Assembly (NCBI RefSeq): GCF_038025025.1 | Contig: NW_027117338.1 | Span: 1,550,001 to 1,614,000 of the forward strand | Source: Phyllosticta citribraziliensis | Lineage: Eukaryota | DNA length: 64,000 nt | Direction: 5' to 3' | Part shown: positions 1 through 64,000 of the stretch, piece after piece | Position numbering within the stretch: the first letter of the stretch is position 1 | Layout of the letters: each line of letters opens with the position of its first letter | Program-made: the position numbers and the translations under genes | Notes under the pieces: model-generated | The model's database searches: none | What the model saw: the letters and a program-made list of their open reading frames with translations, nothing else | What the model was told of the DNA's origin: nothing

Positions 1-621
1 GTACTTTGGAATGTACGGACGGGAGAGCATGAACATGGAGTTCAGCCCATGGCTCGCTTGACTGGTGTGGACGTTCATCAGGAATTCCTTCTGAAGGCGG
101 GTGCTGGCAGGGTCGCCATGTGCGTTGGAATAGGCATGGCTATCAAGCTTGATGACCGGGCCGGTCGTGTCGAGACGGACGCGGGGAGCGAAGGTGTGGA
201 TGATGACTTCGGGATTCCATTCCCATAGCTCGAATGTGTTTTGGCCACGCTCTGCCGTCACAGCATAGCCCTCAATGGCATTATTCTCGTGGTTGTAGCG
301 GGTGAGCAGCAGCTTGCCCACGTGGGTAGAGTCGGAGAACCAGAGCTTGCGGCGGCACACGAACCAGAAAGGAAAGTGAGTGGTGTAGAGTTGTCGCCAG
401 CTCGAGGGCGGATGTTGCTGTATGTCGGTGGATGGGGTGTTTTCTTCGACAAACGGTTTCCAAAGGAGATCTTCTCTAGCATGATTACGCAGCAAGCGGC
501 ATGTCTCGGACGCTCTGGCCAAGTCGACAGGAGACAAGAAGCTGAAAATGTTTTGGATGATTTCGTTTGGAGCTCGGAGCAAAGGAGGAGCTGTATCGTC
601 TGGAGTAGCGACAACGTCCAT
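1..621 (-). CDS. F-box domain protein (3' end runs off the window)
   Basis: Manual translation from ATG at 621 gives MDVVATPDDTAPPLLRAPNEIIQNIFSFLSPVDLARASETCRLLRNHAREDLLWKP..., an F-box pattern (L..P.EI...I.SFL...DL..AS.TCR.L......D.LW). Open to position 1 and absent from the ORF track because it is truncated. Confidence 0.85.
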   Translation of the reverse strand, partial: MDVVATPDDTAPPLLRAPNEIIQNIFSFLSPVDLARASETCRLLRNHAREDLLWKPFVEENTPSTDIQQHPPSSWRQLYTTHFPFWFVCRRKLWFSDSTHVGKLLLTRYNHENNAIEGYAVTAERGQNTFELWEWNPEVIIHTFAPRVRLDTTGPVIKLDSHAYSNAHGDPASTRLQKEFLMNVHTSQASHGLNSMFMLSRPYIPKY

Positions 622-2254
622 GGTGATGTCGGAATGCGATTGGCAGAGGTGCGTGAGGTGTACAGGCGGCCCAGGAAGGGCCAGCGGGAGGAGGGGCCGA
701 CTCGATGGTTTTGTGTGAAGTAGTTACCCTTTTTGGGACGTGCCCAAGAGAGCAAGTGACGAGACAGACCAAAGTAGTACAAGGTCCAACGGCGAGGCGA
801 TGGCTGGTAGAGGCTTGATGGAGTGGCGCGGCCGACTATATGTTTGGCGATCCGTTTTGGGAGTAGAAGCGGGCGGTCAAGGCTCTTTGGCTAAGCAAAA
901 CGCTGCCGAAGCATTCATGCAGTATGCAAATGTCTATGGGCGTCTTTTGATGGGCGCACAAACGAACAGATAACGGCCGATCCGATTGGAGGCGGAAAAG
1001 TGTAACCAAGTCGCCAGGTGAGTAGCTATTCAAAAGGGCCGTATTCGGTCGCAGGCGGCTTGTTCATAGAGTGGAGAGCGAAGGTGGGCGGAGATGGCTA
1101 GGACAAGCAGCAGAGGTAGTAGTCGCAATGTCGTCCGGTGATGAGGTGGAGGGCCACGTGAAGGCGATTAGCGGTTAAGGTAGGGTGACGGACGGGAGGC
1201 TGGGATGTGGTGTCTTGGTGATGATGACATGAGGACGACGGGATGAAACTGGCGGCTTGGCCTCCTGCAACCAACTGAATGTGCCCTAGCCACACCACGG
1301 CCACAGGGAACCGAAGTCGATTGCACGTGGGTTAGACATTTTGATTTGGTTCTTTACCAAACAGTTGCATGTGTGTCTGTCGGTACTCCTGGATTCAATC
1401 GTCTGAGTCGAGTTTGGTTGGACAACAGGCGAGTGGCTGACGGGAATTGCGGGTTGCATGTAGCCAACCAGCCGGCGCCTGGGCCAACTATTGCTTGTGT
1501 CCGTTCTACTACAAAGAAGAATATTGCTCAACTGTGTGTGTCGGGAAATCCAGGATAATTTATATTGTGCCGCGATGATTTCATAGGCAAGGGAGCATGA
1601 CGAATATGCAACGAGACGGTGGCCATGGACCCTGTCAGCAGGGCAAGCGGCTGCATGACGTAGACATGGTGCTAGCAAACAGGATTCGATGCGTGGCTCT
1701 AGAAGGCGGACGAAGCTGCTCTGGACGTCGACACGCACTGCGTCTGTAGACATGAGATCAAGATGAGGAGGAGTGTGGGGAGGGTGTTCGCTGGCAGCGG
1801 AGGTACAGGTACAGGTAGCCAGGGAAGCCCCTGCCCACTGTTTATTGCGTCTCGCGCGAGCGCGTACCCTGCGCGCGTCAACACCACGGCTGCGACAGCG
1901 ATAGAAAAGAAATGGAAACAAATGAGTCGCAAACATCGGCAGCCAACCGATGGCGTCGCGTTGGGCAGGCTTCAGCCGAGTTTCGCAGTGGGACAATGGC
2001 GTCAATGTCTGTCCAGGCCGGGTCGTGTTGCTGGTGGTGACGCGCCTGCAGGCCGCTCGCTCATTTAATTCGCCGTGCAGAGGCCGTCAGTGCTGCGAGT
2101 AAAATCCTCTTCCGCTGCCCATCGCCCGCGCCCTCTCTGACCAGGCAACGCCCTCCGACCCCACCCGTCTCTTCTCCCACTGGACCTCCACCTTTTCCAT
2201 CAACCACCTTTCCTTTTCGTCACTTCATACCCCCACTACACTATAATACCCGTC

Positions 2255-5200
2255 ATGGCTCGCCGCCGTTCCTCTCAGGATAGCGCTGCCTCTGACCACA
2301 CACGCGGCATCCGACGCAAAAGACGCAGCAGCACGCCCTCAACCATGGACCCAAACTCGGACCTCCATAGCATCCGCGAGGAATCCAGCGATGCCGAACC
2401 TCTCAAGCGTGGCCGCAAGCGCGTCAAACGCGTCTCCATCACCGAGGAAGAAGAGCTCGCTCAAGAAGACCCCCTCCAAGCCTCTACTCCTCCCCAACAC
2501 CGCGACAAGCGCGTCCGCTTCTCAGACCCCGGTCCGCCTCTGCCTCAGGCCACTCCACTCCACAACTCGACCATCTCCTCTTCCGCACCCCAACATTCCA
2601 CCCCCACTGCGAGCCGAAACCCCGTTCAGGCCTCCCGTTCCAAGCGCCTCTCCCTCCCCGCCAGTCTTTCCGGTGCCATATCCCCCGATGGCAGCCAAAT
2701 CCAATTCACGCCCCTGCGAGCCTTGCTCGACGACCGCAAGCGCAGGCGTCTGCGTAGGAGCGGACTCAGCGAGGAAATGAACAGCATTGAGGAGCACAGG
2801 AAAGAGGACAAGCGTGCCAGGCTCGAGCTGCAGCGCCTGCGTCAGCAAATCCGGGAAAAGGACAAGCGAGTTGAAGACCTCTACTTTGAGCTCGAGGTCC
2901 AGCGCCAGTTTGCCATTGAGGTCCAAGAAGCCGACAAGGAAAAGGAACAGAACAAAGTCATGGAACTGGAACAGCAGCTGGAGGCCCTGCGGGCTGAAAT
3001 TGCCGAGCAGCGCGAGCGCCACGACCTGACTACCATCGAAGAGGAGGACAATGAAGACTTGGCCATGGGAATGGACATGGACGGAGGTCTATCTGATGAT
3101 GATGAAGACGATCAAGAAGATGACAACCATCTCATGCTCGTTGAGCCCGAAGACATCAACCTCAGCCACGATGACGTCCCTCAGTTCACGTCTGACGGCA
3201 TCGACGAAGTCACATCCGATGACCAAGTTACCCAAGCCAACGTCCCAGACCCTAGCCATGAGATTCAAATCCAGAAGCTCGAAAACACCATTGCAGAGCT
3301 CAACGGCCGCGCTTCCGATGCCGAGGTGGCCCTTCGCATTCTCTCCATGGAGATTCAGACCCTTGGCTTTACGGAACCGGACGCCAATGCCTACGATGCT
3401 CTTACCTCCATCAGGTCCACTCTTCAGCACGTGCGCAACGAAATCGAGGCTGTCATGCCAGGTGACCCCGCTGCCCAGCTTCACAACGGAGAATTGCTCT
3501 ACGCCGTGGTTGAGAAGCTGAGGTTGCTCAAGTCCGATATTGACACCAAGACCGCCGAGCTTCGCGATGAAAAGGATGTCGTTGCCCTGCTGAACAGTCA
3601 GAACAAGGGCCTCATTAGCAAAATGGCCGAATATGAAAATCGACGCTCCACTCTCGAGGGCCAGTGGCACGAACTCGACGTTGTTAATGAGAAGAAGTCC
3701 AAGGAAATCATCGAGCTCGAGGAGGAGCTGGACGCTTACAAGACTGCAGTCGATGAGCGGGACAAGGAAATCATTGAGCTGGACCAGAAGATCGATGAAA
3801 TGGAGGTCGAGCTTGAGGACCGCGACAGCACCGTTCAACGCTTCGACCAGACCATCCTGGATCTCAAGAACGAAGCTTCGTCCCTCCAGTCCTTGGTCGA
3901 ACAGATCAAGAAAGACCACAACGACGCCTTTACCCAATTCAAGGAGGAGACTGCCGCTGCTATTGCCGAGCTGAACGAGCAGCTGGCTACCGAAAAATCC
4001 TATCGTGAAATGGCCGAAGCGGACATTGACCAAAAGACGACATTCATCACCGAACTTGAGGTCAAGGTCGAGCGCGCCGAGACGGAGCTTGAGAACCTCC
4101 GGGACGACCTTGACAGGCTGCAAGAGCTCAAGGATAGGGAGTCTTCCCAGCGCGAAGCTGCCGAGGAAGAGCTGGAAGACAAGGCGAGCAGCATTCGCGA
4201 GTTGGAGCAAAAGGCTGATGTTGCCGAGGAGGAAGTTGAAGAGCTCCGGGGAGAGCTCGAGCGCATCCGCAACATTGCCGAAGCTGAGCAAGAGCAACGC
4301 GAGGCTGCCGAGGCAGAGATTGAAGAAAAGGACAACAAGATTGCAGAGATGGAAGACCAGATTCACGAGGCTGGCAAGCAGGCCAACGAGCTCCGTCAAA
4401 AACTCTTTGAGCTGCAACTCCAGAAGCAAGCTGCTATTGACGAGCTCCAGGAGGCTGCTGCCAAACGCGAAGAGCAATACAACCAGGACATTGCTGCCGA
4501 AATCAAGCGTCGTGAAGATGCTGAACAGGTCTTCGCCGAGCGCAACGCTGAAATCGCCGAGCTCCAAGCCCGCCTTGAAGCTATCGAGGAAGACAAGGAG
4601 GCTCTCATTGTCGAAAAGGACGACCTCATCGATGAGCTTGAGAAGCGTGTCGATAAGCTCGACGCTGACCTCGCTCACTTGCGCGAGGAGTATGAGACTT
4701 TGGCAGCGCAAAAGGCCGAAGAAATCAAAGCGCTCCACGACGATATTGCCATACTCAATGCCGACGTCAATGAGAAGGCCGCTTTCATCACCAAGCTCCA
4801 GGACGAGGCTGCTGAGCGCGAACAACTCCACGCTGCTGCAATCAAAGGTTACGAATCTCGCATTGAGACGCTGGCGTCTGACAATGAATCGGCTCGCACT
4901 ACGATTCAAACCTTGGAATCCACCAAGAACTCGCTTGAGGCACGCGTCGCAGACGAAGCCGAAGCCATGCTGCAGCTTCAGAATCGCCACGCCGATGAGA
5001 TTGACCAGCTCCGCTCGCGAATCGATTCAAACGAGTCGGAAATCGAGCGACTCAGACGCGCTGTGGAACTGCGCGAGGAAAAATACACGTCGGACATCAA
5101 TTCGAAGAACAAGGAACTCGAGACGCTGCAGATGCTAGCCGACGCGCGCCTCTCGACCATCACCAACCTCGAGACCGCGTTTGACGACCTCAAGAGGCGC

Positions 5201-5497
5201 TTCCGCGACCAGACCCTGTCCAGCCAAAAGGTCATTGGCCGTCTCACAGACGGTATCCGCGCCGCAGCCAGCGAGGCCCAGGACCGCGGCGATTTGTTTG
5301 TCGAGGAGGCCGAGCGCGCCATTGGCGAGGTCGACGCTCTACGCCCGCCGGGAGTCAATGGCAGCATTGGTAACGAGCGTGTCAGGATGCTCAAAAGCGG
5401 TGCCAACGGCGCTAAGAAGCCGCGTCGTCAGTGGGACTCTGGCATTGGTGTTGCCGAGGAGGACGAAGATGAGTTGGGAGAGCCCATGATGGGTTGA
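2255..5497 (+). CDS. Long coiled-coil protein (1080 aa) with a basic, NLS-like N-terminus; function unknown
   Basis: Intronless ORF, E/K/L/A-rich heptad-like sequence over ~700 aa; N-terminal RRKRR, KRGRKR and KRVRF (RVxF-like) motifs. Confidence 0.85.
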   Translation: MARRRSSQDSAASDHTRGIRRKRRSSTPSTMDPNSDLHSIREESSDAEPLKRGRKRVKRVSITEEEELAQEDPLQASTPPQHRDKRVRFSDPGPPLPQATPLHNSTISSSAPQHSTPTASRNPVQASRSKRLSLPASLSGAISPDGSQIQFTPLRALLDDRKRRRLRRSGLSEEMNSIEEHRKEDKRARLELQRLRQQIREKDKRVEDLYFELEVQRQFAIEVQEADKEKEQNKVMELEQQLEALRAEIAEQRERHDLTTIEEEDNEDLAMGMDMDGGLSDDDEDDQEDDNHLMLVEPEDINLSHDDVPQFTSDGIDEVTSDDQVTQANVPDPSHEIQIQKLENTIAELNGRASDAEVALRILSMEIQTLGFTEPDANAYDALTSIRSTLQHVRNEIEAVMPGDPAAQLHNGELLYAVVEKLRLLKSDIDTKTAELRDEKDVVALLNSQNKGLISKMAEYENRRSTLEGQWHELDVVNEKKSKEIIELEEELDAYKTAVDERDKEIIELDQKIDEMEVELEDRDSTVQRFDQTILDLKNEASSLQSLVEQIKKDHNDAFTQFKEETAAAIAELNEQLATEKSYREMAEADIDQKTTFITELEVKVERAETELENLRDDLDRLQELKDRESSQREAAEEELEDKASSIRELEQKADVAEEEVEELRGELERIRNIAEAEQEQREAAEAEIEEKDNKIAEMEDQIHEAGKQANELRQKLFELQLQKQAAIDELQEAAAKREEQYNQDIAAEIKRREDAEQVFAERNAEIAELQARLEAIEEDKEALIVEKDDLIDELEKRVDKLDADLAHLREEYETLAAQKAEEIKALHDDIAILNADVNEKAAFITKLQDEAAEREQLHAAAIKGYESRIETLASDNESARTTIQTLESTKNSLEARVADEAEAMLQLQNRHADEIDQLRSRIDSNESEIERLRRAVELREEKYTSDINSKNKELETLQMLADARLSTITNLETAFDDLKRRFRDQTLSSQKVIGRLTDGIRAAASEAQDRGDLFVEEAERAIGEVDALRPPGVNGSIGNERVRMLKSGANGAKKPRRQWDSGIGVAEEDEDELGEPMMG

Positions 5498-6108
5498 GTG
5501 CCGCCTACCTTGTTGAGAGCGACGCTGTTTTGGTTGACAGCGAGTTGATTCGAGCCTTTGAGCTGTTACTTGGGTTGACTGTTGTGGGTCTTGGACCTGC
5601 CTCTTGGGTTGTTGACAGTAGGACTTGGTTCGAGTTGAGCTTGTTGGCTTGTCTTTTTCTCGTTGCTTTGCTCGTCACATACCCCTTCTGCCCCCTCCTG
5701 CCCCCGTCTTCTTCTTTGAAAAGAAAATACATGTTGAGAGCCTTGTTTAGCGTACCATCTCATGACAGCCCCCATCCCCATCCCCTCGATGCCAGTCGGC
5801 GGTTTTCTGTTGGAACGAATTGTTTTTTTGGGTCTCTGGTTTCAGGTTATGAACAAAATGAAAATCGCCCACACGCCCCTCTTCTCTTCTTTCCTCTGTA
5901 ATTTTATTTTCTTCTTCCCTTTTATCCTTGTCGATAACGACATACGTACACAGCGAACTTGTGGTACAAATTGGACTTGGCAGCGTGATGCTAAACCCAA
6001 CTACATTTCCTTTGGGGGTCGCTTGTAGTTAGCTTTTCCTTTTTCTCGTTGTTGATGTGTGTATTTATCCTCTGGGATGTATGTACACTGCGGTACAGGA
6101 AGACGGAG

Positions 6109-6335
6109 TACAGTTGTGTGGAACAAGGTCGAGCGAAGGAAGTCAGGTCGTTCCCGTGGTGGAGAAGGACTGCTCAGGGGACGCACCTGAGGTGATATCA
6201 AGACTCCGTAGTCGCAACCTTAGTAGTAAAATAGTGAATGAATGCTCCATCTATAGTGTCGTAGTCAACGACCGCTCCTCGAGTCCGCCCACATCACCAT
6301 GTTCTCCGAATCGCGGATACTTCTGACACCCACCC
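6109..6335 (-). mobile_element. Highly degenerate relic of the CACAGTG-TIR/33-bp-repeat element
   Basis: Contains tagtgaatgaatgctcc (matches the 33-bp unit), ttctgacacccac (right-TIR-like) and tacagttgtgtggaa (left-TIR-like). Confidence 0.4.
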
Positions 6336-6487
6336 GCCTCGGTGTTGACCACCAACATCACGAGGCACTCCCGCACGTCAGCATCACCATAAAATAGAGC
6401 CTCCTTACGCGCCGCAACACGCCAGCGTGGATGCTGGCCAGCCTGCGCACCGCAGTAACGAACAGTAAGAGAAAAGGAACATGTACA

Positions 6488-6504
6488 CCCCCCCCCCCCC
6501 CCCC
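6488..6504. repeat. poly(C) tract, 17 nt
   Basis: Read directly. Confidence 0.95.
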
Positions 6505-6620
6505 TACCCCCAAACAACACACAGTTTGTCCATCAGGACTTCGTTGACACCACAGCTGTCAGGCCAAGCTGTGTGGAGGAAGACAGCCAGGTGGGCAAGC
6601 AGTCAGGACTAAATACTAGG

Positions 6621-6750
6621 ACCAGACGGCCAGTGCTCACACCAGACGGGGCTGCGCTCACGGGCATGTGGACGACGACATCATCGCGCGTCGTTCTGGC
6701 TACCACCGGACGGCCAGCGCTCACGGGCGTGTGGACAATGACATCGTCGT
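6621..6750. repeat. Degenerate ~63-bp tandem duplication downstream of COQ3
   Basis: accagacggggctgcgctcacgggcatgtggacgacgacatcatcg (6641) vs accggacggccagcgctcacgggcgtgtggacaatgacatcgtcg (~6705), plus a partial accagacggccagtgctcac at 6621. Confidence 0.75.
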
Positions 6751-6929
6751 CGCAACTCTCACTGGACGGTGGGTGCCGTGATGAGTCGTCTCAGGGCCAG
6801 CTGCATGAGCTTGTGACTGCGCTGCCTCTTTTTCCTTTCTTCCTGCTGCCGCTGCCTGGGCACACGCACATGGCAGGGACATGCATTTCCGGCACACCTT
6901 ACATTTCATGCTCTTGAGCTCCATACCAA

Positions 6930-7853
6930 TCATGATTCTTTCCTCCTCACGGCAAAGAAGTAGTTCCCCCAGTCTTCACTGCCCTTGACCTCCTTCCAGC
7001 CAAAACCCGGAATGTACATGACGCCCATGACGGCCGGGCTCTCCCAGCCATCCTGCTTCAGAAACCAACTGCTCAACTCCTCCTTGTTGATGTACTTGTT
7101 CCAGTCGTGCGTCCCCCGCGGCACGATCCCCAAAATGTCCTCGGCGATCAAGTTCGTCGTCGCCCAGCTCGTCCACGTCCGCGCGATGGTCGACATGACG
7201 AGCCACCCGCCCGGCCGCACGTGCGGCATCAGCTTCTGCAGAAAGTCGGCCGGCATCGACACGTGCTCGATGACCTCGAAGCACGACACGATGTCGAACC
7301 CGTCCTGCGGCGTCGCGGGCGGCGGGAGCTGCTCGATGGGGATGTTCTTGTACGTCAGGCGGCCCTCCTCCAGCAGCAAGGGGTCCTGCCGCTTGTGCGC
7401 TTCCGCTACTGCGAGGACCTCCGGCGTGGGGTCGATGCCTAACACGCTCTCCGTGTTCCGTTGTCGCGCGGCGCTTTCGGCGAAGATGCCGCCTCCGCAG
7501 CCCACGTCGAGGTATCGGAGGCGGGGAGGGGGAGGGGTCGGTTGCGAGGAGAGGCAGCGTTGTATGAAGGGGTGCCGCAGCTGGTTCATGAGGTGGAGGA
7601 TGCGCGAAGGACCGTGGGGGTCCCACCAGCTGGAGGCGAGGTTGTTGAAGTGGGAGACTTCGGAGGGGTCGACGGAGGAGTGGCCATGGCGAGGAGACGC
7701 AGATGTAGAGAATGCGCGACTCGCTGTCGCTGCTGGAATTCGTGCGTGGGACGTTGCTCGCGAGGCAATGATTCTTGAATATGGTCGTGGTTGGAAAGTT
7801 TTGGACAACGCCTTGTCCAGGGTTTGTACGGCGCGTGCCGCTCGTCTCGACAT
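6930..7853 (-). CDS. COQ3: Ubiquinone biosynthesis O-methyltransferase, mitochondrial
   Basis: Arg/Ser-rich presequence; EVSHFNNLASSWWDPHG..LHLMN, SAM motif YLDVGCGGGIFAE, FEVIEHV, VPRGTHDWNKYI (UbiG/Coq3 signature). Confidence 0.93.
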   Translation of the reverse strand: MSRRAARAVQTLDKALSKTFQPRPYSRIIASRATSHARIPAATASRAFSTSASPRHGHSSVDPSEVSHFNNLASSWWDPHGPSRILHLMNQLRHPFIQRCLSSQPTPPPPRLRYLDVGCGGGIFAESAARQRNTESVLGIDPTPEVLAVAEAHKRQDPLLLEEGRLTYKNIPIEQLPPPATPQDGFDIVSCFEVIEHVSMPADFLQKLMPHVRPGGWLVMSTIARTWTSWATTNLIAEDILGIVPRGTHDWNKYINKEELSSWFLKQDGWESPAVMGVMYIPGFGWKEVKGSEDWGNYFFAVRRKES

Positions 7854-8514
7854 GTTGGCTTCTTTGCTCGTCGGGTACTGGGTTCAAAGGGAGTTTGCTT
7901 GGTTGGTCATAGCACAGGCGGGGTGGGAGGAAATCAATTGAAGGTGGGCAAGACGTGGTGTAGGAAGCGTGAACGCGCCGGCGAACACTGTCGACGTCAT
8001 GCGCCACAGCCACGAGAGCCACAGAGCCAGCGCACAGCCACATGTTCCACATGTTCCACCCCGTCCGCAGCGTCCAACTTTTCCCCGCTGCTTCGATCCC
8101 ACTCCACCTTGTCAACTCTCCAATTCTCTCGCTTCGAACGCTTCTTTATCTCAGCACCTTTTTGGGAGGCCATGGAATTGACTACTTTCGACGTTCCGCC
8201 AACTTCGGGAGACCCCGAACGCCCGAGCTGTGGAGAATCTCGCCTCGATGTTTCGTCCACAGTCTGTCAAGAAGAAACTGGAGTTTGCCGTCTTGAAGGA
8301 ATAGTTGAAGGACGTCCGCCGAACTCGAAGATTCCTACTGCTTTCCCTCGAGGTTATGCATATCATTCCGCACATTGTTCAAAAGATCTTGTCCTCGCAA
8401 TTCGACAATCGGTCTCATCAGCTGTAATAGTAAATTTTCGAAAAATGAAGCCAGCCATTGTATCAACGGAGAAAAAAGAAAAAACACATTCTGCCTCCTT
8501 TCGGTCGCTGGAAC

Positions 8515-9874
8515 TCAAAATCCAAGGTCGTTACTGCCCTCTCCGTCTTTGAAAAGGTCGATGTAGTCCGTCTCGCCATCCACCAGCTTGCCAAGGTTCA
8601 AGCGGGTACTCCACCGTATGTTTCTCGAAAACGCCTGCTCATTGTAGTCGCTCCCATGGTCCGAAATGTCGCTGAAGGTCGATTTTGAGCCAACCGGACG
8701 ATGATGCTGGAACAGTTGAGGCTGTACAGTCAAACACGTTCGGATTCGACGCTCGTCGACACCGTCGCAGAGAGAGCGAAACATCATATCTGTCGTTCCC
8801 GTCATCTTGCGGACCCCGAGCTCATAAAGCAAACGCCTCGCCCCGGGCAGAGAGATGCCGTAACCCAAGGTGCACGTGTTCATTCGTGCCCGGGACACGA
8901 CTCGCGTATGCGCCGGATACTCCTGGATGAGCTCGTCGTTGCCGAATTGCATCTTGACATGCTGCTTTTCCGGCACGGTCTCGTCGTCTTGTAAGACGGC
9001 GCGCCCCAAAGGTGCGTTGATGTCGGTTGCGCGAGGGAAGCGAGTACCACAGTGGCCTAGCCAGAACAAATCCCACCGATCGATGTCGCCATACGGAGAG
9101 GTTGACGGCTCTGCGGTGACCTCTTCGCCAACGACGAAATTCTGTGGAGACTGGCCTGCGGATGGCTGAGGCCATGTTGGATCCAGATATTGGTGCGACG
9201 TTCCTGGCTTGGACTGGACGAGGATATGCGCTGCTCTGGCAAAGTCCTGCATCTGCGATTTGATTCGGAGATCCCAATCGGCGTCATCCTCGAGTACCAA
9301 GGCCGAAGTAATGTTTTGCTCAACAATCCTGCCAAAAATTCAGCAAATACAGGGCACACGGCTACAGCATTGCTCGCTGCCAGATTCCTCGATGATGCGG
9401 TTGAAAATCAAAAGAATTCGCGATACCCACATTCGGGCAATGTTCATATGCGCTCGCCAGTTTCCGAGGCCGCCTTTGTTGAGATGGACCTCAGCTCCAC
9501 CTGGTGGAAGCGCCTTTTCTTCCACTTCTGTCACTCCATCGACATACTCTATTTGTAACCCAGTGGCTGCGGCTGCCAGAGACATAGCATCGCGATGGTC
9601 AGACCGTGACGGCAAATTTATCACGAATATCTTTTGGAACTGTATGAAGGTAAGCGCGAGAGAATGGTGATGACGAGACGGAAATCGATCAACTTACGCC
9701 AAGCGTTTGGTTGAAAACATCGTCGAGAATACGAGCGCTTCTACTGGGAGGCGACCTTGCCAGAGGTAAAGGTGAAAACCCGCTCTCATTGAATCTAAGA
9801 ATAATAATGACAATGATGCAGAGGCTGACCGCCCCAGCCAACAGGCTTCGTGCAAAGCAGCTGTGAGTTGGCAT
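8515..9874 (-). CDS. Glycosyltransferase family 25 (type II membrane), 3 exons; start could be 9922
   Basis: N-terminal TM segment, then INLPSRSDHRD, GNWRAHMN, LEDDADWD, CTLGYGISLPGARRLL; introns ~9642-9696 and ~9331-9428. Confidence 0.85.
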
Positions 9875-10557
9875 GTCGCATATGCCTCCTGGACTTGCCG
9901 TGGGCTTCAGGAGCGTTGGCATCTATTTTACTCGACTTTACCCCCTGCTAAATCAAGCTAGCGAGGACCTGACGGTTGGTCGATTAAGCGGATTTCACAG
10001 TCGGCGGGTATGTGACAACCGCGCCGCAGTACGGGAGAGCGCTTAAAGGCGATCAGCGACCCAATGGCAAAGCGAGATTGCGGGCAGCAACACAAGCGCC
10101 GCCTCGCTAACAGTCTTCGTGATGTCTCCAGTCGCGAACTGCACGTTGTCTTCCACATTCTTCACAGTCCTTCTTTGCCGCAGGAGTGCGCGGATTGACC
10201 AACGCTAATTTCAGTGGGGTAGATGCTTCTGCGTCAACAAATAGGAGACAATACTGCGTGTAACCATCCCGCCCACGGCAGACAGGGACGTGGACATGTT
10301 GATGAGGCTGAAATGTCAGCGCTTCCCGACTCGCAGAGCTGTGCCCCATGCGGTGACAGTGGCCATTGAAAGCGCACCACTCGACTTCTTAAGAAGAAAT
10401 TGTGTCGCAAGAGCAGTAACGTCGTCCTCCATTTGCAAACTTCATTTCTTGTTCTCCCACCTTCCTCTGCGTAATTCAACACGTCCTCGCAAGTAGGACA
10501 CGAACGTCACTTTGCCAGCTCTCTTTATTCTTCGGGGCGAAACTTTTCTCAATCATC

Positions 10558-11396
10558 ATGTGGAACGTGAGAGTGGCAATCGTACTCCTCGGCCTCCTGG
10601 CGAGGTCAAGTGTCGCGGATGATGACAACGTATTTACAAATCCAACCGGCCCCGGACCGTCGGGAAACTTCGCTACAAACCCAGAGTGGAAGCCTGGTTC
10701 TGTTCAGCGAATTTCTTGGAAAACCACCCTCGACGCCTATGAGATAGCACTGTTCCATCAGAAAAGCAAATCTGGGTCCGGTGATCAGGTCCGAGTAGTC
10801 CACAGTGAGTTTTTAAAGACCTAGGGCTTTCAACGCTGACAAATCTCCCAGCAATAGACAGCAATGGCTCTGGCGACCAGTCTTTCGATTGGACAGTCGA
10901 CACATATGGAACAAGTACAACTTCGTCCTCTGCGTTCTATTTCTCGGTCGATTCTGGAAGCTCGGACGGGTTCACCTCGCATTACTTCAACGTCACCGGC
11001 GGGGCAAGCACTACAACCAGAAGAACTACGTCAGCAAGTCCGAGCCCAACAACTTCCAGTATCGCAGCTCCTCGGAAGACAACGACCACCACCTCCGCGC
11101 ATCATGCAGGCAAGACAGCAGCGGCGGCAGCTCCAAAACCCAAATCTAATCCAAAGCCGAAGAAGTCAAAGAGCAAGTCAGCGCCGAGTTCCAGTCCCCG
11201 CACTCTTGGACTTTCAATTGGCCTCGGATTGGGAGCCTCCATTCTTGTTATAGGGGGCTTCTATGCGTTCTACGCGATCAAGGAATCGGGACCTATCCAG
11301 CGCCGGCGGCAGCTGGCGGAAGACAAGAAAAACGCCGTTCCAGTGTGGTGTCCAGATGAGCAGGTTTTCAAGTACTCCGTGGGCTCAGCTTGCTGA
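10558..11396 (+). CDS. Signal peptide + small extracellular domain + S/T-rich stalk + single TM protein (Mid2-like architecture)
   Basis: Exon 1 MWNVRVAIVLLGLLARSSVADDDNVFTNP...; intron gtgagt..cag (~10805-10851); exon 2 ...FTSHYFNVTGG, T/S-rich, TM LGLSIGLGLGASILVIGGFYAFYAI, stop at 11394-11396. Confidence 0.75.
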
Positions 11397-11440
11397 CCAG
11401 AAGAGCGGACCTGGTCTTGCATCGCCAGTGGGAGAGCCAG

Positions 11441-11657
11441 CACAGTGAGTGTCGAAAGAAAAGGGACATCGTTCACTGCTATTCTTACGCTTAGGTCGCA
11501 TTCATTCACTACTGTAGTTGCACTCAGGGAGCGTTCGTTCACTACTGTTGTTGCACTCAGGGAGCGTTCCTGTACTGCGCTATATTTGCGCTAAGGGAGC
11601 AGCTGTTCATTCCTGTAGCCAGACCCAGGGAGTTTCTTTCTTCCGACACCTACCGAG
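11441..11657 (+). mobile_element. MITE-like element copy A (CACAGTG TIR, ~4.5 x 33-bp internal units)
   Basis: Starts cacagtgagtgtcgaaag and ends ttccgacacctaccgag; units at 11489, 11522, 11555, 11590; shares gccagacccaggg with other copies. Confidence 0.8.
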
Positions 11658-11742
11658 GCACGTCAAGTCTCCTTGTATTCAACCACAAAACACGTCTTCA
11701 ATCTACATTCTACAATATTGCCAAGTCTTCCAAACTCTCTAC

Positions 11743-13645
11743 TTATGCCCTTCTGGCAAGTTCATGCTCCTCCGCTCCCACCGGAATGACCTCCTCAACT
11801 GGACCCTTGACATCAGAAATATCCTCAGGCAAGCTACCCAACGCGCGCTCACCAAACAACAAATCAATCTCCTCGAGCGACAACGTCTTTGTCTCCTTGA
11901 ACCAGAACAGAATGGTCGGAAACGTGACGCAAACGTTCCAGCAAATAAAGACAAAGTAAAACTTCCACCCAATGTGTCCCAGGCCCTGAGGAGAGACCTG
12001 ATTCCATATGGTTGCCACCAGCCAATTGCCGATGCCTGTCGCAAATGCACTGCCTCGCGCCCGGATTTGCATTGGCATGATTTCGGAGGCGTAGACCCAG
12101 CTAATACTGCCAAAGGAAAGCGAGAACATCTGCCACTGTTAGTGAGTGTCCACTACTTGGAAAGATGACGAATAGCTTACTATTGTTACTACGAAGTAGA
12201 AGAAGACTCCAGCAATAGAGAGCCCCCTACTGTGCGCGTCGGTGTTCTGAGAGTTGACGATTGCCTCGCAAACAAGGGCCAGCGTTATGCCGACGGTGCC
12301 GAAGAGAAGGGGCTGTCCAATGTCAGTCTGTGATAGTCCCCAAAAGAAGGGTAAGCTTGCCTTTTTCCTCCCTACTCGGTCCAAAAATAATGTGATGAAG
12401 ATGAAGTCTGTTTCAAGGTCAGTCTTCCTCTGTAGAAATTCGGAATTTTGCGCTAACTCGTTATAGGGCCGACGCAGTTGTAGATGCCGGTCACGAGGAG
12501 ATTGGTATCGCCCGTGATGCCCAAGCTCTCGTACATAATTGTTTGATAATAATTTATGACGTTTATTCTATTATTAATCAGCAGCTGCGGAGTGTGTGAG
12601 GTAAGCTCATCATACCCTGTGAATTGCGTAAAGACTTGGACTCTGTTTTGGTCAGTCTCTTGGTAACCATTCCAACAGACAGCAAAGAGTACTCACAAAG
12701 TAGCGTGCATGAGCCGGGTTCTCCACTGAGGAACAGTAAACATGACACGCCAGCCCCTGATTTCCAAACGTCAGTTCCAAGCCATATTCGGGGATCCACC
12801 TTCACTCACGGAGCGGTAATTGCCTTCTCAGCGGCCACGGTGATTCTGATCTCGCGAAACTCCTGTTGAATCCAGTCGTCATTCTCCCCGTTGTAATGCA
12901 ACTTGCGCAACACTCGTAGCGCCTCGTCTTCGCGGTCGTGCTCAACCAGGTGTCTAGGGGACTCGGGGAAGAACATGATGCCGCAAATCAAAATCACACA
13001 CGGCAGAGCCTGGAACGCCAGCGGAAATCTCCAGGAAAAAGCACTCGTCTTTGGCACCTTGGACGAGCCATATCCGACCCAGGTCGACACGATGTAACCG
13101 ACGCCGATCATTTGCTGCGCCAACCCGACGATGAAGCCGCGATGCTTCGGGTGCGCACACTCGGCCTGGTACACGGGGACGCTCATGGAGAGCAAACCTA
13201 CAGCCCATCCGGCGAAAATGCGGCCTACAAGGACCATAGCGAGGTTCTGCGCTGCGCTTTGCAGGATGGAGCCGACAAGTGCGATGGCTGCTCCGATCAG
13301 GATGGTCAGACGTCTGCCCAACCTATCCATGGTGAATCCACCCATGAGACTGCCAAAGACGGCGCCGCCTGAAAAGGTCGAATTGATGGCGCCGATGGTG
13401 GGCGAAGTTTTCGTCGTGTTGAAGAATTTCAAAAAGTGCGGCGACTGAATGACGTCGGTCATGACTCTGGTTCCCGTGAGGATTTGGCCATTTTCGGGAT
13501 TTTTCTTTCTGTCTTACCCGCTATCATATCCGAACAGGAACGACCTGGAAAGATTCAGTCTGTCATTCCGGTCAACGACGCCCTTCTGGACCACTTACCC
13601 AGTGGCCGCAAAGCACGCCAAGGTGATGTTGAACCACAGCACCAT
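11743..13645 (-). CDS. MFS sugar porter (multi-exon)
   Basis: Spliced N-terminus MVLWFNITLACFAATGSFLFGYDSGVMTDV; DRLGRR, PVYQAECA, WRFPLAFQ, PESPR, DRVGR, WVYASEIMP, KETK..SLEEID motifs. Confidence 0.92.
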
Positions 13646-14147
13646 ATCTGCAAACACTGAAAGACAGAGACTGCAAGATGCTTCGTATGATCCCCAAACG
13701 AGACCGGGCGATTCTTGCTACTAGAAGGCAGTATTGAAAGCTCATAATCAAAGGCCCTGGCCATTCTGTCGTCGCGCATTTTATCCGGTCGTCGCCACGG
13801 TTAGCGACTCCAACATTTCCCCATCCAGCACATCGGTAGCCACAATCCCTGGGGCAAATCAACAGCACAGCATACCCATCATGCCACTGCGGCCGTCCAC
13901 TCAGTCCTCAGTCTCGCGCTCCGTCAGAGTCTCGGCGCATCCCTTCGACCTCTTCCCCGCATTCCGCCTCAGCCTCTACCCCAGGCCAACGCCTCCCGGC
14001 ACGTGCGCATAAATATCCACCAATGGCAACATTGGCGCAGCTCTGCTCTCGTGGCTCCGGAGTTGCACAGAACGACGGTCATCCGACAGGTCGAGGGTGG
14101 AAAGACACCGCGAATTTACGCGAGCAGCGTGTATACGGGTTGCTTTT

Positions 14148-14154
14148 GGCTAAA
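14148..14154 (+). promoter_or_regulatory. Putative XlnR/Xyr1 site (GGCTAAA) in the transporter/GH3 divergent promoter
   Basis: Exact match to the XlnR consensus; a short motif that could be chance. Confidence 0.4.
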
Positions 14155-14353
14155 TATTCAAGCCATTCGTGTGCATGCGAAGGCTTGCGTGCGGGCTTGC
14201 CAGTTCTGGGAATGCGCATCGCGGCAGAAGACCGTAGACTTGCAGCGACGTCACTCTGTTTGTACCTTTTATAACGGCGGCGATTTCTGGATCTCCGAGG
14301 CTGTCGTCCCAATTTACGGTTACGTCCTGGGAGCATTCAAAGCGAGGCTCAAA

Positions 14354-16948
14354 ATGCTCCGACAGACCGTCATACTCACTGCCGTAGCGCTGGCATTGGA
14401 TCCACTTGGAACAACCAGTTGCCATGCGCTCCGCAGTACATCGAACGCGACGGCGCCTCTCTACAAAGACCCGTCGGCGAGTATTGACGACCGCGTGTCG
14501 GATTTGCTGTCGCGGATGACGCTGCAGGACAAGGTAGGGCAGCTGATGCAAGGCGATATCACAAACTTCATCAATTCGACGACAAACGCGTTCAACTTCA
14601 GCGGCCTCGTCGACAACATGGAGTGGAAGGCGGGCCAGCTCTGGACGGGGTACCCTGTGCCGCAACGGTGGATTGCGGATGCGGTGAAGAGAGCGCAGGA
14701 TTATCTGGCTGAGAATACGACGTTGGGAATCCCCACAATCGTAAGAGTCTTGCTGCTCCTGTCTTGGGTTGACCTTTGCTAAATCAATCACTTCGACCCG
14801 CACAGGCACAAAACGAAGCCATACACGGAGTTGCGTACTTCAATGCCACCATATTCAATTCGCCAATCGGTTACGCCAGCTCCTTCGACACAGAGCTGGT
14901 GGCGCAAATGGCCGACATCATCGCCACTGAATCGCTCGCGCTCGGCATTACGCAAGTCTTTGCCCCAGTAGTCGACCTAGCGCGCGAGCTGCGCTTCGGC
15001 CGTGTCGAAGAGACATTTGGCGAGGACCCCTTCCTGGCCGGGGAAATTGGGTACCACTACGTAAAGGCGCTGCAGGCGCGCAACGTCAGCGCTGTTGTTA
15101 AACATTTTGCGGGCTTCAGTGCACCCGAGCAGGGTCTCAATTTGGCTCCTGTCCACGGCGGCGAGAGGGAGCTGCGCACGACATGGTTGCCCCCTTTCCA
15201 TCGCACGGTCATCGATGGGGACGCGTGGTCTGTCATGTCTGCGTACCATTCGTATGATGGTATTCCTGCTGTGGCCGATTATCATACTCTGACAGAAGTG
15301 AGCCTTCCCCCTGGAAAGTGCGTAGAGTTGAAAGCGCGAATTCTTATCTTGAGAGCAGATCCTACGAAACGAGTGGGGCTACGAATATTTTGTTATGTCC
15401 GACGCTGGCGGTACTGACCGGCTTTGCACTGCTTTCAAAATGTGCCAGGCCAGTCCGATTGACTCGGAAGCTGTCACAACATTGGCTCTTCCGGCTGGTA
15501 ATGACGTCGAAATGGGGTGCGTGACTCGAATCCAATATATTGATGCAGCAGGCTGACATTGACATCAATCAGAGGCGGCTCCTTCAACTTCAAAAAGATA
15601 CCCGAGCTAGTCGCCGCTGGAAAGCTAGACTTGTCCGTCGTCGACACGGCCGTGGCCAGGACACTGCGGACAAAGTTCAAAATGGGCTTGTTTGAGAACC
15701 CGAACCCTGCGGCACCGGAAAATCAAACGTCGTCTTTGATTCATACCAAAGAGGCCGTCGGTCTCGCGAGGAAGCTGGATGCCGAATCGATCGTGTTATT
15801 GGAGAACAGAGATGCAGTGCTACCGTTGAAAAAGTCGGCCAGTGTTGCTTTGATTGGGCCGTTCGCGGACGTCATGAACGTGAGTTCCTTGTCTATTTCC
15901 TCTCAACACTCTCCGCTGACGTTCAATATCTTAGTACGGAGACTACGTGGTCGAAGATTCAAAATATCGTGGGATTACACCCCTTGCCGGTCTTCGCGAA
16001 GCTTCCACTGGCAGTATCAGCTACGCCCTCGGCTGCCAACCATGGTCGAACGACGAATCAAGCATCCCCGAAGCGGTGTCCGCAGCCGCAGCAGCCGATG
16101 CAGCCGTCGTGATAGTCGGCACCTGGTCCCGTGACCAAACCGAGCTCTGGCAAGGCCTCAATGCAACAACCGGTGAGCACGTCGACGTATCTTCTCTGTC
16201 TCTCGTCGGAGCCCAAGCTGCGCTCGTCCGCGCAATCATCGCCACCGGCAAGCCCACGATCGTCGTCTTCTCATCTGGCAAGCCCGTCAGCGAGCCCTGG
16301 ATATCAGAGCATGCATCGGCGCTGGTCCAGCAGTTCTACCCGTCGGAGCAAGGGGGTCACGCACTCGCTGACGTGCTGTACGGCGCGCACAACCCCAGCG
16401 GCCGCCTGCCTGTCGGCATACCGCGCAGCGTCGGAACGCTCCCCATCTTCTACGACTACCTCAACTCGGGCCGCGGCGACGACCCGGATGCCGGCGCTGT
16501 TAACGACAACGGCACGCTCACGTTTGGCCATCAGTACGTCCTTGATAGCCCGGCGCCGCTGTACCCCTTTGGCCACGGGCTGTCGTACGCGCGCTTTGAG
16601 TACTCCAACGTCTCGCTCTCGTCGACGACGGCCGGCCCTGATGACGCGATTACCGCCTCCATTTCCATCACTAACGCGGCAGACGTCGACGGCTTCGACG
16701 TTCCGCAGCTGTACGTCGCGGATCAGCTTGCTTCTGTTGTCGTGCCCAATCTGGCGCTGCGTGGTTTCCAAAAAGTGTGGGTGCCGGCGGGCGAGACAGT
16801 CGACGTGCAGTTTGAGTTGAAGGTTGAGCAGTTGGGGCTGTGGGATCAGCGCATGAGGTATGTGGTTGAACCGGGCGATTTCACCGTGTGGGTGGGCGCG
16901 TCGAGCGCGGATTTGAGGGGGAATGCGACTTTGACGGTGGTTGGTTGA
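14354..16948 (+). CDS. Secreted glycoside hydrolase family 3 (beta-glucosidase/xylosidase), multi-exon
   Basis: Signal peptide; APVVDLARELRFGRVEETFGEDP, VKHFAG, VMSAYHSYDG, FVMSDAGG (nucleophile Asp), ESIVLLEN, PSGRLP, LYPFGHGLSY and a C-terminal Fn3-like domain. Confidence 0.95.
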
Positions 16949-17165
16949 AATGGGCGCGCAAGCAGGCGGATGCGCATGCCCTACCCTCTGGCTCCCTGTT
17001 TGAAATGGTAGCGACGCGTAGAAGACGCGATCAGGTTCGTGCAGCTACTGGAGGCGTGTAGCTTTCCATTCTGAGGGTAAATAGTCCAAACGCTTCTAGT
17101 ATCGATTTGATTTAGAGCTTCAAAGATACCTTTTTTGGCTGCCGGCAAGGTCCGGAAGCTGCCGG

Positions 17166-17383
17166 CACAGTGGATGGCGAAAGTAAAGAGACTCCCCAAA
17201 GCTGGTTGCAGCGATGAACAGTTGCTTCCTGATCGCAACTACAGTAGTGAGTGAATGCTCCCTGAACATAACCATAGCAGCAGATAACTGATGCTTAAAC
17301 GCAACTGTAGCAGCGTGCGAATGCTCCTTAAGTGCACTCAAATAGCCAGGAGACCTGTCTCTTTTATTTCGGCACCCTCTGTG
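17166..17383 (-). mobile_element. MITE-like element copy B (4 units) with a 4-bp TSD CCGG
   Basis: ccgg|cacagtggatggcgaaag ... tttcggcaccctctgtg|ccgg; four degenerate 33-bp units. Confidence 0.85.
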
Positions 17384-17453
17384 CCGGCATGAAACATCTT
17401 GAGGAAATACTCGACGCTTTTTGACTCGACACTACTCACCGACCATTGACCCC

Positions 17454-18977
17454 TTACTGCATTCTACCTTTCAAGGCCAACGACGCGTCAAAGACACGCT
17501 TGTACCCTCCAAAGTCGTTCTCCTCGTCGCCGCCAACATCTGGCTCGCCCAGTTTCCGGGCCCACTCGGTGAGGCCGATGGGATAACTAAAAGGACACTC
17601 AGTCAGCTTGAGCTTCAAAAGGCGCGTTGCGTGAAATTGTCTCACCAGCTCTCGACCAACACAGCGACATGGTCGTCCGGGATCTTCTCAGGTTTGATTT
17701 CCTTGTTCATCGAATGCTCGATGACGGGCGCCGACATGCCATGGGTGCTCATGCCATTGTGCAGCATGCACATGCCGATCAGCTCCTCGGGCATGGGCGA
17801 CGTGTCAAAGCCGCCGGAGATGACGGCCGCGAATTCAGACATGGTGTTGCGGTGGAAGTACGGCACGTGCAGCGTGTCCTCCATGACGAGCCAGCGCGGA
17901 CCAATGTAGATGAAGTCGACGGCCGGGTGGTCGGGCTTGTCCGACGGGCACGTCAGCACCGTGAAGATGGAGGGGTCCTGATGGTCGTACAACGTCGAGC
18001 CCATGGTCATGAACTTGCCCAGGTCGTACTTGAATGGGTAGTACGTCCCGTGCCAGGCCACTGCATTGAACGCGCTGCCCTTGAGCGACGCGCGGCTGAC
18101 TTTGCCGGCCATCTTGACGAGCAGCGTCGTCACCGCGTCCGTGTCTGTGAATGCTGCGCATGGAATCTCAAAGTCTCGCAGATTCGCCAGCCCCAGTGAT
18201 CCGATAATGCCCAGTTCCGGCACGTCGAAGTGTCCCGAGAATGTCTCAATCACGTAGCCCCTGGTCTGCCCGCTGGGGAGTGTCACACGGAAGCGGATTC
18301 CCCGCGGTACAACGCAGATCTCGCGGGGCCGCACACGCAACATGCCAAGCTCTGTCTGAATGTCAAGGGCTCCAATTTGGGGCACTGTTGCGAGGTGTCA
18401 GCTGAAAAGGTGGGAAGTTCGACAAATACTTTGTTCTCACCAATCAGCCAGTCGCCATCGGCGCTGTAGAATGCAGTCTGCTCGTCCATGTCGACCCCGC
18501 AGCTGAATGAATAGTACGCCACACCGTTTTTGATAGTTGCATCTCCCGCTCCGCCAATCAGCCTCAGTCCGTCAATGAAGTTGCAGTCCGTCTCAATCTT
18601 GAACGGCTTCCATGAAAGCTGGTCGGGAAGGAAGCTCAGGTCGGTGTGGAAGTTTTGATTCAGGGGATGATCGGGCACCTGCGTCCAGCTTGACTGTGCG
18701 GCCGATGGGAGGACTCGCCACATGAACGTTTGCTTGTTGACGGCACGCTTGGCTGTGAAGGACGACCCACTGATTCGCTCTGGATAGAGGCCGAGATGGT
18801 GCTTCTGGGGGAGATTCTGCGCTTTAGGGAGAGCCCCTGCAATGGCTTCGGATCTGATTGATTCAGTTGCAGTCTTGGGGGAATAGGTCTTGGTAGTTGG
18901 GGGACTTACTCATGGTACGAATTCAGGCCTGTGGCGTACCGGTTACGGTCCTCGATTGCGAACTTCGACGAAGGCAT
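17454..18977 (-). CDS. Homogentisate 1,2-dioxygenase family protein (divergent hmgA paralogue), multi-exon
   Basis: SEAIAGALPKAQN.PQK, FYSADGDWLI, VPRGIRF, VAWHGTYYPFKYDL, DHQDPSIFTVLT, PYFHRNTMSEF, LHNGMSTHG (Fe-ligand His/Glu/His retained). Confidence 0.9.
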
Positions 18978-19699
18978 TGTGGAAAATAGCTTTTTCGTTT
19001 ACCGATGAAGGGTCGAGATGAGAAAGGCTACCAAGACTGCAAAAACGACACGGGCGGGCGTTTCTTTTTTATCCAAATAGCAATCGATGATAGACCTGCA
19101 TATCCAAGGCGAGAAAAATTGCATCACAAAGGCTGTGGAGCCCGTGGACTTGACGTGCGGGGCAGACGTGAGAAAGTGTCGCGGGGAACACGCACTACGT
19201 GGGTCTTTCGAAGACAACTGGCACAACGGACGATCAGCCTCACGTAATGCCCGCAGGGTAAGCTGATCTTGGAGATGATTGAAACCTGCCTAAGACACGT
19301 GTTTAGCTGTTCAATGAGCCTTAGCGAACTCCAGAGGTTCCGTTGAAGCATTCAATCGGCGGCGATTGGCACGGGAAAGTCGATCACCCGCATGGTTGGG
19401 TGGAGATTCGTTCTGCCAATGTACCTGGTGGTGTGATGCTATTCTGATTCGATGCTGCGATGCATGAGCTGGAGACTGTGTCCGGACATACATAAGCGCG
19501 CGGGATGGAGACTCTGAATCCCGGGTACCTTTCGCCTTGCCATAAAGAGTCGTTGTGCACTATCAATTGGGCAACAGTTGTAGGATCGGGAGACGAGCTC
19601 AAAGAGGCTTCACTAGCCGTCGTGATGATCTGCGTTGCATAGAAAGCTGCATAAATCCGCCGTGAAACCGGAATTCGCAACTTGGGGTCCGATGAGAAC

Positions 19700-19846
19700 C
19701 ACAAAGTGGACGTCAAAAGAAATGAGACTCCCTGAATCTGGCTGTTGCAATGAACAACTGCTTCCTAGGCGCAGCTACAGCAGTGTATAAATGCTCCCTA
19801 GACGCACTCACATTGCCAGGTCTCGGTTCTTTCGATACCTACTGTG
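19700..19846 (-). mobile_element. MITE-like element copy C (2 units)
   Basis: cacaaagtggacgtcaaaagaaatgagac ... ttctttcgatacctactgtg; units end gcttcctaggc and gctccctagac. Confidence 0.75.
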
Positions 19847-20258
19847 GCCGTAACACGGTTCTCAGTCACCCCATTGGGGCCCTGCGGTGGAACCCTATGC
19901 ATAATGAATGTCCAAGTCAGGCCTTCTCTCTTGACATACCCCATTTCATGCATCTGTGAATATCAGACACGAACATGTGAAGAGGATTTGTGAAACTCAC
20001 TATTCTTTTGCATCGGAAGACTTCCAATTGATCGAGCTCTCGCCACTTTCGCTAGTCTCTGCTGGACTTCCGGGCTCCTTCAATGTGGAAGCGTTCATGC
20101 TCCCGACGCCCAAGACGAGCCGCACAATCCAGCTGCAAAGGAAGGGGCGTCGATTGAATTTGCTCGAATAGAAGAGCAGAAGACCTGAAGGAGTGGTGGG
20201 AAGCCTGCTGAGCGGGTCAAACGCAGCGTTTGAAAGGCAGATGAGCCTTTTGACAGGT

Positions 20259-23200
20259 TCAGCGTCCACCTGCGTTCGATTCGGCCCACCACAGCGCTCT
20301 CTTCTTCACCAGGTAATTGTACCGATCCCCCAGGACTTCCCGCAAGGGAACCACGTCGTTCAAAGACTTCATCTGATCGTCGAATTTCTGGTGTCGCCTT
20401 TTCAGCCTATCCGCCTCATGGTGTTCGGAATCTGGGAGCTTTTCAATGCAAAGAGTAGCAGGATTGCTCCTCGTATGATCGTCCCGCATGTACAAGGCCT
20501 GCCGACCTGCCAGCTTTTCCCTGAGATGCCTGCGGGCAGAATGGATCAACTTGAGTTTTGTTCCGGTCTTGTTGGGATCGACAAGAAACCTGTCAGTGGC
20601 TTTGCAGAAGCATCCTCCACAAGGGCAACCTAGCGGTGGGCGACTCCAGTTCGGTTCTTTGTATTCTCTCCCGACTCCCTGCATGAGATAGCATTCGATG
20701 ACATTACTGAACAGCGGTCGAATCCTTTCGACCCCGAGCGACTCCCAACGGCCACCCACATGGCGAAGGAAGTTCATCATTGGTTGCGGATAGAAATCGA
20801 CGTTTGTCCGTTTCGCTTCTGATTGAAACTTGTTGAATAGCTCGTCGACAAGCTTTTCGTCATGAAGCTTCTCGTGCAGGAAGTCGAACATGCAGTTGAT
20901 CAAAGTCGGGCTGACAGCAGGCGTTACCTCCCAAGGGTCTGGAGTTGGCGATTTCGACGGGAAAATCATCGATCTTTTTCTGCCCGCTAAGGGCTCGGGT
21001 TTTCTGGGTTTTTGTTTCGCAGCGCGCAGGTCGAGATGCTGAATACACAGGGCAGCAATGTGTCTGTAAATCTGACTGGCCGTCTCTGCTGGAAATCGAT
21101 GCGGGATCAACTCGACTTGTTCTACAATGCCTCCGAGGAAGCTCATAGCAAACTCGGTATTTGAAATGTTGCGCTCAACGACATCTGTCACACTTGAAGC
21201 GAATCAGCCTTGTCATTCTGCCAGTTCCATGGATCGGTACCGTCACTCACCTGGGCAAGGCACCTTTAGTGTCATCTGAAAGGTAGAGAATTTCAGCCAG
21301 AACCCTTCCATCTTCAGAGTCGACATCTGAAGACCGACTGATGGCTTCGCTGAGTCTTCCTGAAGCCCAAGAACAGAATCCCGACTCTTGGCATTTTCTC
21401 TTTCTCTCTTCAAAGCCAGCCTCGTGTGGTCGAAGAATCCCACGGCATAACTTGAAGACTTGATGAATGGACGGATGCAGAGACACGAAATGAGACAGTC
21501 TATCAAGAGTCAGTGCTTGGAGACGCAAAGTCTGGGCTACAGCTTACGAATGCTCCAGGAACGCAAACCCCCTTTCAAAGAGCCAGCCAGACAATGCTCC
21601 CAAAGCGAAGCTGGGCAGGACACCATGGGATAAGCCTTCGGATACGATTTCGAAAATCTTTGGGTTGTCGCATTTAACAGCCGCTCGCAGCATGGTGTTG
21701 ATGTCGGTTTCGCCCCTAAAGTCTTCCCAATCTATCAAGTACTTTTGCGGCCTCTGCTGAAGCATGTAAATACGGCTGAAGTTTTCCAGTGCTTCTCTGA
21801 CAATGGGTCTGTCAGGCTGTTTTTGCAGCTCGTTAAGTAAGAATCCGACGGTTTCCTCGAGGTTGAATAGGTAGGTGTGGTCCTGGTCGTATTTCCAAGA
21901 TTGGTCATGAGCCAACGTCGACGTTAGGAATTTTGGAACTTGCTCCCACGGCATGAATACGATGGCCTTTGATGATTAGTGGAGTGCCAGGAATGGTCTC
22001 AGAAGTATACTCACGGTGTGTCGGTACCAGTGGGTTGCATCGCAGCCTTCGTTGCCCGTATATGGAGTGAATTCAGCATCGTCAGGATCACCCGCGCTGA
22101 GACTACCACGTTTCAACAAAGTATCGGGTTCCTCATCAGGGCCAAGCCAAACGTTGCCCGCAACTTCTTTGCCCGCAAGGTCGACTACTCGGGTCAACCT
22201 AATTTCTGTTTCGCAGATGTCGATGATTCTATGGTACCTCCTTTTTCGTGCCCCGTTGCGATTTCTGACAGGCTCATCATCGGCACCTCCATAACGCATT
22301 TCGGCGATGTTCGCAAGGAAGACGCAAAATCCAGGGGCTTCGCAATGGTCCTGGAGAGCTCGAGCTTGCGCAAGGTCTTTGCCTTTCAATTTATCGAGTC
22401 CCAAACTCGACTGGGTGTACTTGTGCTCTAGGACGTAGACAAACCACTGCTTCCTCCAGAAGTCTTCCCTGTTGCAAGCCTGTCGCCAACTTCCCAGGGT
22501 CCTTTTGAGCAGCGGATATTCATGACGAAGACTGGACATTGACGCGGAGGCCGGTCGAATCAAATTATAGGTCAGGACCCATCGATGACCGGCTGTTATT
22601 TCCGTGATTTCATGCTGGACGTCGGAGTACCTGTGCGTTATTTAGTAGAGAACTAGAATTGATGCTGGAGGATACTGACCAGAAGAGACAAGACTTGTAG
22701 CATTCCGACGTTCTGAAGATTCTTTTCTGGTCACCAAGCTGAGCTATGACATCACCACCTCTATGAGGCGCTGGTAAGCAAATGACAAGGGTGCCAAACA
22801 TGTCGCGCTCCTTCTCAGAACTGTTGTCTGTTAGCGAGCTGTGTGGTTGAAGTATATGGCCACTATCCTACTCTTGATGGGGTTTAAAATGGGCGCCTTT
22901 TCCATAAAGCAGCATCTTGTACAAATGAGCTTCGATTCGAAGCTCTGGATCAATTCCTAGCACCATCTGGACCGTTTTCAAAGTTTTGTCCATAAAGGTT
23001 GGCCAGAAGGGGTTGGTGATTAGAAAATCTGCTGCGTCCATTTCCCACGAGCTTCGGACGGCTGGATCAACAATTGTTTGGGAGCCTTTGCCGAAAGGCG
23101 ATGGTCGGCATGCGTTCGTCAATTTCTGTACATCCTCGGGCACAAGCGGAGTGTTGATGATTCCAACATTTTTGACTTCGATTTTCGGATCCACGAAGTC

Positions 23201-23372
23201 GGGGTCAACATCCAAAGAGGTAAACGACGCAAAGGTGCCGGCGCAATCAATTCCGTCGAGCTCAGCGGCAAGCTCTCCACGGAGAGTCGGGTAGTCTGAT
23301 GGGTCTTCTGAGACGAGGCGAAGGGATCCATCTGAGCGCGGTGAAGAAAGAGCAGCAAGGTCCTCGTCCATG
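20259..23372 (-). CDS. 2OG-Fe(II) oxygenase-domain protein with a long C-terminal extension, ~6 exons
   Basis: SPFGKGSQTIVDPAVRSSWE, LYKMLLYGKGAHFKPH-Q-D (spliced), MFGTLVICLPAPHRGG, later YVLEHKYT and YTGNEG motifs; start codon uncertain. Confidence 0.85.
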
Positions 23373-23592
23373 ATGCCGCCGAGTTCAGCGATTGGTGTTG
23401 CAGTTGGAAAACGGGCGTTGAGGATGGACCAATGGAAATTATTCGGCTTCGACGCGTCCGCGGAAACGCGTGAAGCAGTCGACACCCGTGATTTGGCGCT
23501 AGTCCACTCTGAGTTAGAGCCCGGCCGCAGCGAGACGTCAACAGCGAACGTCGCGTCTCAACCTCTCCTCACCCTCTCCGCTATCTAGTTCG

Positions 23593-23746
23593 CATCGGTG
23601 GGTGTATAAAGATGTGTGACACCCTGGGTCTGGCTGCAGCAGCGCATGGATGCTTTCTAAGCGTGACTGTAGCAGTGAATGGATGCTCCCTAAGCGCATT
23701 CATGTTGCCGGGAAGTCTCATTTCTTTCCATTCGACACCCACTGTG
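23593..23746 (-). mobile_element. MITE-like element copy D (2 units)
   Basis: Shares gacaccctgggtctggctgcagcagcgcatg with the reverse complement of copy E; ends ttcgacacccactgtg. Confidence 0.85.
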
Positions 23747-24004
23747 GTGACTGGATTGGGCTCCTCCATCTTCAAAAGGCTCCCCGCAATATCCTTAAAT
23801 TCTGGTTTGCTTGACGTTCCTATACACATCCATTTTCTGTTTGTTTGGTGTTACAATCTCCGCCTCCATCCCTCACCTCGTCCATATGTCCTCTTGTTTC
23901 CTCTCTAGCCGTGATTTTCAAAAACTTGCCCCCTTTCCCACCACTTCAACTGGTGATTGTAGCTCTCACATTCATCTCGAGCTGCAACCCAGCCAATGGC
24001 AGGA

Positions 24005-25026
24005 TCAATGTGATCCAAGCTCGACCTTCGGCTCATTCGCAGGCATCTCGTAAATTTCGCGACCGCGAAGCTCCGAGATAGCAGGAGAAAACATGGGCTC
24101 CTCCGGAGAGACAATGAAGGGAGATATGATGGGCGATTCTGGCCTTGGGCAGCTCTTCTCTTCCGGAATTCGCGTTGGCGCAGTGTCCGATTCTATGCTG
24201 GCCCTCGGTTTGGCCGCCGAGGACTTGCGTTTTCTGTCAACGGCGACTCCAATCGCGGCTCCTGCGACAAGCAGGATGGGAATTCCGAGGCCGAGCCCCA
24301 TGCCGAGCCTGAAGCTCAACTGCTTCGATTCCGTGGTGGATGTGTCTGTTCCATTGGCAATTCCCGTTGCCGTTGGTGCGCTACTAGAAAGAGTATGGAG
24401 GGCCGCAGTCGTTGGCTCCGAAGCCCCATCGTCGATACTGCTTGTGGCCGTGCTGAGCGTCGTTCCAGTCGGGAAGCTTGCGATACTGTCAAGAGACGTG
24501 CTGGGTGCAGTAGCTGGTGACGTCAGAGAAGACTCGGGAGACGTGCTTGTGGTCGTCGGAGAAGTCGAGGTCGAACCATCGGTGATGTTAAAGAAGTGGG
24601 ATGCGAACATTGGCTCTGAAGCATTGTGTGTGTTGATCCAGAAGCAAAAAATTGGCGAGCGTCCCAGGGTGTCGTCATCCACGTCCACTATCCACTGCTT
24701 TTTGCCGTCTCCTGCGGCAGCATCATAAGCTAGGTATGTCAGTCCTCGACAAAGAAAATGCCTTGGTGCGTGGGGGACGCACAAGCTATCCGAGAGATCG
24801 TTTTGACAATGAGAGTGTCAGGATTTAGCTGCCACAACTCGAGGTCGTATGTGTCATAGGTTGTCGACCATGTTATCAGCATGGAATCTCCAGTAAAGAC
24901 GAGTGGGTTGGTGGAATAGTTGTAAGTGAAGGCTTCGGGTCCGGGCTGGCTGAAGTAATTCTCATCATCGGCGAACGCGTTGCGCGCCAGTGCGACGAGA
25001 ATCAAGCAGAGGTAGGCGAGCCACAT
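24005..25026 (-). CDS. Signal peptide + S/T-rich + single TM protein, paralogue of 10558..11396
   Basis: MWLAYLCLILVALARNAFADDENYFSQP...YSTNP...ITWSTTYDTY; intron ~24732-24783; SHFFNITDG, S/T-rich, TM LGMGLGLGIPILLVAGAAIGVAV. Confidence 0.75.
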
Positions 25027-25709
25027 GGCTGCGGCAAGTCGTCGGTCGTAGACACACAGGCGAATGGTGATGGTGGTCGCAGACTTAGGCCGAAGGATGG
25101 AGAAAACAATGAGGCGAAAACCCAGGCGATTGAGCAAACGCCCAGCGGTGGCGGTCAAGTTTGCTCCGGCGGAAAAGGTGCCTTCCTTCCCACGGCACAA
25201 CCTCTTGCGCGGGCGCCGACTCGAATTTCGAATTCCCAGCGCAGCTCCACAACCGGCTATCCGCCCCACTCTCTTCGCGACAGGTCACCCGTCACCGCAT
25301 CATGGAACCTCTCGATCCTGGCGAAACGAAGTTGTAACTTCAAAGTATTAACATCTGCCTCCGTAGTAGCTTCGCGCCCTGGACGGGAGAGGTGGGTCAA
25401 TCCCGTCACCCCTGGTTCTCGCCAAGCCACATGAACTTCCTGAAATGGTTAGCTCTCAGGAGCAAAGTCCACTCCTCGACGAAATCACAGCCAAAAGGTA
25501 CCGCAGAGATGAAACAACCACTGATCTGTTTCCAATGCCTCGAAAGGAAGACGGTTCACGAGGGACTGCCATGCTGTCAGCATCCACAAGCCTAAACAGT
25601 GAAATTGTAGAGAAACTGCAAATCAATTTTCTATAGTCTACTTGTGCCGTGTCGAGCTGTGGGGCCGCCACTATCCAACGGTCCAATGGCCCTTCTAGTC
25701 TGGTGATAT

Positions 25710-27326
25710 CTAAACCTGAACGTGCTGACCGTCGCCTACGGGACGGGACTCCGGAGTGGGCTTCTGCTGCACGGGGACAACCCTCTCACCACGGTGCTTC
25801 TTGACGATGCGCTCAATCGAGTCCATGCCCAGCTTGAGAGTCTCCATGCGAGGGCCATATGACAAACGGACGAAGTGGTGGCAAGGCGAGTCAAAGAGGT
25901 CACGACGCTTGGCCGGGTTGAGGTCGAAGAAGATGCCAGGCACGACGATGACCTTCTCCTTCAGACACTCGTTGAAGAAGTTGAGACCATCGTTGATGGT
26001 CTCGGGGAGAGCAGAGAGGTCCAGCCAGAGGTAGAAGGTGGAGTTGGGGACGTCTTCATCCGGGATGCGGAAGCCCATGGTGCGAAGGCGACCAATGACA
26101 TAGTCACGCTTCATCCTGAAATGAGTCTGCAGAGCGCGCATCTCGTTTTGCACCTTGTTGGGCTCGAGCATGGCAATGGCCGCCTCCTGGAAGGGAACGT
26201 TGGTACCACCGTCGAGGTAAGAGCCACAAGAGCCAATAGCCTTGATGAACTCCTTGGGACCAACGATCCAGGCCACACGCCAGCCGGGAAGACGGAAGCG
26301 CTTGGTCAAACCGTCGATGATCAGGACGTCGTCCTCGTCAACGTCGACGACGTTGTCGGCCGCAGAGATGACAGTGCCATCGCAGTTGGTCGTGTAGTTG
26401 TAACCACCTGCGCGATTAATTAGACTCGTTCAGGAGAAGGGGCTTGCCCTACGCAGGACTACTCGGTCCAAGTGTGCCGTTTCGGGAATGCTCGGAGGGC
26501 GGTGAACTTACAATAGAACTCGTCCATGATCAGCGTCGCACGGTTACGGCAGATGTCCTGGATCTGCGCGAGCTCCGGGTTGGTAATGACCTGGCCAGTC
26601 GGGTTGCGAGGATTTGAGGTGAGAATGACCGAAGTTCCACGCGCGATTTCCTCTGCAATCTTCTCTGGGTGGATGTGGTAGCCGTCGTCATGGCTGAGAG
26701 GGATAGGAATAGAGGAAAAGTTCTTGAAGAGAGACAACATCTCGTTGTATGCCGTGTAGTCGGGAATGAAGAAGGAAAGGTAGCTGTTGCCCAGGACTGC
26801 AGCAATGCGGATGAGGCCTGCGCGTCCACCAGGAACAATGCAGACGTTTTCCCAGGTGTACTTGCTGCCCCTGTCCTTCCGGTGGTGTTCGTTGTAGAGG
26901 TTGGCGACGGCTTCGCGCAAAGGCCTGATACCGGCCGTGGGACCATATTCACGCCCAGTCAAGGAGATGTCGACGGTCTGGGGGCGCTCAAAGCAGCCTT
27001 CAATCTCGTCGTCGACTTCGGGAGCACCCTGACCCAGGTTGGCCCACGACGTGGGGTCTTCGAGGTAGCCATGCTCGTAAGCTCGCTCCGAGGTCCAGAC
27101 GACACCGGTGGAGGCGCGGGTGGCATCGAGTCCGGCGTGGGTCTTGTGGCCGGCGTGGGAGGCACGGAATTGACGATGGGCAATCGAGTTCGCCTCTGTG
27201 AGTCAATTAGAATTTCAAGACTTGGAGGGTGGGGTGGTGAAGGCTACCAGACTCGGTCTTGCTGGTGGAGAAGCGACGGTCACGGCCAAAAGCCGTGGAG
27301 CTCAGTCTGCGGTGTGCGGGAGCCAT
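25710..27326 (-). CDS. PLP-dependent aminotransferase class I/II, 3 exons
   Basis: WANLGQGAPE, YGPTAGIRPLREAVA, SNPRNPTG, IMDEFY, DGLTKRFRLPGWRVAW (PLP lysine), VRLSY. Confidence 0.9.
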
Positions 27327-27942
27327 TTTTGCAAGGTTGAAGAGGGAGGAAGGGGTGGAGAAGTTCAACAGGCCGCAGAGGCGCAGTTTTTAAAGCAAAC
27401 GGGTTGAGGCACACGGACAGGTTAAACAGGGCACCGGCACGCGGCATCAGCCACCGGCACACAGGGCGGCGAAAGCTTGATAGAGCTTTGTGGAGCTTGG
27501 CCGGAGCAGTCTTCAGCTTTGGCTGCAGGCTCCTGAAGATCGCTGGCCAGCGCGAATGATTGTTTCATGGTGAACAGAGGCTGAGCCGTTGTTGCAGGGC
27601 CGTGGGCTTCGACGGGGGCAATTCGGCGGGCCATCGACTCGGGCCTGACGTTTAGGGCCTAGGTTGAGCAAAACAAGAGAAAATCCGGAGTCATCTCTGG
27701 GGTCGATACGGGCCTTTACAGGTCGAGCGGCGAGGAGCGTGGGGTGGGGAGCGGAAAAGATGACGAGTCGGAAGCAGGCAGCGGGTGCTTTTATCGCTCA
27801 GCTCCACCGGCGTAACGTCAGAGAAATGCCGTTTCAAACGAGCAAGCCGAAGGTGCGGATTCCGTCGGATGGACACAGGGCATGACGCGACGGCGAGGCG
27901 AGGCGAGGCGGATAATTATGCGAAGGAGAAGCACAGAAGGGG

Positions 27943-27972
27943 AAAAAAAAAAAAAAAAAAAAAGAAAAAAAA
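27943..27972. repeat. poly(A) tract (~30 nt, one G interruption) in the divergent aminotransferase/MPG1 intergenic region
   Basis: Read directly. Confidence 0.9.
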
Positions 27973-29013
27973 GTCAAAACACCAGGCCATCGACTGTCAG
28001 GCTTCCCTGGAGCTGGAGAAGCCTTGGCACCCATCCCACGTGTGTGGTAAGGGCAAGGTAGAGCGGGAGATCACCGCACTCGTCTATCTGCTGGTCATTC
28101 GATATCTCCAGCCTCAGTCCACTCCTCCCGTCTGGTGTTATATAAAGGGCATGCATGCACTGCAGCTGCAGCCTCGGGCTGATGATATGGCCCCAGTCGC
28201 GCCTCTCGCCTCTCTGTCGCTGTCTTGACACACGATTATGTGCCGCCCAAAAACCAAAAGACAGCAAGGCTGATGGTGTCGTCTCCCCCGCACGCAGCCT
28301 GACACCACCTCTCCAGACCATGCCGTGTCACCCTCTGCCAGTTTTGGACGTGTTGTTCAAGGGAGCTGAGTCCAGGGGCCACCACAGCCAGCGAATCGGG
28401 AGCCCCGCGGCACCTCTTCCGCGCAGCCCTTGCTCGCTCGTGTACCACAGCTTGGAGACGAGTGGCCACATGATGCGCGAGCCTGCGCCGAGTCCTGGGT
28501 ACGAGTTTTGAAAAAGTGTCCGCACCGGTCGGTAGTGACAGCCGGAGGGGCTGCGCGACGTTGTTGTCATCGCCTGTCAGCAGAGTTGACAAGCTGCACA
28601 GGATGAGCTAGCGGATTAGTCGTGATGTTATCGTCGAGGTCGTCAGCGTCGTGGCGCGGCCGCGGTCGTGGTTGTGGAGGTGGTGGTGGGCGTGTCGGTG
28701 GTGCGCGTCGAGGCCGACAGGGATGCTTCAGGGCGCCGTCGTCGGTGGCTCCACCACGGCTTGCCGCTCTCCAGGTGTCCTTTCCTTTTATTGTCCCCGT
28801 CATTGCGACCTCGTACCTTGCCTGCCCATCTCCTTGCGCCCACACCTTCTCTCAACAACAACAACGCCCAAATACTTCACCCCACCACTCTCTCACTCCT
28901 TCAACGCCCCCGACTTCCTCGCTGCCGCGCACCGCTCGCTCGCTCGCTCGCTCCAGTCCAATTCAATCTTCGCTACTACTCACGCCTCCGTCTCCTGAAC
29001 ACCGCGCACCATC

Positions 29014-30352
29014 ATGAAGGGTGGGTCGCATCCAAGCCTTGCGCTCTTGTTCAATCCACGGCCTGTGCTAACTTTTGTTTCTACCTCTAGCCCTCATTCT
29101 CGTCGGTGGCTTTGGCACTCGCCTGCGCCCTCTCGTACGTCTCCTGGACCGGGCCCCGCTGCCGCAATGCGCCAATTGACCCTTTTCTGCGCAGACTCTC
29201 ACGTTGCCGAAACCGCTGGTCGAGTTCGCCAACAAGCCCATGATCCTGCACCAGGTCGAGGCCCTGGCTGCTGCTGGCGTCACTGACATCGTCCTCGCCG
29301 TCAACTACCGCCCGGAGATTATGACGGCCGCGTTGAAAAAGGTCAGCCCTACAACCCCGCGCCCCACCTGTTCGCACATCCAAGTCCTGACTTCCACTAG
29401 TATGAGGAACAGTACAACGTTCGCATAGAATTCTCCGTCGAGAACGAGCCCCTCGGTACGGCCGGTCCCTTGAAGCTTGCCGAAAAGATTCTCGGCAAGG
29501 ACGACTCGCCCTTCTTCGTCCTCAACTCGGACGTTATTTGCGAATACCCTTTCAAGCAGCTCGCCGAATTCCACAAGGGCCACGGAGAGGAGGGCACCAT
29601 TGTCGTCACAAAGGTCGAGGAGCCATCCAAGTACGGTGTCGTCGTCCACAAGCCTGGCCACCCCTCGCGCATCGACCGCTTCGTCGAGAAGCCCGTCGAG
29701 TTTGTGGGCAACCGCATCAACGCCGGTCTTTACATCCTCAATCCCTCGGTGCTGAACCGCATTGAGCTTCGCCCAACTTCGATTGAACAAGAAATCTTCC
29801 CGGCAATTTGCAAGGACGGCCAACTGCACTCATACGACCTTGACGGCTTCTGGATGGACGTTGGTCAACCCAAGGACTTTTTGTCCGGCACCTGCCTCTA
29901 CCTCTCTTCGCTCGCCAAGAAGGCTTCCAAGGAGCTCACCCCCTCTTCGGAGCCCTTCGTCTACGGCGGCAATGTGCTCATCGACCCCTCGGCTAAGATT
30001 GGCAAGAACTGTCGCATAGGCCCCAACGTGACCATTGGTCCCAATGTCGTCGTCGGTGATGGTGTGCGACTGCAGCGCTGTGTGCTTCTGGCAAGCAGCA
30101 AGGTCAAGGACCACGCGTGGATCAAGTCGACCATTGTTGGCTGGAACAGCTCGGTGGGCAAGTGGGCGCGGTTGGAGAACGTGACCGTCTTGGGCGACGA
30201 CGTGTCGATTGGTGACGAAATTTACGTCAACGGCGGTTCCATTCTGCCGCACAAGTCGATCAAGCAGAATGTGGACGGTAAGATCTCACCTGCTTCAATT
30301 CAACAGGACACACTGACTAATCTGATTCACAGTCCCCGCTATCATCATGTAA
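29014..30352 (+). CDS. PSA1: Mannose-1-phosphate guanylyltransferase (GDP-mannose pyrophosphorylase), 5 exons
   Basis: Spliced [62 protein letters not shown]-terminal hexapeptide repeats, ends VPAIIM*. Confidence 0.96.
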
Positions 30353-31610
30353 AAAGTCGTTCCCTCCATGTCTTACCATTGGCGCCGGCAACGAAACCGC
30401 CCGACTTGATTCCCCGTTTCCGCGGTCTCACCCCGGTCGTCACTTTTTCTAGTACCTTTAATACCTTCGCATCATCTCCACTTTTGGGTTTTTCGCAGGG
30501 AGGTATTCACATTGTCCTTCTTGCTGCGGCTCGGCCTCTTTTTTCTCTCTCCCACTTTTTGAGCATCATGGCCGCTGTCCGCATTTTCCCCCCACTCTTT
30601 TCTTCCTCTCTTAGATTTGAACGTGGTTTGATGACTGAGCCGAATCTGACACACACTCATGACATGGGTCCTTTTTTGCCGTCGTGTCCCCAACTTTTTG
30701 TTTTGCGTCACTTTTTTCTCTTTCCTTTTCCTGCGTCGAACAAAAAAGCATGAATACTTTGGTTGAGCGTGTTGGCTTGTTGGCCGACTACTGAGTGTAG
30801 TTTTAGGTGGTGGGACGGATGAGTCGTTGACAATCCATTGTTTACAGAATTGTTGATTGTGAGCTGGGTTCAGTTGAGACTGGACCCGGCCACATGGCTT
30901 CATACAAGCAACGTAGATGTGGCGAGATGAGGCGATTGGAATGGATGCTTCCTTCTCGCTGCCTTGGTCTTCCCGAGGCAAACATATGCATCAATGCACA
31001 AACCAAGCAAACACATCCAATTGTCTTGGATCTCTTGTCTAAACTGAATTGCTTGTCCGTGTACATACACGTTCCTATAGTGCATTGTAAAGTCTTCCAC
31101 CATAATTGCGTGGTCGTACAAGGATACTGCTTGGTAGCTACGTGGAATGCAAAACGCGTACACAAACCACCTGGAATCCTGGAATGAACAAGCACAGGGC
31201 GTTGCAGGTACCGAGTGGAAAGTCACAATCTCTGGTTGTTCTTTTGATCCATCTATCTCGTCTGCCTGTCACTTCAGTCTTTTTTGGGTAGTGCCGTCTG
31301 ATTACTTCAGGGAGAAACAAAGGGAAAACGCGAAGACGAGAAAGGGGGTAATCCAAGTCCGAAAACAAAAGCAACTCCGCCGTCCATTCAATGCTCCACG
31401 TTTTTGGCCGTCTGGCGGGTGGATGAAAGCTCAATGTGCTTTTGCCATTCTGGCCCTTGCCCGTGGTCGTTCTATGAGCCTCGTAGTAGTCCAAGATGCA
31501 AGATGCGCTTTTCTTTCCACCTCCAGGTGCCTAGCAGAACCACATCGCCTGCGTAGTGTTTGTAGTCGTCGAGCAGCGCCGCAGCGTCTGCCAATCCGTT
31601 ATCCACTCAC

Positions 31611-32792
31611 TCAGTCTTCGAAGCGAATGCCGTTGAAGGCGTTGGTGTCGATCTGGCCGCCGCGGTAACTACCGCGCTTGCCCTTGTTCTTCTCTTTGGT
31701 GAAGCCCTTGCCCTTGGTGACGATGAGGCGCTCGTGCGCCGAGTTTGCGTAGTCGTACGGCACGTACTTGTTGCTGGAGAACTTGGGGTCGACGAACTGG
31801 TCCTTGGGGATGCGGCTGAAGGGCTCGTTTTGCGCCTTGCGTGCGCGCTTGGCGCTGCTGGGGCCGTCTTCGGAGTCGTTGGGGGACGACGAGGAGGGCT
31901 CTGGGGACGACGAGGCTTTGCGCTTCTTGGAGGCGGTCGCGGGCTTGGGGGAGGCTGAGAGCGTCGCGCTGGAGCCGGAGCTCGCGTCGGAGGAGTCCTC
32001 TTTGATGGCCTTCTTCTTGGACGCGGTCTTCTTCTTGCTCTTCTTGTCCTCGGAGGAAGACGAGGAGGATGAGCTAGAGCTTGAATCAGAGCTGTCGCTG
32101 TCGCTGTCCGACGAGTCGTCCTTTTCAGATGCCTTCTTGTCCGAGTCCGAGTCTGAGTCCGAATCGCTGTCACTGCTGTCGCTGTCGGATCCGCCCTTTT
32201 CGCTGGCGGACGAGTTTGAGGAGGAGCTGTCAGAGCTGTTGGAGGACGAGGATTTGGCGCTGGCTTTGCTGCTAGCCGAGGAGCTGCTAGAAGAGCTGCT
32301 AGAGCTGCTAGAGCTGCTAGAGCTGGCTGCCGAGGCTTCGGATTCGGCGTCGGAGTCTGAAGAGTCGCTGTCGCTAGAGTCGGAGTCGCTGTCACTGGAA
32401 TCGGAGTCGCTGGAGTCGCTGTCGCTCTTGGGCTTTTCCTCCTTCTTTGCCTTTTTCTTGGGCGGCTCCTTCTCGTCCTCGCTGTCCGAGTCGCTATCGC
32501 TGTCGCTCTCACTTTCGCTTTCGCTCGTGTCTTTGTCACTCTCGCTGTCGCTGCTCTCACTGGTGGCTTCCTTGTCGGATTTCTTCTCCTCCCACTTCTC
32601 GACGAGCTCAGTGAGGGCAGGCTTGTCCTTGGCCGTGTCCTTCCAGCCCTCTACGTCGGCATTGGCGTCCTTCTCGAGCTGCCGGGCCGCCTTGTCGAAA
32701 CCGTGGGTCCGCAGAAATTTGTCGACGAGGTCGAGGACGGCGGCCGGGGCCTTGGGGGTGGCCTCGGGCTTGGGGGCCTTGGTCTTTGCCAT
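31611..32792 (-). CDS. SRP40: Nucleolar Ser/Asp-rich phosphoprotein Srp40/Nopp140
   Basis: LisH-like N-terminus (LVDKFLRTHGFDKAARQL), SD/SS repeats, C-terminal SRP40_C signature LIVTKGKGFTKEKNKGKRGSYRGGQID. Confidence 0.92.
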   Translation of the reverse strand: MAKTKAPKPEATPKAPAAVLDLVDKFLRTHGFDKAARQLEKDANADVEGWKDTAKDKPALTELVEKWEEKKSDKEATSESSDSESDKDTSESESESDSDSDSDSEDEKEPPKKKAKKEEKPKSDSDSSDSDSSDSDSDSSDSDSSDSDAESEASAASSSSSSSSSSSSSSSSASSKASAKSSSSNSSDSSSSNSSASEKGGSDSDSSDSDSDSDSDSDKKASEKDDSSDSDSDSSDSSSSSSSSSSSEDKKSKKKTASKKKAIKEDSSDASSGSSATLSASPKPATASKKRKASSSPEPSSSSPNDSEDGPSSAKRARKAQNEPFSRIPKDQFVDPKFSSNKYVPYDYANSAHERLIVTKGKGFTKEKNKGKRGSYRGGQIDTNAFNGIRFED

Positions 32793-33412
32793 GGTGATGA
32801 TGACGAGAGTAGAGAGAGGTGGAGGAGAGTCGTGGGGTGGGGAGAGATGGATAGAACAATGACTGCGTGCGTGCGTGTGTTGAGGAGTGTCCAAAATTTC
32901 GACCAGGGATCGGCGTGCCAAGATTCACGCGCCGAGAGAGAGGCCGACCGGGAGCAACCCGGAGCTGAGCTGAGCCGGGCCATGGACGGAGGGACGGGGA
33001 CGGACAGCCAGCCAGACCTGACGGGAGCCAGGGCACCAGGGCACCAGGGCACCCACCTGCTCTCCTCAGACTTCGGCGGAGCTGTCTCTCCACGACTGAG
33101 ACACGCCGCATCCAGAGCCGCCGCCTGCTTTGACAGAACCTGTCACACTCGCCCGTCCCACAACCTCCCGACCTCCTCATCCTCCTCCATACCTCTCCCA
33201 ACGTCCGCTGCTGGCCCCGTCCGCCCCCGTTCCCCGCGCCCACCGCAATTGCCAGCGAAGCCACCGCTCCCGTTTCACCTCACCCTCGATCTCCAACGTC
33301 GCCGTCTGCGGATGATGACCGTTGCGCCCTGCGTTCCTTTCACGCCGCGCTCACAGGACCGTGTCTCGATTCACCCTTGAGCTCTCCCTGATATCCGTGA
33401 CCAACTTCGGCC

Positions 33413-36400
33413 ATGAACGGCTCCTACGACCGCCAGCAGAGCCAGGATGGAAGGGCGCCGCGCTCCGCCTCAGCTGCACCCACCAGCGGCAGTGGACGAG
33501 CCGAAAAGTACGAGGATGAAAAGCGGAGGATAATTGAAAGCTGCTTCTCCAAAATGGACACCAACGGAGCCTGTATGCGGCACGAGGCCGACCCTTGCCC
33601 GCTGGACCTGCATGCGCTGACTGCTACAGTATCCGAGTCGTACATTACCCATCTGCGCGTCACTGAAGATGCTGCATACCCGCAATCGCCGCCTCCGCCG
33701 ACCTCCAACCCGAACAACAAGAAGCCCCGTGTCATCATCGTCGCTGTGCGTAGCTCCGGGCGGGTCAGAATGCACAAGGCTCGCGAAAACTCCAACGGCA
33801 CATTTTCGATTGGCAAGACATGGAACATGGAGGACCTGACGGCCATCGAGTCGTTTGCCAATGCGATGCCAAAGGATTCAGAGGAAGCTCAGAGGAAGGA
33901 TTGGGCTGGTCCGACGGGTTTCATCGTCACCCTGGCAAAGCCGTACTACTGGCAGGCAAACTCGCCAAAAGAAAAGGACTTTTTCATTAACAGTCTCGTC
34001 AAAATCTACGGCAAGTACACGTCTGGTAAAGTGCCGCGAATGCTTGGATTTACCCAGAGAGAGTTGGACTTGATGGCTCGCCCGCCTGCGAAACCAGCAG
34101 CGCCATCCAGCCAGAGCGTACCTCCTGCTCCTATTCCAAAAGCCCCGTCCAGTCCGAGCTCGCGGCCACCTCCTTCAAGGTCTGCGGAATCCCCTGGGCG
34201 AGTGGTTGCTGCTCCACCGAGAGATCGATCCAGAGATTCTCCGCGCCGGCGACCCGTGGCAGCAGGTCGGGAGAGCTCAGAGGCCCGCCGGAGAGACCCC
34301 TCGCAGGACTCTGCCGAGCCAGGACTGCCACCGCCTTTGCAACCGCGAAGCCGCCCTGGCACGTCAGACGATAGAGCGTCTTCACAATCAAGACCACCCC
34401 CCTCACGAAGTGGAGAGACTGCGCCAGGCGTTCCGCCTAGTTGGGAAGCTCGCCAGTTGAGATCACAGGCATCAGGAGAGAGAGTTGCAACGAGGGGCGC
34501 GAGTGGGGACCAGATGCGTCCTAGACCAAGCCAGGAACAGTTCAGACCGTCTCCTGGTCCTCCGCCGTCGCTGTCGTCTTCTGCTCGCCTCACCCCGCAG
34601 TCCTCCCAATCCGAATTTTCCCAAATGCAGTCATCGCCCGATCCGCCACCAACGCGGCCACAAATCTCTATCCCGGTGCAAAGTCCAGCAAGACGTGGCT
34701 TCCCCAAGGCTCCTCTTGATCCTTACTCAAAATCGACAACACCCATTGACCCTCCGCCCAAATCTCCCGCCAAGAAGTCCTTCGACAGCAGCCTTGGCGC
34801 CTACGGCAGTCCAGCCGAGTCTGCCGTACCAAGTCCTTCTAAGCTTGGCCTGAATGGTAACCGACGAGATCAGACTCCACAAGGATTGCGGCCGGGTACC
34901 TCTCAGAGCAATCTTTCCAGAAAGGATGAAGCGGCGGACGAGCCTCTGAAGGCACCACCGCCAGAGCGCAAGAGACCTCCAATATTACCAGCTGTATCGA
35001 CCGGTAGTACCGCGGATGCTCCTCCAAAGTCACCTCGTTTTGGCGATATCCCGCCTCCTCTCAAGTCACCTCGAGCCCCACCTTCACCCATCGTCAAGCC
35101 CAGCCCAGTCCTGGCGCCACAGGCTATGCCGGGATCCTTTATGCCTTCGGACACGGAAAAGAGCACGCCGGAACTCATGGCCAAAAAATCCATTCCAGAG
35201 ATGCCGCCAGCCAAGATAGAGCCGGAAGAGCCCAAGGCTGAGGAAACGACTCCTCAACAAGAACTAAGTCCGGAGGCAGCTCCATCGGCCGAGCCAAGCC
35301 TAGAGTCTCCACAGCGCAAGAGCGATGATTCCGAGGAGGCGAAACCGGCGGGTGGCAACATGCTAATGAAAAAGAAGCTTGCATCGGCTGGCTCAGACGG
35401 CAAGCCGAAGATGGCAGACGTTTTGCGGCGTGCTGCCAATGCTTATGGAGCGTTCAAACCACGTGCGGGTGGTGCTGCGGAAAAGTTCAAGGCTGCGCTC
35501 GCCGACGCACCATCCGAACAGAAACCAGACGGCATAACTGGAGTTTTCAATGCGCCATCGCTTAACAGAACTGGGACGGATGACAGCATCAGGGCTGAAA
35601 CACCAAAGTCGGGTGAGCCAGAGGCCAAGGATGACGTCAAGAGTCCCGATCAGGACATCTCGTCACCGTCGCCTGCGCAGATTCCGGAGCTGCAAATCTC
35701 TGCTCCCAATGCAGCTGCCAAAGCATACCAAGAGTCGGACTCTCGGCGTGCGTCAAGTCCTGATACTAAGCGTGGGAAATCGCCAGAAGACCTCCGTCGC
35801 GCGAGGCGCCGGTCCAATCAACAAGCCAAATATCTTACATCCCTTGGAGTGGACGTGGGCGTTCTCGACACCCGAGGCCTCGAAGTCGAGTCAATTCTTT
35901 CAGACTTTGGATGGGGTAGCACTGGTCTTCAGCCAAAGAAGCTCGAGGCTTTTGAAGCCGAGCTCAAGCGCGAAGTCGCTCGCGTCGAGGCAGGCGCCTG
36001 GCTCAGCAACCAAGACACTGACTATGACAAAGTCGAAGTGGTAGCCACCATGATGGATAGGGTCATTGCAGAATGTGATGAGCTTGAGGGTCTACTGACG
36101 CTCTACAATGTGGAGCTGAGCAGCTTGAACGACGACATTGCGTTTATCGAGGCACAGAGTCAGGGTCTCCAAGTTCAGACTGCCAACCAAAAGATTCTTC
36201 AAGCAGAGCTCGAGAAACTCGTCTCGACAATCTCCATCGACAAGCGTCAGCTGGAACCTCTGCGCGGCGCTGGAATCGGCAAGGCAGAAGGTCTTGAGGC
36301 CATTGAACGTGCGCTGTTGCTGTTGTACAAGGCCATGGTGACGATTGACCCTGCGATTCGCCGTGGTGTGGAGATTGGCGAGAAGATGGGCGGTATGGGA

Positions 36401-38279
36401 GACAGCGAGCTGTCAAACATGAGAGCATTGCAAGAAAAGAAGCAGAGCTACATCCAGGAGAGCGCCTTCTTCCTCCAGCGCTTGCGACAGCACATGGACA
36501 TGACTTTTGGCGCCGCTTTGTTGAACACGAAAGACGCCATCCAACGCCAAAGCGCTGGCCATTCGACAAAGCTTGACCCCGCTACGCACGATTTTGCCCG
36601 CAACGCACTTTGGCAATACAGCCCTCTGATGTTATTCGCCAAGGAAATTGACGGTCAAACCTGGGATGGGCTCCTGCGCTCATACCAAGAGCGGTCAAAG
36701 CCCATCTACAAGGACGAGTTTAGAGGGAACATGGCAGCCTGGACCAGGATGGCTCGCAAGATTACTGGCGACGAACAAGATCTCTTGTTCACCTCTCAAG
36801 AAAAGGACGCGGAGACTTTGAAGAGCACAACGCGCAAGCTTACCGTCAAGCGCAGTGGTACTCTTGCCCGAGGACTTCGATCAAGCTCCGGCGAGAAGAC
36901 CAAAAACATGTCGGGCACATTGTTTCCGTTTGAGGCCTTCAGCGGAGCGCTGGATGAAATGTGTCCACTTGTTTTTACAGAGCAAAACTTTGTCGTTGAG
37001 TTTTTCCACGCAACTTCCTCCGAGAATGTCGACTTTGCCGACGCTGTCAATGCCGCGCCTCCGTATCAGCGCAAGGGCTCCAATTTGCTGGCGAGGCGCA
37101 TGTTTGAACCAGATCGCGCAATGGCCAAGCGGGTGATTGAAAGCATGGAATCCATCTTTGGGTGGTGGCAGGGTGAGCTCCAAAGTTCAGCCGATGGAGT
37201 TGTCGGCAGTGATCCTCTGTAAGTACGGTCTTGTGTCTGTTGGATATGCGCTCTAACAAATTTCGTAGGCAAGGCGTTGGTATTCTGGCATCGTTGGACC
37301 GCAAGCTTATCGAACTTGAGGAAACGAACCAGGATTTCCTAACAAAGGTCATGCAGGGTCTTCAGGGACGCATATCTACGCAATTCCAAAGATTCGTTGA
37401 AACCCAAATTGCGGCCATTGAAGACACCAAGGTCAAGATCAAGAAGAGAAAGGGCGTCATTGCCTTTATCAAGACCTTCCCGCACTTTAGTGCCGCCATT
37501 GAGAACATGTTGCCGGCTGCAGATGACCCGGAGCGTCTTGAAGTCAGAGGCTTGATCGACGAGGCGTACCAAAAGATCAACAAGGCCATGTTCGAGTCTT
37601 TGAAGGTCATTGCCAAGGAAAGTCCGACCGCCATGGCTGCACAGGTGCCCGGTGTGTCTGGCGTTGGTGCAGACCCCGAGGACAAGGAGGCTCTGAACTA
37701 CCACATTCTGCACATTGAAAACATGAATCACTACATTGAAGAGGTCGACGAGCGCGGCGATATTGTCCTCGGCGAATGGAAGGAGAGGGCGCAGGGCGAG
37801 ATGAATGAGCACATGTCGCTTTACGTGGACGCTGTCATCCGCCGCCCTCTGGGCAAGCTTCTGGTGGGTATACGAAAAACTCGAGATGGAACGAACACGT
37901 CTAACATGAGGCTTAGGATTTCCTTACTCCAATTCCCGGTCTCCTGCGGGCAATGCCTTCAGGGACGCCGCAAAGCGCTCTTGCAGGCCGCCCCTCGCAC
38001 AGCCGCTCCGTTTGGAAAAAGATGGTCGCATCGTACGATTCAAAGGAAATCCGCAAGGGCATCGAAGCGCTCCGCAAGCGCGTCGAGAAGCACTTTGGCG
38101 ACGCGGACGACCTGGGCATCAGCCGCGGGCTCGTCACCAAGGTGCTAGGCGAGTGTGAAAAGAAGTACCAGGACGTGTGGCAGAATGTCATCGAGGTCAA
38201 CAACACCATCTACGGTGGTGATGTCGATGTTGGTACCTGGGGAGACGAGATTGGCGGTTCTTTCAGGGGATCCAAGTAA
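33413..38279 (+). CDS. SEC3: Exocyst complex component Sec3, 4 exons
   Basis: N-terminal PIP2-binding domain (YITH..V.ED, FSIGKTW...DL, KPYYW), Pro-rich linker, coiled coil IAFIEAQSQGLQVQTANQK, C-terminal KKRKGVI.F and IENMNHY; introns 33573-33629, ~37219-37268, ~37864-37916. Confidence 0.93.
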
Positions 38280-39212
38280 TTTAATCATGGACCGACGCGT
38301 GGTTTTACTGTGAGTAAGAAAAAGTCGGATGGTTGGGATGAATGGAGCATGGCGAAGCGAGGCTTTTCTAGTGAACAGCTGATCTTTCTGGGCTTTCACG
38401 TCGCGCGCCCGAAACGTTTTGCTAAACTATCATTGAGCTAGGTGCTGGATCGGTGTGAGGGCTATTTTTTTTGTTTTTGCTACCTGGTTGAATGGGCCCC
38501 ATATTCTGTCTCTTTCTCTCGTCTCTTCCTACGGAGCAGCAGCAGCGGCGGAAGGGGAAGAAGCTTTACGGTTTTGGTGTGGGTTGGGTACAGTGATATT
38601 GGTGGCTGCGGTGATGGTGATGGAGCGGCGCAGCGTGTTTTGCTTTTGGCCTTTGTTTTCTGACGCCGCTTCTCAGCGAGTCCCAGCTCGCTGATGATAG
38701 TTTTGTTTATATGCTTCGTTTCTGCATCATGTGGGCTGTGGTAATAGAACTGGTTCAAATCTTTCATCATTGTCTGGCGACACGCTTCGAGTTTCTTGAA
38801 CTCGTGGGGATTGCTCCTGCCCAAAACTGACATGGACTGTGATAGATTTAAGGTACCCATATGTTCTTCAAGAATCTGGATGAATATGGATAGATCAACT
38901 CGATGCACTCACTCATCTAGAAGCCGAATCTCAGTATTCTCAGTCCACGCCCCGGACCTGTCTGGTCTCGGCCCAGCTACCCGACCGCGCTATCGATCGT
39001 ATCTGGCAGCCGACAAGTAATCCATGGCGACGATTAACCCCACATCGATGCCAGGACATACCTGCATACTGCAGCCATCAGAGATAAAGAAGCAAAGAAA
39101 AATAGATGGAATACAACAAGTGCCCTCATGGTGACCACGGCTTCCACTGCGCACCGATTCGTGACCACCAACGTAAACGCTGCAAACGCAAAACCAACCA
39201 ACTACACCACCA

Positions 39213-40154
39213 ATGGGCTCCATAGCGACCCCTGCGCTTCCAGACGGCCTCGCAGCCCGCCAAGCCGCCCGCGACAATGCCATCCTCAGCACGTCCGGCG
39301 TTGCGCCCGGCTACTTGCAAGCCAACCTCATCGTGTTGCCATCACGTTACGCATCCGACTTCCGCCTTTTGTGCAAACGTAACCCGGTCCCTTGTCCACT
39401 TCTCGCCGAGTCCGTGGACGTGGGCAGCTTCGACAATTTGAAGAGTTGGATAGACGGAGTGGCAGGTGACAGCGTGGCGAGAGGAATCGACATCAGGAAA
39501 GATGCGCCGCGGTTCATGGTGTACAAGTAGGTGGCCTCGCTGCTTTGAAGGAGAGCGACGGACGTGGCTGATCACTTTGCGACAAACGACAGAGACGGCC
39601 AGCTGGTGAAGAGCAAATGCGAAGACGTCGTTGGAGAGTGGACCGAGGACCACGTCGCGTTTCTGATCGGCTGCTCGTACAGCTTTGAGACTGCGCTCGC
39701 CGAGGCCGGACTGCCGCCGCGTCACATGGTCCTGGGCCGCGTGGTTCCCATGTATCGAACAAACATTCGACTTTGTCCGGCGGGTGCGTTTACCGGTGGG
39801 ACGTACGTGGTGTCGATGCGGCCGTACAAGAAGGCGGATATCGAGAAGGTGAGAGATGTGACGAGACCGTATGTTACGACCCATGGGGAGCCAGTCGCTT
39901 GGGGATGGGATGCTGTCAAGGCGCTGGGGATCGACAATGTGAACAAGGTGAATTGGGGCGAGCCACCCGTCACAGAGAACGGTGAGCCGCTTACGCATGG
40001 GGATGAGGACAACGTGCCCGTCTTCTTTGGCTGTGGAGTGACTCCGCAAGAGGCTGTCATGAGGGCCAACTTGTCAGGCACCATCATGGGTCATGCCCCA
40101 GGCCACATGATTGTGCTAGATGTCATGGACGAAGATGTGATCCAAAAGTCGTGA
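39213..40154 (+). CDS. DUF1445 / D-glutamate cyclase-like putative hydro-lyase, 2 exons
   Basis: TSGVAPGYLQANLIVLP..YA.DF..LCKRNPVPCPLL, FLIGCSYSFE, VPMYRTN, VVSMRP, HGEPV, VPVFFGCGVTPQ, HAPGHM. Confidence 0.9.
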
Positions 40155-40481
40155 TTGAGGAAGGGTATATAAGTCATGAAAAGCTCCAGTCGTTCAATCC
40201 TTGACGCCGTGTGTCTAATAAGACAATCTCCATCATGCAAAGTGAAAAAGAACCGCCGGGTCGTGCCAAAAGTTCGCGCAGAGTGTAGCAGCCACGCACT
40301 CAAATCTGGGCTGAGGGACGTTAGCAACTGGTGTCGAAATCCAGGACGAGATTCGCCTCTTACCGCATCGCCGCTTGTCTTCAGGCGTACTCGCTGAAAA
40401 GTGCGAGTCGCGGCTGGGTACGTGACATTCCTTGCCACGTATGGCACTGCAGAATGGGGCTGCACCTGGCGCGCTGATGGC

Positions 40482-42195
40482 TCAAAGGTGATACTCAAAG
40501 TCGAGGGCTCTGTCGCCCGTCTTGACCTTGCGATTGTCTTCCATCTCACCACGAGCAATCTTCTGCTTCTCTTCGTTGCATTTCCTGATGTACAGCCACT
40601 TGGCAAGGATGAGAACCTGGCTGACGCAAATAGCACCGAGAGAGAACCTGTCGTTCTATTAGTGTTGTCAAAAGAAGAGTACCGTGCGAGTCTTACCCAT
40701 TGCCGAGCCGATAAGGAGCAGTACGATAGATCTGGCCAGCGACCACTCCTGCGGTGTTTCCAATAGTCTGCTGGAACCCAATGGCTGTTGCACGCCTGTA
40801 GTGTGGAGCCACCTGATTTTGTTAATCACACGTTCTCTAGATGCTGCTGTGGGCGACATACATTTACGTTGAGCCAGGTCAGGTTCAATCCGGGCCCGTT
40901 GTACACAGCAATAGCCGTGAGAAAGCAGCCGAAAAATTTGACACCGTCCGATACATCGGTAAGTAAGAGCACATAGCCGACGATGCCGAACATGTTCGCA
41001 AATGCCACAAACTGCGAACGCATTAGCAATTGCTTGGGTCTGCAATCAGGAGCGTTCGTACCGGTCCACGGATTCTCAGCCTATCCGAGATGAAGGCCAG
41101 AGCTAGGAAAGCAAGACCACCAACAACATAGACCGGGATGCACAGATATTGCGACTGAAGAGTGTTGTATCCCATGCCTTTAATGATTGAAGGCAAAAAG
41201 GTGCTGAAGCCGTAAAGGAGAATGTCCTGGCAGAACTGAATGCATCCACTGTGATTCAGATTAGCTCTGAACACCCGAGAAGGCTTTTCAAGCAGCGATT
41301 TTGGAGCTTCTCATACCTGACGTAGACTTTGGGATCCACCAAGGCAATTTTGACTTCTTCCCATGAGAACTCCTCACTGCCCATGTATGCCTGTCGCTGG
41401 ACTGCCCTGATTTGCATCATTTCCTTCTCTTCCGGGCTGAGAAAGTACGCGTTGGATGGATCATTTGGTAGCCCAAACCATATGAGAGCGGCGATGACGA
41501 TGCTGAACAGGCCCTCAATGATGTAGACCCACTTCCAGCCAGCAAGACCGGAAACGCCATCCATGTGCAAAATGCCATACGCGAGCAAACTTCCAAAGGC
41601 GCCAGCGATTGCAGTGCAGACAAACAGATAGGCCACACGCTTTGCCTGTTCCTCTCTTCGGTATACCATGGTCAGGTAAAGGTTCAGACCTGGAAAGAGG
41701 CCGCCCTCGCAAGCGCCGAGGACAAGTCTTGTCGCATAAAGACCCCCAATGTTGGTGATGAAGCCGGAAAAAATGGTGACGAGCGACCAAACAACGCAGA
41801 GACTGGTCATGAGGATGCGAGGAGTGAGCTTCTTGAGTAGAACAGCCCAGGGAGTCTCGAAGGCCACATAAGTAGCGTAGAATATCGAGACGGCGGTAGA
41901 AAACTGTTCAGAAGTGGCACCGATATCCTCCGGCATGCCGGCGGTCTTGACATTTCCTATGTTTGAGCGATCCAGAAAGCAGCTCTGCGCGCTGGTCAGT
42001 CTTGTTGTGTTGTGCCATGAGAATTTGACTTACCAGGTACACTAGCATTATGATTGGAGTAAATGCCAGGTCAAGCTTTGCCAAAAGCTTAGTCTCCTTG
42101 ACGGGATCCAGGTGCAAAACCGCCTCTCCGGATTCCGTATCACTCCCACCATCTTGATGTGGGCGTTTGGCGTCCATATTGACAGAGTCGGCCAT
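40482..42195 (-). CDS. MFS anion:cation symporter family permease (Tna1/Dal5-like), multi-exon
   Basis: KLDL, FLDRSNIGN, RLVLGACEGGLFPG, Y.REEQAKR, GWKWVYIIEG, SDRLRIRG; spliced end ...RALDFEYHL* at 40482. Confidence 0.92.
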
Positions 42196-42785
42196 GGCGT
42201 GGTTTCAGAGGTCGAGAGAGTGGTCTCGATTCTGTCGCGGGTACTTGAAAAGCACTAAAGACATGGTGTTTTGCAGGTGATTTTATCTGCATCGTCCCAT
42301 ACGATACCAGGTTAGGTCGCTGGCCTATCGCGGGGCTTGGCCTGGGATTGGTTCAGATTGCTGATCGGATTGCAAACCCGTGCAGAAGCGAGAGATAAGC
42401 CATCGTCTGTCTTTCTTTCGCATCATCCCACCGACTCATCAGATACATGGCGAGGACGGACATGACGCCGATGAAAGCCTGGTGCGAGGGATGGCAAATG
42501 CAGTGGCTGACAGGTCTGACGTCGAGAGGTGTCGTGAGGAGGGGAAGATGGCGGCCGGCCGGCGATGAGGCGCGTCCGTGCCACTTGATCGGATGCAAGC
42601 GAACGGCAACGCTGACTCCACCTTCCATCCAACACTCAAGTCTCAGCCTTGTCGCTGAATCACCCTGATCGGATGTGCTATCCAGTGGCTGCCACGGTGC
42701 AACTTTGTTCAGTTGTTCCTTGTCGGTAGAGTCCACGTTGCCCCCGCCAGCGGATCCACCTGCACCCCAGAGTGACCCGTCGATC

Positions 42786-45638
42786 ATGTCCTCCGTAAAG
42801 CAGTCTTCGCGGAATCGCAAGACCCCAAGAGTCAACGATCCATACAGACGAACCTCCTTGGCGTGAGATCACTCTATCGCGCGTACGATTGATACAAAAC
42901 TTCGTCTGACAAAGCTGGACCAGTTGCGAAGTCTGTCGAAAGCGGAAGACAAAGTGCACGGGCGAATTGCCTTGCTGCAGGTATTGCAAGCTGCACAATC
43001 TCGAGGCCAAGTGTCACTATCTTGAGCAAGAGCAAAAGGTTGCTGTGCCAAAATCATATCTTCTGGAGCTCAAGGCTCGGCTAAAAGCCTACGAATGCGA
43101 GTCTTCTGTCTGGTCAAACGAACTTGTTGACTGACTCTGTGGTAGCTGGCGCTGTTCCAACAAACACACCATTGGCGGAACCATCTCCAACTTCTGTAGA
43201 TGATCCAGAAAACGTAGAGTCCGAGGCTTTTGAGGAAAACCCCTTGACCGAGGGCCTTGCGCATTTGACCATCACTCCCTCAGGTCAACGACGTAAGATC
43301 TGCCATCCAGTCCAGAATCCTTTTCGGCTAACTTGAGAAGACTACTTGGGCCACTCATCGGCGACGAGCTGGGCTCTCCGACTGCGCAACTTTGTCGAAA
43401 ATGACACGCATCTTGACCAGGACCTCAAAATCGAGGTCCAATATCCAACATACAACCCGGCGGCATGGCCCAAACGTCGTCCGTCACTCACAGATCAAAC
43501 GAGGCTACCGCCATATGACTTTTGCCGTCATCTATACTATGCCCAATATCAGGTTTCAATATTCTGAGCCAAGTTCAGGAATGCCTCCTAACTGACTTGC
43601 AGTACATAGGCACGATCTTTTCATTTGTTCCTCCACGAGTATTCGAAGAAAGGCTGCAAAAGGCCCATGACGAGGCCCTGGATCTATCAGACCGTGAATC
43701 ATGCCTGGAGTATTGCCAGGTCTTGTTGATGCTCGCATACGGTCAGCTTTACAGGTGCGCTCGCTTCGCCGAAGAAAAATTATGTTTGTCTGACCTACTT
43801 CGACAGCGTCAACCAATGGAATAGTCCAAACGGACCGCCTGGATTTGACTTCTTTATGCAAGCTCTCGAGTTTTTGCCAGATATCCATGAGGAAGGGTCC
43901 GTGCTGTTCGTCGAAGTGCTTTCCCTTGTCGGCTACTTCATGCAGAACCTACACCGTCGAGATGCTGCATTTCTATACGTTGGTTCCTTCCACGCCTCTC
44001 TGATTCGAGAGGACTGACGAGTAATCAGATTGGCTTGGCCCTGAGAATGGCCATATCCCTTGGGCTCCATCAGGAGATGGCAGATCCAGACCTTGATGAA
44101 GAAACCAGAGAGCATAGACGGCGTCTTTGGTGGTCCGTCTACTCCATGGATAGGTAGGCTTCCTGGTCAACACCGATTGGCAGTACTGACGGATGAAAGA
44201 ATCCTATGTGCCAAATCAGGTAATCCAATCACGATTCTTGACGAAGACATAGGTGTTTTGCCCGCGTCGCGGCTTCCAGATGAACCTGAGATATGCCCCG
44301 CGACTGTACTATCTCATTACACGCAACTATCTCGAATCACTGGCCGGATTATGAACGGTAAGCGCTTCCAATCCAGTTCGATGACACGTATCGACCAAGT
44401 GGTGGAGTTTTCCGTCGAATCTCTGCGTAGTTCTTCGCTTCCACCATCTGACCGAACTAGACATCTACCGCAGAACCGGACAGAGCGTCAAAACAGGCCC
44501 CAGCCTCGTTGCTTCGGTCAGTAGCATCATGGACGATCTCAACAGCTGGCGGCGTGATCTCCCCGCCAGCCTTCAATTCGATCGCTCTCGACTCAACGCC
44601 GGTATCAAGCGCGAGACTGTTTCCGTCTTCCTCCACTTTTACCAGTGCGTCAACATGACGGCACGCCCGCTGCTCTTCCGAATTGTCCAGCGGCGGATTG
44701 CTTCTGAAACAAAAGAGACGGAGTGGCAAACTGGACTGTCTCCCATGACGATCCAAGTCATCAAGGCATGCGTCGCCGCCGCAAGAGACAGCACCGCGAT
44801 TATGCAGGCGGCCGCGCGGCAGAACCAAGTTGGTGAGTCTACGACTTTGCAATTGCTTGCCTGATCGGTCGACCGAGTTCTAACTGAAGCCGCAGCCAAC
44901 TTTGGCTGGATGGACAGTGAGCACTTGTTTAGTGCGGCGATCGTGCTCGTCATGATCAACCTCGCCTTTCCGCGCAACTCGCGCGATGCGCAGGCCATGG
45001 ACACGGCGCTCGAGGTCTTGCGCGGCATGGCAGAGAAGGGTAACAGCTACATCCGCGCACGCCACGAGCTTCTCATCAAGCTTCGGAGCGTGACTTCGGC
45101 GTCCGCAAGCAACCCACATGCGTCATCTTCTAGTGTCCCCGTCGCGTCGAACAGTGGCCTTGCTTTTACTTCTTCGTCTCCTCCACTTTACGACGTTAGC
45201 AGTAGCGCGACCACCAATTCAGCTCGACACGGGAATATTGCTCGCACTTCTCCGTCTGCACCTCCTTCCTACTCTGCTGCTTCCCCTATTCAAATGGCCG
45301 CACCTCAGAACCGAGCTCGACAAGACTCGTCGGCTTTCTCCCCAAACTTTGCCAGCTTTTCATCTTTCCCTGCGTCATCTTTCGGTGCCACGGCTGCGAA
45401 CACAGGGGCAGGGGCTGGGCCAACACAAGGAGCATCAGACGCGGGGCTGTGGGAGGACAGCTACGGGACCTTTGACGCAGGAATGAACGGCATGGATTGG
45501 GACAGTTTCTTGATGACTGGTGTCGAAGGAACAGCCACTGGTGATTGGCCAGTGAACGACGTGGAGCAGCAGCACCAGCAAAGGCGAGACGAGGGCTGGG
45601 CGGAAGTATTTGACGAGGATGGGGAGCGATGGGTCTGA
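42786..45638 (+). CDS. Zn(II)2Cys6 transcription factor with a fungal-specific TF domain, multi-exon
   Basis: Spliced ACEVCRKRKTKCTGELPCCRYCKLHNLEAKC; YLGHSSATSW; GLALRMAISLGLHQE...RRRLWWSVYSMD middle homology region. Confidence 0.92.
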
Positions 45639-45658
45639 GTAGCATCGGGGAGCAGCGG

Positions 45659-45872
45659 CACAGTGAGTGTCGAAAGAAATAAGACTTCCTGGCAATATAA
45701 ATGCGCTTAGAGAGCATTCATTCACTACTACAGCTATAATTAAGGAGTAACAATCTGCTATTACAGTCACGCTTAGGGAGCATCCATTCACTACTATAGT
45801 CACGCTTAGGAAGCATTCATGCGCTGCTGCAGCCAGACCCAGGGTGTCTCATTTATTTCTCCACCCACTGTG
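45659..45872 (+). mobile_element. MITE-like element copy E (4 x 33-bp units) with a 4-bp TSD GCGG
   Basis: gcgg|cacagtgagtgtcgaaagaaataagac ... gtctcatttatttctccacccactgtg|gcgg; units at 45705, 45738, 45771, 45804. Confidence 0.9.
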
Positions 45873-46363
45873 GCGGCTTAACGAGCGTAGGAATTGCAGG
45901 AAGGGGGAAGCCCTAGTTTTGTTCTAAACATCAGTGCATGTTGAACGCAGTTGAAGCAAGTGAGAATGACGACGGCGACCTCGACCATCCAGTCGGTACG
46001 ATGGCGGTCCGGAATGCTACAACTCCTTAGCCCAGGCTCGAAAACTGAACGACCAATCTAGCTCCAAGGAAAGAGACCGGGGAAACCCTATAACGAATGC
46101 GTCGAGGGCAAGGACCTTGGCAATTGTTGGCCAATGGCGCAGCGGCTCGTCCCGGATCTAGACCAGCTCCTCCAACGTCAGTGGCGGCAGGCGGACGACG
46201 GCACGACGGCAACGACCAAAGGGCCATCTGGTGACGTCTGACGAACAAGTGGGGACCATTCTCCACTACCCATGGTCGTCCGCATTGTCCAACGACGTCT
46301 TTCCTTTTTCTGAGACAACTGCGCTGCAGAACGTTGCATGGCCACACACAGCATTTACCTACC

Positions 46364-47042
46364 ATGACGTTCCAACAAGAAATGCGGTCGTGGCTTTCGC
46401 CTGAGCATAAAAAGACGAACCCCGTCCCCGAGATTGGCTCCAGAGCCCCGTCGGCAGACAAGCTTTCACTCTCGGGAGCCGAGGCAAAACCGACCGTCAT
46501 CACCTTCCTGAGACACTGCGGTTGCCCTTGTACGCTTCCACCATTGTTTTTGTGATCCGCAGGAGAAAGCACCGCTAAGACAGCATTCTTGCACACGCAC
46601 TCCAGTTGCAGAAAAGACGTTCCAGTCGCTCCGCACCTCCGCGGCGCAAAATCCAGACGTCCGCTTCATCGCCGTATCGCAGAGCGAACCCGCCTCAACA
46701 CAACGCTGGGCGGAAGCCGTCGGTGGCAGTGGCGCAGTTCAGGTCGTCGTCGACGCAGAGCGCGACCTCTTTGCGGCGTGGGGCCTGGGCGTGTCGTCGT
46801 ACTGGCACGTCCTGAGCCCGGGAAGCATGTACTCCGTATTCAAGCTGGGCAGACAAGAGGGCATTTGGAACAAGCCGACGGAAAGCGGCAATCGGTGGCA
46901 GACGGCGGGCACTTTCGCGGTCGATGCGGAGGGTGTTGTCAGATGGAGCCGGCCTGCCGCAAGAGCAGACGATTTGCCAGAATTCGACGAAGCGGTTCGG
47001 GTTGCAAGAGGGACGCCGACATTAGAGAGGGCCAAGTTGTAA
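46364..47042 (+). CDS. AhpC/TSA (peroxiredoxin-like 2 family) thioredoxin-fold protein, 2 exons
   Basis: EIGSRAP, VITFLRHCGCP(intron)AEK CxxC-like motif, VVVDAERDLFAAWGLG, GNRWQTAGTFAVD. Confidence 0.8.
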
Positions 47043-47903
47043 TTGGTGCGGTGACGAGCGGCCTCGCTGCCGCTGCTGCGATGCAGTTAAGGTGAAGTCC
47101 AAAGAGGCTATGGATAAAAAGAAGCTTGACATGTCTCTCGGCGCGTGCAGTCGTCAGTCGGTCAGTCGGTCGATGGTGGCTTGTTCCAATTAAAGTCGCT
47201 GACTCAACCGCTCGCTTAACTATGCTTTGAACGACTCACGCAGACCGTCCACCTTTTCCCAAGACGACCTGCTCACCTTCTTCTTCTTCTTCTGGCACGC
47301 AACGCGAGCATCTTTACGTGCTGCCTTCTGGTCCCTTCGAATATCAGCGTCACGAAGCAGCTGTTTTTTCAGGAACCGCTGCCAAATTCCTCAACGGCCA
47401 CTACAAACGCGAAAGCGCGCGAAAGCGAGCCCGACGGATCCGCGCAGGGGCGATGGCGGGCTTTATTGCCAAAAGTCTTTGCCAAAAGTCTATCTCCCAC
47501 CTCTTCACGCGCCACAACTGCGGAGGAGACGCATGGCTGGCGGCTGTGTAAAGCAGGCCCGCGTGACGGAGCCGTTGGATCTACGGCGACGGCAGCACCC
47601 GCCTTCCGATCGTCTATGCGCGTTAACAATAAACAGGCGCTTTTTGAATTTTAAATGAAGAGCTTGGCCAAGTTTGTTTATACGGCGACAAGACGGCCGG
47701 ATGGGAGCGGAGAAGTGCACTGGCCAGCGTTTATTATTGGAGCCCCCTCTTTATCCGAATCTCTTAATGGGTGCTGCTGATTACTGGATCCTGGTGTGGC
47801 TGTTGTTGTCAATAGAGAAGAGTCAGTCAGTATAAGAGCGCCGCCACGGCCACTTGAAGGAGTGATATATGTGATCCCGATCAGCCTTTAATTACTCTCC
47901 AAG

Positions 47904-48878
47904 ATGTGGAAGCTCCTCTATTTCTGGCTGGGTCTCTGCGCCCTTGCACATTCCTCGCCGGCCGTTCTCGAAAAAAGACAGAATCCATGGGAGATCCTGC
48001 CTCCGACGCCAGCGGAGGTCGAAGGGTTCGTCGACACGCGTTTCCTCGTCGACGGCGTGTACCAGTGGATCAATCAATACAACCCAAGCCCACAAGTCCC
48101 CCTCGTCTTCCTGCACGGAGGCCTGGGCGACCACAGGTACTGGGCCGACGTTGCCAGGCTGGCCATCAAGGCGGGCTACCACGTTGTGTTGGTGGACCTG
48201 CGCGGGCACGGACGCACCGACTACCTCAAGGACGACAAGTTCACGTATGAGCTGTACATCAAGAACGTCTTCGACTTGCTCAACGACCGCGGCCTCGGGC
48301 CCGACTACGTGATGATTGGGTGGTCGGACGGCGCGGCCTCTGTGCTGGCTGGCCTCATCGATCCCGTGATCAAGAGACGGATATACAAGGCCTTCATCTT
48401 TGCTGGCTTCCAGAAACCCAGCGACACCAATCCCACCTTCAGCTCGACTCCGATTTTCAAGGTGAGCCTACCCCCCCCATCACCACTCGCCAACCAATCA
48501 GCAACTCTTTCGAACCCATGCTGACCGAAAAACTCGCAGGACTTTGTGAGCCGCTGCCGCAACGACTACCCGACGTTCGGCAAGCGCGGCGGGCAGAACT
48601 TCGACGAGTTCGCGGCCAAGGTGGCCGAGCTGGAGAAGAACTACCCGCAGTTCACCGACGACCAGCTGCGCAGCATCGACGGCGGCAGGGTGACCATCTG
48701 CGGCGCCGACCGCGACGAGGCCGTCAACCTGGACGTCGCGCCGCGGCTGCACGGCCTGATCAAGTACAGCACGCTCACGATCCTGAAGGACGTCAGCCAC
48801 TTTGCGCCGGTGCAGAACCCGCAGCTGGTCTGGGATGCCATTTTGGCTTTCTTGAAGGTCCCGACGGCTGTCGAGTAG
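47904..48878 (+). CDS. Secreted alpha/beta hydrolase, 2 exons
   Basis: Signal peptide + LEKR Kex2 site; VFLHGGLG, VDLRGHGRT, GWSDG nucleophile elbow, GADRDE, VSHFAP (catalytic His). Confidence 0.88.
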
Positions 48879-50013
48879 GGTTCGGCATCGCTTTCGTCGT
48901 TCAAGAAGACGGATATAGCCAAATTGTTGGAGAAGCTTTCAATCGAGAACCCAATCCGGCTGTTTGTCTCTCTCTCTCTCTGCCTTGATGACTAGAAATA
49001 AGCAATCGGGCGGCGATGATGTTGGTGATGTAGCCTGTGCGTTGTCCTCCGCCCAGCCGGGGAATTCTTTCCATCCCATCCATTTTTGAACCAGTCAGAC
49101 CATCGTCCCATCACATCAAATACCTCTCTCCAAACCCTAAACAGACCTTCATCGACAAGCAAAGATGATTGTGATGAGCGTGAGCACGAGCCCTGTGATA
49201 TCCTCGCCCGCCGCAACTCACTTCCCATGTACCCCCCTCCCGCCGCACCCCCTATCATACTTTGACTTCAACACCACCCTTCCCTCCACCGCAGTGACCG
49301 CCGAGGGGAAAACAATACTGTCTAGATTTAGCTTCTGGAGGTCACAGCAGTGCTCTTCAAGTGCAACTACCGCAATTGCCACCATTTCCCCGAACGCAAC
49401 TGGACAGTAAGGTACATGCAGTCAATGCTCAATCAAAACTTCACAACTTCCCAAATGCGGCCACCAGCAAGCGCACCCGTCAACCTGTCAGACCAAACCC
49501 CGAAACCGACAGCAGACGACGGACTGGATTAGCCCACGCACCACCACCCACTTAGACGAGCAACTAGAGTAGCACGGCGGACGGCCTTTTCACCCCCCAC
49601 CCCGGACCCCCACACCACGCCGCGTCCGTCCGTCCGTCCGTCCCTCAAGTCCGTCCATCTACCTTCTAGACGCGCGCGCTCCGCCCCCCCGCATTTTTCT
49701 AGAACGCGCGCGGCGCAAGTCGTTTTGGAATGTGTAAGCAGGAGGAACGAACGACCGCCGACGGCGGCGATGGCCGCGGCTGTCGACTCAAACTCTCGAT
49801 CTTCGACCTGCCTGCCTGCTTGCGTTATCATCCCTTTCTTCGTTGCCATCATCACGCGCGCGGGCGCGCGCGCGCATCACGACGGGCGTTGCCGCTACGT
49901 GGCTGCAACGATCTAGATATCAATCGAGCCCCTTTGGCGCGATTTCTCCTCCGCGTCTCGGCTAATGGTTCGTAGGTGAAGTCTGCCGAGCTGCCGAGTT
50001 GCCGATTGTTTTT

Positions 50014-50038
50014 GGGGGGGGGGGGGGGGGGGGGGGGG
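50014..50038. repeat. poly(G) tract, 25 nt
   Basis: Read directly. Confidence 0.95.
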
Positions 50039-50720
50039 AGAAGGAGTGCACTGCTACATTGTAGAGGACGGGCGCATCGCGGAGACAGACGAGAAAGGAG
50101 AAGTGCAAAGCGAGAGAGAGGCAGACTGAATCATGAGGGAAAAAAGAAATTGTCTATTCAGTTCCAATCCACAACTTCTACCATCGAGGGCTGTCCAGCC
50201 CAGTTGAACCCAACTCAGCCCTTCGACGCCGTCTTACTTTTGTCAAAACACTGCTGTAGGAGCACTCGTCCATCTCATGATCCTGTCATCGCTCCCCAGA
50301 AAACAAAAATCCCCTAACGCATTGTTAGTGGGCGAGTCAAAGCAACAAGTCCCCAGGCTCTTTCCTTTCCTTTCCTTGCCTTTCATTTTCCTCACTTTCA
50401 AAGCCCATCTCCCTTTTGGGCGTGAAGAAGCAGCAAGAAAGATAACGCCAACGCCAACAACAGGGAAAACCAAGACAAGGAATGAGGAAAGTACAGTATG
50501 ATGGGGAAAGAATACAGCGAAGAAAATAGAGTCAACAAAACGCCTGAGCGCACTGTACCCACACACCATACGCCTCACACCACCGGATAAGCAATGAAAA
50601 AAGTCGTCAAGGATAACTCCAGCGACAACCAGACAGGAGAAAGGAAGAGAAGGGGGGGGGAAAAGGAGGGTAGTGGGAAGAGGATGAGAGTAGTGAAAGA
50701 AAAGGATATAAGCTTTTCCT

Positions 50721-52456
50721 CTATTCTCTCCTTCCACTACTGCTTCCTGCACTCCCACTCGCACCACCACCAGCAAACCCACTACCGTCATGGGAATGCC
50801 CGAAGTACAACATGTGGTTCGACTCAATGGGCTGAGCGCCGCCAAAGTTGAAATCAGTAGTGCGCGGCAGCGAGATGGCCTGCTCGGGCGACTGCCCCTG
50901 TATGGCGCCCTGAACAGGCAGGCGACCGCCACTCTGGAAGCCGCCGGTGCCAGAGCTGCCCATGGCTGCGGCCGCCAGCGCGGCTGCAGACGAGGCCGTC
51001 GACGAGATGCCGCTGCGCATGTTGGACGACGATACAGGTGTTGATGTTGAGTAGCCGTAGTTGTAGTCAGCGCCTGGCCAATGCGCGCTCTGGCTGGGCG
51101 GCTGCACGGCAAGGTTGCTGCTGGAACTGACCGAGTACCGCGATCGCTTGACAGGTGGCGCGTCGGGATGGTCCGCGTACGGGGTAGGCGGTCCGTAGCC
51201 GCCGTATTGCGACGAGTGGCTCGTCGAGGCGTTGGGTGTTGGAGGCGGGTATGTAGGCGTGTCGTATGCTGATTGCTGTGGCGAGCGCGTGCTGCTTGGA
51301 TTTGGGTATGAGTATTGCGGCGTGTGAGTGGTTGTCGCACTCTGTGGCGCACTCGAGGTTGAGTACGTGTGTGCCTGGTCGAATGCTGGTTGTGGCTGTG
51401 GCGGCGAGCGCTTGCGACTTGTAACAGACCCCATGTCAGTGGCTTTCCTAGATGGAAGCGTGAGTGCTTACCCCATGACGTGCCTGGGCTCTTTGCGGAG
51501 TCGGAGTCGGACTCCTTGATCGGAAAACGCTCGTGAAAGATATGTTGACTCGTCCAAACCACGGAACTCCTTTTGCGAAACAACTGTTGGGGGTCAGCAC
51601 GGGCGTTCCGGAGTATGCGATCCACAAACCTCTGAACTTGTCCGAAATAACAGACGTGATGTACTCGTATTGCGCGCCAGGTCTGCTCCCAGTTAACACA
51701 CCCCCGTCTTGGCCGGACTCGGGTGTGGCATACGTGGGAATTACGTACTTGAGAATATCGAACAAGCTGAAGCGCAGGCGATATTCGCCAGTCTTTTTGA
51801 TCGATATGTCTCCAAACACGAAGAAGGCGCCGTCTGGTAGCGGTTAGAAAGAAGACGGGGCTTTCAAAGAGGCGATGATACCTTTGTTGTCAATGTCCTT
51901 GAGTCGATGGAGCGAGGAACATATGGTACCGGCAAGAGCCTTGTCGTCTGCGGGCTGTTCTTGTTCGGGATCCCACAGATCGCATATCATGATCAAGTAT
52001 GGGCTCTGCATGTAGTGCCTAGGTCACAATGAGCCGCTGGTCAGAGCCTCGCGACGGAACACTTACGCGTGTGGATCATGCACATCTTGAACGTGCAGCT
52101 GCACGATGGGTGGAGGGTCGACAGGCTTGCGATCTACAAAAGTCAGCACTTGTCCCATGTCTTTTTCTGGGCGACGTACTCTTTTCCTTTCCATTAAGCG
52201 TGACCAAGGCCTCCTTTGGCTGCTGCCGTATGCTCAAATCGACGGCATCACTAGGGTGGGAATCATCAGTTGGAGGCCGAATCTCTTGAGCTGGCGAATT
52301 CTGCATTGCGCTCTCGTCGTACCTCTTGACGGGCTGGTGCTCCGAGGGCCCTCGAGGTGCTTGTTGAATCTGGACACCGCACACGCGAGGTGGAGGTATA
52401 GGCGCGTACGTGGGGTAGCCCGAGTACATTGAATCCAAGTATTGTGGGTGCAACAT
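50721..52456 (-). CDS. vosA: Velvet-domain regulator of VosA type, multi-exon; start codon uncertain
   Basis: [91 protein letters not shown]; uninterrupted N-terminal velvet domain with a Q/P/S-rich tail. Confidence 0.85.
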
Positions 52457-54385
52457 TTGTGCGGCTACGCAGGTGGCAGCGACCTGACTATCGGATAGAA
52501 TAGACTTGGGTCTGGCGGGTTGGTGGCTTCTGGACTGAAGTTGCAAAAGCTCGAGATCCGTGGTTGCCGACGCGTCCGTCGACGGGCGGGCGTTTTTGGT
52601 GCGGTTGTTGCAGGACGGGACCGGCTTTTGAAAAGAGGTACGGGAGAAGCGAGATATATAGGAAGAAGCGCAGCAAGACGTTGATCAAGTGTGGCTAAGG
52701 ATAGGTCGGACACCCGAAGAAGTTTAGCGCCAGCCAGAGGTATCGATTGGTGGCGGAGCGGAGCAGAATTGATGGCCGTTGCGTCGAGATGACTGGAGAC
52801 GATGGTCTTCCTTGTTGGGGGAGGCGCAAGATAAGGGGTTGGGGGGACGCAACGGGCGGACGGTGTTGATGGCGCTAATGCTGTCGAGGATGGCGAGAAG
52901 AGGCGATTGTGCGTGCGGTGTTGAGCTCAGCATGGAGAAGGCAACGTAACCGAAAAGCAGCAGAATAGCACAGGTAACGAACGATTGCGGCGCCAGGACA
53001 GGCGGGAGCAGGACAGAGAGCAAGAGAGATGGGAGTCGAGGCCCAATTCGGGATGGCAGGAGACTGATTTCAGCGGCGGGAGGAGCTACGATGGATCACT
53101 ATTGGGCGCCTCGGGAGGAGCCAGCTGCTGGTTGCGATGTACCGTGGAGCAGCCCAAGCGGTTCCTGCGTAAGCGGCCGAGGAAGGAGCAGGGCGGACCG
53201 GGCCCTTGGCTCTCTACCAATGCTAGGTGGCAGCAGGACGCGGGTCTAGCAGGACGGTGACGACGAAAGCGGGCATAGAACCAGTCGGCGCGGCAGACAC
53301 GTGCCAATCTGGAGAGGGGGGAATCCCAACGGCAGGGAGAATGGGCGGAGCGGAAGAGTGGTCGACAGCGTTTTGATTTTTATTTTGCGAGAGAGCAGAG
53401 CCGTGGGTGAGGGAGGTGGTGGAAATAAGCAGTTGAATGGTTCAATTCACGTCGCTAGTCGAGTGGTGTGGTTTGGACGGCGGGCTGAAGCGACGAAGCT
53501 CGTGACGTGACAGGTGGGCTATGGTCTGATCGGTACCGGAGTTGAGGAAGGATGGCGGCGCCCGTATTTGGAAAAGCGAGAGGGAGAAAGCGAGTGAGGC
53601 AGAGGGACTGGGCTGGTGGCAGTCTTGAACGGCGAGCGTGGGAGAGAATGCAATGAATGGTGCAAAGTAAGGGACGTCAGCATCCCTGGTACCTTGGCTC
53701 CCACGCAGGGCATGGGCACGGCGACGAGAGCCGGCCAGCAGGTCAATGGGAGATGGAAAAGGCCATGTCGAAGGAGCGAGCGAGACGGAGGGGAGTTGAG
53801 GACGATTGTCGAGTTAAGGTACTGGAGTGCAAGGTTCCAATGGACAATCCCTGGCTCAATCTGAGGACAACGGCTGGCGACAGCGGGGAAGAGCGGGAGA
53901 TGGGCGAGGGCGTTTGGAGGGCGAGGGTGAGGGCGAGGGCGAGCGAGGAGCAGAGCGAGTTTGTGGTTGAAAGAATGCAGGTTGGTGGATTGGAGGTTGG
54001 CGCAGATGTAGACGCAGACGCAGGTGCAGACGCAGGCGCTGGCAGCAGCAGCAGCAGCAGTAGTCAGGTCGGTGGGAGGGTTCAGGTTGTATGTAGAGAA
54101 GAAGGTTCAGCTAGCAACGCTCCAGCATCCCTGCAGTGCTGCCAGCATCAGGGTGGGCCCGGTTCCGTCTGTCGTCGAGTGCCACGGCAGACGAAACCTC
54201 GCCCTCTCCGTCGCTCCATCACCACGTCCATCACCTCCATCACCACTCCCTCTCGCTCTCGGCAGGCACCGCAAAAGCAATCATCAGACGCTCCAACCCA
54301 GGAACCGCACCGCGTCTTCGTATTTTCTGCACTGCCATCCCAATCTGGCGGCGTCTGTGCAACCCGACGTCACGTCAACCCGGCT

Positions 54386-54425
54386 TGCTCTGCTCTGCTC
54401 TGCTCTGCTCTGCTCTGCTCTGCTC
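54386..54425. repeat. (TGCTC)8 microsatellite; (GCA)n at ~54042 and (CT)n at ~54684 nearby
   Basis: Read directly. Confidence 0.9.
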
Positions 54426-54939
54426 CTACGTGGACCCTGTTCTTTGCTTCTTTCGGTTGTCCGTGTGTGCCCTTGGTTAGCATCGTCACCGGCTCCACTC
54501 CCAGGCACGCCTCATGTCTCCCACCACACCACTCCGCTCCGCACGTTGTCACGACCCAAGCTAGGTACATTAGTTACCTTACCATGGATGCATCGTCGGC
54601 ATGCAGGAACCTGTCTCCCTTCCACCCACCAGGCACCCACCAACCCCACGCCACGCTGCCTCCCTCTTCTCCCTCCGCTCCGCGCTCTCTCTCTCTCTCT
54701 CTCTTTCTCTCTCACGGGCCTGCCAAGCCATCAACTCGACTGGTGCCACCGTCACCATGCAATCATCCACCCATCTCCAGCCTGCCTCCAGATCCCTATC
54801 CTCGCGTCACACGCCCGAAAAGAGCCTGCCTCGCCCGCCCAATTTCCGCTGCGCCAAGCCGAGAGAAGAGAAGCCCGCATGCCCACCCTCTCCCTCGACA
54901 GCCCAGCCAACACTCGAGCCCGCACAAAGAAACCCACCT

Positions 54940-57185
54940 TTACGCCACCCCGCCTTTCCCGCCCACTGCTTGTTGGCCATGGCAACCGTTGGTCCGCTCT
55001 CCCTTTATTCCAGCTCTCTCCAACGTCACAATCAGCGGCCGCTCGCTCTTGGGTGGCGCCGTGTACGTGTCCTGTTGCTCCATGCCCGCGTCATCGACAA
55101 CGCGCGTCTCGTAATTGGAGTAAATGGCCGCCACAATGTACTTGATCTCTGTTGCGCAAACGCACCGATTAGCCCGACACTAGAAGAAAAAAGGAAACCC
55201 GACAAAAGAAAAACCACCCTCCATGCCGCATCGCATCACACGCATATGACGTGACGCAGCCAATCCGGGCCACGTCTCTGGCCATTTTGAAACGGCAGGA
55301 CCGCCAATGTGGGAGGACGCATCAGGCGAACGGCGTCAATCGAGACCACTCTCTCTCCCTAGCCGCCCGCCCACCGTGCCACAGATCTGACGCAGAACAA
55401 GAAACGATGCACCACGGAATGGCAAGCAGTCAACCGGGAAAAAAGGCAAAGACGGAAGAAAAAGAAACTTCACTTACGATAGACGGCCAAATGGCTGCCG
55501 ATGCACATGCGCCCGCCGCTCCCAAACGCCCAAAACCACCTCATCATGTGTCTGAAGCCGTCGCCGTCGCCGTCGCCGCCCTTGGTGCCGTCGGCCGTCA
55601 ACAGATTGCCGTCGGCGTCCAACCACCGCTCCGGCAGCCACTGCTCCGGCTGCGGAAACACGTCGGCGTTGCGGTGCAGACTCCACGCCTGGCTGGCGAC
55701 GCGCACGCCGGCAGGCAGATTCGCATACGGTCCCAGCGACGCGCCGCCAGGAGGCGTAACGCGCGGCTGCGGGCCGGGGATGGCGGCATGCAGGCGGAGC
55801 GTTTCCATCACGACGGCATGGAGAAGGGGCGCGGCGTCGAGGGCCTTGGGCGAGGGCAGCGAGGGCGCAGACGCAGGCGTCATCGGGGGAGATAGCTGGC
55901 GCAGTTCGGCGCGCAGGCGGGCCTGGAGCAAAGGGCGCTGCGACAGCTCGTGCGCGAGGTAGGTCAGCGTGATGCTGCTGGTATCAAAGCCGGCGGCGAG
56001 GTGGTCGAGGAGCTCCGAGGCGACTTCGTGCTTCATGGCGTCGTCTTGCGGTTCCGAAGCCTCGCCCTTTTCCAGCATCGCGTCCCTTTCCTTTTGCTTG
56101 CTGTTACCTGTCTTCTCCTGCTCCTTCACCAGCGCCCTGACTAGACCATCGTATACAACCGGCCACTCGCCTTCAGTCCTCCTCTTCTCCAGCTCCGCCG
56201 CCCCTTCAGTGGCTGTCACGCCCTCGACCCACTTCCTCGCCCTCTCGCACAAGTCCCACACCATGGCCTCGATGTTGGCATTCGCCTCGTCCACCCACCG
56301 CGGCACGAGTCTGACGCCGAGTCTCTCCAGCCACGTCGTCAGGCGCGGCATCTCCTGGTGATACACGGTAAAGCTACGGCGGCAATTGTACCAGTGCAAA
56401 AAGGCGTCGCGAGCACCTTGATCCTGCAGGAAGTTGGTCGCCAGCGGCAGCGAGAAAATGTACGCCGTGACAATGTCCATGGTGAGTGCCGACAGCAGCG
56501 AATACATGTCGACGTGAGCCTTGGACGCAGACCACGCCGACAGTTGAGGGAGCAGTCGTTGGTAGACGATTTGCGAGACGGCATGGCGCAGCGTCGCCGA
56601 GGCCTGCACGCTCGACTTGGAGTAGATGCCGCTGAGCAGGCGTTTGCGCGCGCTGTGCGGCCTGGAGTCGACTATGGCGAACATGGGGGGTACGTTGCTA
56701 CAAAGAACCACACATCACCACATCAGCACCCACAACCACAGCAATCAAATGTTTGCGATGTACACCCGAAAAAAAACAACGACAGTGACAGATGAAAACC
56801 TCATGTCCTTCGCGTCTATCTTGAAATTCATTCCGTAAGCCCAAAGCAGTCGTCGAACTCACCTGTAATTCGAAAAGAAGCTATACCACTCGCTCTTCCC
56901 GTACCGGCCGCCGGCGTACACCTCCTTCAAGCCGCCCTCGACGCAATTGACGCTGACCTCCATGGGCGCGAGCCGCACCACGGCGCCCAGCCGCGCGTGC
57001 GCCGCGTGGATGGTTGCGATCTCGCGGCCCCGCCAGCGGACGTACGTTATCCAGAGCGCCGTGTAGGGCGCCAGCGGGTGCGCGGCTGGGATGGCGTCGA
57101 GCGGCTTGCGGTCCGTCGCGGGGGAGAGGAGGCGGCGGAGGAGGATGAGGAGGGGGGGCAGGAGGAGGAGCGTTGGTGGGAGCAT
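54940..57185 (-). CDS. Cytochrome P450, 3 exons
   Basis: N-terminal TM + PxxHP, G.VVRLAP.EVS, AGFDTS (I-helix), ETLR (ExxR), PERW, WAFGSGGRMCIG heme motif; last exon EIKYIVAAIYSNY at ~54940-55150. Confidence 0.93.
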
Positions 57186-57541
57186 GGTGGTGGAGTTCGG
57201 TGGTGGTGGTGTTGTTGGCCGGGTTGGCCGGGTTGTCGCGTGTGGTGCAGGACCTGGGAGAGGTGTGGACGAGCTCAATTGCCACGCAAGCAATTGCGAA
57301 AGAAGTGTAAAGGCAAGGACGAGATGTAAGATCTACGAGAGGTGTGAAGTTAGAGGATAAGGGGGAAAAAGTGTCACTCGTCACTCCTGCCCCTCCTCCC
57401 AGGAAGTGTCCCACCATCCAAGCCCGCCAATGGCAAGGCCGCCAATCCTCAGATGAGCGTCATGTCAACGGCTACATAGTAGGGCGCCGTATCGTACGTC
57501 GCTTGCCCTATCGTCATCTCCATGAAGTACGCCGTCTCTAG

Positions 57542-57572
57542 TGATAAGCTCCTCCTGCGCGCGTGCTTATCA
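57542..57572. promoter_or_regulatory. Inverted pair of GATA sites (TGATAAGC-N15-GCTTATCA) upstream of the P450
   Basis: Perfect 8-bp inverted repeat containing HGATAR. Confidence 0.4.
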
Positions 57573-59346
57573 GGGGCTTTGCGGGGTGGTACAATCTATT
57601 ACCATCTGAGGGGAGCTAGCTACGGAGCTACCCCGCGGACTACCAATCCACCAACCCCGCTCACCGACTGATGGACATCATTGACAATGGCAACTGCACG
57701 TCGACCGTGCGCACCTCAAGCGGCTGGGTTGGTCGGCACTGCGCGTCTGCTTGTCAGAGCACACTTTAAGCTCCGATGGACGGGCGCGTTGGCTGGGCGT
57801 GTACTCTCGAATGAAGGTTGCGCGCGCAGTGGCCGTCGATGAGATCGACAGACGGGGGCGGGCGGGCGGGCAGCCATGTGCGGACAGGACAGCCAGGACA
57901 TGGGAGCCGGAAAGGGAACGAACGGAAGGATGAGCCGACGGCGGGATTGACAGGGTGATGGGCATGGACGGGAGCGGGAATGGGTGCAGAGGAGGCATGG
58001 ATGGCCATGCTACGCTAGCTCTTGTTCTTGTCAAGCTTGCGAGTGGTTAGAGCCGTTGTCCGTCCGTCCGCTTGCGAGTGGTGGACGCTGTGAGGGACGG
58101 GAATAAGGATGGTTTTCCAAGATTCATGGCCAAGTTTCTTGACGCTGGTGTGGACATGTAGATACACGCATGTAGGCACATCCACGCCACCCTGCTGCCA
58201 GAAACAGCAGGGCAAAGCCATGAAGCGTGTCTCTCGCACATAAAATTGCTGTTGGACCTTCAGTGTACTGGCCAAGACACGCAGCGTTCGTTCCTGCTCA
58301 GCTGACTGTAGGTTCACTTATTTTTGGTGTTTTCCAGCACGCTCAGCACGAGCTCGCTACCCGGCGATATTGAAGCAACTCTTGCTCCATCTTGATTCCA
58401 AACTTTCAAAGATATCGAACTCCGGACGGCGTGTGAGAGATTTCAAAGGGATTGATGGTCAAAGACTGAACTCAAAACGATTTGACGTGCGCATGCCAAG
58501 TTGGTCGCGTGCGCCCGGGCGGTGGTAGTAGAAATACTGCGTTGCTGTTTGGAGCATTGGAAGATGTAGTCTAGGCATATTTCGCATTCTTGTGACCACC
58601 ATATGGATGGAAGTATGGTTTCTTGGAAGTGTAAGAGCAAAGGAAAGCGCACTTTCTGAGCAGGTGCTTGTCGGAAGCTATCTTGAGAAAACAGGAGGCT
58701 CGACGGTTGTGCCTGGCAAGGTTCAAGGCTACATGTAAATAGCACAAGTCATGCCGCACATTGACAAGTGGGGATGCGGTTAATGAGGAATCTTCCGCTT
58801 CAATCGGCGCCTAATAGGTAGTACTCATATCCAACAGCAAGTACTCAACCCACCCGAGAGCAGAATACGCACTCAGAAATATTCAACCGTCTATGTGGGG
58901 TAGTGACAGGGAGCGTTTGAGCTCCAAGTGTGCCACGACTTTTCCATCAACCGTGCCGTTTGCTCGCACGGTCGTCTTATCGATAACCCACGCACTTGAT
59001 GACGTCCAGTCGTCGAGAGTCAACCAGTCATCCACTCTGCTCCACCCTTCGTCGCGTCTCGTCTTATTACAAAACTCCATTCTCTGTTGCCTTGCTCGCG
59101 CCTTGTACAGAACCTTTGTCCTCTGCGACCAGTCCCGACATTTCGCCTCGCACTCGCGTCTTTCACGATCTGCGCCTCCGTGTCTTCCAAACCTCGATCT
59201 CTCCGCTTCGTTCACGACTTGCGACAAAACGTCTTGATACCGACGGTGCTCTTCTGCTTCTGCAACCGGCTGCGCTGATCCTCGCTCGCGCGTAGCCAGC
59301 ACAAATACTCGCCCCTGCTGGAACTACATCCTCCACATAGCCAACC

Positions 59347-61239
59347 ATGCTGGCCGACCTTCCGGCAGAGCTTCTCACAAATATAGCGACCCACATCGAG
59401 CGCGCACAAGACTTGCGCAACCTTTCGCAGACATGCCGCCAACTGAACGCATATGTCCGGGAAGAAGGCTGGAAAATGTTTCTTCGCGTCCGGTTTCCAT
59501 CGTACCCTCGAGTCGACCAGCCTGCCCACAACCTCGTCCACTCCTTGACGACTCTTTCTCGAAACTTTGATCGCAAAGCCCTCGTGGCGCGCCAACTTGA
59601 GCCTTCGGGCTCCATAATGTCCCTGAATACAAGAGAGCAACTTTCAACATGGAAAAAGCCCCGAGGACAGACCATGGGTTATGTACCTTGTCTAGATTCA
59701 TACGAAAGGTTCAACGGCGGAGACTCTCATGGTCGGAGAGAGATACTCGCATGGAGCGCAGGATCAGATCTCTTGATACGGGCAAAAGAGACTGGTCCAG
59801 CTGTGGAGGCCTTGTATGAGGGCTGTTCAGCCGCAGACAGGCACACCTACTTTGACCAGTATCATCACAAAACCGATTGGCACGTTTTCAAGATACCTGG
59901 CTCGATTGAAGGCAGAGACGATATCACATGCATGCAGATCCTTAGACCTCTCCAGAGAAAAGCCAGCCCAAATTTCGGGCGCTATGTGGAGCCAATCATG
60001 GTCGGCACTGCTGATGGAGAACTGAATCTTCTCCACTTGAACCTTGATGTAGTCCCATCTTGGCGGAGATATATCTACAATACGAGTAATCGTTTTGTGA
60101 GGGCTATTTCTACGTCTTCATCGCCAAAGCCTATACTAGCCGCCGCTCTAGGACGTTCAGATTTGGCCCTTTATCCAGTCTATCCGGGAGACAGCAGACC
60201 TACTTCGGAGATAGAGCCTATAAGCGAGTTCAACTTGCTGCCGGACAATGGCTCGGAGTCTTTGCCCCGCATATGGTCATCTCGCTTTCTATCTCCAGAG
60301 CGCCTCCTCGTAGGAGTTGGTCCTTCCCAAGAGCCCATACAGTTGTGCGCGATAACTCCGACTGGATTCGCGACGGACCCGATTCGAAAATTCACTATCG
60401 AATCTTCGTCGTCCGACTCCTTGTCTAATCCCGCGAATGCCAAAATGTCGTCGGTTTATCCCCTTTCGGGCCTACCCTCAGCCTCAGATCCAGAGCGAGA
60501 TGACCCCAACCTCTTCCTCAGTGGATGGTATGACGGCGTCGTACGAATACACGATATCCGCTCGCCCTCTTCGCACGTCTCGAGCTATTGGGACACCACC
60601 GAGGACGGCGCGGTGTACTCGATACTCCCAAAGGCGCGTGAAAGGCTCTTGGTTGGCGGCTCGAAGCACTGCTTGCTCAAATTCTTCGATCTTCGTGTCT
60701 CCGGAGGCCGAGCCTACCACCATTCAAATGTCGACAACATGGAAAAGAGTGCTGAAGTGAACTCGTCTGGAGACAGTGGCTGGGACCTTTTTTTGCATCC
60801 CAGGAACGAGTCTCCCAATCGCCGAAATCGCGCAGTTGATTCTCCTGTGTACTCTTTGACGAGTCCGTCACCATACTCTCCGTCGATTTTCGCAGGACTC
60901 GAGGACCACGCTATGCAAGTAGATTTGACCTCAATCCACGACCCTCACCCAGATCCCATGTTTGAGGATTGTCTGGTCCGCACTGGCAAGAAGAAGATTG
61001 TCAACGTCAAGAAGAGCTGGAATCCGAGGGGTGATGTGGCTTGTTTGGCCGGGTACAATCAAAGTGCCGTGCAATTGAATGTTCAGTCAGGTGTCGGTTT
61101 GCATCAAGGCACTTTGCCCGGATGGGACGAGCGATGGATGAGCAGCAAAGACGGGACCTCGAACTCTTTCCAACAAAACCACGCCGCGCGCCCGCGTACT
61201 CAACGTATCCGGCGGCCGAACGGCAATGCTGGGCGATAG
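59347..61239 (+). CDS. F-box protein with a probable WD40-like beta-propeller
   Basis: MLADLPAELLTNIATHI....DLRNLSQTCRQL F-box; FLSGWYDGVVRIHDIR and LLVGG.KHCLLKFFDLR WD-like repeats. Confidence 0.85.
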   Translation: MLADLPAELLTNIATHIERAQDLRNLSQTCRQLNAYVREEGWKMFLRVRFPSYPRVDQPAHNLVHSLTTLSRNFDRKALVARQLEPSGSIMSLNTREQLSTWKKPRGQTMGYVPCLDSYERFNGGDSHGRREILAWSAGSDLLIRAKETGPAVEALYEGCSAADRHTYFDQYHHKTDWHVFKIPGSIEGRDDITCMQILRPLQRKASPNFGRYVEPIMVGTADGELNLLHLNLDVVPSWRRYIYNTSNRFVRAISTSSSPKPILAAALGRSDLALYPVYPGDSRPTSEIEPISEFNLLPDNGSESLPRIWSSRFLSPERLLVGVGPSQEPIQLCAITPTGFATDPIRKFTIESSSSDSLSNPANAKMSSVYPLSGLPSASDPERDDPNLFLSGWYDGVVRIHDIRSPSSHVSSYWDTTEDGAVYSILPKARERLLVGGSKHCLLKFFDLRVSGGRAYHHSNVDNMEKSAEVNSSGDSGWDLFLHPRNESPNRRNRAVDSPVYSLTSPSPYSPSIFAGLEDHAMQVDLTSIHDPHPDPMFEDCLVRTGKKKIVNVKKSWNPRGDVACLAGYNQSAVQLNVQSGVGLHQGTLPGWDERWMSSKDGTSNSFQQNHAARPRTQRIRRPNGNAGR

Positions 61240-63383
61240 GCGTCGATCCAGACTTTTGATGTCGGCGAGCAGGATTGGACTCGAGTTTTTGCAGAATCCT
61301 CCATCGTCAGCTGTCGCTTCGTTTACAGGACGCTTCGGTCTGGATTCCGCGTTGGGATGCGAGAGCCTCTATCTTTAAGTCCATCGTCCAATCATGGGGG
61401 CGCCAACATCAGCCAAGCCGCGTAAGCGACGCCGCAAGCCCGCTTTGGTAAACGCGCTCCAGCCTTGTGGACTGATACCAGCCTGGAATGATTGCGAGGA
61501 ATGTCGCTGATTCTGGAGAAAGATAAGATGAGATGCTGCGATATGGTGATGTGACAGTCGACGGAGAAAGGATCGCGTTGGGTCGGACTGAGAATGATCC
61601 GACTGGTTTCAACTTCTTGCATTATTTCTTGCAAGGGCACGCTTGGATTGATGAAGTCTGATTAGAGGTGCATTTACAGCCGCAAGCGAGGCGCAGAGGT
61701 TTGGAATGTCAGCATTTTTACGCAGTTTACAGCATCGTCAACTCAGCTGTGCGCAATATCTTCCTTTACTGTTAGAAGTCACAGTGCGGCCACACGCTTG
61801 GAGCAGTCGTTTGATGCCGCAGATACTAATACCCTCAAAGACGGTTCTACTTTCCAGGTATCATCCAAACGAACATGAGTTTACAGATCGTACTGGCTCG
61901 GGTAGCCTGCAGGTTGAATATCTCTTCATTCACCATTTACCAACGTCGGAGAATTTCACGACAGGGTTTTATGCACCTTCGACTACAGTGGGTGGAAATC
62001 TTTTCAATCGACTCTGGAAAGGCGTGGTCTGGCTCAGGCTACAACGGTGTCATTTGACTCTTGTACAGCACCTTTTGGCAAACTCAAAACTCAGACACCG
62101 TTGCACCAAGTCACAAGAGAAAACAAAGTTCTTTCTAAAACTACCTACGAAGCAGCTGCCGTAGTTCGAAGTCAAATGCCGTGGCTACTACTGACACCTG
62201 CCAAATTAGGAAAGGACGGCTATTCCGTCGTCGGTTTCGGCACAGTTCGGCATCTTGAGCTGAAGGAGGACAACGGGTGGAGACGCGGGGACTGGGTGAA
62301 AAATTCTCCGCGCCTTCGCCCTGCGTTTGAAGTCCATACCTGGTGGATCACCATGGCTTGTCGACTAACATGCAGAAATACACGCGTTGTTCTCTTTTGT
62401 ACAGCTGGACTCGTACAAATTCACAGCATCCAGGACTACAACACTGCATTTCCCGCCTTTTGTTCACACATTCTTAAGGCTGTTGCTCAAAAGCCTAGTC
62501 TACAAGATCATTTATTTGCCAGGCTGAACAAGGTCACTGTAAAGCTCCATTGGGAATAATTCACCATCTTACTAACGCAGTCAGATGCCGGTCTTGGCCG
62601 CACACCCGAAGACAATTGGACGATGATTGTCGGTCAAGGGGCGGTCCCCAAGTCTGACGGTGTGCTCGGCATCCTAGCTTTAAAGCGGACGTTACGTTCG
62701 ATCTGCGTCCAGTCTCTTCGTAGTACCGTCTAGCCCTTGTCGAAAAATTGCACACGCCACTGTCGAAATACCGCGAAACGACTCATTCACTCGTGCTGGG
62801 AACCGTGGATTGGACATCGTTTCAAAAGAAACGGGAAAAGAAAACACCTTATCCACGCGGGTATGCACGTTGGAGATCAAATGACGTTGGTGATTCGCTC
62901 GGCAAGAAACCAATCCCTGCACTCTGCACCCCATTGCAACCGCGGAGAGAGAGCTTGATCCGGCGCCTCGCACTCGAGGACAGCCATCTGGGGAATTTTC
63001 TCGTTGGTGCGGGACCAATGACACCATCTTCACGAGGCCGAAAACAAAGTCAGCCGTAGTGTGCTATCATCGACCTCGACTCCCCGCATCCCTGCCGTTG
63101 CACCCTTAGCTCACCCACTATTCGCATGCAAGTTTATCAGCGATACCCATGCACTGAAGACCAATCGTCCATCTCGTAGTCGTACCATCGACTGGCTCCG
63201 CAACAAAAAGGGCAATATTGGCAGCCGCCTCATCCTCGATGCTGACCAGGCACACGCGATAGTAGGACAGAGCGCGCATGGATGGTGGGCTTGGAGGCTC
63301 GACAAGAGGGACTTTAAACGCAAGCCTCTCCCGCAAGCTTGTCCAGCCAGTCAGCCCTTTGGCGTCTGCTTGGTACCGCCATC

Positions 63384-64000
63384 ATGAAGATGCTCAAACG
63401 TCTTTGGAACCAACGGCTTCCCTCGTCGCCGACGTCTTCGACTCCGGACAATACGAGCGCGGACGCCGTCTCATATCGCGACAATGCCAAAATCGAGGCA
63501 AACATCAAAATCGATCCAGCGGAGCATGAACAACATGGCGCGAACCGGCCCATTGGTGTTGCCAAAGTGGAAGCTGTCCAGGCGCTTTACGGCAAATATG
63601 GCAAATACTGTCTTTGGTTGGGCCTGGCCATGATCATGATTGGCTTGTAAGTTTTCTTAAGGGTACCTTCTGTATGAAAAAAAATCTGAACTTGGATACA
63701 GTGAACTCGACAACAGTCTGGTCTACACATATCAAAACTACGGCACATCAGCCTTCAACAGCCTGTCCCTCCTGAGCACGCTCTCCACGGCCGGCACCAT
63801 TGTGAGCGCAGTCATCAAGCCGCCAGTCGCCAAAATCAGCGATGTCATCGGGCGTGGAGAGACGTACCTTTTCACCGTCTCCTTCTACCTCCTCTCCTAC
63901 GTCCTAACAGCCGCCTCTAAAAACATAAATACCTATGCTGCAGGCAAAATGTTTTACAGTGTCGGCCAATCTGGCACCAACATCTTGAATTCTGTCGTCT
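63384..64000 (+). CDS. Siderophore-iron transporter (MFS SIT/ARN family), truncated at the window end
   Basis: GVAKVEAVQ; after the intron ELDNSLVYTYQNYGTSAFNSLSLLSTLSTAGTIVSAVIKPPVAKISDVIGRGETY, YAAG..FYSVGQSG. Confidence 0.85.

Follow-up and report, generated by a model that had tools for sequence, protein, structure and literature searches.

The element and its copies

Why would every clear copy of a small repeated element lie behind a stop codon, on the same strand as the gene that ends there? This question is raised by five copies found in a 64-kb stretch of DNA, which was analysed as a whole and is referred to here as the window. The copies belong to one family of miniature inverted-repeat elements (MITEs), with CACAGTG at the start and 27-nt terminal inverted repeats (consensus CACAGTGGGTGTCGAAAGAAATGAGAC) enclosing an array of 33-nt tandem units, whose number varies from about 2 to 4 per copy. 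All five were recovered in the window by blastn and by an nhmmer profile (E 7e-64 to 3e-36), which gave copy lengths of 145-218 nt, and the 33-nt period was obtained by a repeat search of the window and also by TRF in three of the copies (A, D, and E). A sixth, marginal locus was considered a relic.

Copy A: 11441..11657, + strand, 217 nt, about 4 units of 33 nt (blastn, nhmmer, TRF)
Copy B: 17166..17383, - strand, 218 nt (blastn, nhmmer)
Copy C: 19702..19846, - strand, 145 nt, about 2 units (blastn, nhmmer)
Copy D: 23593..23746, - strand, 154 nt, about 2 units (blastn, nhmmer, TRF)
Copy E: 45659..45872, + strand, 214 nt, about 3.5 units (blastn, nhmmer, TRF)
Relic (marginal): 6177..6320, - strand, about 3 degenerate 33-nt units without inverted ends (nhmmer E 0.009)

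The assignment to MITEs follows from the inverted ends at both termini, the small size, the lack of coding capacity, and the dispersed, multi-copy occurrence. The 27-nt arms are recognisable in all five copies; the two arms differ from each other by 5-8 changes in A, B, C, and E, while those of D contain indels. No Pfam-positive open frame overlaps any of the five. Besides the presence of five copies and a relic within 64 kb, between 10 and 15 distinct contigs from the run of organism B, which behaves as DNA, overlap single element positions, as do 2-4 RNA contigs from organism A whose loose ends lead into other flanks. No autonomous partner with the same ends was found in the 64-kb window. 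When metagenome contigs were scanned with an 18-letter end motif, none of the 16 loci obtained carried the element at a profile E < 0.005; one 39-nt match, restricted to the end, reached E 0.008, and the 16 loci are chance matches to the motif. A limited literature search, including the terms Phyllosticta and miniature inverted-repeat, found no paper on the present MITE family.

Ends and target sites

Flanking direct repeats are retained in only two of the five copies, B and E. In copy B the repeat is CCGG, or TGCCGGCA if the end is set at CAGTG, and the latter stands as a perfect palindrome on both flanks; being palindromic, the repeat might just as well continue the inverted repeat outward. 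In copy E the repeat is GCGG. Members of the hAT superfamily duplicate 8 bp of target and have short YARNG ends. With CAGTG taken as the end, a count by eye showed agreement between the two flanking 8-mers at all eight positions in B, five in E, four in A, three in C, and two in D. However, CACAGTG, with a 4-bp duplication, is favoured as the true end because CA precedes CAGTG at eight of the ten ends.

At all ten ends the five adjoining outer bases are GC-rich, and at six of the ten they resemble GCCGG. Further outward than about 5 nt, the left flank of A is homologous to that of E (GCATCG...GGGAG), and no homology was found among the remaining eight ends. These GC-rich borders, together with the perfect TGCCGGCA on both sides of B and the GCGG around E, would be in line with an insertion preference, in which the transposase favoured either nucleosome-poor gene 3' ends or a GC-rich palindrome (CCGG, TGCCGGCA) that is common there, although such a target motif derives from the two intact flanks out of five.

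Position relative to genes

The genes from which the distances were measured end at the following stop codons.

11394..11396, + strand: spliced gene upstream of copy A (intron 10805-10851 joins two open frames; X6 joint 10804/10855, pieces start at 10852)
17454..17456, - strand: homogentisate dioxygenase gene (frame of the last exon checked across intron 17587-17645)
20259..20261, - strand: long 2OG-like gene (X6 record 21 contiguous over 20223-21192)
24005..24007, - strand: Ser/Thr-rich single-pass membrane-protein gene (intron 24730-24782)
45636..45638, + strand: Zn2Cys6 transcription-factor gene (open frame and Pfam)

Pfam agreed with three of the gene labels in the original prediction and made them more precise: the dioxygenase is a homogentisate dioxygenase, COQ3 is a COQ3-like methyltransferase, and the transcription factor is a Zn2Cys6 protein with Zn_clus and Fungal_trans domains. 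The 2OG label was left with motifs read by eye only, since no exon of this gene has a Pfam match. The exons of the gene preceding A and of the membrane-protein gene likewise matched no Pfam family and, judged by Pfam, the genes next to the copies have no evident common function.

Measured from the upstream co-oriented stop codon, the gap is 44 bp for A, 70 bp for B, 412 bp for C, 258 bp for D, and 20 bp for E, very near the approximate 45, 70, 410, 260, and 20 bp first given for them. The earlier description of the copies as lying downstream of a stop codon, co-oriented with the nearest gene, and outside divergent promoters also agrees with the present map, where all five share the strand of the gene whose stop is nearest and none occupies a divergent spacer.

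The spacers themselves are of two classes. Copies A and B are found between convergent genes: A in a spacer of 346 bp, where it is 85 bp from the stop of a sugar transporter gene on the - strand, and B between a GH3 gene (+), whose stop is 217 bp away, and the homogentisate dioxygenase gene (-). Without the element, these spacers would measure only 129 and 287 bp, respectively. Copies C, D, and E are found between tandem genes. About 240 bp separate C from the furthest reach of a spliced RNA contig, taken as the dioxygenase leader, that carries a CT..GC-bounded joint at 19217/19290; from D to the ATG of the 2OG-like gene the distance is 221 bp; and E is followed, after about 490-530 bp, by the next + gene (AhpC-TSA_2-like). 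The next gene beyond C, as well as that beyond D, is also on the - strand. The original prediction had set aside two convergent sites and regarded the other three as fully informative; the first part is correct for A and B, but C and D, two of those three, are as close or closer to the start of the next gene. The relic was likewise said to follow COQ3 on the - strand. It is indeed on that strand, 609 bp from the COQ3-like stop, but it lies midway along a convergent spacer of 1432 bp, 679 bp from the stop of the convergent + gene, and, being about equidistant from both, it says nothing on which gene it follows.

Under a uniform intergenic null (200,000 draws), finding at least three of five copies within 70 bp of a stop has p=0.0029, and the geometric-mean distance to the stop has p=0.0024. 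Co-orientation in all five cases has p=0.031, or p=0.125 for the three tandem sites alone, and the joint nominal value for position and orientation is p≈1e-4. The placement by spacer class is not significant, since the absence from divergent spacers (0/5) gives p=0.10. With n=5, these are post hoc values, obtained on an approximate 23-gene map with thresholds picked after viewing the data, and the statistics for position and strand within the window are to be taken as suggestive. The reading of position as pure chance is strained and the strand bias is not to be dismissed. Nearness to stop codons is probably real; the co-orientation of all five copies is most likely small-sample chance, and a real, selection-driven strand bias would be a tentative, less probable explanation of it.

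The three copies found 20-70 bp past stops, two of which landed in very short convergent spacers, also speak for the insertion preference introduced above. Such a preference predicts no strand bias, however, and would leave C and D, in the middle of their spacers, unaccounted for; no empty site was recovered and, in old copies, the effect is inseparable from selection after insertion. All things considered, we regard it as rather improbable as the main cause.

Age of the insertions

The copies are old. Their pairwise identity is 61-78%, with transitions and transversions at 365:184, and DNA contigs from organism B span the same sites for copy B (16900-17750) and copy C (19645-20625), so these two insertions are old enough to occupy the same sites in the DNA of a related organism.

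Transcription through the copies

Runs X1, X2, and X6 were taken as RNA only because their contigs skip short segments; none of them is recorded as RNA, and the kinds given for the runs were guesses. Among the 15 joints listed (of 65), 12 are of the GT..AG type, two of the GC..AG type, and one represents repeat-number variation inside copy C. All 15 listed joints are absent from the run of organism B, which was treated as DNA.

Copy A is crossed unbroken by the spliced RNA contigs X1 record 2 and X2 record 7 (10852-12129), and copy B by X1 record 4 and X2 record 9 (16158-17586), in both cases from two runs belonging to two studies. These contigs link both convergent neighbours and, being unstranded, do not tell which of the two genes carries A or B. 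The contig of the membrane-protein gene (X1 record 5) extends down to at least 23767 and, judged by its length, to about 23674, inside copy D. Among the five copies, this comparison with sequencing runs covered A to D. No element boundary serves as a splice joint among the 15 joints listed of 65, and the evidence supports that the copies are located in transcribed 3' regions and are not spliced out. The inclusion in untranslated regions, for which the original prediction had proposed an RNA-seq check, is thus borne out by the contigs that run through A and B and by the one that reaches D, although in unstranded form.

Just beyond C (19467-19632, X1 and X2) and just beyond D (23509-23511, X1, X2, and X6), RNA cover is absent while the DNA run continues. 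Transcripts could end at the elements; contigs, however, break at repeats, and loose contig ends are present inside both C and D, so these gaps were counted neither for nor against any reading. At position 19735, the contigs with the window's own base sum to a depth of about 287, compared with 260-280 for the contigs of the 2OG-like gene, which hints that RNA from this gene reaches copy C; no contig piece is listed there and the hint was not counted.

Folding and strand asymmetry

As an alternative to insertion targeted to 3' ends, the original prediction had proposed that the element was exapted, so that the hairpin formed by the inverted repeats, together with the 33-nt units, would constitute a functional 3'-UTR structure or a small-RNA precursor co-regulating the carrier genes. 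The sense strand of each copy does fold, with 16-24 end-to-end pairs, copies are transcribed, and B and C persist at matching sites in the related organism. The details of the fold do not sustain the proposal. In A, B, C, and E the arm-to-arm differences sum to 26, against 30 separate departures from the consensus, and no compensatory changes between arms were found, so the arms decay independently. In sense, the z-scores of the fold are weak (-0.5 to -3.4); in four of the five copies the antisense fold is as stable or more so, with more negative z-scores. Rfam gave no matches at E up to 1 in the whole window. With no compensatory change and no better fold in sense, the copies lack the marks of a conserved cis-regulatory RNA structure. 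Considering also the variable number of units and the lack of an evident common function among the neighbours, we consider exaptation very improbable.

A different role for RNA would be an orientation-dependent retention, where a copy in a 3' untranslated region is tolerated, or favoured, only if it lies in sense, the asymmetric 33-nt array acting in a strand-dependent manner and the rule holding genome-wide; for example, a sense array might aid or spare 3'-end formation and an antisense array might be harmful. The two strands are not equivalent, since the antisense strand carries more ATG triplets in four of the five copies (sense/antisense 0/4, 2/5, 1/3, 6/6, and 2/7), and this asymmetry, the co-orientation with the nearest-stop gene in all five cases, and the position within transcribed 3' regions speak for such a rule. 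Nevertheless, the unambiguous sites are only the three giving p=0.125, and, given the symmetry of the inverted ends, any such effect would have to come from the internal array. No AATAAA-like, UGUA, splice donor, or branch-site motif is consistently sense-specific across the five copies. Contigs pass straight through A and B, so not all transcripts end there, and the strandless contigs leave the carrier gene ambiguous. We therefore hold orientation-dependent retention to be unlikely. Its fuller version, in which the family is kept sense-only at mRNA ends throughout the genome because the asymmetric 33-nt array contributes to 3'-end formation or supplies a hairpin small-RNA pathway, is more doubtful still. 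If true, a transposon would have spread one common 3'-UTR module over unrelated metabolic and regulatory fungal genes.

Probable passive survival behind genes

We consider it moderately likely that the copies are old, decayed MITEs that survive where they are harmless and are carried passively in transcripts. A non-autonomous DNA transposon family would have inserted long ago into a gene-dense fungal genome, and the survivors would mark the sites where an extra 150-220 bp is least harmful, that is, just past stop codons, within 3' untranslated regions, and between closely spaced convergent genes, from which they would ride passively in the transcripts of their neighbours. Their nearness to stops would come, we infer, from this survival filter, possibly aided by insertion into open DNA at gene ends. 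Unspliced RNA through A and B is what passive carriage would give, the hairpin bears no sign of selection, and the accessible part of PMC3227409 describes MITEs near genes or in untranslated regions as known in fungi and plants. On the other side stand the three copies placed 20-70 bp from a stop (p≈0.003) and the co-orientation of all five (p=0.031), as well as the two convergent spacers, which at 129 and 287 bp without their copies are small targets for random insertion. Moreover, in that same part of PMC3227409, Epichloe MITEs are enriched on the 5' side, so a 3' filter is not a universal outcome. Should the strand rule and the 3' position turn out to apply across the genome, the family would exemplify a fungal DNA transposon that has been shaped by the 3' ends of mRNAs or has itself shaped them.

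Comparison with known systems

Introner-like elements occur in Dothideomycetes, and the present copies are similar to introners in being small, located in transcribed regions, and on the same strand as the host gene; the left end of A and E, moreover, reads GTGAGT, the consensus 5' splice site. In the accessible portions of PMC9860276 and PMC12130899, introners are described as small; some bear inverted ends as well as target duplications, and they are found in transcribed regions on the strand of the host gene. An introner identity was rejected because RNA contigs of two runs are contiguous across A and B. Contrary to introners, these two copies remain unspliced, the branch-site motif is present in none of the five copies, and the elements lie behind stop codons rather than in coding exons.

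Among MITEs, the mimps of Fusarium oxysporum are associated with regions upstream of genes, whereas the present family is found on their 3' side. Some plant Tourist/Stowaway-type MITEs supply poly(A) signals, whereas the present copies share no sense-specific poly(A)-like motif. Both systems also have features in common with the present one: mimps are fungal and have a non-random position with respect to genes, and Tourist/Stowaway-type elements are found inside the 5' or 3' untranslated regions of ordinary genes. PMC3227409 names the mimps and, for the plant elements, cites the work of Bureau and Wessler (1992, 1994).

The EFT-m elements of Epichloe festucae are likewise decayed fungal MITEs. 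According to the part of PMC3227409 at hand, 47% of them have a gene no more than 500 bp away, the loss of target duplications is common, the parent elements are defunct, and MITEs of this fungus occur more often in the 500 bp next to 5' ends than in the same distance from 3' ends. The present copies differ in that three of five are within 70 bp of stop codons and none is in a divergent spacer, and a genome-wide 3' rule would contrast with this enrichment on the 5' side. The closest likeness in build is DTC84 from the clam Donax trunculus, which, in the accessible part of PMC3879986, is also a small non-autonomous element with a variable short tandem array between inverted ends; compared with that description, the present family is fungal, has a 33-nt unit and an apparently low copy number, and has no link to satellite DNA that could be seen. 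What is documented here is mainly a tandem-repeat MITE family of a gene-dense ascomycete, carried in 3' untranslated regions, and not a new mechanism; its copies are useful in annotation and can mark old insertions.

Copies and Anatomy of the Element

Five clear copies of a single MITE are carried in transcribed 3′ regions, clustered by the stop codons of neighbouring genes. They were located by blastn against the window and by an nhmmer profile built from the copies, with profile E-values of 7e-64 to 3e-36; a marginal sixth match is referred to here as the relic.

Copies of the element, with their distance past the stop codon behind them
11441-11657, plus strand: copy A, 44 bp past the + gene; blastn and nhmmer
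17166-17383, minus strand: copy B, 70 bp past the dioxygenase gene; blastn and nhmmer
19702-19846, minus strand: copy C, 412 bp past the 2OG-like gene; blastn and nhmmer
23593-23746, minus strand: copy D, 258 bp past the membrane-protein gene; blastn and nhmmer
45659-45872, plus strand: copy E, 20 bp past the transcription factor gene; blastn and nhmmer
6177-6320, minus strand: relic, marginal (E 0.009), with about three degenerate units and without ends

Every copy is bounded by 27-nt terminal inverted repeats (consensus CACAGTGGGTGTCGAAAGAAATGAGAC) enclosing two to four 33-nt tandem units, a period that TRF detected in A, D, and E. Since the interior is asymmetric and full-length profile matches are confined to one strand, with end-only matches (E above 0.002) on the opposite one, the strand of the element is well defined. 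Pairwise identity among the copies is 61-78%, with 365 transitions and 184 transversions. Four of the five lie inside 12.3 kb (11441-23746), yet these share only 61-69% identity with one another.

Neighbouring Genes

The window is gene-dense and of fungal character, with short GT..AG introns and with Zn2Cys6 and velvet domains. Pfam identifies, among others, a COQ3-like methyltransferase, a sugar transporter, a GH3 glycosidase, a homogentisate dioxygenase, an aminotransferase, and the Zn2Cys6 factor (Zn_clus, Fungal_trans). The + gene preceding A is a real spliced gene: RNA contigs show its intron 10805-10851, across which two open frames connect in phase. At its 5′ splice site (within 10801-10818) this intron reads CACAGTGAGT, identical with the first 10 nt of the element end in A and E, a match that may be due to chance. 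The last exon of the dioxygenase runs in phase over intron 17587-17645 to a stop at 17454-17456. The 2OG-like gene is long and multi-exon (20259 to ~23371, minus strand); its label is based on motifs read by eye, and a Pfam search of its exons returned no matches. Its in-frame stops at 21976-21978 and 22868-22870, between adjacent open frames, could fall within short introns, or else the model may comprise two genes. Two CT..GC-bounded joints (19217-19290 and 12312-12361) are GC..AG introns of the minus strand, and the first, upstream of the dioxygenase coding exons, is taken to be the leader intron of that gene. Elsewhere, the long homopolymers C17...C5 (6488-6519) and G25 (50006-50038) make up an inverted pair separated by 43 kb; the RNA contig of the COQ3-like gene, judged by its length, appears to stop at the first of them.

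Position and Strand Relative to Genes

The distances between stops and copies in the original prediction were confirmed on our gene map, and so was the absence of copies from divergent promoters: A and B occupy convergent spacers (129 and 287 bp once the element is subtracted), and C, D, and E tandem ones. Three copies had been regarded as fully informative. There are indeed three tandem sites, but two of them are as promoter-proximal as they are 3′-proximal, since D lies nearer to the ATG of the next gene (221 bp) than to the stop behind it, and C lies ~240 bp from the limit of cover (~19456-19466) of the RNA contig that bears the 19217/19290 joint and is presumed to be the dioxygenase leader. 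The gene following C, like that following D, is on the same strand as the copy. The relic, which had been placed after COQ3, is uninformative because it lies 609 and 679 bp from two convergent stops.

Chance was assessed on an approximate, hand-made map of 23 genes, with 21.2 kb of spacer in which tandem spacers make up 41%, divergent ones 37%, and convergent ones 22%; all p-values are post hoc, with n=5 and a null without selection. In 200,000 draws of five random insertion points, a geometric-mean distance to the adjacent stop as small as that observed has p=0.0024, and at least three of five copies within 70 bp of a stop, p=0.0029. For all five copies beside a stop and co-oriented the value is 0.0033, or 8.5e-5 jointly with distance. 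The nearness to stop codons is thus probably real. The absence of all five copies from divergent spacers gives p=0.10. Co-orientation in all five copies (p=0.031; 0.125 for the three tandem sites only) is suggestive only.

The left flanks of the plus-strand copies A (11419-11440) and E (45643-45658) are alike beyond the inverted repeat (GCATCG...GGGAG, allowing a gap of 5 nt), a similarity absent from the other eight ends. Were these bases part of the element, the starts of A and E would be just 22 and 4 bp past their stops.

Transcription over the Copies

Although no run listed is recorded as RNA, two contig sets from organism A (X1 and X2, from two studies) and one from organism C were read as RNA from contigs skipping short segments; among the 15 joints listed, 12 are bounded by GT..AG (on either strand) and 2 by GC..AG. 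In the set from organism B, which behaves as DNA, no such joint is seen. The comparison spanned 20 kb, with copy E outside it.

Contigs of both organism A studies (X1 record 2, X2 record 7) are unbroken over 10852-12129, reaching from the last exon of the + gene across its stop, copy A, and the transporter stop into a transporter coding exon. Likewise, the last exon of GH3 is linked through copy B to the dioxygenase, whose intron is removed, in X1 record 4 and X2 record 9. A and B are thus transcribed and not removed by splicing. A two-gene contig is no proof of a single transcript, and the contigs are strandless, so either gene of each pair may hold the copy in its 3′ UTR. For the membrane-protein gene, X1 record 5 has depth to 23767; judged by its length, it would end at ~23674, within D.

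RNA contigs also link neighbouring genes over convergent, divergent, and tandem spacers (8116-12129, 15935-18853, 24783-25948), so adjacent transcripts abut or even overlap, and RNA includes most of the spacer DNA in this part of the window.

RNA Structure

The proposal that the element has been exapted as a 3′-UTR RNA structure finds no sign in its favour. Between the two arms there are 8, 5, 8, and 5 differences in A, B, C, and E, against summed separate departures from the consensus of 9, 8, 8, and 5: the arms have decayed independently and without compensation. In D, both arms carry indels. An end-to-end fold of 16-24 pairs is still possible on the sense strand of each copy. Against 100 mononucleotide shuffles, the z-scores of the five copies are -0.5, -3.4, -1.8, -1.4, and -2.0 in sense and -1.0, -3.1, -2.3, -4.3, and -5.1 in antisense, the latter being more negative in four of five. 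Rfam, searched with the entire window up to E 1, gave no matches. Among poly(A)-like, UGUA, donor, and branch motifs, none is confined to the sense strand consistently across copies, the sole steady asymmetry being that ATG is commoner on the antisense strand.

Ends, Target Site, and Age

Flanking direct repeats are kept in two of five copies, CCGG (B) and GCGG (E). When the end is taken as CAGTG, a perfect 8-bp TGCCGGCA flanks B on either side, and E matches at 5 of 8 positions; of the 10 ends, 8 have CA before CAGTG. The 8-bp sequence at B could equally be a duplication or, being palindromic, an extension of the inverted repeat. Judged from the ends, the superfamily may be one with a 4-bp duplication or one with a hAT-like 8-bp duplication. 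TGCCGGCA occurs three times around B (17138-17167, 17384-17391), adjoining both sides and again 12 nt past the right flank, where TRF detects a period of 10; it could mark a palindrome favoured as insertion target, a footprint, or an earlier duplication at this locus.

Organism B contigs spanning 16900-17750 and 19645-20625 contain copies B and C, respectively, at matching positions, so these insertions predate the split of these organisms. Single element positions are overlapped by 10 to 15 of these contigs, with loose ends entering other flanks, and the family is thus multi-copy in organism B also. Metagenome contigs scanned with the end motif yielded 16 chance loci and no elements.

The observation in the original prediction stands, and its interpretation is supported in part: the copies lie in transcribed 3′ regions and cluster at stops. 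Its strand rule is unproven. The simplest account would be an old MITE family, of which selection would have left copies only in harmless places.

Comparison with Known Systems

According to PMC3227409, fungal MITEs close to genes are already known, and MITEs within plant UTRs have long been known (cited therein). The Epichloe MITEs described there prefer 5′ flanks, whereas the present copies lie near stop codons. A strand rule would be common to our element and to introners, but the latter (PMC9860276, PMC12130899) are spliced out and the present copies are not. Tandem-repeat-containing MITEs, DTC84 (PMC3879986) among them, have a matching architecture.

Follow-up and report, generated by a model that had tools for sequence, protein, structure and literature searches.

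The stretch of DNA analysed here, referred to below as the window, is 64 kb in length and contains five old, non-coding copies of a short repeat that constitute a genuine MITE (miniature inverted-repeat transposable element) family in Phyllosticta. All five are intergenic, situated between ORFs and close to the ends of genes, and the ORFs that overlap them match no Pfam family. Copy A (11441..11657, plus strand, 217 bp) lies after an ORF ending at 11393 and before a minus-strand sugar-transporter gene. Copy B (17166..17383, minus strand, 218 bp) is found between the converging genes for a GH3 glucosidase and a homogentisate dioxygenase, and copy C (19700..19846, minus strand, 147 bp) is upstream of the homogentisate dioxygenase gene. 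Copies D (23593..23746, minus strand, 154 bp) and E (45659..45872, plus strand, 214 bp) are located between ORFs to which no family could be assigned. As the sequence-only reading had stated, no transposase is encoded in the window, where no autonomous element was seen either: none of the 97 ORFs scanned matched a transposase family at E values up to 1e-5.

Several other features of the window were recorded. An ORF of 1269 aa at 33413-37219 represents the exocyst subunit Sec3, with an identity of 97% to P. citrichinensis, of 92-94% to P. citriasiana, P. citricarpa and P. paracitricarpa, and of 90% to P. capitalensis, which identifies the host as a species of Phyllosticta. On the minus strand, at 31614-32924, there is an SRP40-like gene (SRP40_C, E value 5.6e-22) containing short DNA repeats that encode serine and acidic residues, and these account for several of the direct-repeat families detected in the window. 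Two homopolymer tracts, one at 6488-6519 (17 C residues, then TACCCCC) and the other at 50007-50038 (approximately 25 G residues), were matched to each other in the repeat search as inverted copies separated by 43 kb.

An 18-nt consensus of the repeat ends, with at most three mismatches allowed, gave eight matches in the 64 kb, compared with 0.07 expected, and none of 100 shuffled sequences reached that number. Seven of the eight matches are ends of copies A to E, in agreement with the earlier claim that the copies have inverted ends in common. The positions of the five non-coding copies in the sequence-only reading proved correct by direct reading and by alignment. A profile built from the five recovered exactly these copies in the window, with E values ranging from 6e-64 to 3e-36 (8e-59 for copy A, 2.6e-61 for B, 3e-36 for C, 3.4e-37 for D and 6.4e-64 for E). 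It is apparent that the copies have the properties by which MITEs are recognized, being short, non-coding, present several times and bounded by terminal inverted repeats.

No further convincing copies were found in the 64 kb with the family profile, the remaining matches consisting of self-matches of the arms and a weak piece at 6184-6270. That piece matches an internal 33-bp unit of the element with an E value of 0.01, no end is situated nearby, and it is possibly a relic or a chance match. The eighth match to the end consensus, at 10801..10818 on the plus strand, is a lone end-like 18-mer with three mismatches; an ATG follows 48 nt further downstream, at 10866. Within 10801-10865, this 18-mer is followed some 40 nt further on by a stretch resembling the inner arm of the element, and 10691-10856 is covered by a diverged contig from one of the sequencing runs considered below (X2), with six differences and one gap. 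The region 10801-10865 may thus be a truncated copy that is now part of the upstream region of a gene.

The copies range in length from 147 to 218 bp (n=5), and their arms are imperfect inverted repeats of approximately 34 nt that begin with CACAGTG. In copy B the arms are 33 nt long and 85% alike, and in the centroid fold of copy E positions 1-34 pair with positions 181-214. Outside this end stem, folding was no better than that of shuffled sequences (z −0.96; 32 of 200 shuffles folded as well). Between the arms are direct repeat units of 33 bp, whose number varies from about 1 to 3.5; there are 2.1 clean units in copy A and approximately 3.5 looser ones in copy E, and the shorter copies, copy C among them, carry fewer. 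The units are all in one orientation, and the element therefore has polarity. A reading of the ends as heptamer, spacer and nonamer was given no weight, since the arm is evenly conserved over its approximately 34 nt and the two arms are alike.

The state of the ends differs among the copies. Copy E is the best preserved, with both ends intact; it starts with CACAGTGAGTGTCGAAAG, and its other end is a close variant of that sequence in reverse complement. Both ends of copy B are nearly intact, one of them reading CACAGAG. In copy A the left end is intact and the right heptamer has decayed, in copy C the end at 19700 has a 2-nt insertion within the heptamer, and in copy D the end at 23593 has decayed. 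When considered in the element's own orientation, the damaged heptamers of A, C and D (11650-11657, 19700-19709 and 23593-23600, respectively) are all at the right end, and those of A and D both read ACCGA where the intact heptamer has ACTG. This pattern of damage may mark a subfamily, or damage confined to one side, rather than random decay.

Pairwise identities among the copies are 66-75%, with the exception of the D-E pair (89%). Transitions outnumber transversions in all 10 copy pairs, and the G+C contents of the copies (44-52%) are lower than that of the window (55%). The identities of 66-89%, together with the single decayed end in three of the five copies, indicate that the family is old, and we infer that it is probably no longer moving.

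Evidence for copies beyond the window was obtained from other sequence collections. Ten sequencing runs were compared with it by words; eight share words with 44500-47000, the highest share being at most 0.33. Contigs of four of the runs (X1, X2, X5 and X7) were aligned, at 80% likeness, to the region 10400-24400, which contains copies A to D. The pieces from X1 and, in part, X7 agree with the window at every base and contribute no independent information; those from X2 and X5 are diverged. Inside copy D, up to five contigs of X1, three of X2 and three of X5 were aligned. Loose ends, in which the termini of the element stand beside flanks other than those of the window, were observed in single contigs of X2, of X5 (at two places) and of X7. 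Loose ends in X1 had been built from two contigs (agreement 0.65-0.73) and were excluded from the end counts.

Different flanks accompany the five copies and the four loose ends from single contigs. With the same termini found beside different flanks in X2, X5 and X7, the family must be dispersed among organisms that bear these three other labels, and the copies that had been predicted to exist outside the window do exist. No contig joined across copies A to D, and no empty site, was found among the X1, X2, X5 and X7 contigs on 10400-24400. In a metagenome, at least 120 loci had a 17-nt degenerate pattern of the ends, and a blast search (BLASTN) with the five copies gave one match of 23 nt (locus L111), beyond which the locus contains nothing of the element. 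The metagenome matches listed are chance.

The window and the loose ends together allowed the border of the element to be placed. CACAGTG or a near variant is present at most ends, and its terminal CA/TG pair is kept at nine of the 10 ends in the window and at all four single-contig loose ends (13/14). The pair immediately outside it, which would belong to the target duplication if that duplication were 8 bp long, is kept at two of 10 ends in the window and at one of three loose ends (3/13). The difference in conservation between the inner and outer dinucleotides is significant for the window by itself (Fisher P 0.005) and for all ends (P 3e-4). Within a single duplication, host DNA would be expected to decay to the same degree on both sides; the retention of the inner pair and the loss of the outer one therefore indicate that CA/TG belongs to the element. 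The ends are therefore of the 5′-CAC..GTG-3′ form that is typical of CMC (CACTA-Mirage-Chapaev) termini.

With the borders set at CACAGTG and CACTGTG, the 4-mers on either side of each copy were compared. Copy B is flanked by CCGG (17162..17165 and 17384..17387) and copy E by GCGG (45655..45658 and 45873..45876), exact direct repeats that had been described from the sequence and that were found as described. Both consist of G and C only. Among lengths of 2 to 10, a repeat of 4 bp is the only exact one that fits both copies; a match of a single base is present at copy E and absent at copy B. Random pairs of sites at the spacing of the element share a 4-mer at a frequency of 0.0045 (200,000 placements), and the probability of finding exact 4-bp flanks by chance in at least two of five copies is approximately 2e-4.

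At copies A (left CCAG, right GCAC), C (GAAC, GCCG) and D (TTCG, GTGA), no duplication was observed: matches occur at two, one and one of the four positions, respectively, and the total of four in 12 is at chance level. This is far below what would be expected from the simple decay of a 4-bp duplication. In each of these copies, the heptamer at one end is also altered by substitutions or small insertions, and the damaged heptamers and chance-level flanks, taken together, point to a rougher history of these ends than decay by point mutation.

The flank of copy B is ambiguous in one respect. CCGG is a palindrome, and with two outer bases on each side it forms the longer palindrome TG-CCGG-CA, so copy B by itself cannot separate a direct from an inverted repeat and copy E is the only copy with an unambiguous direct repeat of 4 bp. 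Just to the left of copy B (17139-17167), the 10-mer GCTGCCGGCA is present twice, 19 nt apart, and its second occurrence overlaps the first two bases of the copy. The 8-nt core of this 10-mer, TGCCGGCA, is found again at the right border of the copy (17379-17386), and TRF reported a 10-nt array at 17138-17167. The repeat beside copy B could represent a palindrome favoured as a target, an old footprint or a coincidence. The palindrome at copy B and an 8-mer of the form TG....CA that follows one of the X2 ends are similar in form, and such palindrome-like flanks may reflect a preference for palindromic targets.

Elements of the Chapaev type make duplications of 4 bp, as stated in the sequence-only reading, and the autonomous elements of the CMC group encode a DDE transposase with C(2)C and H(3-4)H motifs. 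Mostly CA..TG termini and duplications of 2-5 bp are given in one account for the clade comprising EnSpm/CACTA, Mirage, Chapaev, Transib and relatives (PMC12730594), and lengths of 2-4 bp for CMC and 5 bp for Transib are given in another, as far as its accessible text goes (bioRxiv 10.64898/2026.08.26.747230). The CA..TG ends and short duplication observed here match the description of the clade and so suggest a non-autonomous derivative of the CMC type. A duplication of 4 bp, as observed at the two copies with intact ends, would be within the CMC range of 2-4 bp; the other three copies, which show none, are uninformative in this respect. The copies are thus probably the old remains of a non-autonomous cut-and-paste DNA transposon, a CMC-type derivative that is Chapaev-like by the length of its duplication, although we hold this with some reserve. 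The placement in the CMC/Transib clade is drawn from the structure of the ends, and the superfamily and mobilising enzyme are those that such ends would predict. The choice among Chapaev, another branch of CMC and Transib is one that we infer from two copies.

On this CMC-type, Chapaev-like reading, a DDE transposase encoded elsewhere would bind the ends and cut the element out. The element would then be inserted into GC-rich DNA through a cut with a stagger of 4 bp, and repair of that cut would generate the 4-bp duplication, which would still be visible at the two copies that have both ends intact.

The sequence-only reading had proposed a CMC/Chapaev- or Transib-like derivative. Its description as a non-autonomous family with terminal inverted repeats and CA..TG ends stands, and 4 bp is the duplication length that fits both intact copies, although the fit of copy B to 8 bp as well went unremarked in it. 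Its Transib branch fares less well, since neither of these copies, B and E, has a flank repeat of 5 bp. Transib elements are not known to be common in fungi. A MITE moved by a Transib-type (RAG1-like) transposase, with the CACAGTG heptamer and a GC-rich target as its hallmarks and a duplication of variable length, is nevertheless to be considered, and we regard it as unlikely. Transib ends carry a CACAATG-like heptamer, their targets are often GC-rich, and lineages with 3-bp or TA duplications exist, both duplication length and target composition being variable within Transib, according to the part of the preprint that is available (bioRxiv 10.64898/2026.08.26.747230). Both exact flanks here are indeed composed of G and C only, but they are located in a window that already has a G+C content of 55%, and in which no RAG1-like gene was seen. 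The likeness of CACAGTG to the RSS heptamer is a trait that ends throughout the clade have in common, and it provides no evidence for a link with RAG. The narrower proposal, that the mover belongs to a Transib/RAG1-like lineage in a dothideomycete, with the exact CACAGTG heptamer, GC-rich targets and a 4-bp cut, seems to us very improbable. If true, it would mean that RAG-related transposases extend into the filamentous ascomycetes, with a new cut spacing, and only with such a Transib-like partner enzyme would the family represent a new kind of biology.

If the true ends were instead CAGTG..CACTG, the element could be hAT-like and duplicate 8 bp at targets of the preferred form TGnnnnCA. In that register copy B has TGCCGGCA on both sides (8/8), and copies E and A match at five and four of eight positions; one of the X2 loose ends is followed by an 8-mer of the TG....CA form. 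Under a 4-bp model the four additional matches at copy B would occur by chance about once in 256 cases, which is real evidence for this alternative. However, copies D and C match at only three and two of eight positions, the three mismatches of copy E are all in the outer four positions, and neutral decay cannot keep the inner CA/TG while losing the outer TG/CA. The usual hAT target pattern has T at position 2 and A at position 7, which these 8-mers do not fit, and an 8-bp duplication was not borne out for the family; we consider a hAT-like origin quite unlikely. An origin in some other superfamily whose ends are CA..TG and whose duplications vary, for instance the fungal Kyakuja-Dileera-Zisupton group, appears improbable. 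Kyakuja elements with CA..TG termini and 7-bp duplications are known (PMC12730594), and the Cryptococcus elements KDZ2 and KDZ3 give duplications of 4-8 bp (PMC12810828), but the Kyakuja families described in the accessible part of the former paper are without inverted repeats, the examples in the accessible parts of these accounts come from basidiomycetes, and nothing in the present copies is specific to the group. A Tc1/mariner-type MITE, similar to mimp of Fusarium, with CAGTG ends and a TA duplication, has next to no probability: the inner end, CAGTGRGTG..., resembles Tc1-type termini such as those of mimp and impala, but TA is next to CAGTG at none of the 14 ends, 13 of which have CA/TG and one a decayed pair, and CA and TG are inverted rather than direct and so cannot be a 2-bp duplication. 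By the flanks of these 14 ends, this alternative is refuted, and termini of the form TA|CAGTG, named in the sequence-only reading as a case that would refute it, were not observed. It is also highly improbable that the copies are no transposon at all and represent instead a host repeat, such as a regulatory or structural element, that recombination has dispersed. The intergenic position of all five copies close to gene ends and the lack of a duplication at three of them would agree with such an origin; the inverted ends with sharp borders, different flanks everywhere, variable number of units and two exact flank repeats would not, and neither would the lack of any fold beyond that of shuffles outside the end stem.

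The element is of an ordinary kind, and the family is apparently uncatalogued, a judgement made from the literature that allows for an existing Repbase or Dfam entry. In a literature search no paper with these end sequences was found, the one match being to an unrelated fish paper, nor was any MITE found described for the genus Phyllosticta, the papers retrieved dealing with arthropod mites or with other organisms; by title or abstract, no relevant paper on a fungal MITE with CACAGTG ends was seen. In P. ampelicida, 87% of the interspersed repeats are unclassified, according to the available portion of the report (PMC12506662). With a curated entry for the family, repeats in Phyllosticta genomes would be masked better and gene models close to the ends of genes would be improved, and the family could provide insertion-site markers that separate closely related citrus-associated species. 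Such an entry would also lengthen the short list of dothideomycete MITEs that have CA..TG ends and a 4-bp duplication.

It is of interest to compare the family with known systems. Zymoseptoria tritici, also a dothideomycete, has 13 reported families of MITEs, and duplication lengths are given for 12 of them in the accessible text: nine are 2 bp (eight TA and one CT), two are 5-6 bp and one is 8-9 bp (PMC4522978). The Phyllosticta copies resemble these in being short and in residing in gene-rich DNA of a dothideomycete, and differ in their duplication of 4 bp, a length that is absent from those 12 families. The family resembles Transib, ProtoRAG and the V(D)J RSS in having a heptamer of the CACAGTG/CACAATG type right at its terminus and in its GC-rich targets; it differs in that the canonical duplication of 5 bp is not seen, no RAG1-like gene was seen in the window, and the arms are alike, with no sign of a 12/23 asymmetry. 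Among fungal CMC elements, one with CACGG ends and TA duplications has been described, as has CNIRT6 of Cryptococcus neoformans, an autonomous and active CACTA element of approximately 6.9 kb with CACTG ends and a 3-bp duplication (PMC12810828, in the part available). CNIRT6 is similar to the present family in that it is a CMC element of a fungus, its ends are of the CACTG type and its short duplication varies in sequence, whereas the Phyllosticta copies are decayed, are only 147-218 bp long, have a duplication of 4 bp and are from an ascomycete rather than a basidiomycete. In comparison with Chapaev and the CMC group in general, the Phyllosticta end reads CACAG and not CACTA, the host is a dothideomycete, and the family is known here from non-coding copies alone. 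The family shares with the group its CAC..GTG termini, inverted repeats that are long and imperfect, and motifs repeated within the ends, and the 4 bp duplicated at its two intact copies would be within the range of 2-4 bp.
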